This document shows positions 1 to 64,000 of a stretch of 64,000 bases of DNA, piece by piece. A program made the translations under genes and the position numbers. The notes beneath the pieces were generated by a model, which saw only the letters and a list, made by a program, of their open reading frames with translations, had not been told where the DNA came from and did not search any database. This DNA comes from a virus (taxonomy: Duplodnaviria; Caudoviricetes), in IMG/VR virus record IMGVR_UViG_3300012662_000009, positions 1 through 64,000 of that record; one strand, 5' to 3'. Numbering within the stretch: position 1 is the first letter of the stretch; the number at the start of each line of letters is the position of its first letter.

Positions 1-9
1 TTGGATATT

Positions 10-115
10 TAATTACTCTCATATTTGCTCTCTAACATAACAAAATAGGCTCAGATATAGATTTATATATCTGAGCCTATTAAAGTCTGTTAAATCGTCT
101 CTAAACGGGCTTAAA
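10..115. repeat. Dispersed ~105 bp intergenic element, copy 1 (16-6-16 palindrome at 44-81)
   Basis: AATAGGCTCAGATATA-GATTTA-TATATCTGAGCCTATT; flanks match 46848-46952 in inverted orientation. Confidence 0.9.
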
Positions 116-165
116 CAATATGTTTGTTAAATCACCTCTATATGTACTTAAAAGTATCCCTATAA

Positions 166-1047
166 TCAATCCAATTTAATACCTAATTTAGGAGTTCTCG
201 TAAAATCTACGCAAGTCACATTCTTAGCTTTCTTAGCAAGACCCATGATATCTGTATATCGAATGTTATTAATAGTATTATTATGAAGATCTAAGACATT
301 TTTAAGACCATTAATAATATGGGTATATTTTTCACCGTCACCTAAAAGAATACATCCTAAATTCTTAAGTGAAATAATTCGTCTAATGCCTCTAAATCTT
401 TCATCGTCAACATCAGTATATTCTCTTACATCGCTGGGGAGTACTTCTTTCCAAGACATTTCATTGTCTTTGAATATTTTATTATATACAGACCATGATT
501 TGTCTTTACGAAGTTGATTGGCGAGTTTTAATAAATGGGGTTCATTGAGTTCTTCATTAATACTTAAAGATTCTTCTACTTTCTTAAAAGTATCACTATT
601 CCATTTCTTACCACATTTATTAACGTAAGTATTACCCATTACATGTATAGGAGTTTCACCTGACACTTTAAGAGACGGGCAAGATACTAATGTTAAGTTT
701 TTGGTAATGAGGAATGAAAGTCCCTCAAGAGATTCTAATTTAGGACAATTACTGATATCTAATGAGCCTTCTATAGGTAATTCTTGACAGAAAAGACCCC
801 GGATATTTGTGAGATTGGGGCAGTTTTCTATAGATATATCTCCGCGGACCGTAGCAAATCTTATATAATCAGGAAAATGGGTTTCATTGGTCGATAGTAT
901 AATATGACCTCTGGTGAGTTTTATATGGCCACATTTGAGGTATAATAACTTAAAAGACCCTTTGGAATTTTTTTTAATCCATTTGTCTATATTTTCTTTG
1001 GTTTCTGGATTAAATTCTTCGTAAATGTATTTATTTATGTTTTCCAT
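166..1047 (-). CDS. LRR-like hypothetical protein with CTS-like leader (MENINKYIYEE)
   Basis: Repeats SIENCPNLTNIRGL / DISNCPKLESLEGL / TLVSCPSLK; FPDYIRF motif resembles the paralogue family. Confidence 0.6.
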   Translation of the reverse strand: MENINKYIYEEFNPETKENIDKWIKKNSKGSFKLLYLKCGHIKLTRGHIILSTNETHFPDYIRFATVRGDISIENCPNLTNIRGLFCQELPIEGSLDISNCPKLESLEGLSFLITKNLTLVSCPSLKVSGETPIHVMGNTYVNKCGKKWNSDTFKKVEESLSINEELNEPHLLKLANQLRKDKSWSVYNKIFKDNEMSWKEVLPSDVREYTDVDDERFRGIRRIISLKNLGCILLGDGEKYTHIINGLKNVLDLHNNTINNIRYTDIMGLAKKAKNVTCVDFTRTPKLGIKLD

Positions 1048-1052
1048 AATAA

Positions 1053-3260
1053 CTATTTTTTCACAAATATTGATTTATACTCAATAATATGTTCTTCTTG
1101 AGAATTAGTTAAGGAGTATTGAAATTTAACATCATAATAACCTTTCGTTAAGGGTTTGTTTTTAGATGCTATAATAGGAGTTGTTATATGTTCATTGTAT
1201 ATAAAATTTTCACCAGTGGTCTGATTATGAAATGTCCAAGTAGCACTTTTTAAGTACCTGCTCCAATCAAAATTTACAGTGCTATCATCTTTAGATCTTA
1301 TTGTAGGTCTTATATATATAGCTTGATTGTCTATAATATAATTATCAATATCATCATTTGTAATCGATGTAAATATGGGGCTAATATTATGATATTGAGG
1401 GATGAACTCTAAGGAATTTTTTAGAATTTTATAATTACCCTTAGTATCTTTATATAAGTCATTTGTAAATTTCTTCGAAACAAATATTGAAACAATATCA
1501 GTTTCTCTTGTACAACTATAGGCAAACCAATATTCTTCCAAGGAACTAATTTCTTTATCAGAAGATATTGCTACTACATTATTAAGACCTATTCCAGAAA
1601 GTTTAGTCATATCTCCTATAGGTATATATTGAACATATGTATTAAGATTATCAGAAGTGCTAAGAGTATTTTCAAAGACATGTTTAAGATTTGTAGGTCT
1701 TATTAAATAATTTCTTTTTGACAATAAAGAAGGGCTAAAAATCTTTTCTACAACATAAAAATCTAAGGTAATGTTAGATATGTCATATACAGTGAAATCT
1801 ATAGACTTCTCAAAATTCTTTCCTGATGCTGCTTCAAAACGTAATTTAAGTGTATAATTACCAGCATCTTTAAGAAGGATGTTAAAGTTTATTTCACATT
1901 TACCTTTTATACTATTGAATATTTTATAATCTTCTATAGATATCCATTCCTTAGATTTTTTTATAAAGAGCTTTTCATGCTTAACAATATCATCTTTCTC
2001 TATGGGTATAATACATTTTATAGGTATTATAACACCAGGACCATTATAATTATGCGAATATAATAAAGGAAGTTCCCCCTCTGTTATTTGTTTAACATCA
2101 CTCAAAGGCTTAACACCGATTATTATAGAGTCTTTATAAGAACTTGGAATGCCACCGGAGAAAAGTGTGTTTTTATCAGCTCCTGTAGAAACATTGGATA
2201 ATATAATATCTTTATTGTTGTTTATAACACATTCAAATGATTTGCAGTCAAGAAACATATCATAACGACTTAAAGATCCCCAAGGAATATTCTTAATAGT
2301 ATTTGTAAAGACTTTATTTTCAAGAGTCATATGAAGTAAATCAAGATGTATGGGCATAAAATATGTTTGATAAAAATTACCTAATAAACACATTTTAAGA
2401 GCCATATCATTTCTTGCCCATTTATATACTATATCTTCCAATGTTGGATTCTTTTCGAGATCATAAGAATTTTCTACGGGACTCTGCAGAGCACAATATA
2501 ATGATATATAAGTAGTCTTAGCAAAAGATGTTAGGGCGTCTTTATATTTTTCTTCTAATATTGAATTAAGAGATCTATCTTCATAGGTTTTTTTACCAAA
2601 ATCTTCATGTTTCCATATCTCTCTGATTTTTAAGACATCTCCCCATTCAAACCATTTGAGACAGTTTAATAAAGATTTATAGGATCCTTTATTAGCTATC
2701 ATATCCCAGTAATTAGACATGAGTTCTTTGAATTTTCTATTAAGTGTTATATTATCTTTCTTTTCTTCATGTACATTAACGTCATATATAGCTTTTTGAA
2801 TAGACTCAGGAATTTCTACTCCCATGTTTGAAGCATTTATATATAAGGGTTCGTTCTCAGTATATAAATCAATACCTATATTAAATTCTTCGTTATCTAT
2901 ATAAAAACTTTCTATATACTCAGCAGCTGTTAATGAAGATGCTGAGAAGTATGTTATATATACATAAAAGTTACTATAAGGTGTTCCTTTAAGTTTTATG
3001 GTAGACTTTTTAAGGTTTGTTAAATCTGTATAATTAATTTCATTGATATTCTCGACATCATTTATTTTCGTCATGTCGAGTACCGAAAAAATATCGCTAT
3101 CTATAGATATAATAACACTCTCTTTGTCTGATAAAAATCCTATAGGTTGAGTATATATAAGATTAGTGGAACATTGACCCTCAAACCAATGAATAAAGGG
3201 TTTAGATCCATCATATACATTGCCTAATTGTAAATTTATAAACTTAATCATATTATTCAA
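1053..3260 (-). CDS. Putative baseplate/structural protein
   Basis: 735 aa ORF overlapping and downstream of the gp6-like gene; KGSYKSL...WFEW segment resembles wedge/tail proteins. Confidence 0.5.
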   Translation of the reverse strand: MNNMIKFINLQLGNVYDGSKPFIHWFEGQCSTNLIYTQPIGFLSDKESVIISIDSDIFSVLDMTKINDVENINEINYTDLTNLKKSTIKLKGTPYSNFYVYITYFSASSLTAAEYIESFYIDNEEFNIGIDLYTENEPLYINASNMGVEIPESIQKAIYDVNVHEEKKDNITLNRKFKELMSNYWDMIANKGSYKSLLNCLKWFEWGDVLKIREIWKHEDFGKKTYEDRSLNSILEEKYKDALTSFAKTTYISLYCALQSPVENSYDLEKNPTLEDIVYKWARNDMALKMCLLGNFYQTYFMPIHLDLLHMTLENKVFTNTIKNIPWGSLSRYDMFLDCKSFECVINNNKDIILSNVSTGADKNTLFSGGIPSSYKDSIIIGVKPLSDVKQITEGELPLLYSHNYNGPGVIIPIKCIIPIEKDDIVKHEKLFIKKSKEWISIEDYKIFNSIKGKCEINFNILLKDAGNYTLKLRFEAASGKNFEKSIDFTVYDISNITLDFYVVEKIFSPSLLSKRNYLIRPTNLKHVFENTLSTSDNLNTYVQYIPIGDMTKLSGIGLNNVVAISSDKEISSLEEYWFAYSCTRETDIVSIFVSKKFTNDLYKDTKGNYKILKNSLEFIPQYHNISPIFTSITNDDIDNYIIDNQAIYIRPTIRSKDDSTVNFDWSRYLKSATWTFHNQTTGENFIYNEHITTPIIASKNKPLTKGYYDVKFQYSLTNSQEEHIIEYKSIFVKK

Positions 3261-4929
3261 AAACTATTATTAAAGGATCTATAATTTTTACTTCCTGGCC
3301 TTCTTTATTAAGATAATCCCATCCACCCATGAGCACAGGAAATTGTTCATCACTTTCTAAGTATATATTACCATGATCATCCAGACCCAAATTGGGATTC
3401 TCACCATCATATAAATATATATGTTCAGTTTTCTTGTCAAATGTATTAGTAGAAGGATTATATGTCTGAGTTACTTTAGTATATTCTTTCGTTTGTAGGG
3501 CGGTTTCATTTTTTTCTGATAAGAAATACACATTGACACCATCAACCGAGCTTACTTCATTCTTTATAAGATTTATAATATCCGATTTAGGTATATAAAT
3601 ATCAGACTGAACATCCGAAAAGAAATTCGCTATACTATTACGAATTTGTTGATTAATATATTCGCGATCTGCAGAGGTTTTCTTAAGTTTTATATAAACA
3701 TACATAGCATACTTACAAATTTCTGGGTCAATGATATTATAAGTTACCCCGGCCATTTGCGTACCATTTTTGTTAACAGCGTTTATAAGGGATTCTTTTT
3801 GGACATCAGTAAGTTTATAATCATTCTCAGTCATACTAAAATAATCTTTACCAGAGTCTAATAATAGTTTGTAATTACGTATTATCAAAGAGTTTATTAT
3901 GAGTGATCCTGGCTCTGACCAAGTTCTGTTATAACCACAGAAAGAAAATTTACTAAGGAAGTTTTTATAATTATCTGAGGAAGACATTACAAGACTACGA
4001 GAATTTAAGCCGATCATATTACGGACTTGCACTGTTGTCTCACTATTTGAACCCGATGTAACGGCATCATTAGTGGCAAAAGTTACATTAAAGATATTAT
4101 TGCCATTTACAGTCGTTCCTGATATATCTATTAAATTGTTATTAAATACAAAATAAGTATCTTTAGAAACATCAAGATTACCATGTTCACCATCATGAAC
4201 CAAATAAGTAATTTTTATAACATCTCCTTCATTTAATGCCCTGCCATGAACATTATTACCAAATATTATATCTACTCCAGAAACATAATTGACCTTAAAA
4301 GTATATTGTGTTCCATCTGGATCCATATCATAAACACTCGCTACTTGATCATATAAAACATCATTAACGCGGACTTCTAAATAATCTGTATCGAGATTTC
4401 CTTGATACTTAAAATTCTGTGTATAATATCTTCCACCATCAGCAATAAAAGTCTGAGATTCAAATTGACCTTGAACTGCATATATATAACGAGTACTATT
4501 GTCTTTTTCTATAGACATTACAATGGCTTCCTGAGGTAATATAATATTATATTGAAGACCGTTTTGAGTACATATAAGTTGTTCCTTATTATTTATTACT
4601 ACATTAAGGTCTTGCGTATTAGATGGAGTGAAATTAATTTTTAATTGTACTCCAGTGGCCTTACCCAGACTGGGATGATATCCTGAAAGGGCTGCTAAGC
4701 CATATATAGATTTTTTTCTCTGTGCGGTATACTTATTTTGTTCTGTAAAGGCATCTTCTATATACAACATTATATTCTGGACAGTGGCGCTTAAAACATT
4801 TATAATCTGCCCAAAAATCGTTGAATTACCATACGATTCATCATAATTTGATAATGTATTAGAAAGGTAATTCTTAACAGATTGTATAAAGTTTGTATAT
4901 TGAGTGTCTAATAAACTAAATATTTTCAT
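3253..4929 (-). CDS. Baseplate wedge subunit (T4 gp6-like)
   Basis: TAQRKKSIYGLAALSGY, IIFGNNVHG, YLVHDGEHGN and SETTVQVR motifs; follows the gp25-like gene. Confidence 0.8.
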   Translation of the reverse strand: MKIFSLLDTQYTNFIQSVKNYLSNTLSNYDESYGNSTIFGQIINVLSATVQNIMLYIEDAFTEQNKYTAQRKKSIYGLAALSGYHPSLGKATGVQLKINFTPSNTQDLNVVINNKEQLICTQNGLQYNIILPQEAIVMSIEKDNSTRYIYAVQGQFESQTFIADGGRYYTQNFKYQGNLDTDYLEVRVNDVLYDQVASVYDMDPDGTQYTFKVNYVSGVDIIFGNNVHGRALNEGDVIKITYLVHDGEHGNLDVSKDTYFVFNNNLIDISGTTVNGNNIFNVTFATNDAVTSGSNSETTVQVRNMIGLNSRSLVMSSSDNYKNFLSKFSFCGYNRTWSEPGSLIINSLIIRNYKLLLDSGKDYFSMTENDYKLTDVQKESLINAVNKNGTQMAGVTYNIIDPEICKYAMYVYIKLKKTSADREYINQQIRNSIANFFSDVQSDIYIPKSDIINLIKNEVSSVDGVNVYFLSEKNETALQTKEYTKVTQTYNPSTNTFDKKTEHIYLYDGENPNLGLDDHGNIYLESDEQFPVLMGGWDYLNKEGQEVKIIDPLIIVFE

Positions 4930-5264
4930 GATATTTTATAAGTTTTATTATAAGTCTCGTCATCGCGAGATAAATGTATATCTATAAGAGCTATATCATC
5001 TTCGGTACCCTGGAGCAAATATACGTCTACAGTTGGCATATATCCAAACAATTGAATATTACCCAGATCTGATAAAACTTCTTGTTTAAGGGCTTCGTTA
5101 GAAATTTTCAGCTGGTGCAAATAACGATCATAAGTAGTACCATATTCTTCCTCTCCAAAGACTTCTGTTGGAGTAGTATCAAATAAGATATCTATTTGCT
5201 GTAATATCAAATCTATATCTGATTTACATGATGCAGATCCTCTTTTAAGACTAAAATCTACCAT
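4926..5264 (-). CDS. Baseplate gp25-like protein
   Basis: 112 aa; ILFDTTPTEVFGEEEYG motif; directly upstream of the gp6-like gene. Confidence 0.7.
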   Translation of the reverse strand: MVDFSLKRGSASCKSDIDLILQQIDILFDTTPTEVFGEEEYGTTYDRYLHQLKISNEALKQEVLSDLGNIQLFGYMPTVDVYLLQGTEDDIALIDIHLSRDDETYNKTYKIS

Positions 5265-5266
5265 AA

Positions 5267-7099
5267 TTATGCTTCATATCTATAATTTCCATTAGTGATT
5301 AATTCACCATCTTCATTAAGTATATAATATACACCCGAAGTAGAGTTCCCCGGGAGTTTATTGCCTATGATCTTAAATATAACACCTGCCGAAGTGCGAC
5401 CTATTTCTGTAAAGGGAGTGTTTTCTATTTGTATTATAAAGGTCTTAACTTTTGACTTAAAAGAATCTAAGTTTATACAAATATTTTCTGTAACTGCATT
5501 ATGTACAATTATATTAGACACGTCACGTGCCTTAAAGAATATAGGTTGTATTATATTAGCCTTGGAATCACTCGGATTATCCAATTGATAAATTTTATTA
5601 ATAGTTTTATTAACAGCGTTAATAGTATATAGATTCATATCAACATTATCTAAATTTACATAATAAATATTTTTATCATCATCTTCTGTAATATTATTAG
5701 GGTCTCTATTAATAAAATATCCCAGAAGTTCTTGTGTAAGAGGTAATATATTTGATCTGATATATATAAAATCTTTATAAGAATCTCCTTCCTTAAACTG
5801 CAAAGTGGCTATACATTGCATATAAAGACTATTATCGGGGGATTTTTTATAATATTCTTCTATCCAGGGCCAATTGATAAGATTTTCCTGTGAAGGATTG
5901 TTTATACCGGTATCATAAAATGTATAATGGTCTGAAAAGACCCTTTCTAATTTCGTTGTATAAATATTATCATTATCCCTCACAACAAGATTATATTCTA
6001 TATATAAATCTTGATTTATATTATATGTCTCTTCAAAATATTCTTGTAGGCCCTTATAAGTATTATTATAATATATCTTACAATTTATAGAAGGAACCCA
6101 TGTACCAGGTATTAATATCTCTCCTATATCACCACCTTCACCTTCAAGATAATCTTCTATAATAGATTTTATAAAAGTCTCAGGGATATCTTCGCATCCA
6201 CATGTATCGCAAGGTTCTTCATCATAACTTACATCATTCCCTCGCCATATATTATAAGTCTTATTAGAACCCAGCGGGATACAATTACATTTTTCTTCCT
6301 CAGCATTATTCTTTTTAATGCTACTTGGATTGTCAGGATTTTTAATACCCCATAAATTTTCTATATAAGAATTTTTCAAGGGCTGACAAAATTGCCTTCC
6401 GGTGGATATATTAGGATATATAGTCAATCTCAGGTAATCATCTGCTGAATTTGATATATTAATAGAATTTTGACCACCCTGATAACTATCTTTCATGACA
6501 TATCCATTCTCTTCACCATTTTCTATAGGATATAAAGAGAAATATAATAATGCCTCTGTAATATTTAATGCATCACTTTCATGACATATATTAGATCTAA
6601 AAGACTTCCATGAGTCATCATATAAAATCTTCCAGGGGTCTAATATAGGGATTTCTATATATTCATAATATTCATTACCGCCTTTTCTAATGACCTCAGG
6701 AGAAGCTATAGCGTCTATTCGGCTTAATATAAAAGATCCTAAAACAATCCTAAAACCGTTCACCCATGTATTTATGGTCAAAGCATATTTAATATTATTA
6801 GCATAAACTTCAGGGGCGAAATGTGGGAAGTATAATTTTAATGTCTTAGTATACAATTCATTAGGGATACATATGTTAGAATATTCAGCAGACATTTCAT
6901 CTATCCACACATTGCCTATTTTAATAACTTTTGAAGAATCATTAATAAAATTTATACAGACCTCGTTAGATTTAGGGATATATGTCGTAGTATATTCATA
7001 TGATTGGTCTAAGGACAATAAGCTCTCACCAGGATATTCTATAAGATACTGGTAAAAATTATCGTCATCCGTAATATTTATGTTAGTATACCTATTCAT
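5267..7099 (-). CDS. Hypothetical (probably virion) protein
   Basis: 610 aa ORF heading the baseplate operon; TTATTATA upstream. Confidence 0.5.
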   Translation of the reverse strand: MNRYTNINITDDDNFYQYLIEYPGESLLSLDQSYEYTTTYIPKSNEVCINFINDSSKVIKIGNVWIDEMSAEYSNICIPNELYTKTLKLYFPHFAPEVYANNIKYALTINTWVNGFRIVLGSFILSRIDAIASPEVIRKGGNEYYEYIEIPILDPWKILYDDSWKSFRSNICHESDALNITEALLYFSLYPIENGEENGYVMKDSYQGGQNSINISNSADDYLRLTIYPNISTGRQFCQPLKNSYIENLWGIKNPDNPSSIKKNNAEEEKCNCIPLGSNKTYNIWRGNDVSYDEEPCDTCGCEDIPETFIKSIIEDYLEGEGGDIGEILIPGTWVPSINCKIYYNNTYKGLQEYFEETYNINQDLYIEYNLVVRDNDNIYTTKLERVFSDHYTFYDTGINNPSQENLINWPWIEEYYKKSPDNSLYMQCIATLQFKEGDSYKDFIYIRSNILPLTQELLGYFINRDPNNITEDDDKNIYYVNLDNVDMNLYTINAVNKTINKIYQLDNPSDSKANIIQPIFFKARDVSNIIVHNAVTENICINLDSFKSKVKTFIIQIENTPFTEIGRTSAGVIFKIIGNKLPGNSTSGVYYILNEDGELITNGNYRYEA

Positions 7100-7194
7100 A
7101 TGAATATATAATAATTCTTAAAACATCTCTTGTATATTAAAAATCCCAAGGTCTTAAATATTTTCTATTGAGTTAACATCAATATTTTTAATGT

Positions 7195-9912
7195 ATGATA
7201 TTGGACTATAATTATAACAAATATAAGAGAAATCTTAGCATTTCTTATATAAAAGAAAATGGTGCTAAGGGAGTTCTTAATTTCAACGTAAATAAATTCA
7301 AGAGTTATTATTCAACACCCAGCGGTCATTATGAGAATTGGGATGGATCTAAATGTGATATTAAATGGGTAGATAATCCCTCACAATTCGATATCCGGGC
7401 TTTTATGCTGGAATTGGATAGTAAATATCAAGATCTTATAAATGCTAAGTATATACCTAAATTGTATACTTTTGATATCGAAACTGAGATCTCAGATGAA
7501 TTTCCTGAGCCTTCTGAAGCAAAATTTCCTATAACAACTATATCAATTGCTAATGAAAATTGTGATGTAATTATTTTAGGTACTAAGGAAATGACCGATG
7601 AAGGATATCTTAAGGATTCTTTTAATAAATATATGGATTCATGTCAGTTCTTCAAAGATCTTAATATGAGAACTCCTAAGATTCAGTATATATATTTCGA
7701 GAAGGAAGAAGAAATGCTTAAATATTTCCTTCAGAACATCGTGGCAAAAGTTCCTGTCTTAGCTGGTTGGAACTCTATAATGTTTGACTGGCAGTATATA
7801 CAAAATCGTATAAGGGGTTATTATCCAGATCTTTCATTGAATAGTGCATCAATGTCTTGGACGCTCATGCCTAAGAATTATACTGATATGAGAGGTGAAA
7901 AAGTCCGATTGATGATGCCTTCGCATACCCTTATACTTGATATGATGGATGTTATAGGAAATTTTGACATGGTTGTGATGCCCGTAAAAGAGTCGCTATC
8001 ACTCGATTATATAGCATCGGAAAGTGTTGGGATGAATAAAATTAAGTATGATGGAGATCTTCAGAAGTTATTTAATGAAGATTATCCTAAGTATGTTTTT
8101 TATAATGCTATTGACTCTGTCTTGGTGCAGCTTATAGATAAGAAATTCAAAACACTTTCTAATATATATTCTCAGTCACTTATTTGCAAGGAAAGAATAG
8201 GATCATGTTTTTCAAAAATTGCTCTGGCTGAGGCGATGTTCTTTAATTATTTTTATGAGGAAGGTATTAAAGTAGTTCCTGAAGAAATTCATGGGAGAGA
8301 ACGTGGGACTTTGATAGGTGCTTATGTGAGGGAGCCATCTCCAGGAAAGAGGAATTGGGTATGCTGCAATGATTTCGCGTCACTTTATCCTTCCACTATT
8401 ATTACCTGTAATATTTCTATAGAAAATTATTTAGGTAATATAAATGATCATAATGAGCAAGAAGCGGAGCATTTTAAGAATGATAAAAACTACTTTGTCT
8501 CAGTTAATGGATCCATATATAAGAATGATAAAGATTATGCTTTCAAAAAGATTCAATTACGACTTAAAAATGAAAGAAATAAATCTAAGTATGTAGCAAA
8601 ACTTCTCAAAGCCAACGTAATTGCGGATTTAGATCACATAATGTCAGGAGGACATCCTAAAGAAGAAACTTACAACGCAGATGAAATAGAAAAGCTTAAG
8701 GAGATTGGTTATAACGTTACTTGCACAAAAGATATATATAAGATAGAAGATAAGAATGAATTTAAGAAAAAATTAAATTCAGAAATAATATATCTAACAT
8801 CTTATGAACAAGCCAATAAACTCGTAATGAACTCTCTATATGGAGGATCATCACATGTAGCTTTTTTCTGGTACTTAATGCCTCTTGCCAATGATATTAC
8901 GGGTGAGGGTAGGAATCTTATACATCTTATGGAGAAACATATCCCAGAATATGTAGATAATAATTGGAAAAATATGATCGAAGTTCACAAAGAACTTGAC
9001 ATTCAATTAGATCCCAATACTTCTTGTAAGAATCTTTTAATACCTGTAGCTGGGGATACGGATAGTTTATATATTTCCTATGAAAATCTCATCAAGACTA
9101 TTAAAGATCATGATAAAATGTCATTAGAAAGACTTAGAGATATTATAGTAAGATTTAATACTGGATATCTTGACAAACATAATAGAGAATTTATGGAAAA
9201 CTATTATAAATCCAGACATGTTCATTCAACTCATGATTTTGAACTTGAAACAGTAGCTTATTCTGATGTTCGATTAGATGTTAAAAAGAGATATGCACAA
9301 CTTCTTATATGGAAAGATGGTTATTGTCCCGATGTAGATAAACTTATATATAAGGCCAAAGGACTTGAAACAACCAAATCAAGTTATCCTAAACAAGCCC
9401 GTGAATCCCTCAAAAGACTTATAATATATCTTTTGGAACATAATGACCAGTATCTATTACAGCAATTGAATATAGAAGTCCAGAAAGAAAAGAAAAAATG
9501 GATGGAAGCACCACTGGAGGATATATGTGAAAATAAAGGAGTTCAAAATTATACTAAATACATCCTCAATGATAATAACAAGTGGGGTGTACAAGTAGCT
9601 CCTAAATGCCCTTATAACGTCCGCGCATTGGGTACTTATAATAACATTAGAAATATCAACAATCTCCCAGGAGATCCTTTATATGGTGGTAAACTAAAGA
9701 TTTATCAGATCAAGAATAACAATCATAAAGCTGAAGAACAATTCTTTGCATTTCAATCAAGGAATTATCCAAAATGGGCGGAACAATATGCGCCCATAGA
9801 CAAAGAAGTAATGTTCCAGAAGTTTTTATTAGATCCCTTTAACAGAATTTTAAATGCCATTGGATATAACAAATTGAATTCCGATGGATATATTCAGATG
9901 AGTTTGTTTTAA
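7195..9912 (+). CDS. Family B DNA polymerase (gp43-like)
   Basis: ExoI FDIET, GWNSIMFD, YNAID; polymerase motifs DFASLYPS, KLVMNSLYG, GDTDS, KKRY. Confidence 0.97.
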   Translation: MILDYNYNKYKRNLSISYIKENGAKGVLNFNVNKFKSYYSTPSGHYENWDGSKCDIKWVDNPSQFDIRAFMLELDSKYQDLINAKYIPKLYTFDIETEISDEFPEPSEAKFPITTISIANENCDVIILGTKEMTDEGYLKDSFNKYMDSCQFFKDLNMRTPKIQYIYFEKEEEMLKYFLQNIVAKVPVLAGWNSIMFDWQYIQNRIRGYYPDLSLNSASMSWTLMPKNYTDMRGEKVRLMMPSHTLILDMMDVIGNFDMVVMPVKESLSLDYIASESVGMNKIKYDGDLQKLFNEDYPKYVFYNAIDSVLVQLIDKKFKTLSNIYSQSLICKERIGSCFSKIALAEAMFFNYFYEEGIKVVPEEIHGRERGTLIGAYVREPSPGKRNWVCCNDFASLYPSTIITCNISIENYLGNINDHNEQEAEHFKNDKNYFVSVNGSIYKNDKDYAFKKIQLRLKNERNKSKYVAKLLKANVIADLDHIMSGGHPKEETYNADEIEKLKEIGYNVTCTKDIYKIEDKNEFKKKLNSEIIYLTSYEQANKLVMNSLYGGSSHVAFFWYLMPLANDITGEGRNLIHLMEKHIPEYVDNNWKNMIEVHKELDIQLDPNTSCKNLLIPVAGDTDSLYISYENLIKTIKDHDKMSLERLRDIIVRFNTGYLDKHNREFMENYYKSRHVHSTHDFELETVAYSDVRLDVKKRYAQLLIWKDGYCPDVDKLIYKAKGLETTKSSYPKQARESLKRLIIYLLEHNDQYLLQQLNIEVQKEKKKWMEAPLEDICENKGVQNYTKYILNDNNKWGVQVAPKCPYNVRALGTYNNIRNINNLPGDPLYGGKLKIYQIKNNNHKAEEQFFAFQSRNYPKWAEQYAPIDKEVMFQKFLLDPFNRILNAIGYNKLNSDGYIQMSLF

Positions 9913-9957
9913 ATTTTTTAATAACCTTTAATATATAAATATAAACGATAAATAATT

Positions 9958-10431
9958 ATGCAATTAACAGGCAAAGAAATATTAGAAAGGGGTATTATAA
10001 CAGGATCTTGCAAAGAGGCCCTTCAACAACAAGGTATAGATCTCCGTATTAAAGACATAAAACTTGTAACTGGAATCGGGCATATTCCTTCTGTGGGTAA
10101 AACACATCTACCTTTTTATGATCATTACGAACTCGGATATATCGAACCTGGTTATTATGAAGTAATCTTTGAAGAAGGTTGTAAGATCCCCAGTAACTGT
10201 TCTTTGCATCTTAAGACAAGATCTTCACTTGTACGATGTGGTGCTATAATACACTCAGGACAATTCGATGCAGGATTTGAGACGGATTCCATGGGTGCTT
10301 TTATGCACGTTATAAGACCTATAAAAATCGAAAAAGGTGCTCGAGTAGCACAGGCTATAGTCTTTCAGAGCTCTGATGTGGAAAATCTTTACGATGGTCA
10401 ATGGCAAAATGATAAACAAAGAGCTTCATAA
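9958..10431 (+). CDS. dut: Trimeric dUTPase / dCTP deaminase family
   Basis: GIDLR, RSSLVRCG, FDAGF, RVAQ and YDGQWQ motifs. Confidence 0.85.
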   Translation: MQLTGKEILERGIITGSCKEALQQQGIDLRIKDIKLVTGIGHIPSVGKTHLPFYDHYELGYIEPGYYEVIFEEGCKIPSNCSLHLKTRSSLVRCGAIIHSGQFDAGFETDSMGAFMHVIRPIKIEKGARVAQAIVFQSSDVENLYDGQWQNDKQRAS

Positions 10432-10852
10432 GGTTATTATTAAACATATGTCATTATTTGATGATGAAAATACTATTATGAAAAACGCTGAGAAATTAGA
10501 TAAGTTCTTAGCAGCTCGGATATGGCTGGAAGAACACTGTGGTAAGTACGTGATATATAATGAAGAAGATAATGATGATTTATATAAAGAATATAATGCT
10601 CCCTCTAACGAAACTTATCCAGTGACTTATGTAGTCAAAAGAAGAACTGACGAGAACCCTATATATTATCCCGATACTCAATTCTTTACAAGAGTTGAAT
10701 TAGATTGGAAGGGCTTTAAAGTTGTATTAAACCCAAAAAGCCCTTCTCATAAACTTTTTGTAAGAGAACTCCATGACAAAACTCCCGATTTTATCGATTT
10801 TAGTTTAGTAAATATTTTTAGTGTTGATAAATACAAAGTAAGACATGAATGA
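10409..10852 (+). CDS. Hypothetical protein (start probably 10409 or 10448)
   Basis: In-frame ATGs after the ORF-track start; contains SLFDDENTIM, resembling the SLFDSEDDLL family motif. Confidence 0.55.
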   Translation: MINKELHKVIIKHMSLFDDENTIMKNAEKLDKFLAARIWLEEHCGKYVIYNEEDNDDLYKEYNAPSNETYPVTYVVKRRTDENPIYYPDTQFFTRVELDWKGFKVVLNPKSPSHKLFVRELHDKTPDFIDFSLVNIFSVDKYKVRHE

Positions 10853-11054
10853 GACTTTTAAGGACTATATAGGAAAATCCTTAAAAGATCATAAAATGAG
10901 ATTCAAATGCGATTGCTTAGTTCCTTTTGATGTGGTTGGTACTATAAAAGATTATGAAATAATTTCAGGAGAAATAATTTTTATAGTAGATGTCAATGGA
11001 AAAATTATTAAGATAGGAGAGAATCATCCTAATTTATATGTACAAAAAAAATAA
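10845..11054 (+). CDS. Small hypothetical protein
   Basis: Overlaps the previous stop; followed by a terminator. Confidence 0.6.
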   Translation: MNETFKDYIGKSLKDHKMRFKCDCLVPFDVVGTIKDYEIISGEIIFIVDVNGKIIKIGENHPNLYVQKK

Positions 11055-11076
11055 GACCTTTAAAGGTCTTATTTTT
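11047..11076. terminator. Bidirectional intrinsic terminator
   Basis: Perfect palindrome AAAAATAAGACCTTTAAAGGTCTTATTTTT between convergent genes. Confidence 0.8.
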
Positions 11077-11096
11077 ATATATTTGAAAATTCGGGA

Positions 11097-11807
11097 TTAC
11101 TTTGCAAATTCAATATGGTCCTCATAAATTTCTATATCCCTATACATCCCAAGGGACAAATGTTCAATGCCATTTGTAAATAATGTATCAAATAATTTTT
11201 TATTTTTTTCATAAAAAACATCTAAACCATATTTGTTAATTTGCCTCAAAAATTTCCCAGATAATTTAGATTTTCGAATATCTATAATAATATGGTTTGT
11301 TTTCGAATATAATTCGGTTAGTATCTTTTCATTCACATCAGCACCCTTCCAATCACTATTTTGAAAAGTTACATTAATGCAGACCAATTGGTCTTTATAA
11401 GATAACTTAATATTCTCCAGATCTTTTATATTAGTTATTATTACATATGAATTTTTTATATTAAGATTTTTTATAATATCGCAATCTATTTCTTCAAGTT
11501 TTCCGGGAATATTATTTATATCATTTTGAGAAATAGCATTATATTTAATTCCTGTAGGGATCTCCTCCCAGGATTTTTTATCGAATTTTACCCATTCAGG
11601 GGGATTAGCACTGAAGAAATAAGGGGAATAGGTTTTACCAGTATGATAAATAACTCCGTTTTTAATCTTAACATGATCTTTCATCATATACCAACTAAAA
11701 ACATTCTTTTCAAGCCATTGTAATATGGGTTCTTCTGGTACATTATCAAGCAAATCATCCCCAGAGTCAAATAAAGATTCTATTATATATTGTTTTATAG
11801 GTTTCAT
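11097..11807 (-). CDS. CTS-leader paralogue family member 1 (MKPIKQYIIESLFDSGDDLLD)
   Basis: Family motifs PPEWVKFDKKSW and SQNDINNIPG; start reassigned to ATG 11807. Confidence 0.8.
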   Translation of the reverse strand: MKPIKQYIIESLFDSGDDLLDNVPEEPILQWLEKNVFSWYMMKDHVKIKNGVIYHTGKTYSPYFFSANPPEWVKFDKKSWEEIPTGIKYNAISQNDINNIPGKLEEIDCDIIKNLNIKNSYVIITNIKDLENIKLSYKDQLVCINVTFQNSDWKGADVNEKILTELYSKTNHIIIDIRKSKLSGKFLRQINKYGLDVFYEKNKKLFDTLFTNGIEHLSLGMYRDIEIYEDHIEFAK

Positions 11808-11889
11808 CTTATAATGTATATTCATAAATATATAATAAATATTTCATTAGAGTATTGATATAAGTTATTATATATTAAAAAAATTGTCC

Positions 11890-13740
11890 ATGGACAATCA
11901 TACTGAAGTACAATCTAAGGTCTTACAAGAATCTACTGATATGTTTATAGGAGAAGGATATGCTCTTAAAAATCCTTCAAGTATCCCAGGGTTTAAGGAA
12001 ACCTCCAATTTTCGACCTAAATATTCAAAAGATACTCAAAAGAAAAAGAAAAAAAATCTCGTAGCAAAATTCTTTTCTAACATGTCTCGTATGGGTATGA
12101 GATATGAAGAAGATGTGGTCGCGAATATGCGTGCACTTCCTGCTGATAAAAGTCTTATACCAAAGCCTGATCAGTTTGTTCAACAGGATCTTTTTGCACA
12201 ATTATCAAGTTCTTGGAAGGTTAAGAATAATCAAGATAAAAATTTCTTCGAAAAGGATTTTCAAGAAAAAAGAGAAGCACTCCGTAAATTAGCTCTACAA
12301 CCAGAGCTCGAAGATATTCTTGATACAATGGCAAATGAGTCTATTGTATATGACTCTGATTATACTTATTTCGCAGAACCCTTTATGGAACAGCAAGAAA
12401 TGGGAGATCTTAAGAAGGAAGTCAGAGATAATATTACCAGTACTATGTCTGAGTGGTATAGGAAGTTTTATAAAATGCTTAATTGGAAGTACCGAGCTTG
12501 GGATGATTTTAAGAGATTTTTGATAGAGGGGAATTTGTCATGGGAAATAGTCTATGATGACCTTAATAAACCTACTAAGATCATAGGGCTTATACCTGTC
12601 GATGCTGCTACATTGACAAGAAAATTTAAGAATAATAAATGGTATTGGGTACAATTCTCGGGTATACAAGGTCGTGAAAGGACTTTATTAGATTCTCAAA
12701 TAATCTATGTGGCATATCAAGAAACCGGCTGTGTCTCCAGAACTTCTTATCTTGAACGACTTATAAGGCCTTTTAATATATATAGAATTATTGAACAAGC
12801 ACAATTAATTTGGACTATAACTAATTCATCTTATAAAATGAAATTTACAATACCTATTAAGGGTATGAATAAGGTTATGGGTATGCAAACGCTGAGCTCT
12901 GCTATGAATAAGTATAAAGAAGATATAAAGTTTTTATCAGATTCTGGTGAGCTTCAGATAAATGGTCAAGTTAATATGCCTTTTAATAAAGAATATTGGT
13001 TCCCAGAATCTGAATCCGGATCTCCTCAGGTTGAAACATTAGGTGGAGAAGGCCCTGAGCTCAATGATAATGATCAATTAAAGTATTTTAAGAATCAATT
13101 ATATAAAATTTCTAAAATACCCCTTTCACGCTTTGACCAGGAATCTGGTGAGACCTGGTTTGGATCTGATCCTACATCTGCAACAAGAACTGAGATAGAA
13201 TTTGCACGATTTGTGACACGTCTACGCAATCAATTCTCTCAAATTATTATTAAACCCCTTCAATTACAATTAGCGCTTTCTATACCAGAATTACAAGATA
13301 ATAGAGAGATTCTTGAAGCAGTTTCTTTGAAATATCATTCCTATAATTTATTTGAAGAGATGATGGACTTGGAACTCACGCAAAAACGAGTGGAGTTCAT
13401 AAATACAATGAAAGAAAGTTTAGTAGATATGGATATGGAAGGAAACGAGGTCAAATTCTTCTCATCTAAATTCTTAGTACAAAAATATTTACAGTATTCT
13501 GCCGCAGATCTTGCATTAAATGAGAAATTGAAAAAAGAAGAAATTGATGAATTGAACTTAGCAGGCGATCCAGATAATGCTCCTTCAGAGTCTTTAATTG
13601 ATCAAATAGCAAATCTTTTAGAATCTAAGGAAGATAAAATAGAAACTATAAAGAAAGTTATAAAGAAACGTAAAAAGAAAGTCAAAGATCATTGCGATGA
13701 TATCTTAAATGATGAAAATCATCCTGACGATGAAGAATAA
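11890..13740 (+). CDS. Portal protein (T4 gp20-like)
   Basis: SYLER...YRIIE, KEYWFP, VETLGG, YFKNQLYKISKIPLSRF and TRTEIEFARFVTRLRNQF motifs. Confidence 0.9.
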   Translation: MDNHTEVQSKVLQESTDMFIGEGYALKNPSSIPGFKETSNFRPKYSKDTQKKKKKNLVAKFFSNMSRMGMRYEEDVVANMRALPADKSLIPKPDQFVQQDLFAQLSSSWKVKNNQDKNFFEKDFQEKREALRKLALQPELEDILDTMANESIVYDSDYTYFAEPFMEQQEMGDLKKEVRDNITSTMSEWYRKFYKMLNWKYRAWDDFKRFLIEGNLSWEIVYDDLNKPTKIIGLIPVDAATLTRKFKNNKWYWVQFSGIQGRERTLLDSQIIYVAYQETGCVSRTSYLERLIRPFNIYRIIEQAQLIWTITNSSYKMKFTIPIKGMNKVMGMQTLSSAMNKYKEDIKFLSDSGELQINGQVNMPFNKEYWFPESESGSPQVETLGGEGPELNDNDQLKYFKNQLYKISKIPLSRFDQESGETWFGSDPTSATRTEIEFARFVTRLRNQFSQIIIKPLQLQLALSIPELQDNREILEAVSLKYHSYNLFEEMMDLELTQKRVEFINTMKESLVDMDMEGNEVKFFSSKFLVQKYLQYSAADLALNEKLKKEEIDELNLAGDPDNAPSESLIDQIANLLESKEDKIETIKKVIKKRKKKVKDHCDDILNDENHPDDEE

Positions 13741-13761
13741 AAATATATAATATAAATTTAT

Positions 13762-13788
13762 AGGACCTCTTATTTGAGGTCCTTTTTT
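13762..13788 (+). terminator. Intrinsic terminator
   Basis: AGGACCTC-TTATTT-GAGGTCCT followed by a T tract after the portal gene. Confidence 0.75.
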
Positions 13789-13837
13789 ATTTAATAATCC
13801 GACTATTCTTTTTATTTTATAAGAAATATTAATAGAT

Positions 13838-15367
13838 ATGGATATACAGGAAATATTATTAAATCCTAAAGGAAAGGCTAATTCAAGATATATAAAGATT
13901 CATTGGCCTGAGGATTATAAAGAAATTATTAAAAAACCTGGTAAAACATTTTCAGAGCAATTGTATAATTATATATACAATAATCCTGAGCATAAATGCC
14001 CTGTATGTGGTAAAGAAACTAATTTTAAGACTTTAACAGAAGGTTATTGTGAATGTTGTTCTATAAGATGTGCTGGAAAGAACCCTAAAAGAAATGAAAG
14101 ATCTGAGCAAACATGTCTTAAAAAATACGGAGTAAAGAATCCTTCTCAGTCTAAAGAAATTCAAAAAAAGAAAGAAGAAACTTGTCTTAAAAATTTTGGT
14201 GTGACTTCTTATTTCAAAACTCAGAAATGTCGTGATAAATCTATAGCATCTTGTTTAGATAAGTATGGAGTTAAATATACTTTTCTTAATAAAGAAGTTA
14301 GAGAAAAAGCTAAGAAAAATTATAAAAATAAATGTTATAATCCTCATCCTGACCATATAGGATATACTGAAGAAGGTTTATGGATAATGCAATGCCCTCA
14401 TCCTAATTGTAATAAATGTGAAGAAAAAACTTACATAATCAAACAACAAAATTATAATGATAGAAAAAGACTGCAAACAGAACCCTGTACTAAGTTATTA
14501 CCAATCGATTTAGGAATTAAAGGTACTTCCATTGAACTCTTTGTCTGGTCTATATTAGATGAATATGATATTCAATACGAAACTAATAACAGAACTTTAA
14601 TATCACCCAAAGAACTTGATATATACATCCCTTCTAAGAATATAGCCATTGAATGTAATGGGCTTTACTGGCATTCCCTCAAAGAACCTAAATATCACAT
14701 CAATAAATTCAAAGAATGTCAAGAAAGGAATGTTCAATTATTATCTATATGGGAAGACTGGGTATACTCTAAACCAGATATTCTAAGATCTATATTACTA
14801 TCCAAATTGGGCCTTATAAAGAACAAAATATATGCCAGAGAATGTATTATAAAAGAAGTTAATAGCAAAGAATGTAGTAAATTCTTAGAAAACAATCATA
14901 TACAAGGCAAGACCCCGACTATGATCCGCTATGGATTATATTATAATGGTCAATTAGTATCCCTTATGACATTTAATAAGAACTCTAAGGACAACAATTG
15001 GGTTCTTTCAAGATTCTGTAATAAAATCAATACAAACATCATAGGAGGGGCATCTAAACTCTTCAAACACTTTCTTAAAGAACATCCTGGTGAAACTATT
15101 ATATCATATTCTTCTAATGATATTTCTAATGGACATTTATATGAAACCTTAGGTTTCATTTCCAACAATATTATAAGAGCTGCTTACTGGTATATTAGTT
15201 ATGATGATTATACAAGATTTCACAGATCAACTTTTTCCAAGGGATGCTTAAAAAGAATAGGATATGATATTGCAGGAAAAACCGAAGCAGAAATAATGTC
15301 TGAAATGCCTTACTGGAGAGTATATGATTCTGGGACGACCCAATGGAAATTTGTAAACATACTGTAG
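13838..15367 (+). CDS. Hef-like/PD-(D/E)XK endonuclease with Zn fingers, KYGV repeats and Mom-like GNAT C-terminus (copy A)
   Basis: CPVCG; TCLKKYGV repeats; ELDIYIP...IECNGLYWHS; LSRFC...GGASKL...ISYS...GHLYETLGF. Confidence 0.75.
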   Translation: MDIQEILLNPKGKANSRYIKIHWPEDYKEIIKKPGKTFSEQLYNYIYNNPEHKCPVCGKETNFKTLTEGYCECCSIRCAGKNPKRNERSEQTCLKKYGVKNPSQSKEIQKKKEETCLKNFGVTSYFKTQKCRDKSIASCLDKYGVKYTFLNKEVREKAKKNYKNKCYNPHPDHIGYTEEGLWIMQCPHPNCNKCEEKTYIIKQQNYNDRKRLQTEPCTKLLPIDLGIKGTSIELFVWSILDEYDIQYETNNRTLISPKELDIYIPSKNIAIECNGLYWHSLKEPKYHINKFKECQERNVQLLSIWEDWVYSKPDILRSILLSKLGLIKNKIYARECIIKEVNSKECSKFLENNHIQGKTPTMIRYGLYYNGQLVSLMTFNKNSKDNNWVLSRFCNKINTNIIGGASKLFKHFLKEHPGETIISYSSNDISNGHLYETLGFISNNIIRAAYWYISYDDYTRFHRSTFSKGCLKRIGYDIAGKTEAEIMSEMPYWRVYDSGTTQWKFVNIL

Positions 15368-15380
15368 AGTATGTTTACAA
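15351..15380. terminator. Hairpin overlapping the endonuclease stop codon
   Basis: TTGTAAACATACT-GTAG-AGTATGTTTACAA, 13 bp perfect arms. Confidence 0.55.
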
Positions 15381-15396
15381 ACGATTTAACGAACCT

Positions 15397-15441
15397 ACTT
15401 TTTAAGCACATTTAGAAGCGATTTAACAGACTTCGATAGGC
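15397..15441. repeat. Truncated copy of the dispersed element
   Basis: 15397-15433 identical over 37 bp to 46844-46880, then ATAGGC from the palindrome arm. Confidence 0.85.
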
Positions 15442-15575
15442 TTCTTATCCAACATATCGTCTTCATCATCAAACAATCCCTCATAGATTGTTTGCCTTTG
15501 ATCAAACAAACCTTCTTGAATTTTTTACCTTTGTTCAAATAAAGATTTGTTTATATATTCTTTTATAGGTTTCAT
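15423..15575 (-). pseudogene. Leader-only remnant of the CTS paralogue family
   Basis: Translates MKPIKEYINKSLFEQR*KIQEGLFDQRQTIYEGLFDDEDDMLDKKPIEVC*; not in the ORF track. Confidence 0.8.
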
Positions 15576-15658
15576 ACTTATATAATATTATATTTTATTT
15601 TATATAAATTTAAATTTATATAAAATTAATTTTATTTTATAATTAAAATACATCCATA

Positions 15659-16711
15659 ATGCCTAATAAATTTATCAGCTTAGATAATATTAAAGTTGTA
15701 TGGAAAAATATACATGAAAGGTTTCAAAGACTCTATGCTATTACTACATTTGATTTAAATGGATTATTATCAGAATCAACTCCTGAAACGATAAGGGTTG
15801 ATGTGTTACAAAATGAAAAAACTTATTATATAACAGATGATTCATATGAGTCACTTATAGAATATCTCACTACGGGGCTTTTTGATAAAACATTAGTGTT
15901 TGGTCTCAGAAAATTTTCTGTATTAAGTAATTTCATATATCAACAATCTTATCCTGGGGATATAGATATTAGTATGGCTGATATAATACTTATAGATGAT
16001 GCTAAGAATATATATAATTTCAAAATTACATCCGAAAGCTGGGATACTCGATATAGAATTAAAGTAATATTAAATAAGATATTTTATCAAGCGAATGATA
16101 TAGATAATAAAGAAGAAACTCTTAAAGATGCATATTTAGGTGAATGGTCATTAGATAATTGTGCCATAGATAATGGAATCCCTTCATCTGGTGTAGGAAA
16201 GAAGTTAATTTCAGGTACTCCATATATTATAGGGTCTTATAAATATTATGGTCAGACATCAGTAGGATCTTTTACTATTGATAAACCCACAACATATTAC
16301 CTGGTAGATGCTTATAATCAACATATTGATATATACTTAATTAAACTTAAAAAATATTTCTCTGATGATGATTTAAGAAATATTGGTTTTAGAAAAATAA
16401 ACCTTATAAATGTCGACACTATATCTTATGATACTTTGGTTAAGAATAAAATAGATGTAACCATATTACCACAAAAGACAGATTCAAAGGGTAATCCTAT
16501 AGAAGGACAATATTTATTAGATGGAATTACTGTGAAGAATACTGATAATATATATCAATTCACTATAAATCCTGAATATATATTCGAAACAAGATCTACT
16601 AAAAAAAATCATAAAGCACAATATGTATTAAGTATTTTTAGAAGAAGTGCTGATGGTGATGGAGTACGAAATCAATATGTAAAATTAGCCGAAAGACCTT
16701 ATATAAAATGA
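15659..16711 (+). CDS. Hypothetical, possibly fibre/adhesin-associated protein
   Basis: N-terminus KFISLDNIKVVWKNI resembles that of 33844 (EFLDANGLKTLCNEI). Confidence 0.45.
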   Translation: MPNKFISLDNIKVVWKNIHERFQRLYAITTFDLNGLLSESTPETIRVDVLQNEKTYYITDDSYESLIEYLTTGLFDKTLVFGLRKFSVLSNFIYQQSYPGDIDISMADIILIDDAKNIYNFKITSESWDTRYRIKVILNKIFYQANDIDNKEETLKDAYLGEWSLDNCAIDNGIPSSGVGKKLISGTPYIIGSYKYYGQTSVGSFTIDKPTTYYLVDAYNQHIDIYLIKLKKYFSDDDLRNIGFRKINLINVDTISYDTLVKNKIDVTILPQKTDSKGNPIEGQYLLDGITVKNTDNIYQFTINPEYIFETRSTKKNHKAQYVLSIFRRSADGDGVRNQYVKLAERPYIK

Positions 16712-17406
16712 AAAATATAAAAGAATATATAAACGAGTCGCTTTTCGATTCTGAAGATGATTTACTGGATAAAACTCCTGATATTGCTATATACAAATGG
16801 TTGGGAGAAAATACCGATTTAGAATATGCCCTAAAACACAATAGAGTGAAAGTTAATAATGGTAAGGTTTATACTGACACATCTACCAATTGGAGTCCTG
16901 TTACTATCAAATCTAATCCACCAAAATGGATAAAATTTGATGAAAAATCTTGGGGAGAACAGGCAATTAATATTAAATATAGCATTAAATCTCAAAAAGA
17001 TATAAATAATATTCCTGGATGGATTGAGCGTATTGAGGCTCCGGTCGTTAAAAATGTAGATATTAATACTAAGTTTTTAGAATTTATATATACGAAAGAA
17101 ATTGAAAATATAATTCTACACTATGATAAAGAAGATAATATACATGTAGAATTTGCTCAGTCAGAACCGGATGAAAATACTTTAATGAATATATCATCTA
17201 TAACTAATAGTATATATATAGATATTCGAAAAACTAAATTATGCAATAAACTTAAAAGACAAATTAAAAAATACGGTACAACAGATTTTTATACTAAAAA
17301 TTGGACTTTATTTAAAACTCTTTATGAAAATAAAATAAAATACCTACGAGTTGGGCCATGGGATTTTATTAGAATATATGATACTTATATTACATATGGT
17401 GCGTAA
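16708..17406 (+). CDS. CTS-leader paralogue family member 2 (MKNIKEYINESLFDSEDDLLDKTP)
   Basis: PPKWIKFDEKSW and SQKDINNIPG motifs. Confidence 0.85.
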   Translation: MKNIKEYINESLFDSEDDLLDKTPDIAIYKWLGENTDLEYALKHNRVKVNNGKVYTDTSTNWSPVTIKSNPPKWIKFDEKSWGEQAINIKYSIKSQKDINNIPGWIERIEAPVVKNVDINTKFLEFIYTKEIENIILHYDKEDNIHVEFAQSEPDENTLMNISSITNSIYIDIRKTKLCNKLKRQIKKYGTTDFYTKNWTLFKTLYENKIKYLRVGPWDFIRIYDTYITYGA

Positions 17407-17422
17407 TTGGATAATATAATAA

Positions 17423-19054
17423 TTATCCATTATAAGTAATATTAACACAAGACTTCTTCTTAAAATCCCCCATATTTTCTAAAGACAGATCTATAAACCC
17501 ATTAAAAAATTGTTCATCAATATCCTGATGAGATACTATAAATAACGTATTATTAGATTTTACAGAATCTTTTAAGACTTTACACATATCATTTCTAAGG
17601 GATTCATCTAAATTCGAAAAAAGTTCATCTAAGAACATTATATTAATCGAAGAAGACCCTATAATCGCTCCTAAAACACCTAATATAATTATCATATCCA
17701 CGGTTTTAAGTTGCCCTGTAGATAATGAAGAGAGTGGTATAGGGTCTTTATATCCACACATATTGATAATACACTTAAAATTCTCATCGAAAGTTATTAT
17801 ATAAGGCTGTTGAAGAAGTGAAGTGTATTTTAAGATATTATTATTTATAACAGGAATAAAATTACTTAATATTTTTGATCTAATATCACAAGACAAAATA
17901 TTATAAAGCCTATCCCAAGCAGACCCTTCTTCTATATACTTATTATATTCTTCATCTAATTTTATAAGTTCTTTCTGTAACTTCTCAACCTCCTCAAAAT
18001 TTATCAAGGATCGCTTAGCCTGTTCACGTAATCTTATAAGTAAATTTTCTTTGATTTTAACGCGATCTTTGCCCTCGGATATATATTTGTTCATCTCATC
18101 CTTTTCACGCGAAATATGAGCTTCTATGAGCGTTATAGTGCTATGTATTGTATTGTATGCCTCCAGCAATTCTTCTCTTTCTTTTTCCTTGTCTTTTAAT
18201 CGGGACTGATCAATAGGAGCTCCGCATGTGGGACATTTGCCTTTTTTGATAAAATCTATTTCTTTTTTCTTATTCTTGCCAAGCGTTATAAGAGAGGCCA
18301 TGTTTTGTTTTTTATCCTGAATCTCCTCCGTTAGTTTTTTAATATTATTATTATAGATTTCTATATTCTCATTTAATTCTTTCTTTATATCTTCTATTTC
18401 TTTTTCTATTTCTCGTTCATCTCCTTCTATAATAGACTTAGAAGTTAATTCATTGATTTTATCTATCTGACTTTTTATATTTTGTGCGTTTCCTTTGATG
18501 GTATTTATAATATTTATATTATCATTTTTAAGGAACCGACAAATTTCCGTGTATTGAGTTAATATATAAAACCCAAAGACTTGATCAAGAAACTTTTTGG
18601 TATCCTGAGAGTTAAGAGTAGCAACCGATTTGAAATTATTAAAAGATATTATACATAACATCTCGAGTGCTGTTCTGGTTGTGTCATAATATTCTTTTTC
18701 GAGTTGTATTTGTGCATCCCTTTTATTGGTAAAAACCAATTCTTCTCCATCTACTTCAACATACAATGGAGATTGCCCGTAGGAATTTAATTCTCTTTTA
18801 ATATATAAATTATGTCCTTTAGAAGTACACCAGAGTTCTATTAAAGAATGTTTTTCTCCCCATGATATTAAATCAGAGTTATTTTTACCATTGATAGAAC
18901 CGAATAAACCAAATATAACAGCCTCTCCTATAGTTGTTTTACCAGACCCTACAGGACCAGATATCTTCCAGAATCCTTGAATGTTATTAAAATCTATTTC
19001 AAGGGAATCATATATTGATTTGAAGTTATTTATCTTAATTTTTTGAATATACAT
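17423..19054 (-). CDS. SbcC/Rad50/gp46-like recombination ATPase
   Basis: Walker A GPVGSGKT, coiled coil, zinc hook CPTCG, signature LSTGQ, Walker B FLDE, H-loop SH. Confidence 0.93.
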   Translation of the reverse strand: MYIQKIKINNFKSIYDSLEIDFNNIQGFWKISGPVGSGKTTIGEAVIFGLFGSINGKNNSDLISWGEKHSLIELWCTSKGHNLYIKRELNSYGQSPLYVEVDGEELVFTNKRDAQIQLEKEYYDTTRTALEMLCIISFNNFKSVATLNSQDTKKFLDQVFGFYILTQYTEICRFLKNDNINIINTIKGNAQNIKSQIDKINELTSKSIIEGDEREIEKEIEDIKKELNENIEIYNNNIKKLTEEIQDKKQNMASLITLGKNKKKEIDFIKKGKCPTCGAPIDQSRLKDKEKEREELLEAYNTIHSTITLIEAHISREKDEMNKYISEGKDRVKIKENLLIRLREQAKRSLINFEEVEKLQKELIKLDEEYNKYIEEGSAWDRLYNILSCDIRSKILSNFIPVINNNILKYTSLLQQPYIITFDENFKCIINMCGYKDPIPLSSLSTGQLKTVDMIIILGVLGAIIGSSSINIMFLDELFSNLDESLRNDMCKVLKDSVKSNNTLFIVSHQDIDEQFFNGFIDLSLENMGDFKKKSCVNITYNG

Positions 19055-19068
19055 GTCTTAATATATAT

Positions 19069-19098
19069 AAAAAAGAGGTATCATATAGGTACCTCTTT
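19069..19098 (-). terminator. Intrinsic terminator after ndk
   Basis: AAAGAGGTA...TACCTCTTT hairpin with a U tract on the minus strand. Confidence 0.6.
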
Positions 19099-19105
19099 GG
19101 ATTGA

Positions 19106-19510
19106 TTAAAAATATATAGACATTTCTTTTAACATATGTTCATAAGAATCAGATGAATGTAGGACATTTCTCATATCAGATTCCCCCCATTTATTTCTGA
19201 TTTTTTCTTTGATCCCAGACACTTCTTTATAAATTTTGTCATCAGGGAGTTCATTCCGGGTAAATATTATAGCCATCGATGGACCTGATGATATATACTT
19301 ACATAAATCGTTGTAGAAAAATTCATTTTTATGTACTGCATAAAGTTTATTGGCTTCTTTGCGGAGCAATTGTTTGGTTCTGATTTGATATATATCCCAA
19401 CCATTCTTATTGAATATTTCAATAATATTTTTTGCGAGGTGTAAAAATCCTGGTTTAATGACTACGAATATTTTTTGATAGTCTTTATTGTAAATGCCTA
19501 ATTCTTTCAT
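19106..19510 (-). CDS. ndk: Nucleoside diphosphate kinase
   Basis: VIKPG, LYAVHK, YISSGP and catalytic RNVLHSSDS. Confidence 0.9.
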   Translation of the reverse strand: MKELGIYNKDYQKIFVVIKPGFLHLAKNIIEIFNKNGWDIYQIRTKQLLRKEANKLYAVHKNEFFYNDLCKYISSGPSMAIIFTRNELPDDKIYKEVSGIKEKIRNKWGESDMRNVLHSSDSYEHMLKEMSIYF

Positions 19511-19519
19511 ATATTTTTA

Positions 19520-20824
19520 TTATAAATTATTTGCTATTGTGTTTGATTTAAACATATTACCAATTTTAGTAACATGCTTTGTTTTAGCCGATTTTTTATT
19601 ATCTGTATATTGTTTTACAGCGGATACGGTAGACCATAAATGTCCCAGTGACATAGCATCCACTTGATCCTTAACTTTTGAAATGGATAATCCGTGCATA
19701 TTACCGAGCACTAAGTGCTTTGCTTGTGATTTGAGCCAGCGAGTACCAAATCCTATAAGTTCTTTAGCAGCATTTGTAACAGGACCCACACTTTGATACA
19801 TTGTAGATCTTGCTTCGAGTTCTGTTGTAGAATGTTTTGCTGGTTTTTGTGGAGTAACTTCAACAGAACCTTGACCTATACCTGTACTATAATCATATAC
19901 CGTAGAATCTCGAGCAATCATATCACCTATGTCTTTCATCATAAATTCATTATAACGAGTTTCATAACAATCATCAAAGTATATATCAATGGCATGTATA
20001 GGATATGAACCTTCTATATTATCTAAAACAGCGAATCCGTTACGTGCAGAATTATAATCTATTTCGCAATTATGAAATTCTATATATTTATATGATGTAA
20101 GATACTGACTTGAGTTTTTATCTATAGTAGCGAAATCTGATTCTGGTTTTGTTAAGAAAGATTGTTTATCAGGATTATGTATATTCTTAATAGGAGTTTC
20201 AAAGATATATACACCCATATCAAATTTCCTTAAATTAGCTGGTAAAATAACTCTTTTAGTTTGCCAGGACCATACTATAGCTTTATATAAATCTAATAAA
20301 GTCGATATTCGGTCATCATAAGCATCTTGAAGACATTTTAAGGTGATTTTTTGCCTACCTTCCTCGAACATAAAATCATTTTTCATAGTCTGAGGTCGAT
20401 CTAATGCTTCGCTAAGTCCTTCAATTTGTTGAAAATACCATGGGGATTCTGAATTGATATTAGAAAGTAATTCAACAAAATTTTCTAATAAATCAGCCCG
20501 CTCATCTTCCCCATTGAGTTTAAGATATGTCCATGCGGTGGTATATTTCCAGTAATCTTTCTCAGTATATGATGATTTATCATTGCTTGAACTTTGAAAT
20601 AATTGCCATATAGGAGCTAAAAGACCTCCTGATTGAACAAAATCATCTCTATCTTCAACATTACCATTCCAGAAATAAAAAAATATCTTAAAATATTTTT
20701 GTGAAGGCGTGTCATATATATTAAAATCAGAACCATCATTAGTACCAGCTTGCTTAAAATTTAGTCTATTTTGCAAGAAAGTGCCATATGAAAGAGCTGA
20801 ATATTCATTTTTTTTACTGTTCAT
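19520..20824 (-). CDS. Putative baseplate/tail-tube-like structural protein
   Basis: PWYFQQIEGL, LPANLRKFDM and FHNCE; lies in an operon with hub and gp53-like genes. Confidence 0.45.
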   Translation of the reverse strand: MNSKKNEYSALSYGTFLQNRLNFKQAGTNDGSDFNIYDTPSQKYFKIFFYFWNGNVEDRDDFVQSGGLLAPIWQLFQSSSNDKSSYTEKDYWKYTTAWTYLKLNGEDERADLLENFVELLSNINSESPWYFQQIEGLSEALDRPQTMKNDFMFEEGRQKITLKCLQDAYDDRISTLLDLYKAIVWSWQTKRVILPANLRKFDMGVYIFETPIKNIHNPDKQSFLTKPESDFATIDKNSSQYLTSYKYIEFHNCEIDYNSARNGFAVLDNIEGSYPIHAIDIYFDDCYETRYNEFMMKDIGDMIARDSTVYDYSTGIGQGSVEVTPQKPAKHSTTELEARSTMYQSVGPVTNAAKELIGFGTRWLKSQAKHLVLGNMHGLSISKVKDQVDAMSLGHLWSTVSAVKQYTDNKKSAKTKHVTKIGNMFKSNTIANNL

Positions 20825-20826
20825 TA

Positions 20827-22263
20827 TTATACCCTATTATTTTCTTCTTGATCTAAATTAAGAATTTTGGTTTTTTGTGATTGAGGTCTTTTAAGGATTA
20901 ATTGATAATTCCACTCACCTAAGCTATAATTCATTATCTGTCCATCAATCATATACTGTCCCGATACTGAATTGTCTTTTTGAAATTCATCAGCTCTTGC
21001 ACCATAATCTTTAACAGTATCTTCTTTAAGTCTATCATCAAGAGCCGGTATGGTAACCTCATCTGATATTAAACCTGCCTCTTTATAATTGTTCATACGA
21101 GCATCATATTGGGTATTAGCTATATACCAGGCAAAATTTACTTTAGAACCTCGGGTGAGTGCTAAAAGAGGTGTTTTAAGAGATATTATAATTGATTCAG
21201 TCCCTAATTTTTGTATATAAGCTTCTCGGCATTGTTTAGCTAATAAATAATTATATTCTCCATAAACTTCACCCAGGTATTCACATCTCATCCAAAGATC
21301 TTTTTTAACATCTCCATCTTGTATAAGAGTATCTTTATATTCTTTAAGATTTTCTACATAACACGAAAAAACCTTATCAGTACCTGAGGAGATCTGCGCG
21401 CCTTGCCTATTGTCAATCTTAAAATCATATACATGTAATTCCAAATTAGCCCCCATAGGAAGATTATTAAGCAATGCTGGGACTTGTATAGGAGTTACTT
21501 TGACACCTTCAATCATTTCATGAGGATCGCCGGAAACCCATATCATCATCTCTTCCTCAGGTTCTATGGTATTATATCTTTCGTATATATTAGCTAATGT
21601 AATGTTATTCCATAAATCTACCCACCAATCATATATATGAGATTCATCCGATGATGCATTGCTTATTTCATTACTTAGGACATCTAAATAAGATTTATGA
21701 TCACAATATATATATCTATCATCTGACATTTCAGAACAATTCGTAGCAAAACCCAAATCAGTTGCTATGGCGACATCTCTAAAAAGATTATAAGTATCCT
21801 TTATTCCGAGACATTTGAACTGTGAATTAGTTAATTTGGGGACTTTATAAGTCCCCGTAATATTTATTTGATCTCCTGAAATATATGTTTTAGTTATATA
21901 AAATGTTAAATTAATCTTTTTATAAGCATTATCAAATTGCGGTAAGATCTGAACACGCAATTCATTATCATTATCAGGAGTGTCTATGGAACTTATAAGA
22001 TTATATCTATCTCTTACTGAAAGAGTCACAGTTGGAACTGGTCCGGTTGATTTAAGTGTAAAGTCATTAACATCTATAAAATCAACTACTATATTATTAA
22101 TTTGTATGAGGGGAGTTAAAATACCATATATAGATGTCTGCTGTACACCCGCTTTATTATAAACATAATCCGAACCGGCCTCTTCCATAGAAGAATTTGT
22201 AAGAGGTATGACTATATCGGATTGTTTAAGTTTGTTTTCAAATTCTAAAAAAATCTTCCCCAT
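20827..22263 (-). CDS. Putative baseplate hub protein
   Basis: LTRGSKV...SGQYMIDG...YQLILKR C-terminus typical of hub/gp27-like proteins; follows the gp53-like gene. Confidence 0.5.
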   Translation of the reverse strand: MGKIFLEFENKLKQSDIVIPLTNSSMEEAGSDYVYNKAGVQQTSIYGILTPLIQINNIVVDFIDVNDFTLKSTGPVPTVTLSVRDRYNLISSIDTPDNDNELRVQILPQFDNAYKKINLTFYITKTYISGDQINITGTYKVPKLTNSQFKCLGIKDTYNLFRDVAIATDLGFATNCSEMSDDRYIYCDHKSYLDVLSNEISNASSDESHIYDWWVDLWNNITLANIYERYNTIEPEEEMMIWVSGDPHEMIEGVKVTPIQVPALLNNLPMGANLELHVYDFKIDNRQGAQISSGTDKVFSCYVENLKEYKDTLIQDGDVKKDLWMRCEYLGEVYGEYNYLLAKQCREAYIQKLGTESIIISLKTPLLALTRGSKVNFAWYIANTQYDARMNNYKEAGLISDEVTIPALDDRLKEDTVKDYGARADEFQKDNSVSGQYMIDGQIMNYSLGEWNYQLILKRPQSQKTKILNLDQEENNRV

Positions 22264-22266
22264 AAA

Positions 22267-22710
22267 TTAATATATTATAACTCCAGAAGTTGAATCAATT
22301 TTAAACCGTGAATCTCCCACAATGGCCTCATTAGGCGATCTCTTAGTATTACGTTGTTTCGGTGTAGGTATGTCAATATCATCTTGCTCAGATTCTTCTG
22401 CAAGAGGTTTTATAGCAAAATCAAGTATATACTCAGGTCTTGGAAGGATTAATTTCATACCTTCATTTAATTCAAAAGGATTAGATATACCATTGATTTT
22501 ACATATTACATCCGCATACATAGAATCCCCATAAGCATCTTTGGATATCAGATCAGGTCGAGCTATGTATTGCGCAGATACATCAAAAACATTGAAATCA
22601 AAGCCATTATTAGGTAAAGCAAAAGTCATATCTAAAAGATTATATATCTCATCATTTAGATAATCGCTGTATATAGTTCCTTTGTTATTTATAACAGAAT
22701 ATAGTAACAT
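22267..22710 (-). CDS. Baseplate wedge gp53-like (LysM) protein
   Basis: RPDLISKDAYGD...ICKINGISNPFELNEGMKLILP. Confidence 0.8.
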   Translation of the reverse strand: MLLYSVINNKGTIYSDYLNDEIYNLLDMTFALPNNGFDFNVFDVSAQYIARPDLISKDAYGDSMYADVICKINGISNPFELNEGMKLILPRPEYILDFAIKPLAEESEQDDIDIPTPKQRNTKRSPNEAIVGDSRFKIDSTSGVIIY

Positions 22711-22726
22711 ACAATTATAATAATAT

Positions 22727-22763
22727 AAAAAAAAGATCCTCTAAAATATAAAGGATCTTTTTT
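22727..22763. terminator. Intrinsic terminator
   Basis: AAAAAAGATCCT...AGGATCTTTTTT. Confidence 0.75.
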
Positions 22764-22788
22764 GGTAATATATAATTTAGAAAAATAA

Positions 22789-24222
22789 TTAGCGGTGAGA
22801 CTTCCAAGTACGGAATTGATTTCTTATATGACGCTCACGCTCATCTTCGATAGTCTGGAGGCCTTCATAAACATTTTGAATAGGCTTGACATCTTCGAAA
22901 TGGATATTGTTCCAGAAACGTTCTATAGCACCTTCATTTACAAAGTTATAAAGCTTAGCTCGGCGCATGATAGATTCCTTAACAGAATCATCAGCCATAT
23001 CCCATTGGACACGTTTCTCTGCAGGCATCGCGGCTATAAATTTGGGTTCATTGAGATTTTCTGTGATGATAGCCTTGCGAGAATAATTGGGTTTGGTTAC
23101 TTCGATCGATTCCAGAACCTTAAGAGTTTCGTCTATAGAATTAAGATTGTTCTTCTTATCATCTTCTATGGACTCATCAATTTGATCTTGAATAGCTTCG
23201 CTGTAATGTTCTGTTAACCAATTCTCTATTTCAGGTGAGAACTCTTCAACAATCCATTTCTGGATACCATCAGCAAATTCTGTCTTGCACCATTTTTCAA
23301 CTTCTGTAGAATAATCTTCTACAATCCATTTCTGAACCTCAGGAGAATATTCTTCTATAATCCAATCTTGAATCTTCGGAGCAATGGATTCTACAAACAT
23401 TTCTTTGACATCTTCTTTTATGTTATTACTAAACTCTTCCTGAAGATGTTCTGTACACCAACTTTGCACTACAGGAGAATATTCTTCTATAATCCATTTC
23501 TGAATACCATCAGCGAATTTCTGCGCGTCAAAATTATTATTAGATTCATTTAATTGTTCCTGCAGATCTTCATTGGCTTGTTCTAATTCCTTGATACGAT
23601 CTTCCAGAGCGGACATCTTCTCAAGTATTTCATCTAATTCCATATTATTGTCTATTTCATTTTTTTCAGTATCTTTCTCGGTGATGTAATAAATATTACT
23701 CTCATTGATCGATTCAGCTATTTGATTTTCATTGAGATGTAATTTAGCCTGTGAAAACCCCGGAGTACCCACCAGGTCATATGTAGCGATTTTTTCAAGG
23801 CATACATTACCGGATTTATCAACATTACCTGTAGCCCGAGAAGAGATGAATAAAGGAAGGCCTCCTTCAACTATAGCCTGTGCTATTTTACCTTTAGGGG
23901 TATTAAGTAATGTTATAGAACCTGTTACAACACCATTTTCATCTATATTTATATCAGTAATCTTATGAGATACATTTTCAAGTGTTATATTCATCATCTG
24001 AGGATGCTCGAGCTCTCCAGGAATACCTCCTTCTTCCTTGATACGGTTCTTCATTTCAGTCACCATCTTGGAATAATTAGAAGTCTCGTAAACCCTCTGA
24101 TTATTATTTCTAACACCACAGACACCAAAGACTCCTGTTAAGGTCATGAGATCACCATCTCTCTTAACATTAAGATCTTTGACACCGTTAAGTGTCTCAT
24201 ATATTAAGCAGTTTTTAGACAT
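22789..24222 (-). CDS. Prohead protease (T4 gp21-like) fused to an acidic repeat/scaffold-like region
   Basis: NNNQRVY, GELEHP, ISSRATG, TYDLVGTPGF; C-terminal coiled coil and IQKWIxEEYSPE repeats. Confidence 0.9.
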   Translation of the reverse strand: MSKNCLIYETLNGVKDLNVKRDGDLMTLTGVFGVCGVRNNNQRVYETSNYSKMVTEMKNRIKEEGGIPGELEHPQMMNITLENVSHKITDINIDENGVVTGSITLLNTPKGKIAQAIVEGGLPLFISSRATGNVDKSGNVCLEKIATYDLVGTPGFSQAKLHLNENQIAESINESNIYYITEKDTEKNEIDNNMELDEILEKMSALEDRIKELEQANEDLQEQLNESNNNFDAQKFADGIQKWIIEEYSPVVQSWCTEHLQEEFSNNIKEDVKEMFVESIAPKIQDWIIEEYSPEVQKWIVEDYSTEVEKWCKTEFADGIQKWIVEEFSPEIENWLTEHYSEAIQDQIDESIEDDKKNNLNSIDETLKVLESIEVTKPNYSRKAIITENLNEPKFIAAMPAEKRVQWDMADDSVKESIMRRAKLYNFVNEGAIERFWNNIHFEDVKPIQNVYEGLQTIEDERERHIRNQFRTWKSHR

Positions 24223-24279
24223 TATTAATTGATTTTGTTTATATAATAAAATTTTGCGATTCTATAATTAAAAATTTTA

Positions 24280-24993
24280 TCATAACTTACGAGCAGTTGC
24301 CTTGCCTTTGGAAATCTCTATAACAGCTCCGTCTTCAATTTCAAGATATTTTATATTATTTTGATATAATCCATCAAAAATCTTTTTATTCTTTTTATAT
24401 ATATCTTCTCCCGCTTTTATTTGTCTTTTTAATTTATTAGCCAAGTTTGTATAATTAATCCTTATTGACGTATCAGGAGCCTTTGATTTAATGCTCAACA
24501 AATGAACATCCTTAACATTCTTTTGATTCGAAAATGACACTACACATTTATAATAATCATTCTTAATAAGATCACTTGGATCCATAGTAATACCTTTAAT
24601 GCTATTAATTTTTAATGATACAAAATTTACATCCAATATTATATCAGCGCAATTATCGCAGCTTATATAATTAATTTCTCCAGGAGCCCAATCAATATCT
24701 TTTTGAGAGGCGATGTCATAGCATATAGCAATCATTCGGTCACTCCAGGATTTTTCATCAAATTTTAGAAAACTCGGTGGGCATTTGTAGAAATATACAT
24801 TTTCAGGTGGGAAATTTGCTATGAAATATACAGTGTTATTTTGGATTTCTATAATTTCTTCTATAGGTTTATTTCTACCAAATGATACATTTTCTCGATT
24901 TCCAAACCACTGGTAGATATCTTTAACTGGACTTTTGTCTGTTAAATTATCATCAAAAACACTTTCTATTATAAAATTCTTTAAAGTTTTCAT
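24280..24993 (-). CDS. CTS-leader paralogue family member 3 (MKTLKNFIIESVFDD)
   Basis: PPSFLKFDEKSW, SQKDIDWAPG and KLKRQIK motifs. Confidence 0.8.
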   Translation of the reverse strand: MKTLKNFIIESVFDDNLTDKSPVKDIYQWFGNRENVSFGRNKPIEEIIEIQNNTVYFIANFPPENVYFYKCPPSFLKFDEKSWSDRMIAICYDIASQKDIDWAPGEINYISCDNCADIILDVNFVSLKINSIKGITMDPSDLIKNDYYKCVVSFSNQKNVKDVHLLSIKSKAPDTSIRINYTNLANKLKRQIKAGEDIYKKNKKIFDGLYQNNIKYLEIEDGAVIEISKGKATARKL

Positions 24994-24995
24994 TA

Positions 24996-26297
24996 TTATT
25001 TTTTGAGTTTATATTTACCATTCTTATCTTTTTGAACATACACCTTTGTACCATTATCACTTATATAATATATGCCTCCATCTGGTCCAGTTTTTAATAT
25101 TCTTTTTTTAAAAGTCCCATCTTCTTGGTCAACTTCATCTATAAAATCGGGATTTTTATTGGTCTGAGGGTTATTAGCAATAAATAATTTTTTAGGGTTT
25201 GAGACGCTAATTTTATTACCGCTTTCATCTGTGCAAAAATACTTGCCATTTATATTATATAATATTATATTTGCAATTTCACCATTATACTTAGTAACGG
25301 CTGTTCTTCTTATTGATGTTGGGTCAATTTTAAATCTCTCATAAACTTCGTCTGGAATGGTTTCAAAAGCATCCATTATTCCTCGCGAAGATTCTACACC
25401 ATTCTTATTAGTTCTGGATGATGGTCTTAAAATATTCTTATCTTTTCCTTCAAATCGCTTATATTCTCTCTCCAAAGTCTTTTCAACAGGCTCATAATTC
25501 CACACCAAATTCGTAGCATCAAACACCAAAGTATTATCTATAGCGTCTTCTTTTTTAGGATCTATATCACCAGTGATAAGTGCATTAATATATAATTTTT
25601 TTATATCCGCATGATCATTACATAAAGAATTGATTGCACCAAGAATTTTGTTTTGTTCCTCCTTAGTGTTTTTTGACATTTTTAATAGATTGTCAATCTT
25701 AGTCAGAATGCTTTGATCATATTTCGAAGGATTTTTACTAACTTCATTTTTTATCTTTAATAAGATCCCTTTATTGTCTATTTTATCCGAAAGATCATCT
25801 TTTAAATGACTTGCTACATTTTGATTATCCCAACGACTTGGCCCAGAAAGTTTCATTGAAATTCTTCTTTTATAATGAGCGATTCCATCTTTATCTAAAA
25901 TGACCTCGGCGATATCGGTTTTACCATTTTGACCACCTATAGCATGAACGGGAGGATTTATTTTATCCTCTTTAGGAAGACTTGCATTCATTTCGCCTAT
26001 CTTTCTGACCATTTCTTGTATCCTATTTTCGTTGTCTTTATTAGGGTTTGATTTAACAGAAGTAAAATAATCAACACATGATCGTACGTCATTTGGTTTT
26101 AATCCTGCTTCTTCTGCAGCTTGCCTAATAGTATTTTTATCTATTGTCTTATATTTTTCCTGGGTAAGATTTACCGCCATAGCAAAAAGTATTTCATAAC
26201 CAGCAGCTGTTGGCTTACCGTTTTTGAAATGATTTTTGTTAGGTTCGTCTTCTTTCTTTTCAACAATATATACAAGAAAATTGGATAAAGATTTCAT
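24996..26297 (-). CDS. Putative PD-(D/E)XK-type nuclease with CTS-like leader and C-terminal basic adaptor motif
   Basis: AGYE...KTDI...RISMK; C-terminal GPDGGIYYISDNGTKVY. Confidence 0.45.
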   Translation of the reverse strand: MKSLSNFLVYIVEKKEDEPNKNHFKNGKPTAAGYEILFAMAVNLTQEKYKTIDKNTIRQAAEEAGLKPNDVRSCVDYFTSVKSNPNKDNENRIQEMVRKIGEMNASLPKEDKINPPVHAIGGQNGKTDIAEVILDKDGIAHYKRRISMKLSGPSRWDNQNVASHLKDDLSDKIDNKGILLKIKNEVSKNPSKYDQSILTKIDNLLKMSKNTKEEQNKILGAINSLCNDHADIKKLYINALITGDIDPKKEDAIDNTLVFDATNLVWNYEPVEKTLEREYKRFEGKDKNILRPSSRTNKNGVESSRGIMDAFETIPDEVYERFKIDPTSIRRTAVTKYNGEIANIILYNINGKYFCTDESGNKISVSNPKKLFIANNPQTNKNPDFIDEVDQEDGTFKKRILKTGPDGGIYYISDNGTKVYVQKDKNGKYKLKK

Positions 26298-26298
26298 A

Positions 26299-27891
26299 TT
26301 AATTATAATAATCCTTATATACCCATTTTGTCAGACCTGAATCATACAAAGGCAGAAATCCCAATTCATATGTAACTTCTCGTTCAGTCCAGGATGAATC
26401 ATTAGACTCCTTTAATCCCATTCTTACAATATTATTCTTCATAAAAACTGATCTATGAACTCTGTCATAGGATATTTTATGAACATACCAATAAATTTTT
26501 ATAGGTTTTTTATCTGATTGAAACCCCAAAGTTTCATATAAATGTCCATTGGAGATATCATTAGAAGAATATGATATAACAGTTTCACCAGGATGTTCTT
26601 TAAGAAAGTGTTTGAAAAGTTTAGATGCCCCTCCTATGATGTTTGTATTGATCTTATTACAGAATCTTGATAATTCCCATGATTTCTTTCCTTTAGCTCC
26701 CTGACCTCCTTTCTGCTTTCCAAAGGTCATCAAAGAAACCAATTCATTATTATAATATAATCCATAACGAATAGAAGAACCTGTTTTGCCCTGTATATGG
26801 TTTTCTTCTAAGAACTTAACTGAATCATTATAAGAAACATCTTTAATGACACATTTACGAGCATAAATCTTATCTTTTATAAGACCCAATTTAGATAATA
26901 ATATAGACTTTGCAATATTAGGTTTGTTTCTTATCCAGTCTCCCCATAAAGTTATTAATTGAACTCCTTTTTCTTGGCACTCCTGAAATTTCTTGATATG
27001 ATAATTAGAAGGTTTCTTTTTAAGAGAATGCCAGAAAATACCATTACATTCAATAGCTAAATTCTGCGAAGGGATGTATATATCAAGTTCTTTGGGTGAT
27101 ATTAAAGTTCTGTTATTGGTTTCGTATTGAATATTATATTCATCTAATATAGACCTTACAAAGAGCTCGATAGAAGTACCTGATGAAAATACTTGCCTGT
27201 GAGGTATAAGATTTGTACAAGGTTCAATGTTACTGTATCTTCTACCCCAATATTTATGCGATTCGATTTTATATATTTTTTCAGAACATTTGTTGCATTC
27301 TGGATGAGGGCATTTACATGTATAGATTCTTAATCCTTCTATTTCTTCTACATTAAGAATATTTTCATTATTTTTAAGCAGTTTTTCATTGTTTGTCTTT
27401 TTTAATTTTAATTTAACCTCGTCTGTATGTATCGGATTCTCATACCCATATTTTTCTAAACATGATTGCTTAAATTTAGCGAAAGATTTTGGTGAGCCAT
27501 TTCCCATGCCGCCATATTTTGTTATGGTATTATCTATTATTTTTTTCTTAATAGATTCATTTTGAGAAGCATGTTCAACACCAAAACGCTCTAAACAAGT
27601 ATTTTTAAGTTTGTTTTTGGTGTCTTCCGAAGTCATACTACATTTATTTCCGCAGAATTTTTGATATCCAAATGAGATATATAAAAATTTTGTCTCTTTA
27701 CCACATATGGGGCATTTGGGGTGTTCTTTGATGTTGTTATAATAACAATATAAAAGTTCCGGAAACCTTTCGTAATGATAATCTTTATAAGTCTTCATTA
27801 AGTATTTATAAAATTCTGGATAATGAATTTCTATATATCGAGCTTTTAATTTCGAGCTGCAATTTAATTCTTTAAGTTCAGGTATTAACAT
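26299..27891 (-). CDS. Hef-like endonuclease / Mom-like GNAT fusion (copy B); start probably MLIPELK at 27891
   Basis: Same architecture as 13838 and 28696. Confidence 0.75.
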   Translation of the reverse strand: MLIPELKELNCSSKLKARYIEIHYPEFYKYLMKTYKDYHYERFPELLYCYYNNIKEHPKCPICGKETKFLYISFGYQKFCGNKCSMTSEDTKNKLKNTCLERFGVEHASQNESIKKKIIDNTITKYGGMGNGSPKSFAKFKQSCLEKYGYENPIHTDEVKLKLKKTNNEKLLKNNENILNVEEIEGLRIYTCKCPHPECNKCSEKIYKIESHKYWGRRYSNIEPCTNLIPHRQVFSSGTSIELFVRSILDEYNIQYETNNRTLISPKELDIYIPSQNLAIECNGIFWHSLKKKPSNYHIKKFQECQEKGVQLITLWGDWIRNKPNIAKSILLSKLGLIKDKIYARKCVIKDVSYNDSVKFLEENHIQGKTGSSIRYGLYYNNELVSLMTFGKQKGGQGAKGKKSWELSRFCNKINTNIIGGASKLFKHFLKEHPGETVISYSSNDISNGHLYETLGFQSDKKPIKIYWYVHKISYDRVHRSVFMKNNIVRMGLKESNDSSWTEREVTYELGFLPLYDSGLTKWVYKDYYN

Positions 27892-27934
27892 ATATATAAT
27901 TATATTAAAATTATCCAGTTTCTTTATATACAAC

Positions 27935-27962
27935 AAAAGAGGATTCATAGAACCCTCTTTTT
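27935..27962. terminator. Terminator after the tail tube gene
   Basis: AAAAGAGG...CCTCTTTT hairpin. Confidence 0.6.
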
Positions 27963-27986
27963 ATTAATATCGATATTCTTATAAAA

Positions 27987-28559
27987 TTACACCATGGTCT
28001 CTTGCCACCAGTCAGAAGCAAATTTGACCGTTATTGTCTGGGCATCAGCGGTATCATAATTGTATTCTGCTAAACCACCTACACCTTCTATAAGCATAAC
28101 GTCCTTGAAAACAACTTCTTGATAAATATCACCTGCGCGGTTACCAATGGAGACCTTAAGCCAGTCAGCTACATAGTCTTTCTTAAGGTGTCTTTCACCA
28201 GTCGAGAGGTCATATCCGAGTTTATTCCAAGCACGGAAAAGTTTGTAAATGTAGTTATCTGTTTCGTTTCTTAAGTTCAGCGTAAGTTCAACTTCTAACT
28301 CACAATGCGTAGTATCCATCTTAGGATTAATATAGGATCTATCAGTACCCATAAATTTCTGTTGAGAAACTGCTGGACCCTTGCCTATTTGATCCATACC
28401 AGAGATCTTAAGAACGTGCTCTGTAAGAATTGCTTCGTCTTTACCAAATTCTGCGCGAAGTGCTTCAGGGATTGTAAAAGCCACTTCAAAGAGATTAGCG
28501 TGTACCGGATCCCATAAATTTCTACCTGCTTGCGAATTAGTTATATGAGGTAATGCCAT
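27987..28559 (-). CDS. Tail tube protein (gp19-like)
   Basis: 190 aa; DPVHANLFEV, KKDYVAD and TITVKFASDWW; downstream of the sheath on the same strand. Confidence 0.85.
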   Translation of the reverse strand: MALPHITNSQAGRNLWDPVHANLFEVAFTIPEALRAEFGKDEAILTEHVLKISGMDQIGKGPAVSQQKFMGTDRSYINPKMDTTHCELEVELTLNLRNETDNYIYKLFRAWNKLGYDLSTGERHLKKDYVADWLKVSIGNRAGDIYQEVVFKDVMLIEGVGGLAEYNYDTADAQTITVKFASDWWQETMV

Positions 28560-28695
28560 AATTTGTATATTCTTTATTTTGATATAATAATAAAATTGTG
28601 TATTGGATGTTTTTAATTGAACATAATAAAATCAATATTCAATTAAATAAATGCGATGTTTTTAATTATTATTATAATAATAAATTTAACACATA

Positions 28696-30387
28696 ATGAT
28701 CATTCCGGATTTAAGCAAAGGTACTATACACCAAAAAACCTTAAAGTGCAAATATAGAGAATTTTATGATTTTGTTGATAAGAAATATGATTTTTTAACA
28801 TATTTTCCTGAAAAACTATATTGGTATAAACATGATTTAAAAGAATATCCAAAATGCCCAGTGTGTGGCAAAGATGTTAAATATTTTGTGAATGGTAATA
28901 AAGGATATAATAAATATTGTTCTTCAAAATGTTGTAATAGTGATCCTAATAAAATTAAATTAACACAAATAAATAATTATAAGAAATATGGTGTTGAAAA
29001 TATTTCTCAATTAAAGGATGTTAAAGAAAAAATTAAGAGAGTTTGTCTTGAAAAATATGGTGTTTCTTATATAGGTCAATTACCAGGAGTTAAAGAAAAA
29101 AGAAAGCAAACATGTTTAGAAAAATATGGGGTCGAATACCCCTCACAATTAGATGAATTTAAAAATAAATTTAAACAAACATGTTTAGAAAAATATGGAG
29201 TTGAGCATCCATCTAAATTAGAAGAAATTAAAGAAAAGAAAAAACAAACAAGTCTTTTACATTATGGAGTTGAGCATCCATCGCAAGACCCCGATGTTAA
29301 GCAGAGAACAAAAGAAAGTGTTAATAAAAAAATTATTGAATCGCATGATGATATATTAAATATTAAAGAAAATGATGGTGAGAGGATTTATATTTGTAGT
29401 TGTGGAAGCTGTACTAAATGCAATAAAGAATACTTTGAAATACCAAAAATTATTTATTTTTCCAGAAAATATCAGGGAATACCATTGTGCCCTATAATTG
29501 AGCCTTTTGATTTTTCTATTAAGGACACTTCCATAGAACTCTTTGTAAGGTCTATATTAGATGAATATAATATTCAATATGAAACCAATAATAGAACTTT
29601 AATATCACCTAAAGAACTTGATATATACATCCCTTCTAAGAATATAGCTATTGAATGTAATGGTATTTATTGGCATTCTTCGAAAATCAAAGATAATAAT
29701 TACCATTATGTTAAGTTTAAGACTTGTAATGAAAAAGGAGTTCAATTAATAACTTTATGGGAAGACTGGATAAGAAACAAACCAGATATTGTAGAGTCTA
29801 TATTATTATCTAAATTGGGTCTTATAAAAGATAAGATTTATGCTCGTAAATGTGTTATTAAAGATGTTTCTTATAATGATTCAGTTAAGTTCTTAGAAGA
29901 AAACCATATACAGGGCAAAACAGGTTCTTCTATTCGTTATGGATTATATTATAATAATGAACTGGTTTCTTTGATGACCTTTGGAAAAAAGCGCAGATCA
30001 ATGATGGGAACCGAAAAAGAAGAAAATATATTTGAATTGATAAGATTCTGTAATGAGGTCAATACAAACATCATAGGAGGAGCATCTAAGCTCTTCAAAC
30101 ACTTTCTTAAAGAACATCCTGGTAAAACTGTTATATCATATTCTTCTAATGATATCTCCAATGGACATTTATATGAAACTTTAGGATTTAACTTTCGAAA
30201 TGAACAATTCGGATCTTATTGGTACATTGGTAAAGATTTAATAAGATATCATAGATATAAATTTAGAAAATCGGAATTAGTTAAAATGGGATATGACAGG
30301 AACCTATCAGAGTCACAAATAATGGATGAATTACCATATTATAAAATATACGACTCAGGTATGAAAAAGTGGATTTATACAGCATAA
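28696..30387 (+). CDS. Hef-like endonuclease / Mom-like GNAT fusion (copy C), inserted between sheath and tube
   Basis: About five KQTCLEKYGVEHPS-type repeats; ELDIYIP..IECNGIYWHS; ELIRFC..GGASKL..ISYS. Confidence 0.75.
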   Translation: MIIPDLSKGTIHQKTLKCKYREFYDFVDKKYDFLTYFPEKLYWYKHDLKEYPKCPVCGKDVKYFVNGNKGYNKYCSSKCCNSDPNKIKLTQINNYKKYGVENISQLKDVKEKIKRVCLEKYGVSYIGQLPGVKEKRKQTCLEKYGVEYPSQLDEFKNKFKQTCLEKYGVEHPSKLEEIKEKKKQTSLLHYGVEHPSQDPDVKQRTKESVNKKIIESHDDILNIKENDGERIYICSCGSCTKCNKEYFEIPKIIYFSRKYQGIPLCPIIEPFDFSIKDTSIELFVRSILDEYNIQYETNNRTLISPKELDIYIPSKNIAIECNGIYWHSSKIKDNNYHYVKFKTCNEKGVQLITLWEDWIRNKPDIVESILLSKLGLIKDKIYARKCVIKDVSYNDSVKFLEENHIQGKTGSSIRYGLYYNNELVSLMTFGKKRRSMMGTEKEENIFELIRFCNEVNTNIIGGASKLFKHFLKEHPGKTVISYSSNDISNGHLYETLGFNFRNEQFGSYWYIGKDLIRYHRYKFRKSELVKMGYDRNLSESQIMDELPYYKIYDSGMKKWIYTA

Positions 30388-30414
30388 AAAATAGGACCCT
30401 TAGGTCCTATTTTT
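30387..30414. terminator. Bidirectional terminator
   Basis: AAAAATAGGACC-CTTA-GGTCCTATTTTT between convergent genes. Confidence 0.8.
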
Positions 30415-30440
30415 ATTTATATAAAGATTTATAGGGTTAC

Positions 30441-32588
30441 TTATTGAGCGGTTGTGGAAGAAGTTATCCCACCAGTACGATGAATAGTCAATTGTTGCAC
30501 CATTTTCCCGCATCCGCGTGCAGGCTCCAATTCAGTATCCAATATCACCATCTCATTATCTATTACTTCGTTGGTATTGTTTGATTCATCGCATGTATTC
30601 TTATAAGCATATACTCCACCATTATTCATAACGTTCTCCAAAATTGTATCAGCCTTAGCTTTAATAGTATCTCTAAGGGCTTGTGTATTAAGCTCCCATT
30701 GATAATTTTGTAACATAGCCTCGATCTCATCCTGTAAATATATCACAAGCTCACGAATATGAACCTTCGAAAGAGCCGATACGGGAGTTTGTTTAGCTGT
30801 TTGATTAGAATTAATGTAGGTGCCCTTACGAGGAACATATATAATAGCATTTACACCCATAGGCTCAAGAACATCCAGATCAGATCTTCCATAGTTATAA
30901 TCAGGGCCCACAAGACCCGAATAGCTCATAACACCATAATTAGGACCTGCTACGATATAATAAGGTTGTCTTGCACCATACTTATCCATGAAATTATTAG
31001 AAACTAATGCAGCACTCGGGACATTCTGTTTCAGAGTTCCATCAGAGAATACTAAACCTGTATAATAAGCACACCACGAAGCACCCTCATTATTACCTGC
31101 CAAAGAGAACTTAGCCGGCGTATTTGCAACTTTATTTATATCAAAAACCTTCTTAGTGCCATCAGCGGTATCAGTAGTTAATGTAGACGTGAACGAGTCA
31201 TCCTTAACGAACTCAGGCATCGGTGGGAAATTAAGAATTGCAAAGGCATTATCCTTTTCCTTAGCTATAGTAGCGAGCTTAGCCTTACAACCAGTTTCTA
31301 TATAAGACTGGAATGTATCAACTATATAATGATATTCAACGTCTACTCTATTAGTCAGAGCTGTTCTAATACCCTTATCATCAAGCACTTTAAAGATCTT
31401 CTTTTGCAAGCCAAGTCCAGTATCGGTTTTTGCTATAGAGTTATAATCATAACCTTGTAAATATGCTTGTACAGTTTTATTTTCTACCTGTAATTGTACC
31501 TTAGGTGCCGCGCTGCTTTCAAGATTAGCCTCATCAAATTTCATAAGCATCTTATGAGAATCATAATCAGAATTGAATAAAATATCCAAAGAAATATAAT
31601 TACCCATAGCGTCCTTAAAATAAGGAATAGTAGTACCTGTATACTTAGCTATAAAATTCGAATTAGGATCATTAGCCAGTGCGTCAAGAGCATCTGTTTT
31701 TTCACCGTAAATATTTTTATATTCATCATTTAGAGTGGTTGTATTTTCCTTAAAATACCCATTCCATACATTATCTATATAATTACCAAAAGCAGAACCT
31801 TCTTTTACAAGATCATTAGTAAATTCACCCTTAAATACATATATCTCAGCGAAATAGTCATTAAGTTTACTATCCATTATACTTTCAAGATATGCTGGAA
31901 CTTCTTCCGAAGTGTTATTAGCATACCATTCACATAAAGTCAGATCATAAGAAGCGGGTACAACTTTTCTCATGAATATTGTACAAGAAGCATCCTTAAC
32001 ATCTGTTGTAGTAATATAAGCATATTTGCCGTCATTAAACTTTGCCGGTAATTGATCCGCATCTAACTTCCAGAAACGATTTGTATCATAAACGGTAGTA
32101 ACATTTTTTGAAGTTGCATTTGATGTAAAAGTAGTAAAATCAGAATTTATTGTAGAGGGGAAAAATCCTATATATTGCACTTGTTCCGGATCTTTTTGTT
32201 TATCCCCCTGCACAACTGGAGTTGCAGAATCTTCACTTTGAACCACAACCTTAGAGCCTTTTTTGGTACTTTGTCCAGATGTTGTAGTCTCAGCCAAATT
32301 AAAAGGCTTGAGATTAAGAGCCAATATAGGTCCATTAGCAAGTGCTTGGATAGCCATTCTATGGAAGAAAATACCCTTACGCTCCAATTTTTTGCTTGTA
32401 TTACCAAAAATATTTATAAAGTCTGTTGTATTATCGATGTATACAGGAGTATTAAAAGGACCCTTTTCAGAGTATCCTACCACGAGTCTTAAAGTTTCTG
32501 CTTCTTGCGCAGGAACTACAGATTTATCCCAAACAAATCGATAAATACCTGAGGACTTTATTTTAGCTAAGTAATTAGGTAAACTCAT
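30441..32588 (-). CDS. Tail sheath protein (gp18-like)
   Basis: SSGIYRFVWDKS, GYSEKGPFNTP, SALSKVHIRELVIYL, CDESNNTNEVIDN and EPARG motifs. Confidence 0.93.
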   Translation of the reverse strand: MSLPNYLAKIKSSGIYRFVWDKSVVPAQEAETLRLVVGYSEKGPFNTPVYIDNTTDFINIFGNTSKKLERKGIFFHRMAIQALANGPILALNLKPFNLAETTTSGQSTKKGSKVVVQSEDSATPVVQGDKQKDPEQVQYIGFFPSTINSDFTTFTSNATSKNVTTVYDTNRFWKLDADQLPAKFNDGKYAYITTTDVKDASCTIFMRKVVPASYDLTLCEWYANNTSEEVPAYLESIMDSKLNDYFAEIYVFKGEFTNDLVKEGSAFGNYIDNVWNGYFKENTTTLNDEYKNIYGEKTDALDALANDPNSNFIAKYTGTTIPYFKDAMGNYISLDILFNSDYDSHKMLMKFDEANLESSAAPKVQLQVENKTVQAYLQGYDYNSIAKTDTGLGLQKKIFKVLDDKGIRTALTNRVDVEYHYIVDTFQSYIETGCKAKLATIAKEKDNAFAILNFPPMPEFVKDDSFTSTLTTDTADGTKKVFDINKVANTPAKFSLAGNNEGASWCAYYTGLVFSDGTLKQNVPSAALVSNNFMDKYGARQPYYIVAGPNYGVMSYSGLVGPDYNYGRSDLDVLEPMGVNAIIYVPRKGTYINSNQTAKQTPVSALSKVHIRELVIYLQDEIEAMLQNYQWELNTQALRDTIKAKADTILENVMNNGGVYAYKNTCDESNNTNEVIDNEMVILDTELEPARGCGKMVQQLTIHRTGGITSSTTAQ

Positions 32589-32671
32589 TATTAATAATTT
32601 TTTCTTTAATAATAAAAATTCCTTGACCTGAATTAAAAACTATTTTATTATTAGTATAAAAATCACTTAAA

Positions 32672-33835
32672 GTGGCTGTTTGTAATTTATTTAAGGAATT
32701 AAGTAATAATACAGGAAATTTTCTGATGTTTTCACAATATTCAGAAGACCTTACAGAAAACTTCCTTAAACCAAATTCTTATCATATAACTCCATCGAAA
32801 TTTATAGTACTGAATATAGATTATACAGGATATAATAATACTTCTCTCCCAAGATTTTTTCAGAATGTCTTTGAAAATGAATGTGCATACCTAAGAAGCC
32901 TCGGTAATTGGTATCCATGGAAATCTCGCGAAATCTTCTGGGGATGTATGGCTCGAGGAGGATTTATGACGCCTTCTAATAGTAAATCTGAACAAATAGT
33001 TTATATAGGAGATATAAACATGCAGTCTTATGATGCTTATAACGGAATGGGTTATTCAGAAATTTATTGTTATATACCCAATAATGCACCTCGAGGGACT
33101 TATTCATTTCAAGGAACAGGTACTGCGGTGCAAATAAATTATCCTAATAAATACATCATGGGTTATGCTGCATCTGACAATGTCCCCTTAGGTGCAGAAT
33201 TGGGTGATAACGAAAAGACCTATAATGATGGAGTATTTTATAGTTTTAATAATTTTTTAGATCTAAGCAAACCAGAAAAATCTTTTGAATTTAATACAAT
33301 AGTTGTTTTATATAATATTGTCGATTCTGCAGGAGAAGTTATTTCATTAGGTAATAATACGTTACAAGATATTCCTCTCGGTATATATTTTACTGGCACT
33401 ATCACAAATGGCATAATGTCTAATAAAGTAACTAAATATGTATCCAATGACGATATTTTTGGCGCAGGTACAAGTTACGGTTTAAGGATTTGTTCAAGAT
33501 TTTCTTCTCAAGCGCGGGGTTCAGAAATAGTATCAGTAAATTCTGATGGATCTTCAGCCGGCTTAAGCGAAGCTCTATCTGAGATGTCAGAAACTATAAC
33601 AAAGATGAATGAAGTTGTGAATAATATACATTTATCACAATCTTATATAAAAGAAGCTCTTTCAATATTCAAAAATAATACTACCAATGTACCTTATATA
33701 AAGAAAGTAGGAGGTGATGATTATTGGTTTGTAAATGGCAAGCTCATAGGATCTGCAGCCGGTGTCGATGCAGCAGATGATTCTTATGTGGATCAAATCA
33801 TAGATGATTACGATGAAACTTTATTAAAAAATTAA
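32672..33835 (+). CDS. Hypothetical structural protein
   Basis: 387 aa; FEFNTIVVLY motif; divergent from the sheath; TTATTA upstream. Confidence 0.5.
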   Translation: MAVCNLFKELSNNTGNFLMFSQYSEDLTENFLKPNSYHITPSKFIVLNIDYTGYNNTSLPRFFQNVFENECAYLRSLGNWYPWKSREIFWGCMARGGFMTPSNSKSEQIVYIGDINMQSYDAYNGMGYSEIYCYIPNNAPRGTYSFQGTGTAVQINYPNKYIMGYAASDNVPLGAELGDNEKTYNDGVFYSFNNFLDLSKPEKSFEFNTIVVLYNIVDSAGEVISLGNNTLQDIPLGIYFTGTITNGIMSNKVTKYVSNDDIFGAGTSYGLRICSRFSSQARGSEIVSVNSDGSSAGLSEALSEMSETITKMNEVVNNIHLSQSYIKEALSIFKNNTTNVPYIKKVGGDDYWFVNGKLIGSAAGVDAADDSYVDQIIDDYDETLLKN

Positions 33836-33843
33836 TTTAGTAC

Positions 33844-35298
33844 ATGGAATTTTTAGATGCAAATGGATTAAAGACTCTCTGTAATGAGATTAAAAAATAT
33901 ATAAGTAGTATAAAGGAGTCTTTAGAGCAAAATAATGTTAATTTAGAAAAGTTTAAGGCAACTGTTGGTGTTGATGCTGGAAAACCTTTAGATGACCCAC
34001 GTTTCCCTGGCGCGCCTTTTTCAAGAGGAGACGTCAACTCATGTTTACAGGAGTTTGCACAGAGTTTCGATACCCTTAATGAGTCAGCTATAAAAAAATC
34101 TAATATCTCAACCGAACTCATTAAACTCCTTAAAACAGTGGGTGGGCAATCTCTTATAAAGACTTCAGGGAGTGATTCTAATATTCCTATCGTAGATACT
34201 TCTAATTTTGTTACAAATAATTTATTTGAACAGGTTTTAGGTAATGATGACGTATTATATTATAATCCACTGGGAGCTGCTTCTGTGCAAGATATTGTAG
34301 ATAATATAGATGAACGAATATCTTCTATAGAGGAAAATCCTATGATCTTATTTGCTAATGCTAAATCCATTAGTAGAAGATCTCAATTAAGTGGTTTTGA
34401 AATTAATGATATAGTATATTGCCAGGGTGAACTTGACAAGGCCAATGCTGGTACTAATAAATCCACCATTAATAAATTCATTGTAATTAAACCTAATAAT
34501 ACATATGTACTTGCTCCCGCTCCTTATAATATATATAATGAAGATGGATCTATAGAAGTCAATGCTGATAATATATATATTACAAGACCTATAGATGGCG
34601 GTATATATGTCATTATGAAGAACCCATTCAATGGTACTGAAAAGGATTGGGTAAATATAAATGATTATCTTGTGGAACTTGTTGATTTTTATGATAACTT
34701 TGCTCCTGATTTTAATGCAATGTTTGGCCGAGAACTTGGGTCTTACTTTGAATTTGACAATAATTTAACAGATCTTCAAGCGATTTTAACAGATGTCTCA
34801 AATAATATAAACACATTCAAATCTAAATTAAATTATGTAGAAATTTTTATAGACACCTTACAGGATGGAATACCCCAGATAGATAAAGATACCCTTGAAA
34901 AAATCCATAATAATAATCCTTCTTATTTAATTATTAATGGATCCTGGTGTAAGTACTCCAATGATTCTTTTCAAGGACATTTTACTATAGCTGATTCCTA
35001 TGATGACTTCCATACAACTGTTTATTCAGGGCTCTTTGTAATTGATCCAAATAATGGATATATAGTAATTGATCAAGGAAACGCTGAAAATCTTGATGAT
35101 AAATTTCAGAGTAAATTCACCCACACATCTCAATTAGCAACTATCAATGGTTCTCCTCTGTATTATGGTGGGAGTCTGAGTGTAGTAGCAAATACAAGTG
35201 CTTTAGAGACTGCTATAAATGAACAAAAGGCCCGAATAGATGCTTTAGAGCAAAAGATAGATGCATTAACTGAAACTGTAAATAATTTAAGTAAATAA
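33844..35298 (+). CDS. Putative tail fibre / adhesin-like protein
   Basis: FLDANGL N-terminus; LKTVGGQSL and LATINGSPL motifs; C-terminal coiled coil. Confidence 0.55.
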   Translation: MEFLDANGLKTLCNEIKKYISSIKESLEQNNVNLEKFKATVGVDAGKPLDDPRFPGAPFSRGDVNSCLQEFAQSFDTLNESAIKKSNISTELIKLLKTVGGQSLIKTSGSDSNIPIVDTSNFVTNNLFEQVLGNDDVLYYNPLGAASVQDIVDNIDERISSIEENPMILFANAKSISRRSQLSGFEINDIVYCQGELDKANAGTNKSTINKFIVIKPNNTYVLAPAPYNIYNEDGSIEVNADNIYITRPIDGGIYVIMKNPFNGTEKDWVNINDYLVELVDFYDNFAPDFNAMFGRELGSYFEFDNNLTDLQAILTDVSNNINTFKSKLNYVEIFIDTLQDGIPQIDKDTLEKIHNNNPSYLIINGSWCKYSNDSFQGHFTIADSYDDFHTTVYSGLFVIDPNNGYIVIDQGNAENLDDKFQSKFTHTSQLATINGSPLYYGGSLSVVANTSALETAINEQKARIDALEQKIDALTETVNNLSK

Positions 35299-35305
35299 AT
35301 TACAT

Positions 35306-35815
35306 ATGAAGTCCATAAAAGAATTTATTAATGAAAACAATAGTACTGTTATGAGGCAATTTGTAGATACTGTAAATAATGCCCGTAGGAGTAATGAAGC
35401 ACATGAATTAATAAATGTTGCTATTCAAGATATTTTAGAAATCCTTGAGAAAATGCAGAAGAAAGCCAAAGATCTGAAGGTTATTAAAAATATTTTTAAT
35501 GTAAGGATAAATGATAAAAAAGAACTTCAGAAATATCAATATTTCATGTCAACCATTTTGACATACTTACATGATAATTTGGAAAGTACTAAAGTAAATA
35601 TAAAAGATCCATGGAATAGTTTTTTAATGTACTTAAATTTCACGGTTATAGAACATATGGAAAGTTCTGAGATGAATGAAATGATAGCTTCTGCTATAAG
35701 TGATGATATTTTGGGAGAAGATGCTGATTGGGATGATTACAAAGGTATTTTTATGCAAGCTCTTATGAATCTTAACCGTCTTTGTAAAATGGTGACAGGT
35801 AAGTATTGGAAGTAA
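35306..35815 (+). CDS. Hypothetical protein with CTS-like leader (MKSIKEFINE); paralogue of 46277
   Basis: Shared C-terminus DDILG...DY..F..A.M.LN.LCK..TGK. Confidence 0.75.
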   Translation: MKSIKEFINENNSTVMRQFVDTVNNARRSNEAHELINVAIQDILEILEKMQKKAKDLKVIKNIFNVRINDKKELQKYQYFMSTILTYLHDNLESTKVNIKDPWNSFLMYLNFTVIEHMESSEMNEMIASAISDDILGEDADWDDYKGIFMQALMNLNRLCKMVTGKYWK

Positions 35816-35837
35816 TTTGGTCAAAAATATATCTATA

Positions 35838-35867
35838 AAAAAAGAGATCCAAAAGGATCTCTTTTTT
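35838..35867. terminator. Bidirectional terminator
   Basis: AAAAAAGAGATCC-AAAA-GGATCTCTTTTTT. Confidence 0.8.
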
Positions 35868-35901
35868 GTTGTATGTGAATAATTTAATTATATTATATTT
35901 A

Positions 35902-36762
35902 TTAGCGGCCACGATATCCTTTCGGTTTTAATTCAGGATTTTCATCAGTTTTTGTGCCATCTAACATAGCATATTTTAAGGACATGACTCCATTATCTCC
36001 AATATCAGATACATCCCAATTTGAAAGATCACAATCAAATTTTTTACAATCACAGAACATCCTCGATACATCTTGTGCTGAAGATATGTCCCATTTAGAA
36101 ACATCTGAATTGAACTCATAACAATTCTCAAACATACCACCGAAATTCTTGACATTGCTTACATCCCATTTAGAAACATCTGAATTGAAATATTCGCAAT
36201 GAGCAAACATATGATTCATATTTGTAACTTTAGATACTTTCCATTTAGAAACATCTGAATTGAAATATTCGCAATGAGCAAACATATGATTCATATCCGT
36301 AGCTTTAGATACATCCCACTTAGAAAGATCTGAATTGAAATATTTACAGCCAATAAACATACCACTAAAATTCTTGACATTGCTTACATCCCAATTTGAA
36401 AGATCACATGCGAAATTTTCAACTCCAGCGAAGGCCTCAGACATATTTGTAACTTTAGATACATCCCACTGAGACACATCATAATTATGCATCAAATACA
36501 TCTTCGGTAGTGTTTTGAATAATTCACCAATATCTGTTATTTTCGAAGTGTCTATTGTATTCAGATTAATAGTTTCATACTTTTGTTTCCGTTTAATAAG
36601 AGAAATCGTCTTTTTATACCATTTGTTGTTTTTTGATAATTGATCGCTGGTAGTAGCTCTTACGCAATCAACTAATTCCCTGAAATTTTTTGGCTGATAT
36701 GTTTTAAGCTCGGGTTCGGGTGTATAAAGTTTTTCTGTTATATAATTATCCAAATGTTTCAT
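35902..36762 (-). CDS. DUF285/BspA-like 25-aa repeat protein with CTS-like leader (MKHLDNYITE)
   Basis: About 7 WDVSxVxNMxxMF repeats; 75 bp DNA period. Confidence 0.85.
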   Translation of the reverse strand: MKHLDNYITEKLYTPEPELKTYQPKNFRELVDCVRATTSDQLSKNNKWYKKTISLIKRKQKYETINLNTIDTSKITDIGELFKTLPKMYLMHNYDVSQWDVSKVTNMSEAFAGVENFACDLSNWDVSNVKNFSGMFIGCKYFNSDLSKWDVSKATDMNHMFAHCEYFNSDVSKWKVSKVTNMNHMFAHCEYFNSDVSKWDVSNVKNFGGMFENCYEFNSDVSKWDISSAQDVSRMFCDCKKFDCDLSNWDVSDIGDNGVMSLKYAMLDGTKTDENPELKPKGYRGR

Positions 36763-37373
36763 AATATCACAATTTTATTATTCACTCGTCCTACGATCTT
36801 TCCATTAGCACTCTTCCAATTATTGCCAAGAACATATAAAGATTCGTTAAGTGATTTAATAGGACTATTACTTCTTAAACATTCTTTAATATGTTCTTCT
36901 CTACCATCTGTAGTAAGCTCTCTCAGAGGCTTAGGTATTTTTGATTCAGTTGTTGTATAAGCACTGGGTTCTTCATATTGACCTTCAAGTTCTTTTATAG
37001 GAACCAATACAGCTACTACATCACCATTTATATTATCTATTTTATAATCATATCCATAAAGATAAAAAAGGTCTATAGCAGAATATATTTCGATATCAGC
37101 AGCCCCTCTATAAGGATATGTATGAGACTTAAAATCAATGCCTCCCCAGTACTGACTGCATACAAAGTTATCAAATTTATCAGTCTTGACCATACTTCCA
37201 GTGATTATATATCTTCCATCAAAAAGCTTCGTCATATGAGTATCCGAAGGCATTCCAAAGATATTATTATAGAATCTCACCAAAGGGTCTTGAGTAGGAG
37301 TAACAGGAGCAGTATTAGTATACTCAAATTTGGCTACTCCAGATTTTATTAATTCAGAAAATTTATCTCTCAT
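36759..37373 (-). CDS. Hypothetical protein
   Basis: 204 aa, coupled in an operon. Confidence 0.6.
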   Translation of the reverse strand: MRDKFSELIKSGVAKFEYTNTAPVTPTQDPLVRFYNNIFGMPSDTHMTKLFDGRYIITGSMVKTDKFDNFVCSQYWGGIDFKSHTYPYRGAADIEIYSAIDLFYLYGYDYKIDNINGDVVAVLVPIKELEGQYEEPSAYTTTESKIPKPLRELTTDGREEHIKECLRSNSPIKSLNESLYVLGNNWKSANGKIVGRVNNKIVIL

Positions 37374-37381
37374 ATATAAAA

Positions 37382-37621
37382 TTATTTCGAAAAAGAGACA
37401 TTAAACATACCGATGAGTTGCCCCCATTTATTATCTTTTACAAGTTTACTATTAGTTTTTAAGAAACCATCAATAGTATTTTTCATACGGTCTTCATCAA
37501 GTTTATCACCAAAGACAGTCTCAAATTTCTTTTTAGCTACTTCGCGAAAATCATCTTCATTCTTAATGGTTTCTTCTGCTTCATTGAGCTGTTCATTTAT
37601 AAAATCAATTAAGTCTATCAT
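37382..37621 (-). CDS. Small protein with CTS-like leader (MIDLIDFINEQLNE)
   Basis: 79 aa, in an operon after the sigma factor. Confidence 0.65.
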   Translation of the reverse strand: MIDLIDFINEQLNEAEETIKNEDDFREVAKKKFETVFGDKLDEDRMKNTIDGFLKTNSKLVKDNKWGQLIGMFNVSFSK

Positions 37622-37626
37622 ATTTC

Positions 37627-39009
37627 TTATTTATATTTCTTATAATAATTTTGTAGGTCCGACATATAATTAAGTAAATCTACATCAGTTTTCTTTTTCA
37701 TGTTCTCAGTCGGATATAAATTACTTAAAAATAGAATAATCAAATTCTTATTCTTCTTAAAGTTATTATCCAGGTATTCAAAGTCTCCTTTTAATATATC
37801 TATTAAAATCTTTTTATCTTTTTGATCAGGAATCATACTAAAAGTATCTCTCATAGCCTGATTAAAGACTGTTTTATAATTCCATTTAGTCAATTCCTCT
37901 AAAAGAATATACATGTCATCATTTATAAGGGTCTCAAAAATTTCTTCTTTAGTATAACCTAACATTTCTATCATCAGGGATTCTGTATACATATCTTGAA
38001 TATCTTGCAATATCTCCGAGGCCTTTCTGTCATTCTTGAGGAATTTTATCATCTTATTTATAATAGAATTTCTAATATTGCCCTCCGACATACCCATAGA
38101 TTTTGCTATATCCTTAGACTTCTCTCTTTTATAACCATTTAAGCCGAAATATCTATAGAATATATTAACATCTCTTTGCTTAAAATTATTTTCTAAAAGT
38201 TTATATAAGGATTGCCATGACTTCTCTTCATTTCTGGTAAGATCTTTATCTTCAATACCAAGAGCAGATAATTTATCAGAATCAATCTCGTCATCACCAG
38301 ACATCATACCATCTATTGAAACAGCATCTAAAAGACCTGCGCCATAGACTTTCGAAGCATACCAATTAGTACCCGATAATGTGTGTCCATATTCATTTAT
38401 ATCATTGAGTATCTGCTGTTTAACCCTAAATCCGGCATAAGTCTTAAAAGCAACTCTCTGACCTTCATCATCAGTTTTTCTCCAGTCATTCATGGCATCA
38501 GTAAACCCCTTGAGAGCTGCTGACATAAGTTCTTGTTTATCAAGTTTAGATTTACCTACGTAAGCATTTACTATTTTATATACCATAGGCATATACATCT
38601 TAGCAGCCGCAGATCTACCCACTTGACTATCAAGGTCTATAGTAAGGTCATCCATAGAAAGTTTACCTAATTCTATAGATTGTCTTTCTTGTTCAGTTTG
38701 ATATTGCGGGAGGAGCTTAATCTTATTTTTAAGGTCTTTAAGCATATTCCAAAGATCTTCTAATGAATCTTCGGATATATTATATTTTTTCGCGAGGTTT
38801 TTAAGCCCTCCTTTATTGGAATTTTTAATTTCTTCTATAGAAGCAATATCTAAGAGATTATATTTCTGAGTAAGATATATAACCCTCTTAACATTTTCAG
38901 GAATAACTCTATTGACCTTACTAAGATATTGATTAATCTCAGAAGATAATAAAGACCCCGAATTATAATTTTTTCTGGCTTCTAAAACGAAACTACTAAA
39001 ATTATCCAT
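37627..39009 (-). CDS. Sigma70-like RNA polymerase sigma factor with N- and C-terminal extensions
   Basis: Region 2: MVYKIVNAY..QELMSAALKGF..FKTYAGFRVKQQI; region 4 HTH: YFGLNG...KDIAKSMGMSEGNIR. Confidence 0.8.
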   Translation of the reverse strand: MDNFSSFVLEARKNYNSGSLLSSEINQYLSKVNRVIPENVKRVIYLTQKYNLLDIASIEEIKNSNKGGLKNLAKKYNISEDSLEDLWNMLKDLKNKIKLLPQYQTEQERQSIELGKLSMDDLTIDLDSQVGRSAAAKMYMPMVYKIVNAYVGKSKLDKQELMSAALKGFTDAMNDWRKTDDEGQRVAFKTYAGFRVKQQILNDINEYGHTLSGTNWYASKVYGAGLLDAVSIDGMMSGDDEIDSDKLSALGIEDKDLTRNEEKSWQSLYKLLENNFKQRDVNIFYRYFGLNGYKREKSKDIAKSMGMSEGNIRNSIINKMIKFLKNDRKASEILQDIQDMYTESLMIEMLGYTKEEIFETLINDDMYILLEELTKWNYKTVFNQAMRDTFSMIPDQKDKKILIDILKGDFEYLDNNFKKNKNLIILFLSNLYPTENMKKKTDVDLLNYMSDLQNYYKKYK

Positions 39010-39063
39010 TCTTTTAAGTATTTTCTTTTGATTATAATAACACCAAAAATATAGAGATTAAAG

Positions 39064-39525
39064 ATGGTAATATTTAATTTTTTCAAATACTTATATATAC
39101 ATCTCAAATATTATAACATTATCAAAAAAGTATATAAAGAAGAATCCTTTATAGATAAGCTATCCCAGATGTTTAATATAAAATTTAAGAAGGATTGGAT
39201 AGGTCGTTTATACGCTGTTATAAATCCCAATATAAGCACTCCTCTCGGTGATCAAGTATTTGAATATAATGAAAAAGGATTGGATAATAAGACTTATATA
39301 GAAAAATGGGTTATGGATAGGATGAATGTATTAAATGAATTTATTCAATCTAATAATCTTTTTGATGTTCTTACATATAATATAAAGAAATTGGATGATT
39401 ATGATAATTATTTATTTATAATACAACCTATTACATTAGATGATTGTCTTAAATGGACTAAAAGATTCTTTATATTATTATTTGCGCTGGTATTAATTTT
39501 TGGAATAATTTCAATATTTATATAG
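39064..39525 (+). CDS. Hypothetical membrane protein
   Basis: C-terminal hydrophobic helix; DWIGRLYAVIN. Confidence 0.6.
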   Translation: MVIFNFFKYLYIHLKYYNIIKKVYKEESFIDKLSQMFNIKFKKDWIGRLYAVINPNISTPLGDQVFEYNEKGLDNKTYIEKWVMDRMNVLNEFIQSNNLFDVLTYNIKKLDDYDNYLFIIQPITLDDCLKWTKRFFILLFALVLIFGIISIFI

Positions 39526-39542
39526 AAAATATTTTTAATAAT

Positions 39543-40121
39543 ATGACAAGACAAGATTTAAAAGGAAAGAGTTATGATGAAATGCAAGCGATGCTCGAAG
39601 CGGAACTTGTAGCGTTTAGTGAAGAAATTTCAAATCCCGAATTGACTGAAGAAGATTTGCTTGCTAAGGAACAGGAAGTTATTAAGGAACTGAATGATTA
39701 TGACAATTATCTTAATAACGTAACTTATGAACTTCCAAAGGAACATGTTTTTGGTGATAAAAATGACCAGGAGAAATATACTCGTAATGATATTGCTAAA
39801 AAGATTATTTACTTCTTCTCAAAGATGGAAGTGGAATTCCAGTATACACTTGGAATGTATCAACTTGTAAATCTCTGGAAGGGTAATATAGAAAAGATCA
39901 ATTACAAGGCTTATGATAGTACTTTGCGATGCTTGGGTGGTCTGAAATTTAAAGGTTATAATGAATGGAAGGATATCCTGGCAGTGCATGATTATCTCTC
40001 TGAATGTCACGATGCTTATAAAATGGACCTTGCATGGTATATTTATTTAAGTACTAAGCACAATGCTATTCTAGATATCATGAAGAAACCTGAACCTGCT
40101 CCTGAAATGCCTGAAGCTTAA
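39543..40121 (+). CDS. Hypothetical acidic protein
   Basis: 192 aa ORF followed by a terminator. Confidence 0.6.
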   Translation: MTRQDLKGKSYDEMQAMLEAELVAFSEEISNPELTEEDLLAKEQEVIKELNDYDNYLNNVTYELPKEHVFGDKNDQEKYTRNDIAKKIIYFFSKMEVEFQYTLGMYQLVNLWKGNIEKINYKAYDSTLRCLGGLKFKGYNEWKDILAVHDYLSECHDAYKMDLAWYIYLSTKHNAILDIMKKPEPAPEMPEA

Positions 40122-40138
40122 AAGTAAAGCTTGTAAGA

Positions 40139-40172
40139 TAAAAAAAGAGAGATCAAAGACCTCTCTTTTTTT
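40139..40172. terminator. Bidirectional terminator
   Basis: AAAAAAGAGAG...CTCTCTTTTTT. Confidence 0.75.
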
Positions 40173-40193
40173 GTTTATATAAGAACTTTTTTA

Positions 40194-42047
40194 TTAACCC
40201 AACAAATCTATATCACCGAATTTAGCTGCTTTGAAAACTTCACCATATTTTTTACCGAGGATTCTTAAACCTTCCATATAATTATGTTTTAAGGTATCTT
40301 CAATAGAAATATTCCATTGACTTAAGAACTTAGCATATAACTGTGTCTGTGTTTTGATAAAATCATCATAATCATCAGGACTTAAGGGAGATTTTTTGGC
40401 ATTACCTTCCTTAGCAACTCGTATCTTCTCACCCAGAGCCATAACAGTATCACGGTCATTATTCGATGTAAATACTCCCGCAAAGACTTCCTTAAATACA
40501 TCTAAGAAATATGCGCAAAGCGAAGAATTGTTCTGAGTGGTAATCCATGTACATGCGTTAGCAAATTCTTCAGTAGTAGGCAATGTATCACCATGAGCAG
40601 AACATAATAATTGTGAGAAAGGTATCTTGACTAAATCAAGATTCTTTTTATCAATCTTAAAAGACCCCTTTGTCCATATACCAGCAACAGCTGCATCAAA
40701 ATCGCCTATATTTCTAATAACCTCGAGAAATGCTATAAAAGAATCTACTGCAGAAGCAGGTACATAACTATTTAAGGTCATAGCTAAGATATCTGTGGGT
40801 ATATCAAATATTGTAAACCCCTCGAGATTACCGGTTTCTGAATACTCAGCAAGATCTCTCATGGCATTAGTCCAGGAGCGTGGCGTGCACATTAAACGGG
40901 TCGGAGCAACACTTTCCATGTCTTCATTAGGATCCATATAAAAGAACTTACCACCAGACATATTTTCTGATTCAGGCATTTCAAGCCATTTAGTAAGCAG
41001 CGGGGATATAAAGTTTTGTTTCTGGGCCCATGATGTCCAAGTTTTTACGCAAGGTTCATAATAAATATGTTTAAAGCGGTTTCCGAGAGCTGCGCCGATG
41101 TCAGACTGACCAGACATTTCGTCTTCCATACGGTTAGAAGCACATATAATAGTCCAACCAGAACCTAATTTATATCCATTGAAAATACCTTCATTTACAA
41201 GGGGAAGGACCACATTGAGTACCTGAGGAGTAGCACGAGATAACTCATCGACAAATAATAGACCTTTACCACAAGCCTTATCTAATTCAAGATCTTTGGA
41301 TGCATCACCAGTGGGTTTATATACAGGAAGCCATGTCTTAGGTACATCCATAGCTTTTTCTTGGCCATCTACTTCTACGTACTTAGGAAGTGTGAAGTTA
41401 TCAGGTGTTTCATTGGAGAGAGTCTTAACAACTAAGTTATAATCCTTAAAATCTTCATATTCATCAAGGACACTCATGAGAATAGCTGTTTTACCTATGC
41501 CAGGAGCTCCCCAGATCATAAGACGAGCTAATTTCTTATTGGTAAGAGCTAATTTAATATGCTTTTTAAGACCTTCATTATCAACTATAATATTATACTT
41601 AGCCTCAGGATCTTCTGTGTGCATCTTAACTTCGTTAATGGGTGTCTCAAAATTTTCTTCACATTCCTTAATCATTCTTTGCCAGTACTTAATAGAATTG
41701 CCAGACCCATAAAGTTTCTTAGCAGATTCAGGATTAGTACCCAGACCTACTATTTTCGAGCCTTCTTTATTCAGACATACAAGAGTACTTTCTTTGTTTA
41801 TAGCACCATCTTTATATGCTTGACCGGCAGTCAGGGGGGATATGGCATTCATAGGATCTCCTGCTTCATCTGTAGGAATGAAATATGACCCAAATTTGAC
41901 CACAATTCCTTTAAGATATGTGAAAACCTTCTTAAATTTTGCTTGGACATTTTTAAAGATATCTTTAAGCCCTTCGTTAATGTTCTCGGATTTAAGCATT
42001 TGAGAAATTGAAAGAGATTCATTAAAACATTCGGTAATATTTTTCAC
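40194..42047 (-). CDS. MoxR-type AAA+ ATPase with N-terminal extension
   Basis: WGAPGIGKT, LLFVDELSRA, CASNR, ALGNRF and TPRSW. Confidence 0.9.
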   Translation of the reverse strand: MKNITECFNESLSISQMLKSENINEGLKDIFKNVQAKFKKVFTYLKGIVVKFGSYFIPTDEAGDPMNAISPLTAGQAYKDGAINKESTLVCLNKEGSKIVGLGTNPESAKKLYGSGNSIKYWQRMIKECEENFETPINEVKMHTEDPEAKYNIIVDNEGLKKHIKLALTNKKLARLMIWGAPGIGKTAILMSVLDEYEDFKDYNLVVKTLSNETPDNFTLPKYVEVDGQEKAMDVPKTWLPVYKPTGDASKDLELDKACGKGLLFVDELSRATPQVLNVVLPLVNEGIFNGYKLGSGWTIICASNRMEDEMSGQSDIGAALGNRFKHIYYEPCVKTWTSWAQKQNFISPLLTKWLEMPESENMSGGKFFYMDPNEDMESVAPTRLMCTPRSWTNAMRDLAEYSETGNLEGFTIFDIPTDILAMTLNSYVPASAVDSFIAFLEVIRNIGDFDAAVAGIWTKGSFKIDKKNLDLVKIPFSQLLCSAHGDTLPTTEEFANACTWITTQNNSSLCAYFLDVFKEVFAGVFTSNNDRDTVMALGEKIRVAKEGNAKKSPLSPDDYDDFIKTQTQLYAKFLSQWNISIEDTLKHNYMEGLRILGKKYGEVFKAAKFGDIDLLG

Positions 42048-42136
42048 GTTATATAAATTTTTTTCTTTAATAATAATGCATTATAAGTATAATTCAAAAA
42101 GATATAGGTTATTTTAAGGATAAATATATAAAAAGA

Positions 42137-42685
42137 ATGACTATCATAGGCATTGACCCTTCTATTAATAGCACAGGCCTGTGTGTTAAAAAAGATAATA
42201 AAATAAAATACTATATAATACCTTCGAAGATGACAAAGAAAATGAAGGAATTTAATAATAAGTATATACAAATACTTCCTTATGAAAAATATGATATAAC
42301 AGGGCAAGAATATGTCGAAAAAGAATTTTCAAAGACCAATAATATATATAACATTTGTTTAATAATAGAATCCCTTATAAAAAAACATAAACCGGATATG
42401 ATTATTATGGAGGGTGTAGCGTATTCTTCTAATGGGTCAGTGGTTGATCTTGCGGGACTTAATTATTGTATCAGGATAACTTCTATGAAACATAACATAC
42501 CTTTTAAGATAGTTTCTCCTACTTCTGTTAAGAAATTTGCTGTGGCCAATGGACAGGCTACTAAAGATATTATTATAGACGCTTGGAAGAAATTAGATAA
42601 AAATATAAGAGATATTAGAGATATTAAAATAGATGATCTCGCGGATGCTTATTTTATAGCTAATTATCAAGACCTTGAAACATGA
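42137..42685 (+). CDS. RuvC-like Holliday junction resolvase
   Basis: IIGIDPS, IMEG, PTSVKKFA..G.A.K and DDLADAY. Confidence 0.85.
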   Translation: MTIIGIDPSINSTGLCVKKDNKIKYYIIPSKMTKKMKEFNNKYIQILPYEKYDITGQEYVEKEFSKTNNIYNICLIIESLIKKHKPDMIIMEGVAYSSNGSVVDLAGLNYCIRITSMKHNIPFKIVSPTSVKKFAVANGQATKDIIIDAWKKLDKNIRDIRDIKIDDLADAYFIANYQDLET

Positions 42686-42722
42686 TATAAAAAGATTATT
42701 TTTTAATTAAGAAATTAATCTA

Positions 42723-43598
42723 ATGGAACAAGTTTTACAATCGGTCATCGCCCAGTGGGGTGTCTTCGGAGTGGTTTTAGCAGCCGCCGGATATATTATA
42801 TATGATAATATCAAGAATAGTAGCAAAAAAACAAATATATCAAATAAATTAGAAAATATATCAGATGACTTGTTGAACCTCAAGACTGACCTTCCGACGG
42901 TACAATCCAAATTAGAATATGTTGAGAAGAAAATTTCTTTGATAAGCAACAATTTCGAAGATAAACTTAAGCTCCATGTAGATAATTTATCAACCCGTAT
43001 AGATGATCTTGAGGATAAAGTTAATGAACAGCCCAATAATATTATATCATCACTTAATAAGAGAGACAATGAAATAGTTAAAAAGCACAATGAACAGATG
43101 CTTTCAAGAATTACTTTGGCACCTAAGATATATAAATCTATGAATGATTATATTGATAGAATTGGGTGTAATCATATATTTATAGGGTTGTTTCATAACG
43201 GAACTTCTTCAATATCAGGTGTGCCTTTCTATAAATTTGATATAATAGCAGAAAAATTCGACCCCACCAAAATTAAACATGATGTAGAATTTGCTCATAT
43301 GTATAAAGACATAGATATATTACGTCATGGTAATTTACCTATAGAACTTGTACAGAATAATAGTTTGTATTATGTTATCGATGCTGATAAAAAATCTGAT
43401 TTAGAGGATATAGATGAAATTTTATATCACAGAATGTGTGGCAGAGATATAAAACAATTAGCTATACACCTCTTACGAGATGATAATGGTATTCCTTTAG
43501 GATTTGTGGGGTGCATAAAATATGATTATATAAATTTAGATTTACAGGAGCTCAAAAAATGCGCTAAAGAATTAGAAAATATTTATATTGATAATTGA
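42723..43598 (+). CDS. Membrane-anchored protein with GAF-like domain (possible holin T-like)
   Basis: N-terminal TM helix, coiled coil, FHNG motif and GIPLGFVG. Confidence 0.45.
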   Translation: MEQVLQSVIAQWGVFGVVLAAAGYIIYDNIKNSSKKTNISNKLENISDDLLNLKTDLPTVQSKLEYVEKKISLISNNFEDKLKLHVDNLSTRIDDLEDKVNEQPNNIISSLNKRDNEIVKKHNEQMLSRITLAPKIYKSMNDYIDRIGCNHIFIGLFHNGTSSISGVPFYKFDIIAEKFDPTKIKHDVEFAHMYKDIDILRHGNLPIELVQNNSLYYVIDADKKSDLEDIDEILYHRMCGRDIKQLAIHLLRDDNGIPLGFVGCIKYDYINLDLQELKKCAKELENIYIDN

Positions 43599-43623
43599 TA
43601 GTGTTATTATTAAAGAAAATATT

Positions 43624-43947
43624 ATGTACACTAAAAGCAAAATACAACAAGTTCTTGAATCTGTACAGGTTAAGAATAACCTTAAAGAAGGATTGAAGAA
43701 TCTTATGGATAAGTATAATATAGAAGATTCTGTATTTACAATTTATAATAACAATATTGTAGAGGTTACAAAGGGTTATTGTGTTCTTAAAGAAGAATTT
43801 AATAATCTTGATGAGGCTATTTCTAAAGGAAATATAATTCGAGTTATAAATAACTCTAAATTTTATGTCGTAGAACATTACAATAATCTTTCCGACTGTC
43901 CTAAAGAATCCCAAATATTTGATATAGAACAACTTAAATGTGTATAA
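43624..43947 (+). CDS. Hypothetical protein
   Basis: Coupled ORF; ATG at 43624. Confidence 0.5.
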   Translation: MYTKSKIQQVLESVQVKNNLKEGLKNLMDKYNIEDSVFTIYNNNIVEVTKGYCVLKEEFNNLDEAISKGNIIRVINNSKFYVVEHYNNLSDCPKESQIFDIEQLKCV

Positions 43948-44273
43948 TGATAGATTTGGATGCTTGCCTTAAAGAATCTGGTATAGTCAAAAAAGATATA
44001 TATATAAAAACTTTTGAAGAAACTGATCAAATAGCAAGAAAAGTTTCTAATGGGGAATTATATAATATAACTTTTGAGAAATCATCACTGAAATCGCGAT
44101 TCTTTATGATATTAAAAGAGCGTAGAAATGATCTATATATAATTAATTGTGATGCTAATAAATCTCGATTGAAGGAAGATATAGAAAATTCTTATGGTCT
44201 TATAATATATGATAATATAACTAAAGCACCCTACAAATCTTTATATTATTTAAATAAAACAACAATATGTTAA
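43938..44273 (+). CDS. Hypothetical protein
   Basis: Coupled ORF. Confidence 0.5.
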   Translation: MCIMIDLDACLKESGIVKKDIYIKTFEETDQIARKVSNGELYNITFEKSSLKSRFFMILKERRNDLYIINCDANKSRLKEDIENSYGLIIYDNITKAPYKSLYYLNKTTIC

Positions 44274-44581
44274 AATCGGCCCTACCAAAGTTGCAAGGGG
44301 ACATTGAAAAGATTCTTATAGATAGTTTATATGAAGCTCAGATGTCAGTTTTTAAGGCTAATGGATCAGAACCCGTTATAGATACTTATTGCAATACAAC
44401 ATTACAAGAATCTGCTATGAGTTATGCTAAGAAAGCAGCTGAGAAAGCTTCTCAACCTCTTGCAGAAGCTATATATAATTTTGTAATGGAAATAGGTATT
44501 TTAGCTGTGCCAAAATCATTAACTGCTCCGAATGGCCCCGTATCAGGTGTTATAAATATGGTTGATTTTAAGGTTTCTTGA
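44267..44581 (+). CDS. Hypothetical, possibly virion protein
   Basis: LAEAIYNFV...APNGPVSG. Confidence 0.5.
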   Translation: MLKSALPKLQGDIEKILIDSLYEAQMSVFKANGSEPVIDTYCNTTLQESAMSYAKKAAEKASQPLAEAIYNFVMEIGILAVPKSLTAPNGPVSGVINMVDFKVS

Positions 44582-44596
44582 AAAATATATTATACA

Positions 44597-45205
44597 ATGG
44601 AAGATAAAAAATGGGAAGATTATGATACTATTAAATGTCCTAATGGACAAATAATAGACATGCAGGCACTCTTAGCAGAGCAACAAAATGCTAAGGTGGC
44701 TCTCATAAGACTTATGCCATGGCTCGGTGGGTTCATAGGTCGTTTAAGATTTGTTTATACGTTCCGAGTTCAAACACAGGCAACTGATGGATATAATCTC
44801 TTTGTAAATCCTCAATTTACTTATAATCTAAATCTCTTACAAAAGACCTTTGTATTAGCTCATGAAGTTATGCATTGTTTATTAAATCACCTAAGACGAG
44901 CACAAGGTCGCGGAGACGATATGAACAGGGCTAATGTGGCAGCTGATTACGAAGCTAATATAACGCTTGCTGATGTCCCACCGTTCTCTGTAAGTATGAT
45001 TAAGGATATGCAAGCGCTTATAGATGAGAAATATCGTAAAATGTCTTATGAGGAAATTTATGATAAAGTGTCCAAAAGTAATGATTCTCAGCAAAATCAA
45101 CAAGGTGAAAAAGATGCTCAAAAGAACAATAGATACTCTTCTGATTATAAAGCTGGTTGGAATCAAGCTATGAAAGATTATAAAGAGGGTAAAATAAGTG
45201 TTTGA
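44597..45205 (+). CDS. Putative zincin metallopeptidase (DUF2201 N-terminal-like)
   Basis: TQATDG..NPQF, HEVMH (HExxH), NVAADYEAN and MSYEEIY. Confidence 0.85.
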   Translation: MEDKKWEDYDTIKCPNGQIIDMQALLAEQQNAKVALIRLMPWLGGFIGRLRFVYTFRVQTQATDGYNLFVNPQFTYNLNLLQKTFVLAHEVMHCLLNHLRRAQGRGDDMNRANVAADYEANITLADVPPFSVSMIKDMQALIDEKYRKMSYEEIYDKVSKSNDSQQNQQGEKDAQKNNRYSSDYKAGWNQAMKDYKEGKISV

Positions 45206-46269
45206 TTATGGACAAGAAAGAATATGATAAAGGATATAAAGAAGCCATAGAAGCTATTAAAGCTGCTCTTAAAGGTACTCCTAACAGCCAAGGTCAAGGA
45301 AAGCAATTAGACCCTGATATGGAAATGCCTCCGCAGCAACCTAATAACAATCAACAGAATCAACCGGGATCTTCAGGAGAATCTAAAAGTTCTTCTCAAG
45401 ATCAACAAGGATCCTCGACAAATTCTAAAAACCAAGGAGTTGTACAACCAGAAGATTGCATAGGTCCTGATCAACTCAATAAAGTCCCTGCTAAAGAAGG
45501 TGCTATGATTGATAAAGGTACTGGTGATAAAATAGCTGAGCAGGAAGGATATGCTAAAGAAGGTGGAGGTCAAGACGCTGTTGAAAGAGAATGGAAAGAT
45601 GCTGCTATAAAAGCTGCCTCAAAAATGAAAGGTGATGCTATGGGTAATCTTAAATCAAAAATTTTAGGTGCTTATAGGACATCTACCGACTGGAAAAAAG
45701 AATTGAGGACTATAGTAGGTCATTCAATATCCCCTGAAGACAAAAGGCAAGCGTATGCTAATAAAAATATTTTAATATCTCAAGATCGCATTGCCAGAAC
45801 TGATAAAGATAAATATGATAATGTGGATTATATCATGGTGTGGATAGACTCCTCAGGTTCTATGTCTGATGATCAATTAAGATTGTGTTTATCAGAAGTT
45901 TATACAATGGCTCTTAAGAAAAAACCCTTAAAAGTAATAACTGTACAGTGTGATACCAAGATCCAAGAAATCAAAGAATATAGAACTCTCAGGGAAATGC
46001 AAAGAGATTTCAAACAAGCAACTGTAAAAGGCCGTGGTGGTACAGAATTAAAACCTTGCTGGGATTTATTAAAAAATGATCCAAGATATAAAAGAATCAA
46101 ACCCGAGCTTGTAATGATCTTTACAGATGGCTATTTAGATCAATATAAGAGAGATCCCAGAAACATGAAGAATCTTTGTTGGGTTATTATTGATAATCCA
46201 GGATTTAATTTAGAATATAAAGATATGAACACTAAGGTAATTTATTTAAACTCTGAAGATGTAAAATAA
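45202..46269 (+). CDS. vWA domain protein (DUF2201 C-terminal-like)
   Basis: DWKKELR, MIDAS DSSGSM, CDT, GRGGT and FTDG; Q/S-rich linker. Confidence 0.85.
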   Translation: MIMDKKEYDKGYKEAIEAIKAALKGTPNSQGQGKQLDPDMEMPPQQPNNNQQNQPGSSGESKSSSQDQQGSSTNSKNQGVVQPEDCIGPDQLNKVPAKEGAMIDKGTGDKIAEQEGYAKEGGGQDAVEREWKDAAIKAASKMKGDAMGNLKSKILGAYRTSTDWKKELRTIVGHSISPEDKRQAYANKNILISQDRIARTDKDKYDNVDYIMVWIDSSGSMSDDQLRLCLSEVYTMALKKKPLKVITVQCDTKIQEIKEYRTLREMQRDFKQATVKGRGGTELKPCWDLLKNDPRYKRIKPELVMIFTDGYLDQYKRDPRNMKNLCWVIIDNPGFNLEYKDMNTKVIYLNSEDVK

Positions 46270-46276
46270 TATATAT

Positions 46277-46840
46277 ATGAAAAATCTGAAAAATTCAATC
46301 TTAGAATCCTTAAATAACAAAACGAGGAGAATCAATGAGAGTGTTAATAAAAACAGTATTTTAGGAAAGCTCGAGTCTGATATTAATAAAGCTGTTTATG
46401 ATGAATCCATAGATCCGGATGATGCGATGGATCAGATCAATACAACTATTTATAAATTACAAAAAGTCTTTGAGAAGATGCGTAGAAAGACTGAGAATGA
46501 TGCTGTTATTGAGAATATTTATAAACAAGACATCGCAAACGAAGATGATGTAAAATATTATAAAAGTATCACCGAAATGTTATTAGATGTCATGATAGAT
46601 AATATTGAGTTGATTGATATTGATCTTGAAGAGCCCTTTGACAATGCATTACAATTTTATTTATATGAAGATAAAGAATTTTTAGAATCAGCTGAATTAG
46701 AAAATTTATGTGATCTTGCCAGCGGTGATGAGATTCTTGGAAGCGGAGCTGAAAAAGGAGATTACCAAAAATATTTTATAAATGCATGGATGCACTTAAA
46801 TGACCTTTGTAAGATAGCTACCGGTAAAGCTCTTCGATAA
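46277..46840 (+). CDS. Hypothetical protein with CTS-like leader (MKNLKNSILE...RINE); paralogue of 35306
   Basis: Shared C-terminal motif with 35306. Confidence 0.75.
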   Translation: MKNLKNSILESLNNKTRRINESVNKNSILGKLESDINKAVYDESIDPDDAMDQINTTIYKLQKVFEKMRRKTENDAVIENIYKQDIANEDDVKYYKSITEMLLDVMIDNIELIDIDLEEPFDNALQFYLYEDKEFLESAELENLCDLASGDEILGSGAEKGDYQKYFINAWMHLNDLCKIATGKALR

Positions 46841-46843
46841 TAC

Positions 46844-46952
46844 ACTTTTTAAGCACATTTAGAAGCGATTTAACAGACTTTAATAGGCACCGATATAGAT
46901 TTATATATCTGAGCCTATTTTGTTGTGTTAGAGAGTAAATATAAGAGTCAAT
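46844..46952. repeat. Dispersed element, copy 2 (palindrome 46882-46919)
   Basis: AATAGGCACCGATATA-GATTTA-TATATCTGAGCCTATT with both flanks. Confidence 0.9.
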
Positions 46953-46964
46953 TCGTAAATAAAA

Positions 46965-46994
46965 AACCTAACTGCTTGAGAAAGTAGTTAGGTT
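46965..46994. terminator. Duplicated hairpin (second copy at 56670-56699)
   Basis: AACCTAACTGCTT-GAGA-AAGTAGTTAGGTT. Confidence 0.7.
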
Positions 46995-47083
46995 ATAATA
47001 ATAGATGATATACGTGATTGAAACTATCAGTTTCTGTTATGTTTTTATATATTAAATCATATAAGAATATTTAGTTTTTCCTA

Positions 47084-47800
47084 TTATAAAATATTATCTA
47101 ACACTAAAACCTTTTTCTCATTTAATTGAAGTGCGTAAACATTATTATTTCGCATCTTAGTCAGGACATCTCTATATTTATTTACGAATTTCTTGGTTCT
47201 TAACTTCCCATGTTCTTTCGATAATTTTTGACCTAAATCGTTGTAATATAAAGTAATCTGATTTTGATCACTATATTTAGAAAACTTAATTTCAGTTAAT
47301 TGATCAATGTCTTTTACTCCTATCAATACTTCTGTATTAACATTATAAGTAATATTTTTTATATTTTCAGAGTTAATATTGGTCCAGTTATTTAATATTA
47401 AATTTTGAGTCTTATTATTTTGAAACTCTGCTATTCTATTAAATTTGTCTAATGGAATATTTTTTATATCCTTTTGAGATATAACATCATAATAAATGCA
47501 CGTCATGGTCCCTGACGCGGTCAGGGTGTTCATGCATGATTTCTCGTCAAATTTTATAAAACTTGGAGGTTGTTTATAATATTCTATATGATCACAACCA
47601 TGAGATATTTGAAATGATACTATACCTTTATCATCTATAGATAATACTTCTTTAGTTGGAATAGGATAGTAATATAATCTTTTAATAAATTTAACATTCT
47701 CATCAAACCATTCTATGATTGCATCTGTAGGAGTTTTATCAAGTAAATCATCTTCAGAATCGAAAAGCGACTCGTTTATATATTCTTTTATATTTTTCAT
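47084..47800 (-). CDS. CTS-leader paralogue family member 4
   Basis: First 72 nt match 16708 with one mismatch; PPSFIKFDEKS and SQKDIKNIP motifs. Confidence 0.85.
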   Translation of the reverse strand: MKNIKEYINESLFDSEDDLLDKTPTDAIIEWFDENVKFIKRLYYYPIPTKEVLSIDDKGIVSFQISHGCDHIEYYKQPPSFIKFDEKSCMNTLTASGTMTCIYYDVISQKDIKNIPLDKFNRIAEFQNNKTQNLILNNWTNINSENIKNITYNVNTEVLIGVKDIDQLTEIKFSKYSDQNQITLYYNDLGQKLSKEHGKLRTKKFVNKYRDVLTKMRNNNVYALQLNEKKVLVLDNIL

Positions 47801-48045
47801 TATTTCTTAGATTTCTTTTCTTTCCATATACCAGTTATAGAAGTAACACCCAAAAGACATGCAGAGATTATTAATACAGTTTCTAATAAACTTTCTGTAA
47901 CTGAATTACCTCCCTCTTTTATGACAAGATATATAATACATGCTAATGCTATGAGCATAGATGACATGCCGGAAACTCTTTTAGCCGACACATCACCCAT
48001 GCCTGATAACATGTTTTTTATGAAATTTATAAGGTTCTTTTTCAT
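47800..48045 (-). CDS. Small two-TM membrane protein (possible holin)
   Basis: SAKR motif, two hydrophobic helices, basic C-terminus. Confidence 0.5.
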   Translation of the reverse strand: MKKNLINFIKNMLSGMGDVSAKRVSGMSSMLIALACIIYLVIKEGGNSVTESLLETVLIISACLLGVTSITGIWKEKKSKK

Positions 48046-49748
48046 ATTATATTAACTTTTTCCATTTCTTTAGTAAGAATATGGGCTTGATTAGGATGAA
48101 CTACATATCCGAGTTTTGAAAGTATGTCTCTGGTTAAGAGAAGATTAGTGGTCTTTTTATCTCTATGATTGACAATAGCCAGGGGAACTTTAACAGCTTT
48201 GCGTAAACCTAAGGTGAGCATAGGAATTTCTATAATAGGTCTTTTATAAGACTTATCACCAGCAATTGCATTCATATCACCTTTTTTATCAAATACTAAG
48301 GTCTTATCATCTATTTTAAAAGTAATTTTCTTACCATCATCTTTATAATCACCCACTTCGAGCGTTGAAGCCTTGGTTGAATTACCAGTATCGAGTTTAG
48401 CCAGGAATTGTTTTGAGACCTCACCAAAATCTAATGTAACAGATTCTATATAACCTGCTATTTTATCTTGTAACATAAATTCTGTAGGGTCATTAAGCTC
48501 ATTTAATAAAACATTGATAAAATTCACCCCTATAACTTCTGAAATACCTGCAGTACCAGGTGAAGCATTTATTTCAAGTACTACATTATCACCTATTTCT
48601 TTATTAGAACCTTTAACTAAAGGCATTATATCGACTGCACACCATGGAAGTTTTGATAATTTAGCTGTTTTAAGTGCTATTTGTTCTTGCTCATGAGTTA
48701 ATTTCACAGGTTCTGCAGAAGCACCTAAGGAAACATTAGAGCGGAAGTCTCCTCCAATCTTAACACGCTTCATGGCAGCTAATATAACTTGTTTTTCTCT
48801 AAGTGTTAAGACATGAACTCTTATATCACCACCATCAGCTTCTTCTTTCTTTTGTATTATAAGTCTTTGTTCAGGATTTACTGCAAAGACTAATTGAAGC
48901 CACGCATATAATCTTTTACCATCTATAACAGCTACTCCCGTACCACCATGACCATTAAGAATTTTTACAACACAATCAAAGTCTTTGTTTTTGTCAGGAT
49001 TTTTAATATCCCATTTAGGGAAAACATCATTCATAGCGTTTTTATAAGACTCCTCATCATAAAGTATTGATTTAGTCATTAATGTAAAACTGGGCTGTGG
49101 TATACCACCTTTCTGAAAAAGTATGGCTGAGTCATATTTATCACAAGCTAAGGCGGAATACTTAACCGGATTAAGGACTAAGAAACCTCGGTCTTGCAAG
49201 AGTTGTACTATATGTTCACATTGATCTTCTCCTTGAACTCCTAAACGAGAAAATATTAAGGTGTCTATATTAGATTCTTCCTTTATATAGATTTCTTCAT
49301 GATCATCCATAATTTTTATACCTGATTCATCTTCATCTGCTTCCATCTTAGCAGCTACAAAAACATGTATTTTAGGTATAATATCGCATTTAGCTTTTTT
49401 AAGGTTTTCTACAGCTTCATAAATATTTTTGAGTGTTTTATTACATTTTGGATCCCTATCATTTGTAAATACTACAATATGCTTAAAAATATTTGTAGGT
49501 GTAGATTTAAGATCGGAATATATAACATCATATTTATTGGAATTTTTAGCATCAGTTAATTCATCATTATCTTTGCTGATTTCTTCCACTTCTTGTTTAT
49601 CTTCTTTTATAAGATTTTTAGGCTTGAGACTATAATATTCCAAAAGTTCCTCAACAGAACCAAAATCTTTATAACTTTTCACTTCAACAGGTTTTCTTAT
49701 ATAATAATAGTTTATGTAGCCTACATAAAGATTATTACAACACCTCAT
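48042..49748 (-). CDS. RimK-like ATP-grasp ligase fused to a retropepsin-like protease
   Basis: ACDK, GHGGTGV, GDIRV, DFRSNVSLG, AVD and LEINASPG; C-terminal AKLDTGN...LLTRD; start moved to 49748 to avoid overlap. Confidence 0.85.
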   Translation of the reverse strand: MRCCNNLYVGYINYYYIRKPVEVKSYKDFGSVEELLEYYSLKPKNLIKEDKQEVEEISKDNDELTDAKNSNKYDVIYSDLKSTPTNIFKHIVVFTNDRDPKCNKTLKNIYEAVENLKKAKCDIIPKIHVFVAAKMEADEDESGIKIMDDHEEIYIKEESNIDTLIFSRLGVQGEDQCEHIVQLLQDRGFLVLNPVKYSALACDKYDSAILFQKGGIPQPSFTLMTKSILYDEESYKNAMNDVFPKWDIKNPDKNKDFDCVVKILNGHGGTGVAVIDGKRLYAWLQLVFAVNPEQRLIIQKKEEADGGDIRVHVLTLREKQVILAAMKRVKIGGDFRSNVSLGASAEPVKLTHEQEQIALKTAKLSKLPWCAVDIMPLVKGSNKEIGDNVVLEINASPGTAGISEVIGVNFINVLLNELNDPTEFMLQDKIAGYIESVTLDFGEVSKQFLAKLDTGNSTKASTLEVGDYKDDGKKITFKIDDKTLVFDKKGDMNAIAGDKSYKRPIIEIPMLTLGLRKAVKVPLAIVNHRDKKTTNLLLTRDILSKLGYVVHPNQAHILTKEMEKVNII

Positions 49749-49776
49749 ATTTTTATATAAATTACTTTTTGTAAAG

Positions 49777-50850
49777 ATGAACAAATTGACACTTATAGTA
49801 GATTTCAATTGGCTTGCTATATCCCGTATGTCAGTCTTAGCCAAAGACTTTAATCTAAAAAACTCTAAAGAAACTCGACAATGGGCTTATAATAACTTAC
49901 AAGATCTTCTGGCAAGGTCTATAAATGTCATTCTTAATAGATTCCCTATTATAGACAATATTGTTATAGTATCAGACATGGGTTCTTGGAGAAAACGCTT
50001 AAAACAACCTAATATTATTAAAGATACTATATATAAAGGCAATAGAGAGTTCACTTCTGAACTTGATTGGGATCTTATATATAAAGCTTTTAATGACTCG
50101 TTCAATCAATATAAAAAAGCTGGTTTAACCTGCTCCAAATCTTTTGAATGTGAAGGTGATGACTGGGTGTGGTACTGGTCACAAAAACTTAATAAAGATA
50201 ATATAAATTGTCTTATATGGTCTTCAGATAATGATTTGAAACAACTTATAAACAAAAATTCTGATAATAACACTTTCACTGCATGGTATAATGATAAAAA
50301 TGGTTTATGGGTAGATTCTTCTTTTGATAAAGAATTTGATATAATGGACTTTTTCTTACATCCCGAGAATACCCAGCAGATCTTCGACGGGCTTAAAAAC
50401 AAGGTTAAACAAACATCTTATATAAATCCTCAGACTATAGTATTAAACAAGATCTTATGTGGAGATTCAGGTGATAATATTCAAGCGCTTGTAAAATATA
50501 CTAAGAACGGAAGGACTTATAAATTCTCTCAAAAAGATTATGATAATTTAATTAAGGATTTGAATATTAATACTATAAGTGATCTTATAAGTTCTTATGA
50601 AAGAATAGCTGAGTATATTATTAATATGAAAAAATATAGGCCTTACAAATTTATTAAAGAAGATTTAATAGAAATGTTAAAATACAACACTAAACTTGTA
50701 TGGCTAAATAAAGATATTATACCAGAGGATATACAAAATTCTATGTCAAAGAATGATTATATAGAATTTAATATAGATGACATAAGACATAATTATAAGG
50801 TCCTTTTAAAAGAAGATGATAATATACTTAATATATTTGAAGGAATATGA
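49777..50850 (+). CDS. RNase H / 5'-3' flap exonuclease (T4 rnh-like)
   Basis: LIVD, SWRK, YKGNR, EGDD, SSDNDLKQL and GDSGDNI. Confidence 0.9.
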   Translation: MNKLTLIVDFNWLAISRMSVLAKDFNLKNSKETRQWAYNNLQDLLARSINVILNRFPIIDNIVIVSDMGSWRKRLKQPNIIKDTIYKGNREFTSELDWDLIYKAFNDSFNQYKKAGLTCSKSFECEGDDWVWYWSQKLNKDNINCLIWSSDNDLKQLINKNSDNNTFTAWYNDKNGLWVDSSFDKEFDIMDFFLHPENTQQIFDGLKNKVKQTSYINPQTIVLNKILCGDSGDNIQALVKYTKNGRTYKFSQKDYDNLIKDLNINTISDLISSYERIAEYIINMKKYRPYKFIKEDLIEMLKYNTKLVWLNKDIIPEDIQNSMSKNDYIEFNIDDIRHNYKVLLKEDDNILNIFEGI

Positions 50851-51068
50851 CAATAAAACAATTAGAAACATTTCTTAAATTAAAAGGAATCAATCCAGAA
50901 AATATTATAAAGACTAAGCAAGGATATGAATTTGAAATTAATGATGTTTTAATGGCTCATAAATTTCGAGCAGAATTAAATTATAAGGTATTTGAAATAT
51001 CCAATAAAGAATATAAATTCGAGACAATATATATCAAAAAATTTGCCTGTAAGCTTATTAAGAAATAG
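50847..51068 (+). CDS. Small hypothetical protein
   Basis: ATGA coupling to the previous gene. Confidence 0.55.
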   Translation: MTIKQLETFLKLKGINPENIIKTKQGYEFEINDVLMAHKFRAELNYKVFEISNKEYKFETIYIKKFACKLIKK

Positions 51069-51122
51069 TATATATTATATATATTTAATAGACATTAAAC
51101 AAATAAACTAAACAAAAAAATT

Positions 51123-52193
51123 ATGACAGATTTTATTGACGACATCATGGGCTTTGATCCCACAAATCTTGAAGTGTTTCATGAACCGGAAGCTAAACAG
51201 TATGATCAGAATGTTTACAAGACCAATCCTAAAGATTCGAAATCTGATGATGGACATTATCACTGCCGCTTGAAGATCATTTATAATCCTTTTGATATCA
51301 AGCGTTCGATTGTTCAACAGGCAACTTATGCAATGTATGATCAAGACGGGTTCTTTATGGTTCGATCAAAGCTCGGTAATGGAGATAAGGAGTGTCCTAT
51401 TTTCAAGTCTTGGAAGAAACTTTGGTTTTCTGGCGATGAATCTAAGAAAGCTTGGGCTAAAGAAATGTATGACAAAACAGAATCTCAGTGGTGCCTCGTG
51501 CAGATTCTTGAAGATGAAAATAAGCCTGAGCTCGTAGGTCAAATTAAGGTTATGAAACTCCCTAAGGCGATCTTTAATAAGATGAACGCCAAAATGAATC
51601 CTTCACCAGAATCTAAAAAAGCACCTGTTCCGGTTATGGATTATCTCATAGGCCTTCCCCTGGATATGGATGTGGTACCGGGTCCCGATGACCCTAAGGC
51701 ACCCGAGCGTAAACAGCGAGAGATTTCGTATGACATCTGTGATTTTGACACTGAATATGCTCCTATTACAAAAGTTGATGGAACACCTTTCTTCACAGAA
51801 TCGGAGCTGGAGATTATAGATGCTTTTGCAACTGCTAAGGCTGAGCTTGCTAAGGCTAAGACGGATGCCAAGAAAGTAACTGCACAAAAGAAATTGGAAG
51901 AAGTTTATGGGCCTATTAAAGAACTTTATAAGAAGGCTATGGATTATCTTAAAGAAAATTCGTTAAATCTTGTAGACGAATGTGCTTATAAAGAATGGGA
52001 TGAAGCTCTTACTCAACGCGTTAATCGATGGATCTCCACAGTAGCTACTATGAAAGACCCGAAATCTACTATGATTACAGAAACTTCCCATATACCTCTA
52101 ACAGAAACACCTGCAGTTGAAAATACTAATAAAGTTGACCCCACAGATCCCTTTGCAGAAGTTAGTGGTGATGATAATGGATTGCCTTTTTAA
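51123..52193 (+). CDS. Single-stranded DNA-binding protein (gp32-like)
   Basis: CPI, VQILEDENKPELVGQIK, YD..F and acidic C-terminal DDNGLPF. Confidence 0.75.
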   Translation: MTDFIDDIMGFDPTNLEVFHEPEAKQYDQNVYKTNPKDSKSDDGHYHCRLKIIYNPFDIKRSIVQQATYAMYDQDGFFMVRSKLGNGDKECPIFKSWKKLWFSGDESKKAWAKEMYDKTESQWCLVQILEDENKPELVGQIKVMKLPKAIFNKMNAKMNPSPESKKAPVPVMDYLIGLPLDMDVVPGPDDPKAPERKQREISYDICDFDTEYAPITKVDGTPFFTESELEIIDAFATAKAELAKAKTDAKKVTAQKKLEEVYGPIKELYKKAMDYLKENSLNLVDECAYKEWDEALTQRVNRWISTVATMKDPKSTMITETSHIPLTETPAVENTNKVDPTDPFAEVSGDDNGLPF

Positions 52194-52218
52194 GAATTAG
52201 AAAATACTATGAAAAAAC

Positions 52219-52247
52219 AAAAAGGACCTTTAATCGGTCCTTTTTTT
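52219..52247. terminator. Bidirectional terminator
   Basis: AAAAAGGACC-TTTAATC-GGTCCTTTTT. Confidence 0.75.
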
Positions 52248-52406
52248 ATTTCTCTTAACTTTTTCTTTCTTAGCTTTAGCTGTAACTAATGGTTCGGATC
52301 CCGAGAGAGAATCTGTAGGGATCATTGGATTACCCATACCCATTGTATTACCTGATGTGGTAGCAATTCCACCATCACATTCTAAGTATTGTTTAAAAGT
52401 TTTCAT
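52230..52406 (-). CDS. Unannotated 58-aa protein with CTS-like leader (MKTFKQYLE)
   Basis: MKTFKQYLECDGGIATTSGNTMGMGNPMIPTDSLSGSEPLVTAKAKKEKVKRNKKRTD; ATGA overlap with the 52403 stop. Confidence 0.75.
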   Translation of the reverse strand: MKTFKQYLECDGGIATTSGNTMGMGNPMIPTDSLSGSEPLVTAKAKKEKVKRNKKRTD

Positions 52407-53302
52407 ATAAAAGAGCCATATTCAATTATTTTTCGACCATCTACAGTGTAATTCCATATCATTAATTCATTTGTTTTAGAATCTATAGACATTCTTAATG
52501 CCTTGGATCTCATATAAATAATATGTCGTATTCCATTATCATACATTTTTTTAAGATACGATTGAGCATCACCGAATAATTGCAAAGGTATATATTTCTC
52601 TTTATATTCCTTTTTATAGTCTTTGCATATATTATAAAATAATCTTTTAATATTTGGGCACGTCTCGCTTGCATTTATTATAGCAGAGCAATGATAATAT
52701 CCATCATCAGCACCAGATATTTTAATCTCCACAAGATCTTTCAATTGTATATTTGAATTCGGGATATTTATTATCAATTGAATCATATCCTTTGGGGTAT
52801 CTATTGTAAAATTTTTAATCGAATTGCAATTATACATAAATAATTTTGTACCTACTTTACTGGGGTTTGTCTTAATCTTTATATTATTAATATCCCCATA
52901 TACATAGGATATTGCACCATCAGGAACATCCTTTTGACTTTTAATATTATATTTTAGGCCAAAAATAATATCTCCGTTATTTATATCGTTTTTATTAAAT
53001 TTAATAAATGATGGTAGTGGTTTATATAGATGAATTAATAAATGTTCATTTTGAGCAACGGATAATTCACCCCCGGAATTTTGTGTAATTATGTCGTGAC
53101 CTAATGGAACGGTGGTCAAATAATTACTATGAACAATGTTTGCATTATCTTCATCAAAAATCCAATCCAATGCTGGTTCCTTCGGTGAAGAATTTAATAA
53201 ATCATCTTCAGAACCCAATAATCTTTCAGTGACCTTTAGGCTATCAAAGATACCTTTGCCAGTCATGAAACCGTCATTTATATACTCTTTTATAGACTTC
53301 AT
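52403..53302 (-). CDS. CTS-leader paralogue family member 5 (extended leader)
   Basis: MKSIKEYIND...LLGSEDDLLN; LPSFIKFNK; SQKDV. Confidence 0.8.
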   Translation of the reverse strand: MKSIKEYINDGFMTGKGIFDSLKVTERLLGSEDDLLNSSPKEPALDWIFDEDNANIVHSNYLTTVPLGHDIITQNSGGELSVAQNEHLLIHLYKPLPSFIKFNKNDINNGDIIFGLKYNIKSQKDVPDGAISYVYGDINNIKIKTNPSKVGTKLFMYNCNSIKNFTIDTPKDMIQLIINIPNSNIQLKDLVEIKISGADDGYYHCSAIINASETCPNIKRLFYNICKDYKKEYKEKYIPLQLFGDAQSYLKKMYDNGIRHIIYMRSKALRMSIDSKTNELMIWNYTVDGRKIIEYGSFI

Positions 53303-53380
53303 CTTTTTAAGATAATTACAATTAAATAATAAGGGCCCTTTATATATTTATTAAAACACAAACTATCAAAGAATACAATA

Positions 53381-56300
53381 ATGTCAGAATTGACTTTAGA
53401 TCAATCATTACAAGCATATCGGGTGATGAACACACCCACAAAATACTCTTGGAAGCAGCACTGGGCCCAGGAAGTGTTTTCTGATCCCGACCTTTTTAAA
53501 TGCAGTAAAGAAGAACGCCGACAATTTTCTAAGAGATTAAAAGAATGTACTATAACAATATGTTCTAATATTAAACAAACACAAGGCATATCATGTACTT
53601 TAGAAGATTTGGTAAAGTGTATTATATTACCTTCTAATAAAGATATATTAAAATCTAATAGAAAAGTAATATATAGTACTTCTAACGGAGAACGACCTAT
53701 AGGCAAAAAAGCTTTTAGTCTTTGGAATGGGTTTCAGGTTATAGATCTTGATATTAAAGACGAAGAACTTGTTAAGAAACTTAAATCCTATATTTTTAAT
53801 AAATTATACAAATGTAATTGGTTCTTAGGTGTTACTTTATCCTCTTCTGGAAGAGGATTGCATGTTTATACAAAGATTTCTATACCAGAATCAGAACAAA
53901 ATGACGAGAAGAAAAAGAAGTTATTATATCTCACCAATTTCCGACATAAATATTCTTTTGTATATTTATCTCTGATCTCCGGCATGTCTTTATATGGATA
54001 TTCTAAAGATGATATATTAAAATGGATGGACTTATCTATGTTCAAGCCACAACAGGGAGCTTTTATAGGTTATGATTCACATCCTTTAATAAATACTCAA
54101 TTCTTCGAAGATTTTATATATGTCAATTTTGATAATGTAGAAGACATCGGTCATCCTGATATAGACTGGGTTACATATCCCGATCTTAAGGAAATCTTTA
54201 AGAGATGGGAGTGGTTTGAAGACAATGATTCTAATGAAGATATTAATATAGAAGTTATAAAAGCTGATGATTTAAAATTTGATGCGCATAATAAAGTCCA
54301 TTATAAACACTTCGAACGATGGAAATTAGCTAATACATTGGTTAAGATCTATGGTATAGAGAAAGGTTTTAAGTATTTAAGATTGATATGTTCTAATAAT
54401 ATTAAGGATAAAGAATTACAAGCGGATTGCATAACAGCAGCTCGACATAATAAACCAGTCAATGCATGGGCTGTTAATAGGTTAAATGCTCATCATGGAT
54501 TTCAAATTAAACTTAATATACAAGATAGTGTTGTTGATGAATCCGAGATATTAAATTCTATGGATAAGATAGATAATCCCAATCTTATCAAGGAATCAAA
54601 ATATCTCAAGATATTTAATATAACCAAAGATGAATATTTAGGACATATAAGACACGACCTTATAAAGTCTTGTGGTAGGATTACTCTTATAGAAGCTGGT
54701 GCTGGTGTTGGCAAGACAGAAATGATCAAACAATTGGTTAAAGATGGTAAAAAAATTATGATGGTAATGCCTTTTACCAGTACCATTAAGTCTAAAGTAG
54801 AATCTGATAAAAACTGGGAATATAGCTACGGTAATAAACTCCCTAAATTAGATATCCTAGGAGGGCTTGCCCTGACTATAGATAAATTTTCTCATCTGAA
54901 TCTTATGGATGTTAAGACCCACGGATTTGATTATATAATTATTGATGAATCTCATTTGCTATTTCAATCGGAATATCGACCCGTCATGGCTAAAGTTGTA
55001 GAAATGATTAGAAATACTGAAGTACCTATAATACTCATGTCGGGTACTCCGTCGGGTGAAATAGTTTTCTTTCCTGAGATAGTTCATCTTAAGGTTATTA
55101 AAGAAGATATCCGTAAAAAAGAATTTAAGGTTAATCTTGTCGATTCTCCATCAGACCTTATGTTTATAATGTGTAAGAATATGGCAAAGGATCTAATGAA
55201 TGGCAAAAGAATCCTATTCCCAACTAATAAAGGAACTCTTTATAGTAAACAAATCAGGGCGGCAGTGACTTATTTCCTTCAAAATGATTGGGCCAACTTC
55301 GAAGAGGTCCGCTTAAAGTATTATAAAAAATCTAATTTGGGTGAAGCTTTTATGGATGATGTCAATTTTGAAAAAACTATCAAAGACACTCAGATTCTTA
55401 TGTGCACGAATTATTTAAGTGTTGGAGTAGATATCTTAGATAGATTTAATTTTTCTATATATTTCATTGATAATATCCTAGCGCAAGAACTTGAGCAATT
55501 TTCTAATAGGTTGCGTTCAAATGACCTATATATAAATTTTTACGCCTCTAAAAATGATGCAGAGGGAAATTCAAAGAATCTCCATAAATGCAAAGAAATG
55601 AATTTTAAACTCAATGATGAGGAGATTAAAAACGTTCATTCAATACTTCGTTTATGTAATGCTATGATCGAAAGAAATCCTATAGAATATAAATATAATT
55701 CCCTTATAGCATCTATTATAAACAACAATAAATTCATTGAATATAATGAGATTGAAAATAAATACTATCTCAATGAGATAGCTTATAAACTTATATACTT
55801 TGAAAGGAAATATCGCGAATATGCACAACAATTACCTGTTATCATGAAAGGCATGATGGCATATGGTTATAACATATCATCTCAAGACCTTGGAAGCATT
55901 CAAGTAGAAGGCATAGAAAACTTTAAGGATCTCAAGAATATGGTTAAACTGGCTTATGACGAACAATTACAACTCAATACAAACCATATAGAAGAACTTA
56001 TATCTCTTATCACAGAAGATCGTTTAGGATTATATAAAGAAGTCCTTAGAGGGTCTTTTGAAATTAAGAAAGGTGATGTTTGGAAAGAAGATATTACAAA
56101 ACATCAGATGATAGTAAAGAACATAGAAGTCTTTGAAAAGGTTGTACCTATATTTATTTCTATGTCTAAACAATATGCTATAAAAGATATTAGGGAGATC
56201 TTTGATTTTTGCAGAAATAAAAATAACACCTTTAACTTTGCAGCAATCAATCGTATAAAGATGCTTATAAATATTCTTTATAATGACAAAAATAAGCGAT

Positions 56301-56644
56301 TGGATTTGCCTATCAAAGAATTTATGATAAAGGCTTATGAATTTTCTGATAGGCGAAAAGTCAAAAGTATTGAATTACAAAAATTTATATCGGATTTTTC
56401 TCGTAATTATGCCATGAAAGAATCTGCTAATGGCATTAATATTGCTCTTGCGCAGATGACTATGGAAACATTATATAACACCTTTGAAAAGATCTTTAAG
56501 TGTCTTATAAACATATCAAGGCCTACTAAAGATGGTGTTATAGAAATGTCTCGAGTAGAATTGTTATGGAAAGAAAAAGAATATTACAACAGCACAGATC
56601 AAAATAATAAAGTATATGCATTGACAGAATTTTTAGAGTCTTGA
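53381..56644 (+). CDS. Primase-like (BT4734/VirE-N-type) domain fused to SF2 helicase
   Basis: VIDLD...SSSGRGLHVY; EAGAGVGKT, DESH, SGT, LSVGVD and EQFSNRLR. Confidence 0.75.
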   Translation: MSELTLDQSLQAYRVMNTPTKYSWKQHWAQEVFSDPDLFKCSKEERRQFSKRLKECTITICSNIKQTQGISCTLEDLVKCIILPSNKDILKSNRKVIYSTSNGERPIGKKAFSLWNGFQVIDLDIKDEELVKKLKSYIFNKLYKCNWFLGVTLSSSGRGLHVYTKISIPESEQNDEKKKKLLYLTNFRHKYSFVYLSLISGMSLYGYSKDDILKWMDLSMFKPQQGAFIGYDSHPLINTQFFEDFIYVNFDNVEDIGHPDIDWVTYPDLKEIFKRWEWFEDNDSNEDINIEVIKADDLKFDAHNKVHYKHFERWKLANTLVKIYGIEKGFKYLRLICSNNIKDKELQADCITAARHNKPVNAWAVNRLNAHHGFQIKLNIQDSVVDESEILNSMDKIDNPNLIKESKYLKIFNITKDEYLGHIRHDLIKSCGRITLIEAGAGVGKTEMIKQLVKDGKKIMMVMPFTSTIKSKVESDKNWEYSYGNKLPKLDILGGLALTIDKFSHLNLMDVKTHGFDYIIIDESHLLFQSEYRPVMAKVVEMIRNTEVPIILMSGTPSGEIVFFPEIVHLKVIKEDIRKKEFKVNLVDSPSDLMFIMCKNMAKDLMNGKRILFPTNKGTLYSKQIRAAVTYFLQNDWANFEEVRLKYYKKSNLGEAFMDDVNFEKTIKDTQILMCTNYLSVGVDILDRFNFSIYFIDNILAQELEQFSNRLRSNDLYINFYASKNDAEGNSKNLHKCKEMNFKLNDEEIKNVHSILRLCNAMIERNPIEYKYNSLIASIINNNKFIEYNEIENKYYLNEIAYKLIYFERKYREYAQQLPVIMKGMMAYGYNISSQDLGSIQVEGIENFKDLKNMVKLAYDEQLQLNTNHIEELISLITEDRLGLYKEVLRGSFEIKKGDVWKEDITKHQMIVKNIEVFEKVVPIFISMSKQYAIKDIREIFDFCRNKNNTFNFAAINRIKMLINILYNDKNKRLDLPIKEFMIKAYEFSDRRKVKSIELQKFISDFSRNYAMKESANGINIALAQMTMETLYNTFEKIFKCLINISRPTKDGVIEMSRVELLWKEKEYYNSTDQNNKVYALTEFLES

Positions 56645-56669
56645 TAATGACTCGCTTGGTAGTTTGTTT

Positions 56670-56699
56670 AACCTAATTGCTTGAGAAAGTAGTTAGGTT
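56670..56699 (+). terminator. Hairpin terminator, duplicate of 46965-46994
   Basis: AACCTAATTGCTT-GAGA-AAGTAGTTAGGTT followed by a T tract. Confidence 0.7.
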
Positions 56700-56725
56700 T
56701 TTTATTATATTATATAATATTTAAC

Positions 56726-57496
56726 ATGAAGTCTATAAAAGAATATATAATAGAAGGATTATTTGATAATGAAGATGATTTACTGGATAAAAAGAGTTCT
56801 CAAGAAATATTAGAATGGTTTGATAATTATAATAATATAATCATTAACCAGCGCTTTCTTAAGATTCTTGATAATGGCACTGTATCATTAACACAAAAAG
56901 TTGATGTGTGTTGGTATAAACGTCTTCCAGAATATATAAAATTAGATAAAGAATCCTGGGAAAAATATGCTACTAATACAATAGCTTTTGAACTTAAAAC
57001 CCAAAGAGATATTGAAGGCATATACGGTAATATTCAGGAAATATGTAATGCTGAATATCTGCAAAACATTAATATTCATACAGATAGTGTATTATCATTT
57101 AGAGCTTCTATTAAAGATTATAAAAATATAACATTAATAGGTGATAACTATAAAATATTAAGATTAGGAATATATAATACTATAAAGGATCCTGGTCAAC
57201 TTTTACAGTTTAATTATAAAAATATTAAATTTGTTCATCTCATCTGTTACGGATTAGATGATCTGTTTCTCAATTATAAAAAATATGCAGATCTTTTAAA
57301 CGGATTGATTAATAAAGGGGTTGTTATGATTACATTTTATAATAAAAACTCCCACAAATCCATGATTGCGGCATATATGGTTAAGGGAACGCGAAGATGG
57401 AATATTAATAAAGTAACAAAGGATCATTCTAAAGGTGAATGGTTATTATTTACAGATGATAGGGATTTTATATCAATCTTAGAAAATTATTATTAA
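56726..57496 (+). CDS. CTS-leader paralogue family member 6
   Basis: MKSIKEYIIEGLFDNEDDLLDK; LPEYIKLDKESW; TQRDI. Confidence 0.85.
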   Translation: MKSIKEYIIEGLFDNEDDLLDKKSSQEILEWFDNYNNIIINQRFLKILDNGTVSLTQKVDVCWYKRLPEYIKLDKESWEKYATNTIAFELKTQRDIEGIYGNIQEICNAEYLQNINIHTDSVLSFRASIKDYKNITLIGDNYKILRLGIYNTIKDPGQLLQFNYKNIKFVHLICYGLDDLFLNYKKYADLLNGLINKGVVMITFYNKNSHKSMIAAYMVKGTRRWNINKVTKDHSKGEWLLFTDDRDFISILENYY

Positions 57497-57513
57497 AAAA
57501 ATCATATATAATA

Positions 57514-57921
57514 ATGAGAACCGCTAATATATCTCAATTATTTGGGACACTACAACAATCTGTAGTCAATTCATGGAAAAATCATCTCAAGACATCCAAA
57601 TACTCAGCACATATGGCTTTGGATGAATATTATAAAGAAATGCCTGAGCTTGTTGATACTATTATAGAAAATTATCAAGGCATATATGGCAAAATAGATG
57701 ATTATGAAAATATCTTAGATTTCAATGAAGATCCTATTAAATATCTCGGAGATCTTAGGGATATCTGTGTAAATTCCAGAGGATTGCTTCAACAAAATAC
57801 CGAATTGGAATCTGATATGGACAATATATTAACTCTTATAGATTCTACCTTATATAAATTAAAAGAACTAACTGAATCCTTTGTGTCACTTAAGGATTAT
57901 ATAAAAGAAAATTTAGAATAA
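57514..57921 (+). CDS. Ferritin/Dps-like four-helix protein (DUF5856-like)
   Basis: HLKT..YSAHMALDEYY..LVDTIIENYQG..LYKL. Confidence 0.65.
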   Translation: MRTANISQLFGTLQQSVVNSWKNHLKTSKYSAHMALDEYYKEMPELVDTIIENYQGIYGKIDDYENILDFNEDPIKYLGDLRDICVNSRGLLQQNTELESDMDNILTLIDSTLYKLKELTESFVSLKDYIKENLE

Positions 57922-58118
57922 TGCCATCAGTCTCCAAAGCACAACAAAAACTCATGGGAATGGCTTATGCAGTCCGAAAAGGAGAACTCAAGAGGTCCGA
58001 AGTAGATAAAGAAGTCCTTGATATAGTCGATGGAGATATGACTGATAAACAATTAAAGGCATTTGCTGCTACTAAAAGAAAATCTCTTCCAGATTATGTC
58101 AAAGAACATATTTCGTAA
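57921..58118 (+). CDS. Small basic protein (DUF3008-like)
   Basis: MPSVSKAQQKLMG...KGE...FAATKRKSLP. Confidence 0.6.
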   Translation: MPSVSKAQQKLMGMAYAVRKGELKRSEVDKEVLDIVDGDMTDKQLKAFAATKRKSLPDYVKEHIS

Positions 58119-58160
58119 AGATATCATACAACGCACATAAATATATCAAATTTCGCTCGA

Positions 58161-58230
58161 AATAGGCTCAGATATAGATTTATATATCTAAGCCTATTTT
58201 TCTTGTTAGAGCACAAGTATGAAAGTTAGA
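58161..58230. repeat. Dispersed element, copy 3 (palindrome 58161-58198)
   Basis: AATAGGCTCAGATATA-GATTTA-TATATCTAAGCCTATT plus a degenerate right flank. Confidence 0.85.
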
Positions 58231-58286
58231 GTGTTTTTTGAGAGATTTGAAAGGATCTATTATTATTGTATATAAGAATATATATT

Positions 58287-60440
58287 ATGCCCAATAAATT
58301 ATTTAAAGGAACTAAAATATTACAAAGCAATCTTGTATCTAAGGTAAGATCTAACAGAGAATATCTTATATCACAAGAAATTTCTGAAGATCTTAATACA
58401 TATAATTATTTCGGTGTATTTAGATCTTATAATGATGCCCATAAAAGAAAATTTAAGATAGGTAATAAGCAATATCAGAAATATGCTTTAGATAAAGATA
58501 AGAAACCCAGAGCTTCCAAAGCCGGTAATATGAATATTATTGAAGAAGATTTTGATGGTGTAGAAGTGGGCTCTCCCGCAGTTAGATCAATATTCAATAG
58601 AGCGGGGGGTATGCTTATAGGTACTGATGGTGGGTTACCGCAAGATTTCACTAAAATCACCTCTGATGATTATATCCGAGATGGTGCATCTGGTTGGCGT
58701 ATATCTAATAATGTTCCTCTCATGGATTCGCCTTCTAATAGAGATAAAATCAGGAGTCATTCTGGTTGTTCTGTTAAAGAATTAGTACAGCAATCAGAAC
58801 AGGGTTTATTAGGCCGTGCTATATATTCTTATGCAGATTTTATGTATTGTAAATATTTAGGTAAGGTCCCTAATAATTATCTTATAACACTTCGGAGATT
58901 TCCTGTACCCCCCGGGGATTTTATTTCAACTTTGGGTACTGGTATAAACCAAAAGACTTTTGGTAAGAACAGTAATGGTCAGCAAATAGGATGTATGGTG
59001 ACCTGGTTGGGTACTCCTGGAAATGAAATAGGTAATATCCTAAAGTATTCATATAAAATGCCTTATAAGGAACAGAATGCTCAATGGGAAACTATGAATG
59101 ATAATGCTGATTCCGCACCAGGTCTCGCTAATAGTATTGCAGCTGCTTTTGACCCTGCTTATAGAAAACAATATATATCAGGTCATGGTGGTGCCGCTTA
59201 TAATGCTTATGTAGGTAAATTTTTTAAGGTTCCGGGTCTGGATAAACTTCATGGTGGTAGCGATACTGGTCCTTATCCTGCAGGTTTTCAAGAAGATCGT
59301 AATAAAGTTTACGGTCCTATTGATCGAGTTAAATCAACTATGATGCGTTCAGAAGATGGTCTTGAATTTAATCAAGAGGTTACTATAACTTTTGAATATG
59401 AATTGCGTGCTTATAACGGAATCAACACTCGTCAAGCAATGTTGGATTTACTTTCTAATATATTACAGGTGACTTATACAACAGGTGGTTTCTGGGGTGG
59501 TGGTTATAGGAGCACAGGTATGCATCAAAGTTCTATATTCAATAATTTACAGATCTTTAAGTGCCATGGTGGCTTTACAGATTTTATGGATGCCTTTGCA
59601 AATGATTATAGTACTGTAACAGCAAATATTCGTAATGGAATATCTGCTCAAGGGGGATTTTTAAATGCGTTGAAGAGCTTACTTAATCAATTAGGCGGTA
59701 TGATTTTAGGTGGTGCCTTGAATCAATTAGGGCGACCTCAAAGAGCTTTTGCTAATTCACTTTTGTCAGAACAACCTGTAGGAATGTGGCATTTAATGGT
59801 AGGTAATCCCAACCACCCCATAATTTCAATAGGTAATATGGTTTTAATGAATACGGAAGTGCAACATTATGGTCCTTTGGGACTTGATGATTTTCCCACG
59901 AATCTTAAGGTAACATGTACTCTCAAGAGAGGTAAACCCAGGGATCTTAGAGAAATTGAAAAGATGTATATGCATGGTAATGACCGAATATATTTTTCTA
60001 TGGGTCCTAAGGTAATGGATATGTATAAATCCGCTGCAGAATATAAAAGAAAACACACCAAATCTCCTGAAAATTATAATTCATTAGAAACCGATATAGA
60101 ACTGCAAAAATCTTATGCAGAGTTCTTAAAGAGCAAAGAAGTTTCAAGTGCTGATGATGAGGTTATAGCATTTGCTTCTACAGGAGAAGGTGGAGGGTCA
60201 ATGTTAAAAGATAATACTGCTGAAGCTGAAGAACTTGGCGCAGTATTCTTAACAGATCAAGAATTGGCCACTTGCGGTAATATTGTACAAAAATGGTTTG
60301 GTGAACATGATGATTATTCTATATACTTTGCCGCAGCTGAGCAAGAAAATGGTGCCTCGAAGAAAAAAGAGAAACCTATAGTCAATGGGTCAGAAAAGAC
60401 TAATAATGGCCAGAATACTAAAGGTAATAATACACAATGA
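58287..60440 (+). CDS. Putative baseplate/tail structural protein
   Basis: DFMYCKYLGKVPNNYLITLRRF, WHLMVGNP and LGLDDFP; precedes the head-completion gene. Confidence 0.5.
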   Translation: MPNKLFKGTKILQSNLVSKVRSNREYLISQEISEDLNTYNYFGVFRSYNDAHKRKFKIGNKQYQKYALDKDKKPRASKAGNMNIIEEDFDGVEVGSPAVRSIFNRAGGMLIGTDGGLPQDFTKITSDDYIRDGASGWRISNNVPLMDSPSNRDKIRSHSGCSVKELVQQSEQGLLGRAIYSYADFMYCKYLGKVPNNYLITLRRFPVPPGDFISTLGTGINQKTFGKNSNGQQIGCMVTWLGTPGNEIGNILKYSYKMPYKEQNAQWETMNDNADSAPGLANSIAAAFDPAYRKQYISGHGGAAYNAYVGKFFKVPGLDKLHGGSDTGPYPAGFQEDRNKVYGPIDRVKSTMMRSEDGLEFNQEVTITFEYELRAYNGINTRQAMLDLLSNILQVTYTTGGFWGGGYRSTGMHQSSIFNNLQIFKCHGGFTDFMDAFANDYSTVTANIRNGISAQGGFLNALKSLLNQLGGMILGGALNQLGRPQRAFANSLLSEQPVGMWHLMVGNPNHPIISIGNMVLMNTEVQHYGPLGLDDFPTNLKVTCTLKRGKPRDLREIEKMYMHGNDRIYFSMGPKVMDMYKSAAEYKRKHTKSPENYNSLETDIELQKSYAEFLKSKEVSSADDEVIAFASTGEGGGSMLKDNTAEAEELGAVFLTDQELATCGNIVQKWFGEHDDYSIYFAAAEQENGASKKKEKPIVNGSEKTNNGQNTKGNNTQ

Positions 60441-60886
60441 ACATAAAAGACCTCAAACCCTCTAAAAGATCTCGTTACAATCAAGGATATATCAATACAA
60501 ATTCTTGTAAAAAACTCTTTCCTGGGCTTATAACTGAAAAGATTATATATAGGAGTTCTTATGAAAAGAAATTTATGCTCTGGTTGGAATCTAATAAAAA
60601 TATTAAACAATGGGGGTCTGAATGCGTCCCTATAAAATATTTTAATATATTAGATAATAAATATCATACTTATTATCCGGATTACTTAGTAGAAACTTTA
60701 GAAGGAGATTATATATTAATTGAAATAAAACCTCATAATCAAACTGTTAAGCCATTGCAAGAAAATTCATATGCTTATAAAGAATATGTAAAAAATATTT
60801 GTAAATGGAAGGCTGCTCAAGAATTTTGTAGAGCTCGCGGATATAAATTTAAGATATTAACAGAAAGAACTATAAATAAATTATAG
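60437..60886 (+). CDS. Head completion nuclease (T4 gp4 / TnsA-like)
   Basis: YRSSYE, WGSE, YYPDY, IEIKP, KWKAA and FKILTE. Confidence 0.9.
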   Translation: MNIKDLKPSKRSRYNQGYINTNSCKKLFPGLITEKIIYRSSYEKKFMLWLESNKNIKQWGSECVPIKYFNILDNKYHTYYPDYLVETLEGDYILIEIKPHNQTVKPLQENSYAYKEYVKNICKWKAAQEFCRARGYKFKILTERTINKL

Positions 60887-60918
60887 AAAAATAGCAAGCA
60901 TATGCTTGCTATTTTTCT
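60885..60918. terminator. Bidirectional terminator (perfect palindrome)
   Basis: AGAAAAATAGCAAGCATATGCTTGCTATTTTTCT. Confidence 0.8.
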
Positions 60919-60949
60919 TTAGAACTCAAACTAATTTATCAAATTATCA

Positions 60950-61231
60950 TTACAGTTTTCCCACTAATTCAGAAGCAATCGCTGTCTGTGTTACGTAAGT
61001 ACTTAAATTATCATTATCAAGGGTCTCAGGTGTAATTACTTGAGTCACAAACTTCTTTTCCTTAAGATCTTTAACATCTATAGGGTCCTTAGTAGGCTCT
61101 TCAGTGGGTTCCTGGGGATCTTTGGGTTGTTCCTCGCCAGTGGTACCTTGATCAGCACCAGATACCGGAGTCTCAACACTTTCGTTATCCTGCACAGCTA
61201 TTTTTTCGGTATTTTTTGTAGTCTTTGCCAT
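60950..61231 (-). CDS. Small acidic, proline-rich protein
   Basis: 93 aa; own TTATTATA upstream. Confidence 0.6.
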   Translation of the reverse strand: MAKTTKNTEKIAVQDNESVETPVSGADQGTTGEEQPKDPQEPTEEPTKDPIDVKDLKEKKFVTQVITPETLDNDNLSTYVTQTAIASELVGKL

Positions 61232-61276
61232 TATTAGATTTTCTTATTTTTTATTATAATAAAATTTTATGGGATC

Positions 61277-62050
61277 TTATTTTATCTTTTCGCGCCATCT
61301 ACCTTTTCTGGGATCTATGGTTACAGTTTGATTTATATCAGTGAATTTAAGAATACTTCTTAATCTTCCCGCAGAACAAATTATTGTTGGGCATTTTAAT
61401 TTAGTAAGTAAGTGGTTAGAAAGGATTTCTCCATGTTTTGTAGAAAAACTTAATTTATCATAAGAATTCAGATCTTCTATATGTAATTCTACTCGAGTAT
61501 CTGTTGTCATGGAGATATTCATAATATCATCAGGTGTTGCACTATCAAGATATAATTCAAGCCAACTCGAAGGTTTCTTTGTCTTAAGTTTAATCTTATT
61601 AAAAGACCTTACATCAGACATATCAAAACTATCTTTAACCAGAAATGTTAAATTGGATACTTTATCAGTACATATAGCAGAGATAAAACCGGGTAATCTT
61701 TTCAATTGGTCTTGAGTGATATTATTATAACATAATATAAATCTTAAGGTATCACAAGATTTCTTATCAAAATTTATATAAGAAGGAAGTGGAGCATCGA
61801 GCTCAAAAGTTCGTCCTGAGGGATAATTATCATATATAATACCATCCTTAATAGAAAAATCCTTTTCAATGTTCCTTGTAGTATGACTATTATCAATACT
61901 TTTTAAATAATCATATATAGCTTGATCGGGGGTTTTGTTAAGTAAATCGTCTTCAGAATCAAATAATCCTTCTCTAACTGCTGTTAAGTTATCAAAGGTT
62001 TCTTTGCCCGCTGTTAAGCTATCATTTATATATTCTTTTATAGGTTTCAT
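61277..62050 (-). CDS. CTS-leader paralogue family member 7 (extended leader)
   Basis: MKPIKEYINDSLTAGKETFDNLTAVREGLFDSEDDLLNKTP; LPSYINFDKKS; start reassigned to 62050. Confidence 0.8.
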   Translation of the reverse strand: MKPIKEYINDSLTAGKETFDNLTAVREGLFDSEDDLLNKTPDQAIYDYLKSIDNSHTTRNIEKDFSIKDGIIYDNYPSGRTFELDAPLPSYINFDKKSCDTLRFILCYNNITQDQLKRLPGFISAICTDKVSNLTFLVKDSFDMSDVRSFNKIKLKTKKPSSWLELYLDSATPDDIMNISMTTDTRVELHIEDLNSYDKLSFSTKHGEILSNHLLTKLKCPTIICSAGRLRSILKFTDINQTVTIDPRKGRWREKIK

Positions 62051-62068
62051 GTAATGCAATTTCATAAA

Positions 62069-62878
62069 TTATAATGTATTTGGCATAAAGAAATAATCTG
62101 CAGCTCTATTGTTTTGAATCCATTCATCAATCTTTTCCATTTCTTCAGAAGCTTGATCAGAAAGATTAGAATAATTTATAGTAACTCCACCAGGAAGTTT
62201 AAATTCAAATATTCCATAAATAGTCGAAAGTGCTCTTTTACAGAGACATACAACATATCTAAAGAAATAATAATTATTATAAAGATCCTGGATGCGACAT
62301 CTTATTGAGCATGCTATTAAAAGATCTGACCATCCAAGATCACCTAATATCACTAATTTAGATGAATAAGTATTATAATTATATGTTAATGGGGGATTTA
62401 ATGTCTGATTAAAAGTATCTACTTCATACATAGAAGTAACTACATCATGTAATGTATAACCAACACCATTAATACCAAATCCCGATCCTATAGTACCTAC
62501 TCCGCCAAACATTGAGTACGAAGACATCATCATACGTTCTATAGAAAAATCTCCCATAGCACCATATTTAAGATGTTGCTGCATTTTATATACACCATGT
62601 ACACCTAAGATCTGATTAGGTAATTGAATAATTTTATTAAGTTTATTGCCTTTGCATATATCAGAGTTCTTAACTAAATAATGTCGTTCCTCAGCAGAAT
62701 AATCATCGTTCTGCCAAAAATATTGCGCTGCTTGTATAATAAACTCTGGTATACGCTCAATAGGCACAGCAAAGGGCAGCGCACATGACTGAGTAACCTC
62801 TGATTGTACTCTTAATATGAATTGATAATCAATTTCATCCTCCAATTCAGGAGTCCATATAATTCCATCTTTATCCAC
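62069..62878 (-). CDS. Neck / head-tail adaptor protein (gp13-like)
   Basis: IQLPNQILGV, YNYN and FKLPGGVTINY...ASEE motifs. Confidence 0.75.
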   Translation of the reverse strand: MDKDGIIWTPELEDEIDYQFILRVQSEVTQSCALPFAVPIERIPEFIIQAAQYFWQNDDYSAEERHYLVKNSDICKGNKLNKIIQLPNQILGVHGVYKMQQHLKYGAMGDFSIERMMMSSYSMFGGVGTIGSGFGINGVGYTLHDVVTSMYEVDTFNQTLNPPLTYNYNTYSSKLVILGDLGWSDLLIACSIRCRIQDLYNNYYFFRYVVCLCKRALSTIYGIFEFKLPGGVTINYSNLSDQASEEMEKIDEWIQNNRAADYFFMPNTL

Positions 62879-63025
62879 ATTTATATAATAAGTTATTATT
62901 AAGACATCATTAAATGGGTATATTAGGTTATATTTTTTAAGAAATTAATAAATTTTGAGCAAATTTTAACACATAATGGTAAAGAACCTTAATTAACAGG
63001 TTATATTAATGCATGTTTAAGAACT

Positions 63026-64000
63026 ATGGAAGAATACAAGGATAACTTACATAATTTTATTAAGAATAATGAAGAATTAATATCTGAATATGATTTAATA
63101 GATTCTGCAATACCTGTGGAATGTTGTGAAGAAGAAATTATAGGGATTTTCAAGAGTATTAAAAAGCTCAATAAAAAAGCAAGTTTTGATATAGTACTTA
63201 GTAGATCCCTTAATATGTCCGTAAAATATCAGGTGTCTATAATAGATAGTATGGAGTGTATCTTATCAAATCTGTCTATAGATGGATCTAAATCTAATAT
63301 AACACAAGCATATTTTAGAGAGATCAATGATATATATAAAAAGAACCACAATAATTATAATATAGATTTCGATCCGGAAAATCGGGATCAAATTATTAAA
63401 ATGAATCTTAAAACAGTTATATCTGTTGCGAAGAGATATCAAGGCCTTGGATTAAGTCTAAATGAACTCATATCAGCCGGTAATATGGGGTTGTGCATGG
63501 CTTTTGATAAATTTGATCCAACCAAATCAACATTAAGAGACGATGTATTAAACGCAGTCAGTACTCTTCCCGAAGTAGCTGATTTTGCTGATATAAAGAA
63601 TACTATAGAAGGATATTTTTCCTATGGTGATTTACAAAAGAAATTTGCATCATACTTTTATCCTGGTAATACATATCTTAAAAAAGATATAATTAAATGG
63701 GTTCGGAGCAACGTCTTTAATGCAAAATTCAATTCGGTTGCTGTAATGTGGATCCGTGCATATATCTTAATAGAACTCGATAATTTCTCCAGGGTAGTCA
63801 AAAAACCCAAAGCTGAAATTTATAAAGATAAAAAAGAAACGGGGACATATCAAAGAGAATCTATAGTAGATATTGATGCACCCGTTTCGGATGATTCCGA
63901 TACACCGATCTCAGGATTTTTTCAGTCTGAAAATGAAATAAATGATTTAGAAATATCTGAATCTTATGGGATTTTTAAGAAAGGTTTAAGTGTTCTTTTA
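63026..64000 (+). CDS. Second sigma70-like factor (runs off the window end)
   Basis: Translated by hand: NLKTVISVAKRYQGLGLSLNELISAGNMGLCMAFDKFDP ... AKFNSVAVMWIRAYI; missing from the ORF track. Confidence 0.85.
   Translation, partial: MEEYKDNLHNFIKNNEELISEYDLIDSAIPVECCEEEIIGIFKSIKKLNKKASFDIVLSRSLNMSVKYQVSIIDSMECILSNLSIDGSKSNITQAYFREINDIYKKNHNNYNIDFDPENRDQIIKMNLKTVISVAKRYQGLGLSLNELISAGNMGLCMAFDKFDPTKSTLRDDVLNAVSTLPEVADFADIKNTIEGYFSYGDLQKKFASYFYPGNTYLKKDIIKWVRSNVFNAKFNSVAVMWIRAYILIELDNFSRVVKKPKAEIYKDKKETGTYQRESIVDIDAPVSDDSDTPISGFFQSENEINDLEISESYGIFKKGLSVLL

Follow-up and report, generated by a model that had tools for sequence, protein, structure and literature searches.

The stretch of DNA analysed here (the window, 64,000 nt) belongs to the 158.6-kb genome of an uncultured T4-like phage, in which about 24 of some 180 genes (180 ORFs) start with a ten-residue peptide resembling the capsid targeting sequence (CTS) of T4, with the consensus M-K-x-I/L-K-x-Y/F-I/L-x-E. 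The genes in the window that carry this leader, together with the prohead protease gene, are the following (an arrow marks a predicted cut):

166..1047, minus strand: 293-aa protein with an M-E-type leader (PSSM score 13.4 bits), last gene of a baseplate operon
11097..11807, minus strand: family A; leader from the second Met; divergent from the portal gene
16708..17406, plus strand: family A; canonical leader, acidic module S-L-F-D-x-E-D-D-L-L-D-K and LRR-like body
22789..24222, minus strand: prohead protease (gp21/S77 type) with a scaffold-like C-terminal extension (Pfam, PHROG and motif alignment)
24280..24993, minus strand: family A; immediately upstream of the protease gene
24996..26297, minus strand: basic protein of 433 aa in the head-gene operon; leader variant of 13 residues
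35306..35815, plus strand: family B; canonical leader; paralog of 46277
35902..36762, minus strand: DUF285 repeat protein with canonical leader (Pfam PF03382, 2.8e-62)
37382..37621, minus strand: 79-aa acidic protein with leader
37627..39009, minus strand: 460-aa sigma-70-like protein with canonical leader
40194..42047, minus strand: MoxR-like AAA+ ATPase with atypical leader (PF07728, phrog_1297)
46277..46840, plus strand: family B; leader; very acidic (pI 4.4)
47084..47800, minus strand: family A; first 33 nt identical to those of 16708
52230..52406, minus strand: 58-aa protein composed of leader (nine residues), capsid-protein N-arm copy and basic tail
52403..53302, minus strand: family A; Asp-10; extension with a further h-x-E before the acidic module
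56726..57496, plus strand: family A; E↓G-L-F-D junction; TTATTATA-type motif upstream
61277..62050, minus strand: family A; Asp-10; extension ending V-R-E↓G-L-F-D

All 16 N-termini that had been named from the sequence alone were recovered at the coordinates and on the strands given. Their description as a pattern of about ten residues ending in hydrophobic-x-E fits most of them, but the leaders at 42047 (ending C-F-N-E, 7.2 bits), 52406 (nine residues) and 26297 (13 residues) are atypical, and those at 53302 and 62050 end in Asp. The leaders at 11807 and 62050 start at second in-frame Mets, 6 and 5 codons inside the longest ORF; in these two family A members, with a longer ORF reaching 5-6 codons upstream, the leader may be not strictly N-terminal. 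Across all carriers, leaders range from 9 to 32 residues, with a hydrophobic residue two positions before the Glu. A Sec, Tat or lipoprotein signal peptide, for which a hydrophobic core of at least 10 residues after a basic N-region served as criterion, was rejected: the leaders are charged and amphipathic, and acidic or polar residues follow them.

The regular expression M[KRDE]x[ILFVM]xx[FYSC][ILVF]x[ED] matches 16 N-termini among the 180 ORFs, plus three at a nearby Met, against an expectation of 0.09 by composition and a mean of 0.8 (maximum 5) after column shuffling; inside proteins, it matches at one of 948 internal Mets. The pattern M-K-x-h-x-x-Y/F-h-x-E occurs at 19 of the 180 N-termini genome-wide (about 0.1-0.2 expected), and a PSSM built with one leader per family, and thus partly trained on sequences that it scores, places 19 of the 180 N-termini above the 99.9th percentile of 43,948 internal windows (0.18 expected). 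Such conservation might come from a nucleotide-level signal (a translation-initiation region or a promoter-like AT-rich box) or be an artefact of AT-rich codons, given that the genome has 31% GC, that the codons of Lys, Ile, Asn, Tyr and Glu are AT-rich, and that MK starts are common, with some non-carriers starting M-K-T-F. The excess over composition and the near absence from internal Mets argue against this, as does codon usage in the leaders themselves: at least seven codons are used at position 4, and synonymous variation at positions 7, 8 and 10 leaves the residue class unchanged. So many different codons at the conserved hydrophobic positions point to selection on the protein, and we regard an origin at the nucleotide level as very improbable.

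The carriers had also been described as otherwise unrelated. This fails for nine of the 16, which fall into two paralog families (seven and two members), so that a cargo of 16 unrelated proteins is not upheld, more than half of the listed ORFs coming from these two families; it holds in that the leader spans about ten unrelated families. Leaderless paralogs are known for four of them; those of family B, the DUF285 protein and the sigma-like protein lie at genome positions 110309, 71253 and 103967, respectively. Because about half of the carriers are paralogous, independent acquisitions number closer to 10 than to 24. All ten unrelated families have a hydrophobic residue at position 4, and nine an aromatic one at position 7; h4, h8 and E10 are kept across the ten, and Glu-10 is not conserved in the AAA+ and genome-147872 N-termini. 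The motif is not equally common in replication genes, an outcome that would have counted against the sequence-only reading: DNA polymerase, SSB, exonuclease, RuvC and SbcC start without it, and among the annotated genes of the whole genome the leader is also absent from the portal, sheath, tube, baseplate, adaptor and capsid-protein genes. The most enriched upstream 8-mer, TTATTATA, precedes the portal, protease and tube genes; a late-promoter link of the leader genes was dropped because this candidate motif is not enriched upstream of them (7 of 24, against about 35 of 146). Another motif, TATAAATA, precedes a mixed gene set.

The T4 CTS has ten residues (PMC8442874) and, in the internal protein IPIII, positions 4 and 7 govern targeting whereas 8 and 10 govern processing (PMC9026906). 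The leader described here has the same length, its conserved positions coincide with these functional ones, and its consensus has five of the ten residues in common with the T4 tag (M1, K2, E6, I8 and E10); in both phages the tag stands on unrelated proteins, a homologous S77 protease is encoded, and cleavage is predicted after h-x-E. The start of T4 IPI had been correctly given as MKTFKEF. IPI has no E10, and its next I-x-E lies at residue 19, which fits the 76-residue mature form of this 95-aa protein (PMC3012670); variants here that lack a cleavable residue 10 also have a downstream site.

The proposed gp21-like protease at 22789-24222 is borne out by matches to Pfam PF03420 (34.4 bits, cut-off 27) and phrog_207 (9.5e-39), and its motifs GELEHP and ISSRATG align pairwise with the catalytic His and Ser motifs of T4 gp21; a phmmer search of the PDB gave no matches. 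The N-terminal I-Y-E of the protease ends at residue 9, like the L-I-E-9 of T4, and its C-terminal extension contains 22 [IL]xE sites where 8.1 are expected. The 7-mer VYEGLQT occurs both at the predicted propeptide site of the capsid protein (E40) and near the C-terminus of the protease (E453), giving these two proteins a common predicted h-x-E↓G-L site, and the family A junctions read E↓G-L or E↓S-L. The head region of phage PTm1 has the same protease-scaffold fusion and capsid-protein h-x-E site, with no M-K-x-I-K-E-Y-I leaders in the 19 kb of it that were examined; when the head region of the present genome was compared with phage records by megablast, only short homing-endonuclease matches were returned. 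A leader of this kind might instead be a recognition sequence for a modifying enzyme, as in RiPP-like systems. A radical-SAM search of the genome yielded only two matches, in short open frames of 277 and 178 aa that we read, from their N-terminal sequences, as QueE-like and NrdG-like; neither adjoins a carrier gene, and no maturase candidate was seen. We therefore rejected a radical-SAM tag, and a modification signal is the least probable explanation of all those weighed here.

Family A comprises 15 members, seven of which are full-length paralogs in the window (ORFs 11097, 16708, 24280, 47084, 52403, 56726 and 61277). The leader is the best-conserved part of these proteins (M1, K5 and E10 invariant; K2, I4, Y7 and I8 nearly so), the bodies falling to 23-45% identity, and a second conserved module, acidic, directly follows the Glu. 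The AF2 model of ORF 16708 (pLDDT 90, residues 1-20 disordered) matches mainly LRR proteins in VIA, with Z scores of 4.2-6.6 that are within the range of common-arrangement matches, and a Foldseek search of the PDB gave none at E <= 0.001; "LRR-like" is used here as a description of the predicted fold, not as a family assignment. An Asp at position 10 prevents processing in T4 yet leaves targeting intact. Here, every Asp-10 variant has an extension that ends in a second h-x-E directly before the acidic module, and the leaderless paralogs begin Met-Ser-Ile/Leu-Phe, which places their start Met one residue before the predicted mature N-terminus. Relatives differ widely in the sequences and the number of copies of this hypervariable family, which is confined to a few metagenome contigs of 160-170 kb. 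Among 1.84 billion representative clusters, only 44 contain its N-terminal module, and an IMG/VR scan with the family alignment gave 231 pattern matches, none of them a confirmed relative.

Since one family supplies 15 of the roughly 24 carriers, and several leaders have the same DNA sequence, the shared N-terminus could be a product of paralogy and recombination whose role lies elsewhere, for instance in docking to a partner from phage or host (such as a MoxR-type ATPase), with no capsid link; the acidic module is also kept in leaderless members, which implies that it works without the tag. The occurrence of the leader in about ten unrelated families weighs against this explanation, under which coincidence would have to account for the match with the T4 positions, for the site common to capsid protein and protease, and for how the Asp-10 variants behave. 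We find it distinctly improbable.

The remaining carriers differ in how firmly they can be placed. The sigma factor announced among the cargo does have a canonical leader, and F4, h7, h8 and E10 recur in its orthologs from relatives of 175 and 268 kb, but its Sigma70_r2 match (21.6 bits) is below the Pfam cut-off of 24; weak PDB matches occur in the right order (FliA/WhiG region 2, RpoS region 4; E 0.005-0.03). For the AAA+ ATPase it is the identity that stands (PF07728) and the leader that is atypical: the protein has more than 600 homologs, and the 120 inspected keep M-K-x-I-x-E-x-F, with Glu-10 not conserved. The nuclease proposed among the carriers could not be confirmed. In ORF 24996-26297 the first 13 residues are nearly invariant in three homologs that are 36-59% identical overall; its structural neighbours in the Atlas include type II restriction enzymes, at TM scores of 0.39-0.46 only, and an AF2 model from three sequences reached a pLDDT of 50, which leaves a restriction-endonuclease-like fold as a weak lead. 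The 58-aa protein at 52230-52406 resembles T4 gp61.1 (38% over 42 residues, pairwise E 8e-5, weak evidence for such very short proteins), a 54-aa protein annotated as hypothetical that has a T4-type CTS. Both consist of a CTS-type start, a stretch like the mature N-arm of their own capsid protein and a Lys-rich tail, whereas the leader of ORF 52230-52406 has nine residues; this match suggests common descent of the tag.

As a whole, the cargo consists mostly of the hypervariable LRR-like family plus singletons (DUF285 repeats, the sigma-like protein and small acidic proteins), a make-up that fits host-protein binders or regulators acting early. The predicted mature carriers have a median pI of 6.9 (range 4.3-9.7), and a depletion of [IL]xE in their mature parts is not significant (observed/expected 1.04, against 1.21 in other proteins; p = 0.16). 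T4 IPI-III are small, highly basic proteins (PMC8442874). By contrast, the cargo described here, with its 15-member LRR-like family, DUF285 repeats and sigma-like protein, is not of the small basic DNA-binding kind. None of the carriers has sequence similarity to the T4 internal proteins, the acidic module that follows the cut site in family A has no T4 counterpart, and four ORFs in T4 have such a start, against about 24 here.

We consider it likely that the ten-residue N-terminus is the version of the T4 capsid targeting sequence used by this phage lineage, and that its carriers are packaged, cleaved and ejected; the phage probably packages an unusually large set of proteins. Capsid targeting as such is well supported in silico by the match with the CTS in length and at positions 4, 7, 8 and 10, the protease, the matching sites, the Asp-10 variants, the leaderless paralogs and the gp61.1-like ORF. 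The leader is, moreover, conserved in distant members of the clade. We infer that, late in infection, tagged proteins would dock via the short amphipathic leader onto the scaffold core, here probably the coiled-coil extension of the protease, and that the shell would then close around them. Cleavage after the Glu (h-x-E↓S/G/A/K) by the gp21-type protease would free the mature protein inside the head, and folded cargo remaining there would exit with the DNA at the next infection.

The same tag could target proteins to the prohead without any injected arsenal, most carriers being assembly-phase core proteins that are degraded or expelled at maturation. In family A, one gene immediately precedes that of the protease and another adjoins the portal gene, the places of gp67 and gp68 in T4, and the conserved acidic module recalls acidic core proteins; T4 gp24 and T4 core proteins also have short h-x-E propeptides (PMC5694885), and the AAA+ and sigma-like carriers belong to the conserved core of the clade, not to its variable accessory genes. 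Nevertheless, the confidently folded 210-residue body of family A and its hypervariability would be unusual for scaffold parts, and cleavage motifs are enriched in the protease extension but not in the mature parts. We judge a purely assembly-phase role unlikely and continue to favour packaged and ejected cargo. Large families of head-protein paralogs are known from giant phages, SPN3US having a family B of 20 members (PMC5694885). Here as in phiKZ, 201phi2-1 and SPN3US, the paralog family is large and its copy number varies between related phages; in those phages a gp21-related protease cleaves off the propeptides after a Glu, a step that is only predicted here. However, their propeptides mostly exceed 100 residues and have an S/A-x-E motif, whereas the leaders here have 9-32 residues with a hydrophobic residue two before the Glu, and the present genome has 159 kb and a T4-like gene content. 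We found no sequence similarity to the ejection or inner-body protein families of giant phages.

A more specific proposal, which we put forward tentatively as a possibility, is that the tag delivers, at DNA entry, a diversifying library of LRR-like binders together with a sigma-70-like factor that would reprogram the host RNA polymerase before phage gene expression, the acidic module of the binders, exposed only by cleavage, being a further signal that would act in retention, ejection or host docking. To our knowledge, no virion-delivered sigma factor has been described.

Should the tag function as it does in T4, roughly an eighth of the genes of this phage would encode virion-delivered proteins, a set far larger than that of T4, which comprises Alt and three internal proteins. 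In that case, the hypervariable LRR-like family would offer a natural repertoire of injected binders that the host arms race has shaped. The tag further provides a simple sequence rule to predict packaged cargo in uncultured T4-like phages, candidates including a packaged sigma-like factor and a gp61.1-like micro-protein, and suggests that heterologous CTS variants could serve T4-based protein delivery.

All 16 N-termini listed in a sequence-only reading of the window were found as stated. They share a leader of ~10 residues (consensus M-K-x-I/L-K-x-Y/F-I/L-x-E) and, across the genome, a regular expression for it matches 16 of 180 ORF N-termini, plus three at nearby in-frame methionines, against 0.09 N-terminal matches expected from composition and a single match among 948 internal methionines. 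A position-specific scoring matrix built from one leader per family, with a training set that partly overlaps the sequences scored, gave a bimodal score distribution in which 19 of the 180 N-termini exceeded the 99.9th percentile of 43,948 internal windows (0.18 expected). Seven or more different codons are used at the hydrophobic position 4, and positions 7, 8, and 10 show synonymous variation; therefore, the constraint operates on the peptide, not on the DNA.

The proteins starting with this leader (carriers) had been considered otherwise unrelated. All-against-all BLAST overturned this for seven window carriers, which belong to a family of 15 paralogs (family A), and for two further ones in a smaller family (family B), but upheld it for the rest. 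The first ~22 residues of family A comprise the leader and, after it, an acidic module (S/G-L-F-D-x-E-D-D-L-L-D-K); these two elements are by far the best conserved, the bodies diverging down to 23-45% identity. In a confident AF2 model (pLDDT 90, pTM 0.83), residues 1-20 are disordered, and its structural neighbours are mainly LRR proteins, with modest Z. Only 44 of 1.84 billion representative clusters contain the N-terminal module, and in 43 it sits at the N-terminus or within a few residues of it. Family A copy number and positions in a 169-kb relative differ from those in the window's phage. Leaderless family members start with Met-Ser-Ile/Leu-Phe-Asp, that is, one residue (the start Met) ahead of the predicted mature N-terminus, and two members in a relative lack the leader in this way too. 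Leaderless copies (genome 70431 and 86489; 1438 and 2137 in the analysed sequence L006) are preceded by a TATAAATA-containing stretch with the in-frame reading Y-K/Q-Y-I-T; this stretch may be either a leader that has decayed or a promoter that took its place.

Carriers outside both families are mutually unrelated and include a DUF285 repeat protein, a sigma-like protein, a 79-aa acidic protein, and a 293-aa protein encoded at the end of a baseplate operon. Others, and the atypical leaders, are as follows (genome coordinates, referring to the whole contig).

86646: further unrelated carrier beyond the window
93340: further unrelated carrier beyond the window
111678: further unrelated carrier beyond the window
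114934: further unrelated carrier beyond the window
AAA+ ATPase: atypical leader
24996: atypical leader, 13 residues
58-aa ORF: atypical leader, 9 residues
113527: atypical leader, 11 residues

Leaderless paralogs are present for the sigma-like, DUF285, and family B proteins. Orthologs of the sigma-like protein on 175-kb and 268-kb contigs retain F4, hydrophobic residues at 7 and 8, and E10, the other leader residues being altered. Of the cargo kinds proposed earlier, the sigma factor has a sigma-like match with a sub-threshold score; of 120 inspected homologs of the AAA+ ATPase, most start with M-K-x-I-x-E-x-F, but Glu-10 is not conserved; and for the nuclease, ORF 24996 gave a weak nuclease-like lead. 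The AAA_5 (MoxR-like) ATPase has more than 600 homologs, across which identity is ~60% and which lie on contigs as large as 275 kb. Its gene shares synteny in relatives with RuvC and a VWA-like pair, DUF2201_N/DUF2201; this region (window 40194-46269) is therefore a core module that the clade has conserved. A protein with a MATCAP-like peptidase domain (genome 147872-149017; PF08014, 3.9e-15) has a leader-like start, M-K-T-F-N-E-Y-I, but its residue 10 is Thr, not Glu.

The source contig (158,646 bp, 31% GC, CheckV completeness estimate 97%), whose first 64 kb form the window, belongs to a T4-like myophage. Besides a portal and a capsid protein, it encodes sheath, tube, baseplate wedge, and a gp13-like adaptor, as well as a family B DNA polymerase, SSB, RuvC, and SbcC. 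The closest relatives in culture are Tenacibaculum phages PTm1 and pT24, Sphingomonas phage PAU, and the Lak megaphages, whose proteases and capsid proteins are ~35-38% identical to those of this phage; from these relatives we infer a Bacteroidota host. Six homing-endonuclease-like paralogs (phrog_3339; DUF7487 in relatives) are scattered among the structural genes, one of them between head and tail-tube genes.

Window 11884-13740: T4-type portal
Genome 82086-83804: major capsid protein
Window 13838-15367: homing-endonuclease-like paralog
Window 26299-27948: homing-endonuclease-like paralog
Window 28696-30387: homing-endonuclease-like paralog
Genome 68642: homing-endonuclease-like paralog
Genome 83973: homing-endonuclease-like paralog
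Genome 142949: homing-endonuclease-like paralog

ORF 22789-24222 (minus strand) is a Peptidase_S77 member whose alignment with the T4 protease gp21 spans both catalytic motifs, and both enzymes have a hydrophobic-x-E ending at residue 9 (PMC9026906). Its C-terminal 310 residues are rich in repeats and contain 22 [IL]xE sites against 8.1 expected (2.7-fold enrichment), with repeats of the K-W-I-I/V-E-E-Y/F-S-P type in the extension at residues 165-477; the homologous fusion in PTm1 is annotated 'prohead core scaffolding protein and protease'. The predicted propeptide site of the capsid protein at residue 40, V-Y-E before and G-L-Q-T after the cleavage point, has an identical 7-mer (VYEGLQT) at protease residue 453, and in family A leader junctions the E is followed by G-L or S-L. 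Thus, one predicted recognition site recurs in shell protein, enzyme, and cargo. The predicted mature cargo is not basic and shows no significant depletion of cleavage motifs.

The capsid targeting sequence (CTS) of T4 internal proteins has ten residues (PMC8442874), with targeting governed by positions 4 and 7 and processing by 8 and 10 (PMC9026906); the conserved leader positions are the same four. Asp-10 in the T4 CTS blocks processing but not targeting (PMC9026906). All Asp-10 leader variants in the window's phage and its relatives have an extension of 11-22 residues ending in a second hydrophobic-x-E, with the acidic module directly after. T4 IPI behaves like them: Glu-10 is missing, the I-x-E that comes next ends at residue 19, and the mature form comprises 76 of 95 residues (PMC3012670). 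Scanning the T4 genome for CTS starts retrieved IPI, IPII, IPIII, and gp61.1, and the last (54 aa, annotated as hypothetical; NC_000866 18966-19130) aligns with the 58-aa ORF 52230-52406 (minus strand). The scan and this alignment suggest that the tag was inherited from a common T4-like ancestor, and the two small proteins may represent a small head protein that is conserved in T4-like phages and has gone unrecognised. Their layout is shared: a start of the CTS type, a segment similar to the mature N-arm of the major capsid protein of the respective phage, and a tail rich in Lys.

The top enriched upstream 8-mer, TTATTATA(TA), a candidate late promoter, precedes 24 genes (2.7 expected); in front of the genes for portal, protease, tube, and adaptor it lies 13-32 nt from the start codon. 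Upstream of the leader genes there is no promoter enrichment, and no candidate radical-SAM maturase was found in the genome. Sites of the 8-mer include those upstream of the following window positions, among others.

5267
11884
22267
22789
27987
62069

The mechanism proposed for the leader is that of T4: as in the sequence-only reading, the carriers would be packaged, cleaved, and ejected. Reviews have already suggested that T4-like phages can load diverse proteins by means of the CTS (PMC3012670, PMC9026906), and large paralog families of head proteins occur in SPN3US and phiKZ (PMC5694885). The novelty lies in the scale, with ~24 of 180 genes involved, in what the cargo consists of, in the acidic module as a second element, and in the presence of the tag in a distant clade of uncultured phages.

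Follow-up and report, generated by a model that had tools for sequence, protein, structure and literature searches.

Two distant paralogues share a near-identical leader

The window, a 64,000-nt stretch of DNA, belongs to a single 158,646-bp (159-kb) virus contig of 31% GC that is 97% complete. It is part of the genome of an uncultivated T4-like myovirus, as identified by the combination of a T4-type portal protein, a gp23-type capsid protein (PF07068) and an S77 protease (Table 1). The genes 16708-17406 (+) and 47084-47800 (-), hereafter named after their start positions (16708 and 47800) like the other family members, are true but distant paralogues. They belong to a family whose members (~230-300 aa, with bodies of ~210 residues) lie dispersed singly on both strands. 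Over 188 aligned codons the 16708 and 47800 bodies share 26% amino-acid and 47% nucleotide identity; the 16708 body is closest to that of 11807 (43% identity), and the 47800 body falls into a different major clade.

Table 1. Coordinates of the leaders, family genes, tag-bearing frames and head genes in the window
Feature	Position	Strand	Remarks
Family paralogue, 236 aa from ATG at 11807	11097..11807	-	body sister of 16708
T4-type portal protein	11884..13740	+	PF07230 4.2e-72; marks the element as a T4-like phage
Orphan leader, long type	15438..15575	-	one in-frame stop, no body
Family gene, 232 aa	16708..17406	+	start overlaps stop of ORF 15659-16711 (ATGA)
Leader copy A	16708..16779	+	codons 1-10 capsid-targeting-like, ending I-N-E; 11-22 acidic SLFD...DDLLDK; 23-24 T-P linker
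Prohead maturation protease, Peptidase_S77/S80, 477 aa	22789..24222	-	PF03420 2e-08, PF20034 1.9e-05, phrog_207 9.5e-39
Most divergent family paralogue	24280..24993	-	immediately upstream of the prohead protease
Unrelated 169-aa ORF	35306..35815	+	10-residue tag only
286-aa DUF285 (BspA-type leucine-rich repeat) protein	35902..36762	-	10-residue tag only; PF03382 2.8e-62
187-aa ORF	46277..46840	+	tag and several further hydrophobic-x-Glu sites; paralogue at genome 86646-87152
Family gene, 238 aa	47084..47800	-	start abuts stop of 81-aa ORF 47800-48045
Leader copy B	47729..47800	-	71/72 identical to copy A, inverted
58-aa ORF	52230..52406	-	9-residue tag ending in Glu, fused to a copy of the capsid protein N-terminal segment
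Family paralogue, long (37-residue) leader	52403..53302	-	position 10 Asp; new V-T-E site before the acidic motif
Family paralogue, short leader	56726..57496	+	from repeat search and leader comparison
Family paralogue, long (38-residue) leader	61277..62050	-	near-identical orthologue P0009 has a short leader

The sequence-only reading had pointed to a 72-nt leader common to the two genes, and comparison of 16708-16779 (+) with the reverse complement of 47729-47800 indeed gives 71 identical positions out of 72. The sole mismatch (CTG vs CTT) is synonymous at Leu, both copies encode the same 24 residues, and they contain an exact repeat of 59 nt. The collapse of similarity after the Pro codon was likewise confirmed, in that the 115-nt repeat pair is 83% identical and its flanks beyond the 72 nt are only ~56% identical. 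The leader exists in more than two copies, being present on nine full genes and one orphan in the genome; in a third copy, from the gene at genome 98347-99096, the first 30 nt are the same and the overall identity is 86% (~62/72).

As the contig stems from a metagenome and an exact repeat of this length may tangle short-k assembly graphs, a chimeric or collapsed assembly might have placed one leader on the other gene. However, both proteins recur in independent assemblies: P0001, the window's version of the 16708 protein, is found on 21 contigs, and the window's version of the 47800 protein, matched by listed residues, appears to be the cluster member P0053 from 7 independently assembled contigs. 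The one synonymous mismatch also speaks against simple copying, and we regard an assembly artefact as extremely improbable.

The family has no match in Pfam or PHROGs. The model of the 16708 body (pLDDT 90) gave no Foldseek match at E of 0.001 or better in PDB and BFVD, and no usable match to the family was obtained in the ESM Atlas. In VIA-align comparisons of the body model most of the matches listed were LRR proteins, at Z of 4.2-6.5 and thus below the level at which a match stands out, which hints weakly at an LRR-like domain. Searches for the family in viral, metagenome and genome collections returned pattern matches but no confirmed relative, close kin seemingly lying outside the sets searched, and tblastn with the relative P0026 against GenBank phages yielded no match. 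The family body is absent from more distant kin (portal 53-72% identical).

The leader has two parts and resembles the T4 capsid-targeting sequence

The 24-residue leader is composed of residues 1-10, M-K-x-I-K-E-Y-I-x-E (part 1), followed by the acidic motif S/G-L-F-D-x-E-D-D-L-L-D-K (part 2). In the AlphaFold model of the 16708 protein residues 1-17 have pLDDT values below 50 and the fold begins at residue 23-24, where the nucleotide identity of the leader copies stops. The leader is not hydrophobic and hence does not constitute a secretion signal.

[quoted passage not shown] In record NC_000866, IPII and IPIII start with MKTYQEFIAE and IPI with MKTFKEF. In T4 the first 10 residues are enough to direct a protein to the head; targeting depends on residues 4 and 7 and processing on residues 8 and 10, and gp21 cleaves after L/I-x-E, with an Asp at position 10 preventing processing (PMC9026906). 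The leaders conform to this pattern (position 4, I/L; position 7, Y/F; position 8, I; position 10, E), and as in T4, where the gp21-type protease has its L/I-x-E site at the end of the tag, part 1 terminates in a hydrophobic-x-Glu site of the kind that gp21-type prohead proteases cut. By contrast, the window's tag precedes a second conserved acidic motif, and its cargo includes a nine-member family of ~230-300 aa, whereas that of T4 consists of small basic proteins.

The predicted cleavage site is maintained across leaders of different length. Glu10 is present in 27/27 short leaders and missing from 13/14 longer ones, and a Glu directly precedes the S/G-L-F-D motif in all 41 leaders (the 14 longer leaders read by eye); the pattern search for the Glu site missed V-T-E before R-L-L-G in 52403-53302, which was added by eye. 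Moreover, six distant family members start with M-S-(L/I/V)-F-D, exactly at the predicted cut point.

Taken jointly, it is fairly probable that the leader is a flexible two-part N-terminal propeptide whose part 1 is a T4-type CTS, and that the two near-identical copies reflect recent gene conversion limited to the leader (see below). The earlier proposal that the leader is a targeting-type tag is upheld by the residue match to the T4 CTS, the presence of the protease gene and the occurrence of the same tag on unrelated bodies. In the mechanism that we infer, part 1 would let the protein dock to the scaffolding core during prohead assembly, and the gp21-type (S77) protease in the window, presumed to be the leader-removing enzyme, would cut the leader off after Glu10. 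Part 2 would then form the N-terminus of a mature protein that is packaged into the head and probably injected.

Alternatively, the tag could serve a role outside the head, in another part of the virion, in membrane or pole localisation or in controlled degradation, and its likeness to T4 could be convergent. The tag is only 10 residues long, M-K starts are common in AT-rich genomes, and part 2 of the leader is without established function. We nevertheless consider a non-head role unlikely in view of the position-by-position match to a mutationally defined CTS, the presence of a protease from the S77 family with its Glu specificity, the covariation of Glu among leaders and the natural forms that begin at the predicted cut; the lack of hydrophobicity argues further against secretion.

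The protease harbors a C-terminal repeat region, detected in the repeat search. When the T4 gp23 cleavage-site region was compared with the N-terminus of the window's capsid protein, the alignment was not significant; our guess for the capsid protein cleavage site is V-Y-E before G.

The tag is found on unrelated proteins

Among 1,138 open frames with a Met start, a strict N-terminal tag pattern matched 15, in each case at or close to the first ATG, and the corresponding DNA pattern gave 10 matches versus 0.29 expected. The bodies that bear the tag are unrelated, comprising the family, the DUF285 LRR protein and several other ORFs. At least six unrelated ORFs possess the tag of the first 10 residues alone, without the rest of the leader, and on unrelated bodies the nucleotide identity of the tag is lower (16-26 of 30). 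Related phages display the same tag on many small proteins, and tag genes of the more distant kin have an identical prefix of at most 29 nt. In the 58-aa ORF a different module follows straight after the Glu of the tag, which shows the tag to be a module that ends at this residue. The same 10 residues on unrelated bodies also fit the idea that payloads are attached to the tag.

Tag genes are scattered over at least 16 sites on either strand and lie among core genes, whereas the T-even IP genes are confined to two small hyperplastic loci (PMC2839356). Such clustering belongs to the T-even arrangement and not to the way in which the tag works. Upstream of tag genes the T4 late-promoter octamer occurs in 4/16 cases vs 12/150, an enrichment too slight to rely on.

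The orphan leader breaks right after its D-K-K-P codons, where half of a palindromic intergenic element follows. Leaders of this type exist elsewhere, as an intact 39-aa version in P0115 and as a full-length gene in P0074. The palindromic element that adjoins it is separate from the coding tag.

Evidence for a probable recent gene conversion limited to the leader

Given identical residues and the codon usage of the genome, 13.3 of the 24 codons of leaders A and B are expected to coincide, and 23 were found to do so (P = 2.8e-6 for at least 23); a hand estimate that uses the ~0.65 codon identity of other leader pairs still gives P ~7e-4 per pair. The codons common to both copies include the rare TCG (7%), AAC (15%) and GAG (22%). 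At identical residues of the bodies the codon identity is 0.56, against an expectation of 0.555, and other leader pairs mostly range from 0.55 to 0.8 (leaders overall, 0.68), so that no general nucleotide constraint is apparent.

An explanation without exchange, in which purifying selection on the peptide and AT-rich codon bias produce the identity, can invoke the low GC content of the genome with its strong codon preferences and the fact that the leaders are all 64-88% identical at the nucleotide level. However, the sequence-only reading had itself set amino-acid constraint and codon bias against its proposal, and these alone fail to account for the excess of identical codons or for the rare ones among them. 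Moreover, only 12-14 codons coincide in other leader pairs that agree at 20-22 residues. This explanation is, in our estimation, almost certainly wrong.

A functional nucleotide sequence, such as a translation-initiation region, a translational operator or a small-RNA target, might also be kept identical by selection, and it would suit an identity that begins at the ATG of two genes that are both translationally coupled to an upstream ORF, as well as a codon identity that is somewhat higher in leaders than in bodies. On the other hand, synonymous sites vary freely in seven other paralogues with the same peptide, leader residues change in strain variants of the 47800 gene, and the tract end coincides with a protein-domain boundary, which together make such a constraint very unlikely.

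Leaders and bodies group in conflicting ways. By leader, 16708, 47800 and 98347 belong together (first 30/30 nt shared); by body, 16708 pairs with 11807 and 98347 with 62050, and 47800 resides in another clade. The body sisters 11807 and 62050 carry other leader versions, that of 11807 being 72% identical to the 16708 leader at the nucleotide level. In light of this conflict and of the excess over codon bias, recent gene conversion, as first proposed from the sequence, provides the best reading of the near-identity, in the form of an exchange limited to the leader.

Leader/body mosaics, the absence of which from relatives would have pointed the other way, are present at the protein level. Among the protein sequences of relatives, leader class changes 11 times on the body tree as compared to 12.7 for shuffled labels; judged by these sequences, leader type is uncoupled from body phylogeny, and hence mosaics exist. 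Near-identical bodies with differing leader segments occur in P0019/P0025, P0027/P0035, P0003/P0008 and 62050/P0009. Some of the changes in leader length could be deletions between short E-S-L repeats rather than exchanges. The further suggestion of the earlier reading, that the leader is a recombination handle for new payloads, is sustained in part: the evidence extends to the exchange of leader segments within one family and not to the capture of payloads through the leader.

As to mechanism and direction, we infer a non-reciprocal exchange (gene conversion via phage general recombination) confined to the leader, since nowhere else would the diverged paralogues have kept enough similarity for pairing. 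The near-identity would be the footprint of this recent exchange rather than something that function demands of the nucleotide sequence. On the 5' side, where the upstream genes differ, there is no homology, so that the tract takes up the whole of the homologous patch and does not tell donor from recipient. Among strain proteins the 16708 leader is invariant and the 47800 leader polymorphic, with altered residues, which hints that 47800 may be the recipient. With regard to recombination functions, 17423-19054 encodes an SbcC/gp46-like nuclease; the RecA Pfam model has no match in the genome, and no UvsX-type recombinase was identified by that model. The first 32 nt of the leader have no exact match in IMG/VR, close kin seemingly lying outside the set searched.

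Possible inversion between the leader copies

A flip of the intervening 31 kb by recombination between the inverted leaders is possible, as follows from their inverted orientation alone. The copies could even be the crossover sites of a programmed, shufflon-like invertible segment that switches the body placed behind each promoter: the copies are inverted, and a crossover within the leader would swap bodies between the upstream contexts and leave both genes intact. However, the 97%-complete genome lacks serine and tyrosine recombinases (PF00239 and PF00589; controls positive), the repeat is ordinary coding sequence that is also found in direct-oriented copies (56726, 98347), and the 31 kb between the copies consists of core genes. 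A programmed switch is therefore highly improbable, and without such a recombinase any flip would arise only now and then, as a side effect of general recombination.

A wider interpretation, which we view as doubtful, is that the two-part leader underlies a genome-wide, recombination-driven cassette system, with the tag acting both as packaging signal and as homology patch, crossovers between inverted copies giving rise to genome isomers and the acidic motif serving as a second signal. If so, this gut T4-like phage could swap, delete and re-tag fast-evolving, LRR-like injected effectors, isomers such as the 31-kb flip would arise within natural populations, and the acidic motif would be exposed by cleavage, for example for portal exit or engagement of a host target.

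Relation to known phage systems

The principle of a shared leader start is already known from T4, where the first 32 nt of ipII and ipIII are identical before the sequences diverge into unrelated bodies. What the window adds is a leader in two parts, an LRR-like family with dispersed genes and the exchange of segments between leaders, and the findings carry the targeting-tag principle of T4 over to a clade of uncultivated phages. Similarly, the PeSL mobile regulatory cassettes of T4-type phages have short conserved sequences on either side of variable genes, which allow these to be shuffled as modules through recombination (PMC2839356, PMC4122927). PeSLs, however, are intergenic units of promoter and stem-loop, while the shared sequence in the window is the coding tag itself, and it is in the tag region that exchange between paralogues still takes place.

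The family also resembles SPN3US gp53/gp54 and the phiKZ inner-body proteins, which are paralogous head-internal or ejection families with N-terminal propeptides removed by protease; the first 15 residues of SPN3US gp53 and gp54 are identical (PMC5694885). In these giant-phage families, by contrast, the propeptides are ~100 residues or longer, the cleavage motif is A/S-x-E and the sequences are unrelated to the window's family.

Injected head-packaged proteins are the first phage molecules to face host defences, and in T4 different GmrSD restriction enzymes are inhibited by each of the three internal proteins (PMC12373910). Should the tag function as it does in T4, ~16 or more genes would encode head cargo, far more than in T4, among them those of a large LRR-like family whose members might bind host proteins. 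The order of tag, Glu and acidic motif offers a sequence rule for listing candidate injected proteins in the clade.

T4 Alt is cut after I-T-E-6 to yield a mature L-F-D-E-D terminus (PMC5694885), similar to the S/G-L-F-D-x-E-D-D terminus predicted for the family. Alt has no homology to the family body, and its propeptide of 6 residues is unlike the IP-type tag. The resemblance, spanning a few residues, may serve as a lead rather than as a test. Alt has a miniature counterpart of the conserved motif at the family's predicted mature N-terminus, a feature that could be examined in T4 itself.

Two old paralogues share a probably recently exchanged leader

The window covers the opening 64 kb of one virus contig (158,646 bp, 31% GC, rated 97% complete) that encodes a T4-type portal (PF07230, 4.2e-72), a gp23-type capsid protein, a tail sheath, a family-B DNA polymerase, an SbcC/gp46-like nuclease and a prohead maturation protease. 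By portal, the closest named phages (uncultured huge phages, Sphingomonas phage PAU and Tenacibaculum phage PTm1) are only 33-41% identical, and the phage is a distant, uncultivated T4-like myovirus. Over its 72 nt, 16708-16779 (+) differs from reverse-complemented 47729-47800 at a single site, as the sequence-only reading had reported; this mismatch (CTG versus CTT, both Leu) leaves the 24 encoded residues the same. A repeat search extended this inverted match to 115 nt at 83% identity, which implies ~56% identity outside the 72 nt, and the bodies that follow the leaders are 26% identical at the protein level and 47% at the nucleotide level (188 aligned codons). The two genes, 16708+ and 47800-, are genuine but old paralogues.

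Given identical residues and the codon usage of the genome, 13.3 of the 24 codons are expected to match, and the probability of 23 or more matching is 2.8e-6; using instead the codon identity of other leader pairs (about 0.65), a hand estimate gives ~7e-4 per pair. The codons common to both leaders include the rare TCG (7%), AAC (15%) and GAG (22%). Codon identity at identical residues is 56% in the bodies, as expected at random, and ~0.55-0.8 in most other leader pairs, indicating that the leader can usually vary at synonymous sites; these comparisons thus revealed no general nucleotide constraint on the leader. The first 30 nt are identical at 30/30 positions among the leaders of 16708, 47800 and 98347 (16-27 in other pairs), whereas by body 16708 pairs with 11807 (43%), 98347 pairs with 62050 (37%) and 47800 falls in another well-supported clade, so that every body-sister pair is split between leader versions. 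A recent gene conversion limited to the leader best explains both the 71/72 identity and this leader/body incongruence. The proposal that the leader was recently gene-converted, or serves as a handle for attaching new payloads to a targeting signal, is partly supported, namely for a recent leader exchange and a targeting-type tag. At strain level the 16708 leader shows no variation; 47800 varies at 5 sites within residues 1-34 and at 9 in the other 204, a hint that 47800 was the recipient.

The leader resembles a T4 capsid targeting sequence

The leader fits a T4-type capsid targeting sequence (CTS), from which we infer packaging, cleavage and injection, and several observations argue for this reading. 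First, T4 internal proteins IPII and IPIII start MKTYQEFIAE and IPI starts MKTFKEF (T4 record), and the leaders of this phage start M-K-x-I/L-K-E-Y/F-I-x-E. In T4, the first 10 residues of IPIII are enough for head targeting, positions 4 and 7 influence targeting, 8 and 10 influence processing, and the protease gp21 cleaves after L/I-x-E, with Asp at position 10 stopping processing but not targeting (PMC9026906). Second, among 41 family proteins compared, Glu10 is present in 27/27 short leaders and lost (to D, K or N) in 13 of 14 longer ones; by reading, all 14 have an inserted piece whose final x-x-Glu immediately precedes the S/G-L-F-D motif (the site in 52403-53302, V-T-E before R-L-L-G, was missed by a regular expression and found by reading the listed leaders), which indicates that a Glu-type cleavage site before this motif is always kept. 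Third, six distant members (P0093, P0099, P0101, P0108, P0111 and P0113) are tagless and start, exactly at the predicted cut, with M-S-(L/I/V)-F-D; once the initiator Met is removed as usual, their N-terminus would equal that of the cleaved forms. Fourth, in a 58-aa ORF a 9-residue tag ending in Glu is joined directly to a copy of an N-terminal capsid-protein segment (residues about 47-68), with a lysine-rich tail. Finally, an AlphaFold model (40-sequence alignment, pLDDT 90) leaves residues 1-17 disordered and starts its fold at residue 23-24, the exact end of nucleotide identity. The second part of the leader is echoed by T4 Alt, which is cut at I-T-E-6 to give a mature start of L-F-D-E-D (PMC5694885).

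The prohead protease of this phage (477 aa) is more than twice the size of T4 gp21. After its S77 domain lie ~4 helical repeats (23206-23519), rich in W-I-(I/V)-E-E-(Y/F)-S-P, that may be a fused scaffold or a docking region for the tag.

The principle of a shared targeting leader is already known from T4: the first 32 nt of ipII and ipIII are exactly alike before complete divergence (T4 record), and the CTS has been proposed as a route for loading diverse proteins into heads (PMC9026906). Similarly, the SPN3US paralogues gp53 and gp54 have an identical 15-residue N-terminus (PMC5694885). Unlike in T4, the leader here has a second, acidic motif predicted to stay on the mature protein, the predicted cargo includes a nine-member family that may be LRR-like, at least 16 tag genes are dispersed across the genome rather than confined to two loci, and leader sub-segments are demonstrably swapped.

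Leader and tag are dispersed across the genome

The two-part leader starts nine full genes, seven in the window and two elsewhere in the genome, and its first 10 residues (the tag) occur alone on at least six further ORFs with unrelated bodies. Among 1,138 open frames that begin with Met, a strict tag pattern matched 15, each time at the beginning of the ORF, and the DNA tag pattern gave 10 matches against 0.29 expected.

Leader- and tag-bearing features and the prohead protease (single coordinates are gene starts)
Feature	Coordinates	Strand	Remarks
Full-leader gene	11807	-	
Full-leader gene	16708-17406	+	232 aa
Full-leader gene	24993	-	
Full-leader gene	47084-47800	-	238 aa
Full-leader gene	53302	-	
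Full-leader gene	56726	+	
Full-leader gene	62050	-	
Full-leader gene	genome 98347	+	outside window
Full-leader gene	genome 127556	-	outside window
Orphan leader	15438-15575	-	long-type, one in-frame stop, no body
Tag-only ORF	35306	+	
Tag-only ORF	36762	-	DUF285 leucine-rich-repeat protein, PF03382 2.8e-62
Tag-only ORF	46277	+	
Tag-only ORF	genome 86646	+	
Tag-only ORF	genome 111678	-	
Tag-only ORF	genome 114934	-	
58-aa ORF	52230-52406	-	tag joined to capsid-protein segment
Prohead maturation protease	22789-24222	-	PF03420, PF20034, phrog_207 9.5e-39

The family body had no match in Pfam, PHROG or Foldseek; most matches listed by VIA-align are leucine-rich-repeat (LRR) proteins, at Z 4.2-6.5 only, and the body is, with low confidence, LRR-like. 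The same tag stands on a bona fide DUF285 LRR protein (36762-). In phages with 53-72% identical portals the family body is absent, and many small ORFs have a tag of this kind at their start, frequently with S-L-F-D after it.

The ORFs 46277-46840 (+) and genome 86646-87152 (+) are paralogous, with the common start M-K-N-L-K-N-S-I-L-E; the former has several more hydrophobic-x-Glu sites within residues 1-40, as in the core/scaffold proteins that gp21 chops in T4. In another tag gene, genome 93340-94116 (+) (9340-10116 of the DNA piece L006), the first 18 nt are tandemly duplicated, placing an in-frame M-K-D-I-K-D repeat ahead of the real tag, an apparent case of slippage within the leader region.

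Relatives carry mosaic leaders and body-deleted forms

A profile search returned 40 relatives, all metagenomic and some on 160-169-kb contigs, and out of 1.84 billion representatives an exhaustive HMM search matched no more than 72, so that the family is narrow. The sequence-only reading stood to be contradicted by relatives without mosaicism; at the protein level, near-identical bodies do carry different leader segments (P0003 versus P0008, 62050 versus P0009). Between P0019 and P0025, also near-identical in body, residues 11-30 are replaced, which is more than an insertion, and between P0027 and P0035, likewise, the first 8 residues are replaced. Deletion between short E-S-L repeats could account for certain changes in leader length but not for replaced segments. 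On a body-only tree, leader class (21, 25 or 31+ residues) requires 11 changes versus 12.7 with shuffled labels; in the short class, 8 or more changes are imposed by well-supported branches.

Body-deleted derivatives also occur (P0115, P0122 and P0085). The orphan leader breaks directly after its D-K-K-P codons, where it is joined to half of a palindromic intergenic element (15397-15441); the counterparts of this leader in relatives are P0115, an intact 39-aa ORF, and P0074, a full-length gene with the same leader type. In an IMG/VR relative (L019), two inverted ORFs (offsets 14249 on + and 3112 on -, 0-based, each on its own strand) with 16% body identity have an identical 29-nt start; the phenomenon thus recurs, in weaker form, in a second genome.

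A possible inversion and other repeats

Crossing over between the inverted leaders would invert 16780-47728 and exchange the upstream contexts of the two bodies, with both genes left intact. Because the 97% complete genome encodes no serine or tyrosine recombinase, a programmed inversion switch is unlikely.

Three large paralogous ORFs [13838-15367 (+), 26299-27948 (-) and 28696-30387 (+)] have ~23-residue tandem repeats of the K-Y-G-V type (69-nt period at 29008-29283) and look like homing-endonuclease-type mobile genes; they share direct and inverted repeats of 160-460 nt (89-92% identity), which as recombination substrates far exceed the leader in length. The palindromic element (~60 nt, 16-6-16, terminator-like) is dispersed between genes (33-92, 46871-46930 and 58150-58209; also noted at 46844-46930). 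Its role is comparable to that of the PeSL cassettes of T4-type phages; T4 IP loci are highly plastic and flanked by PeSL-like elements (PMC2839356).
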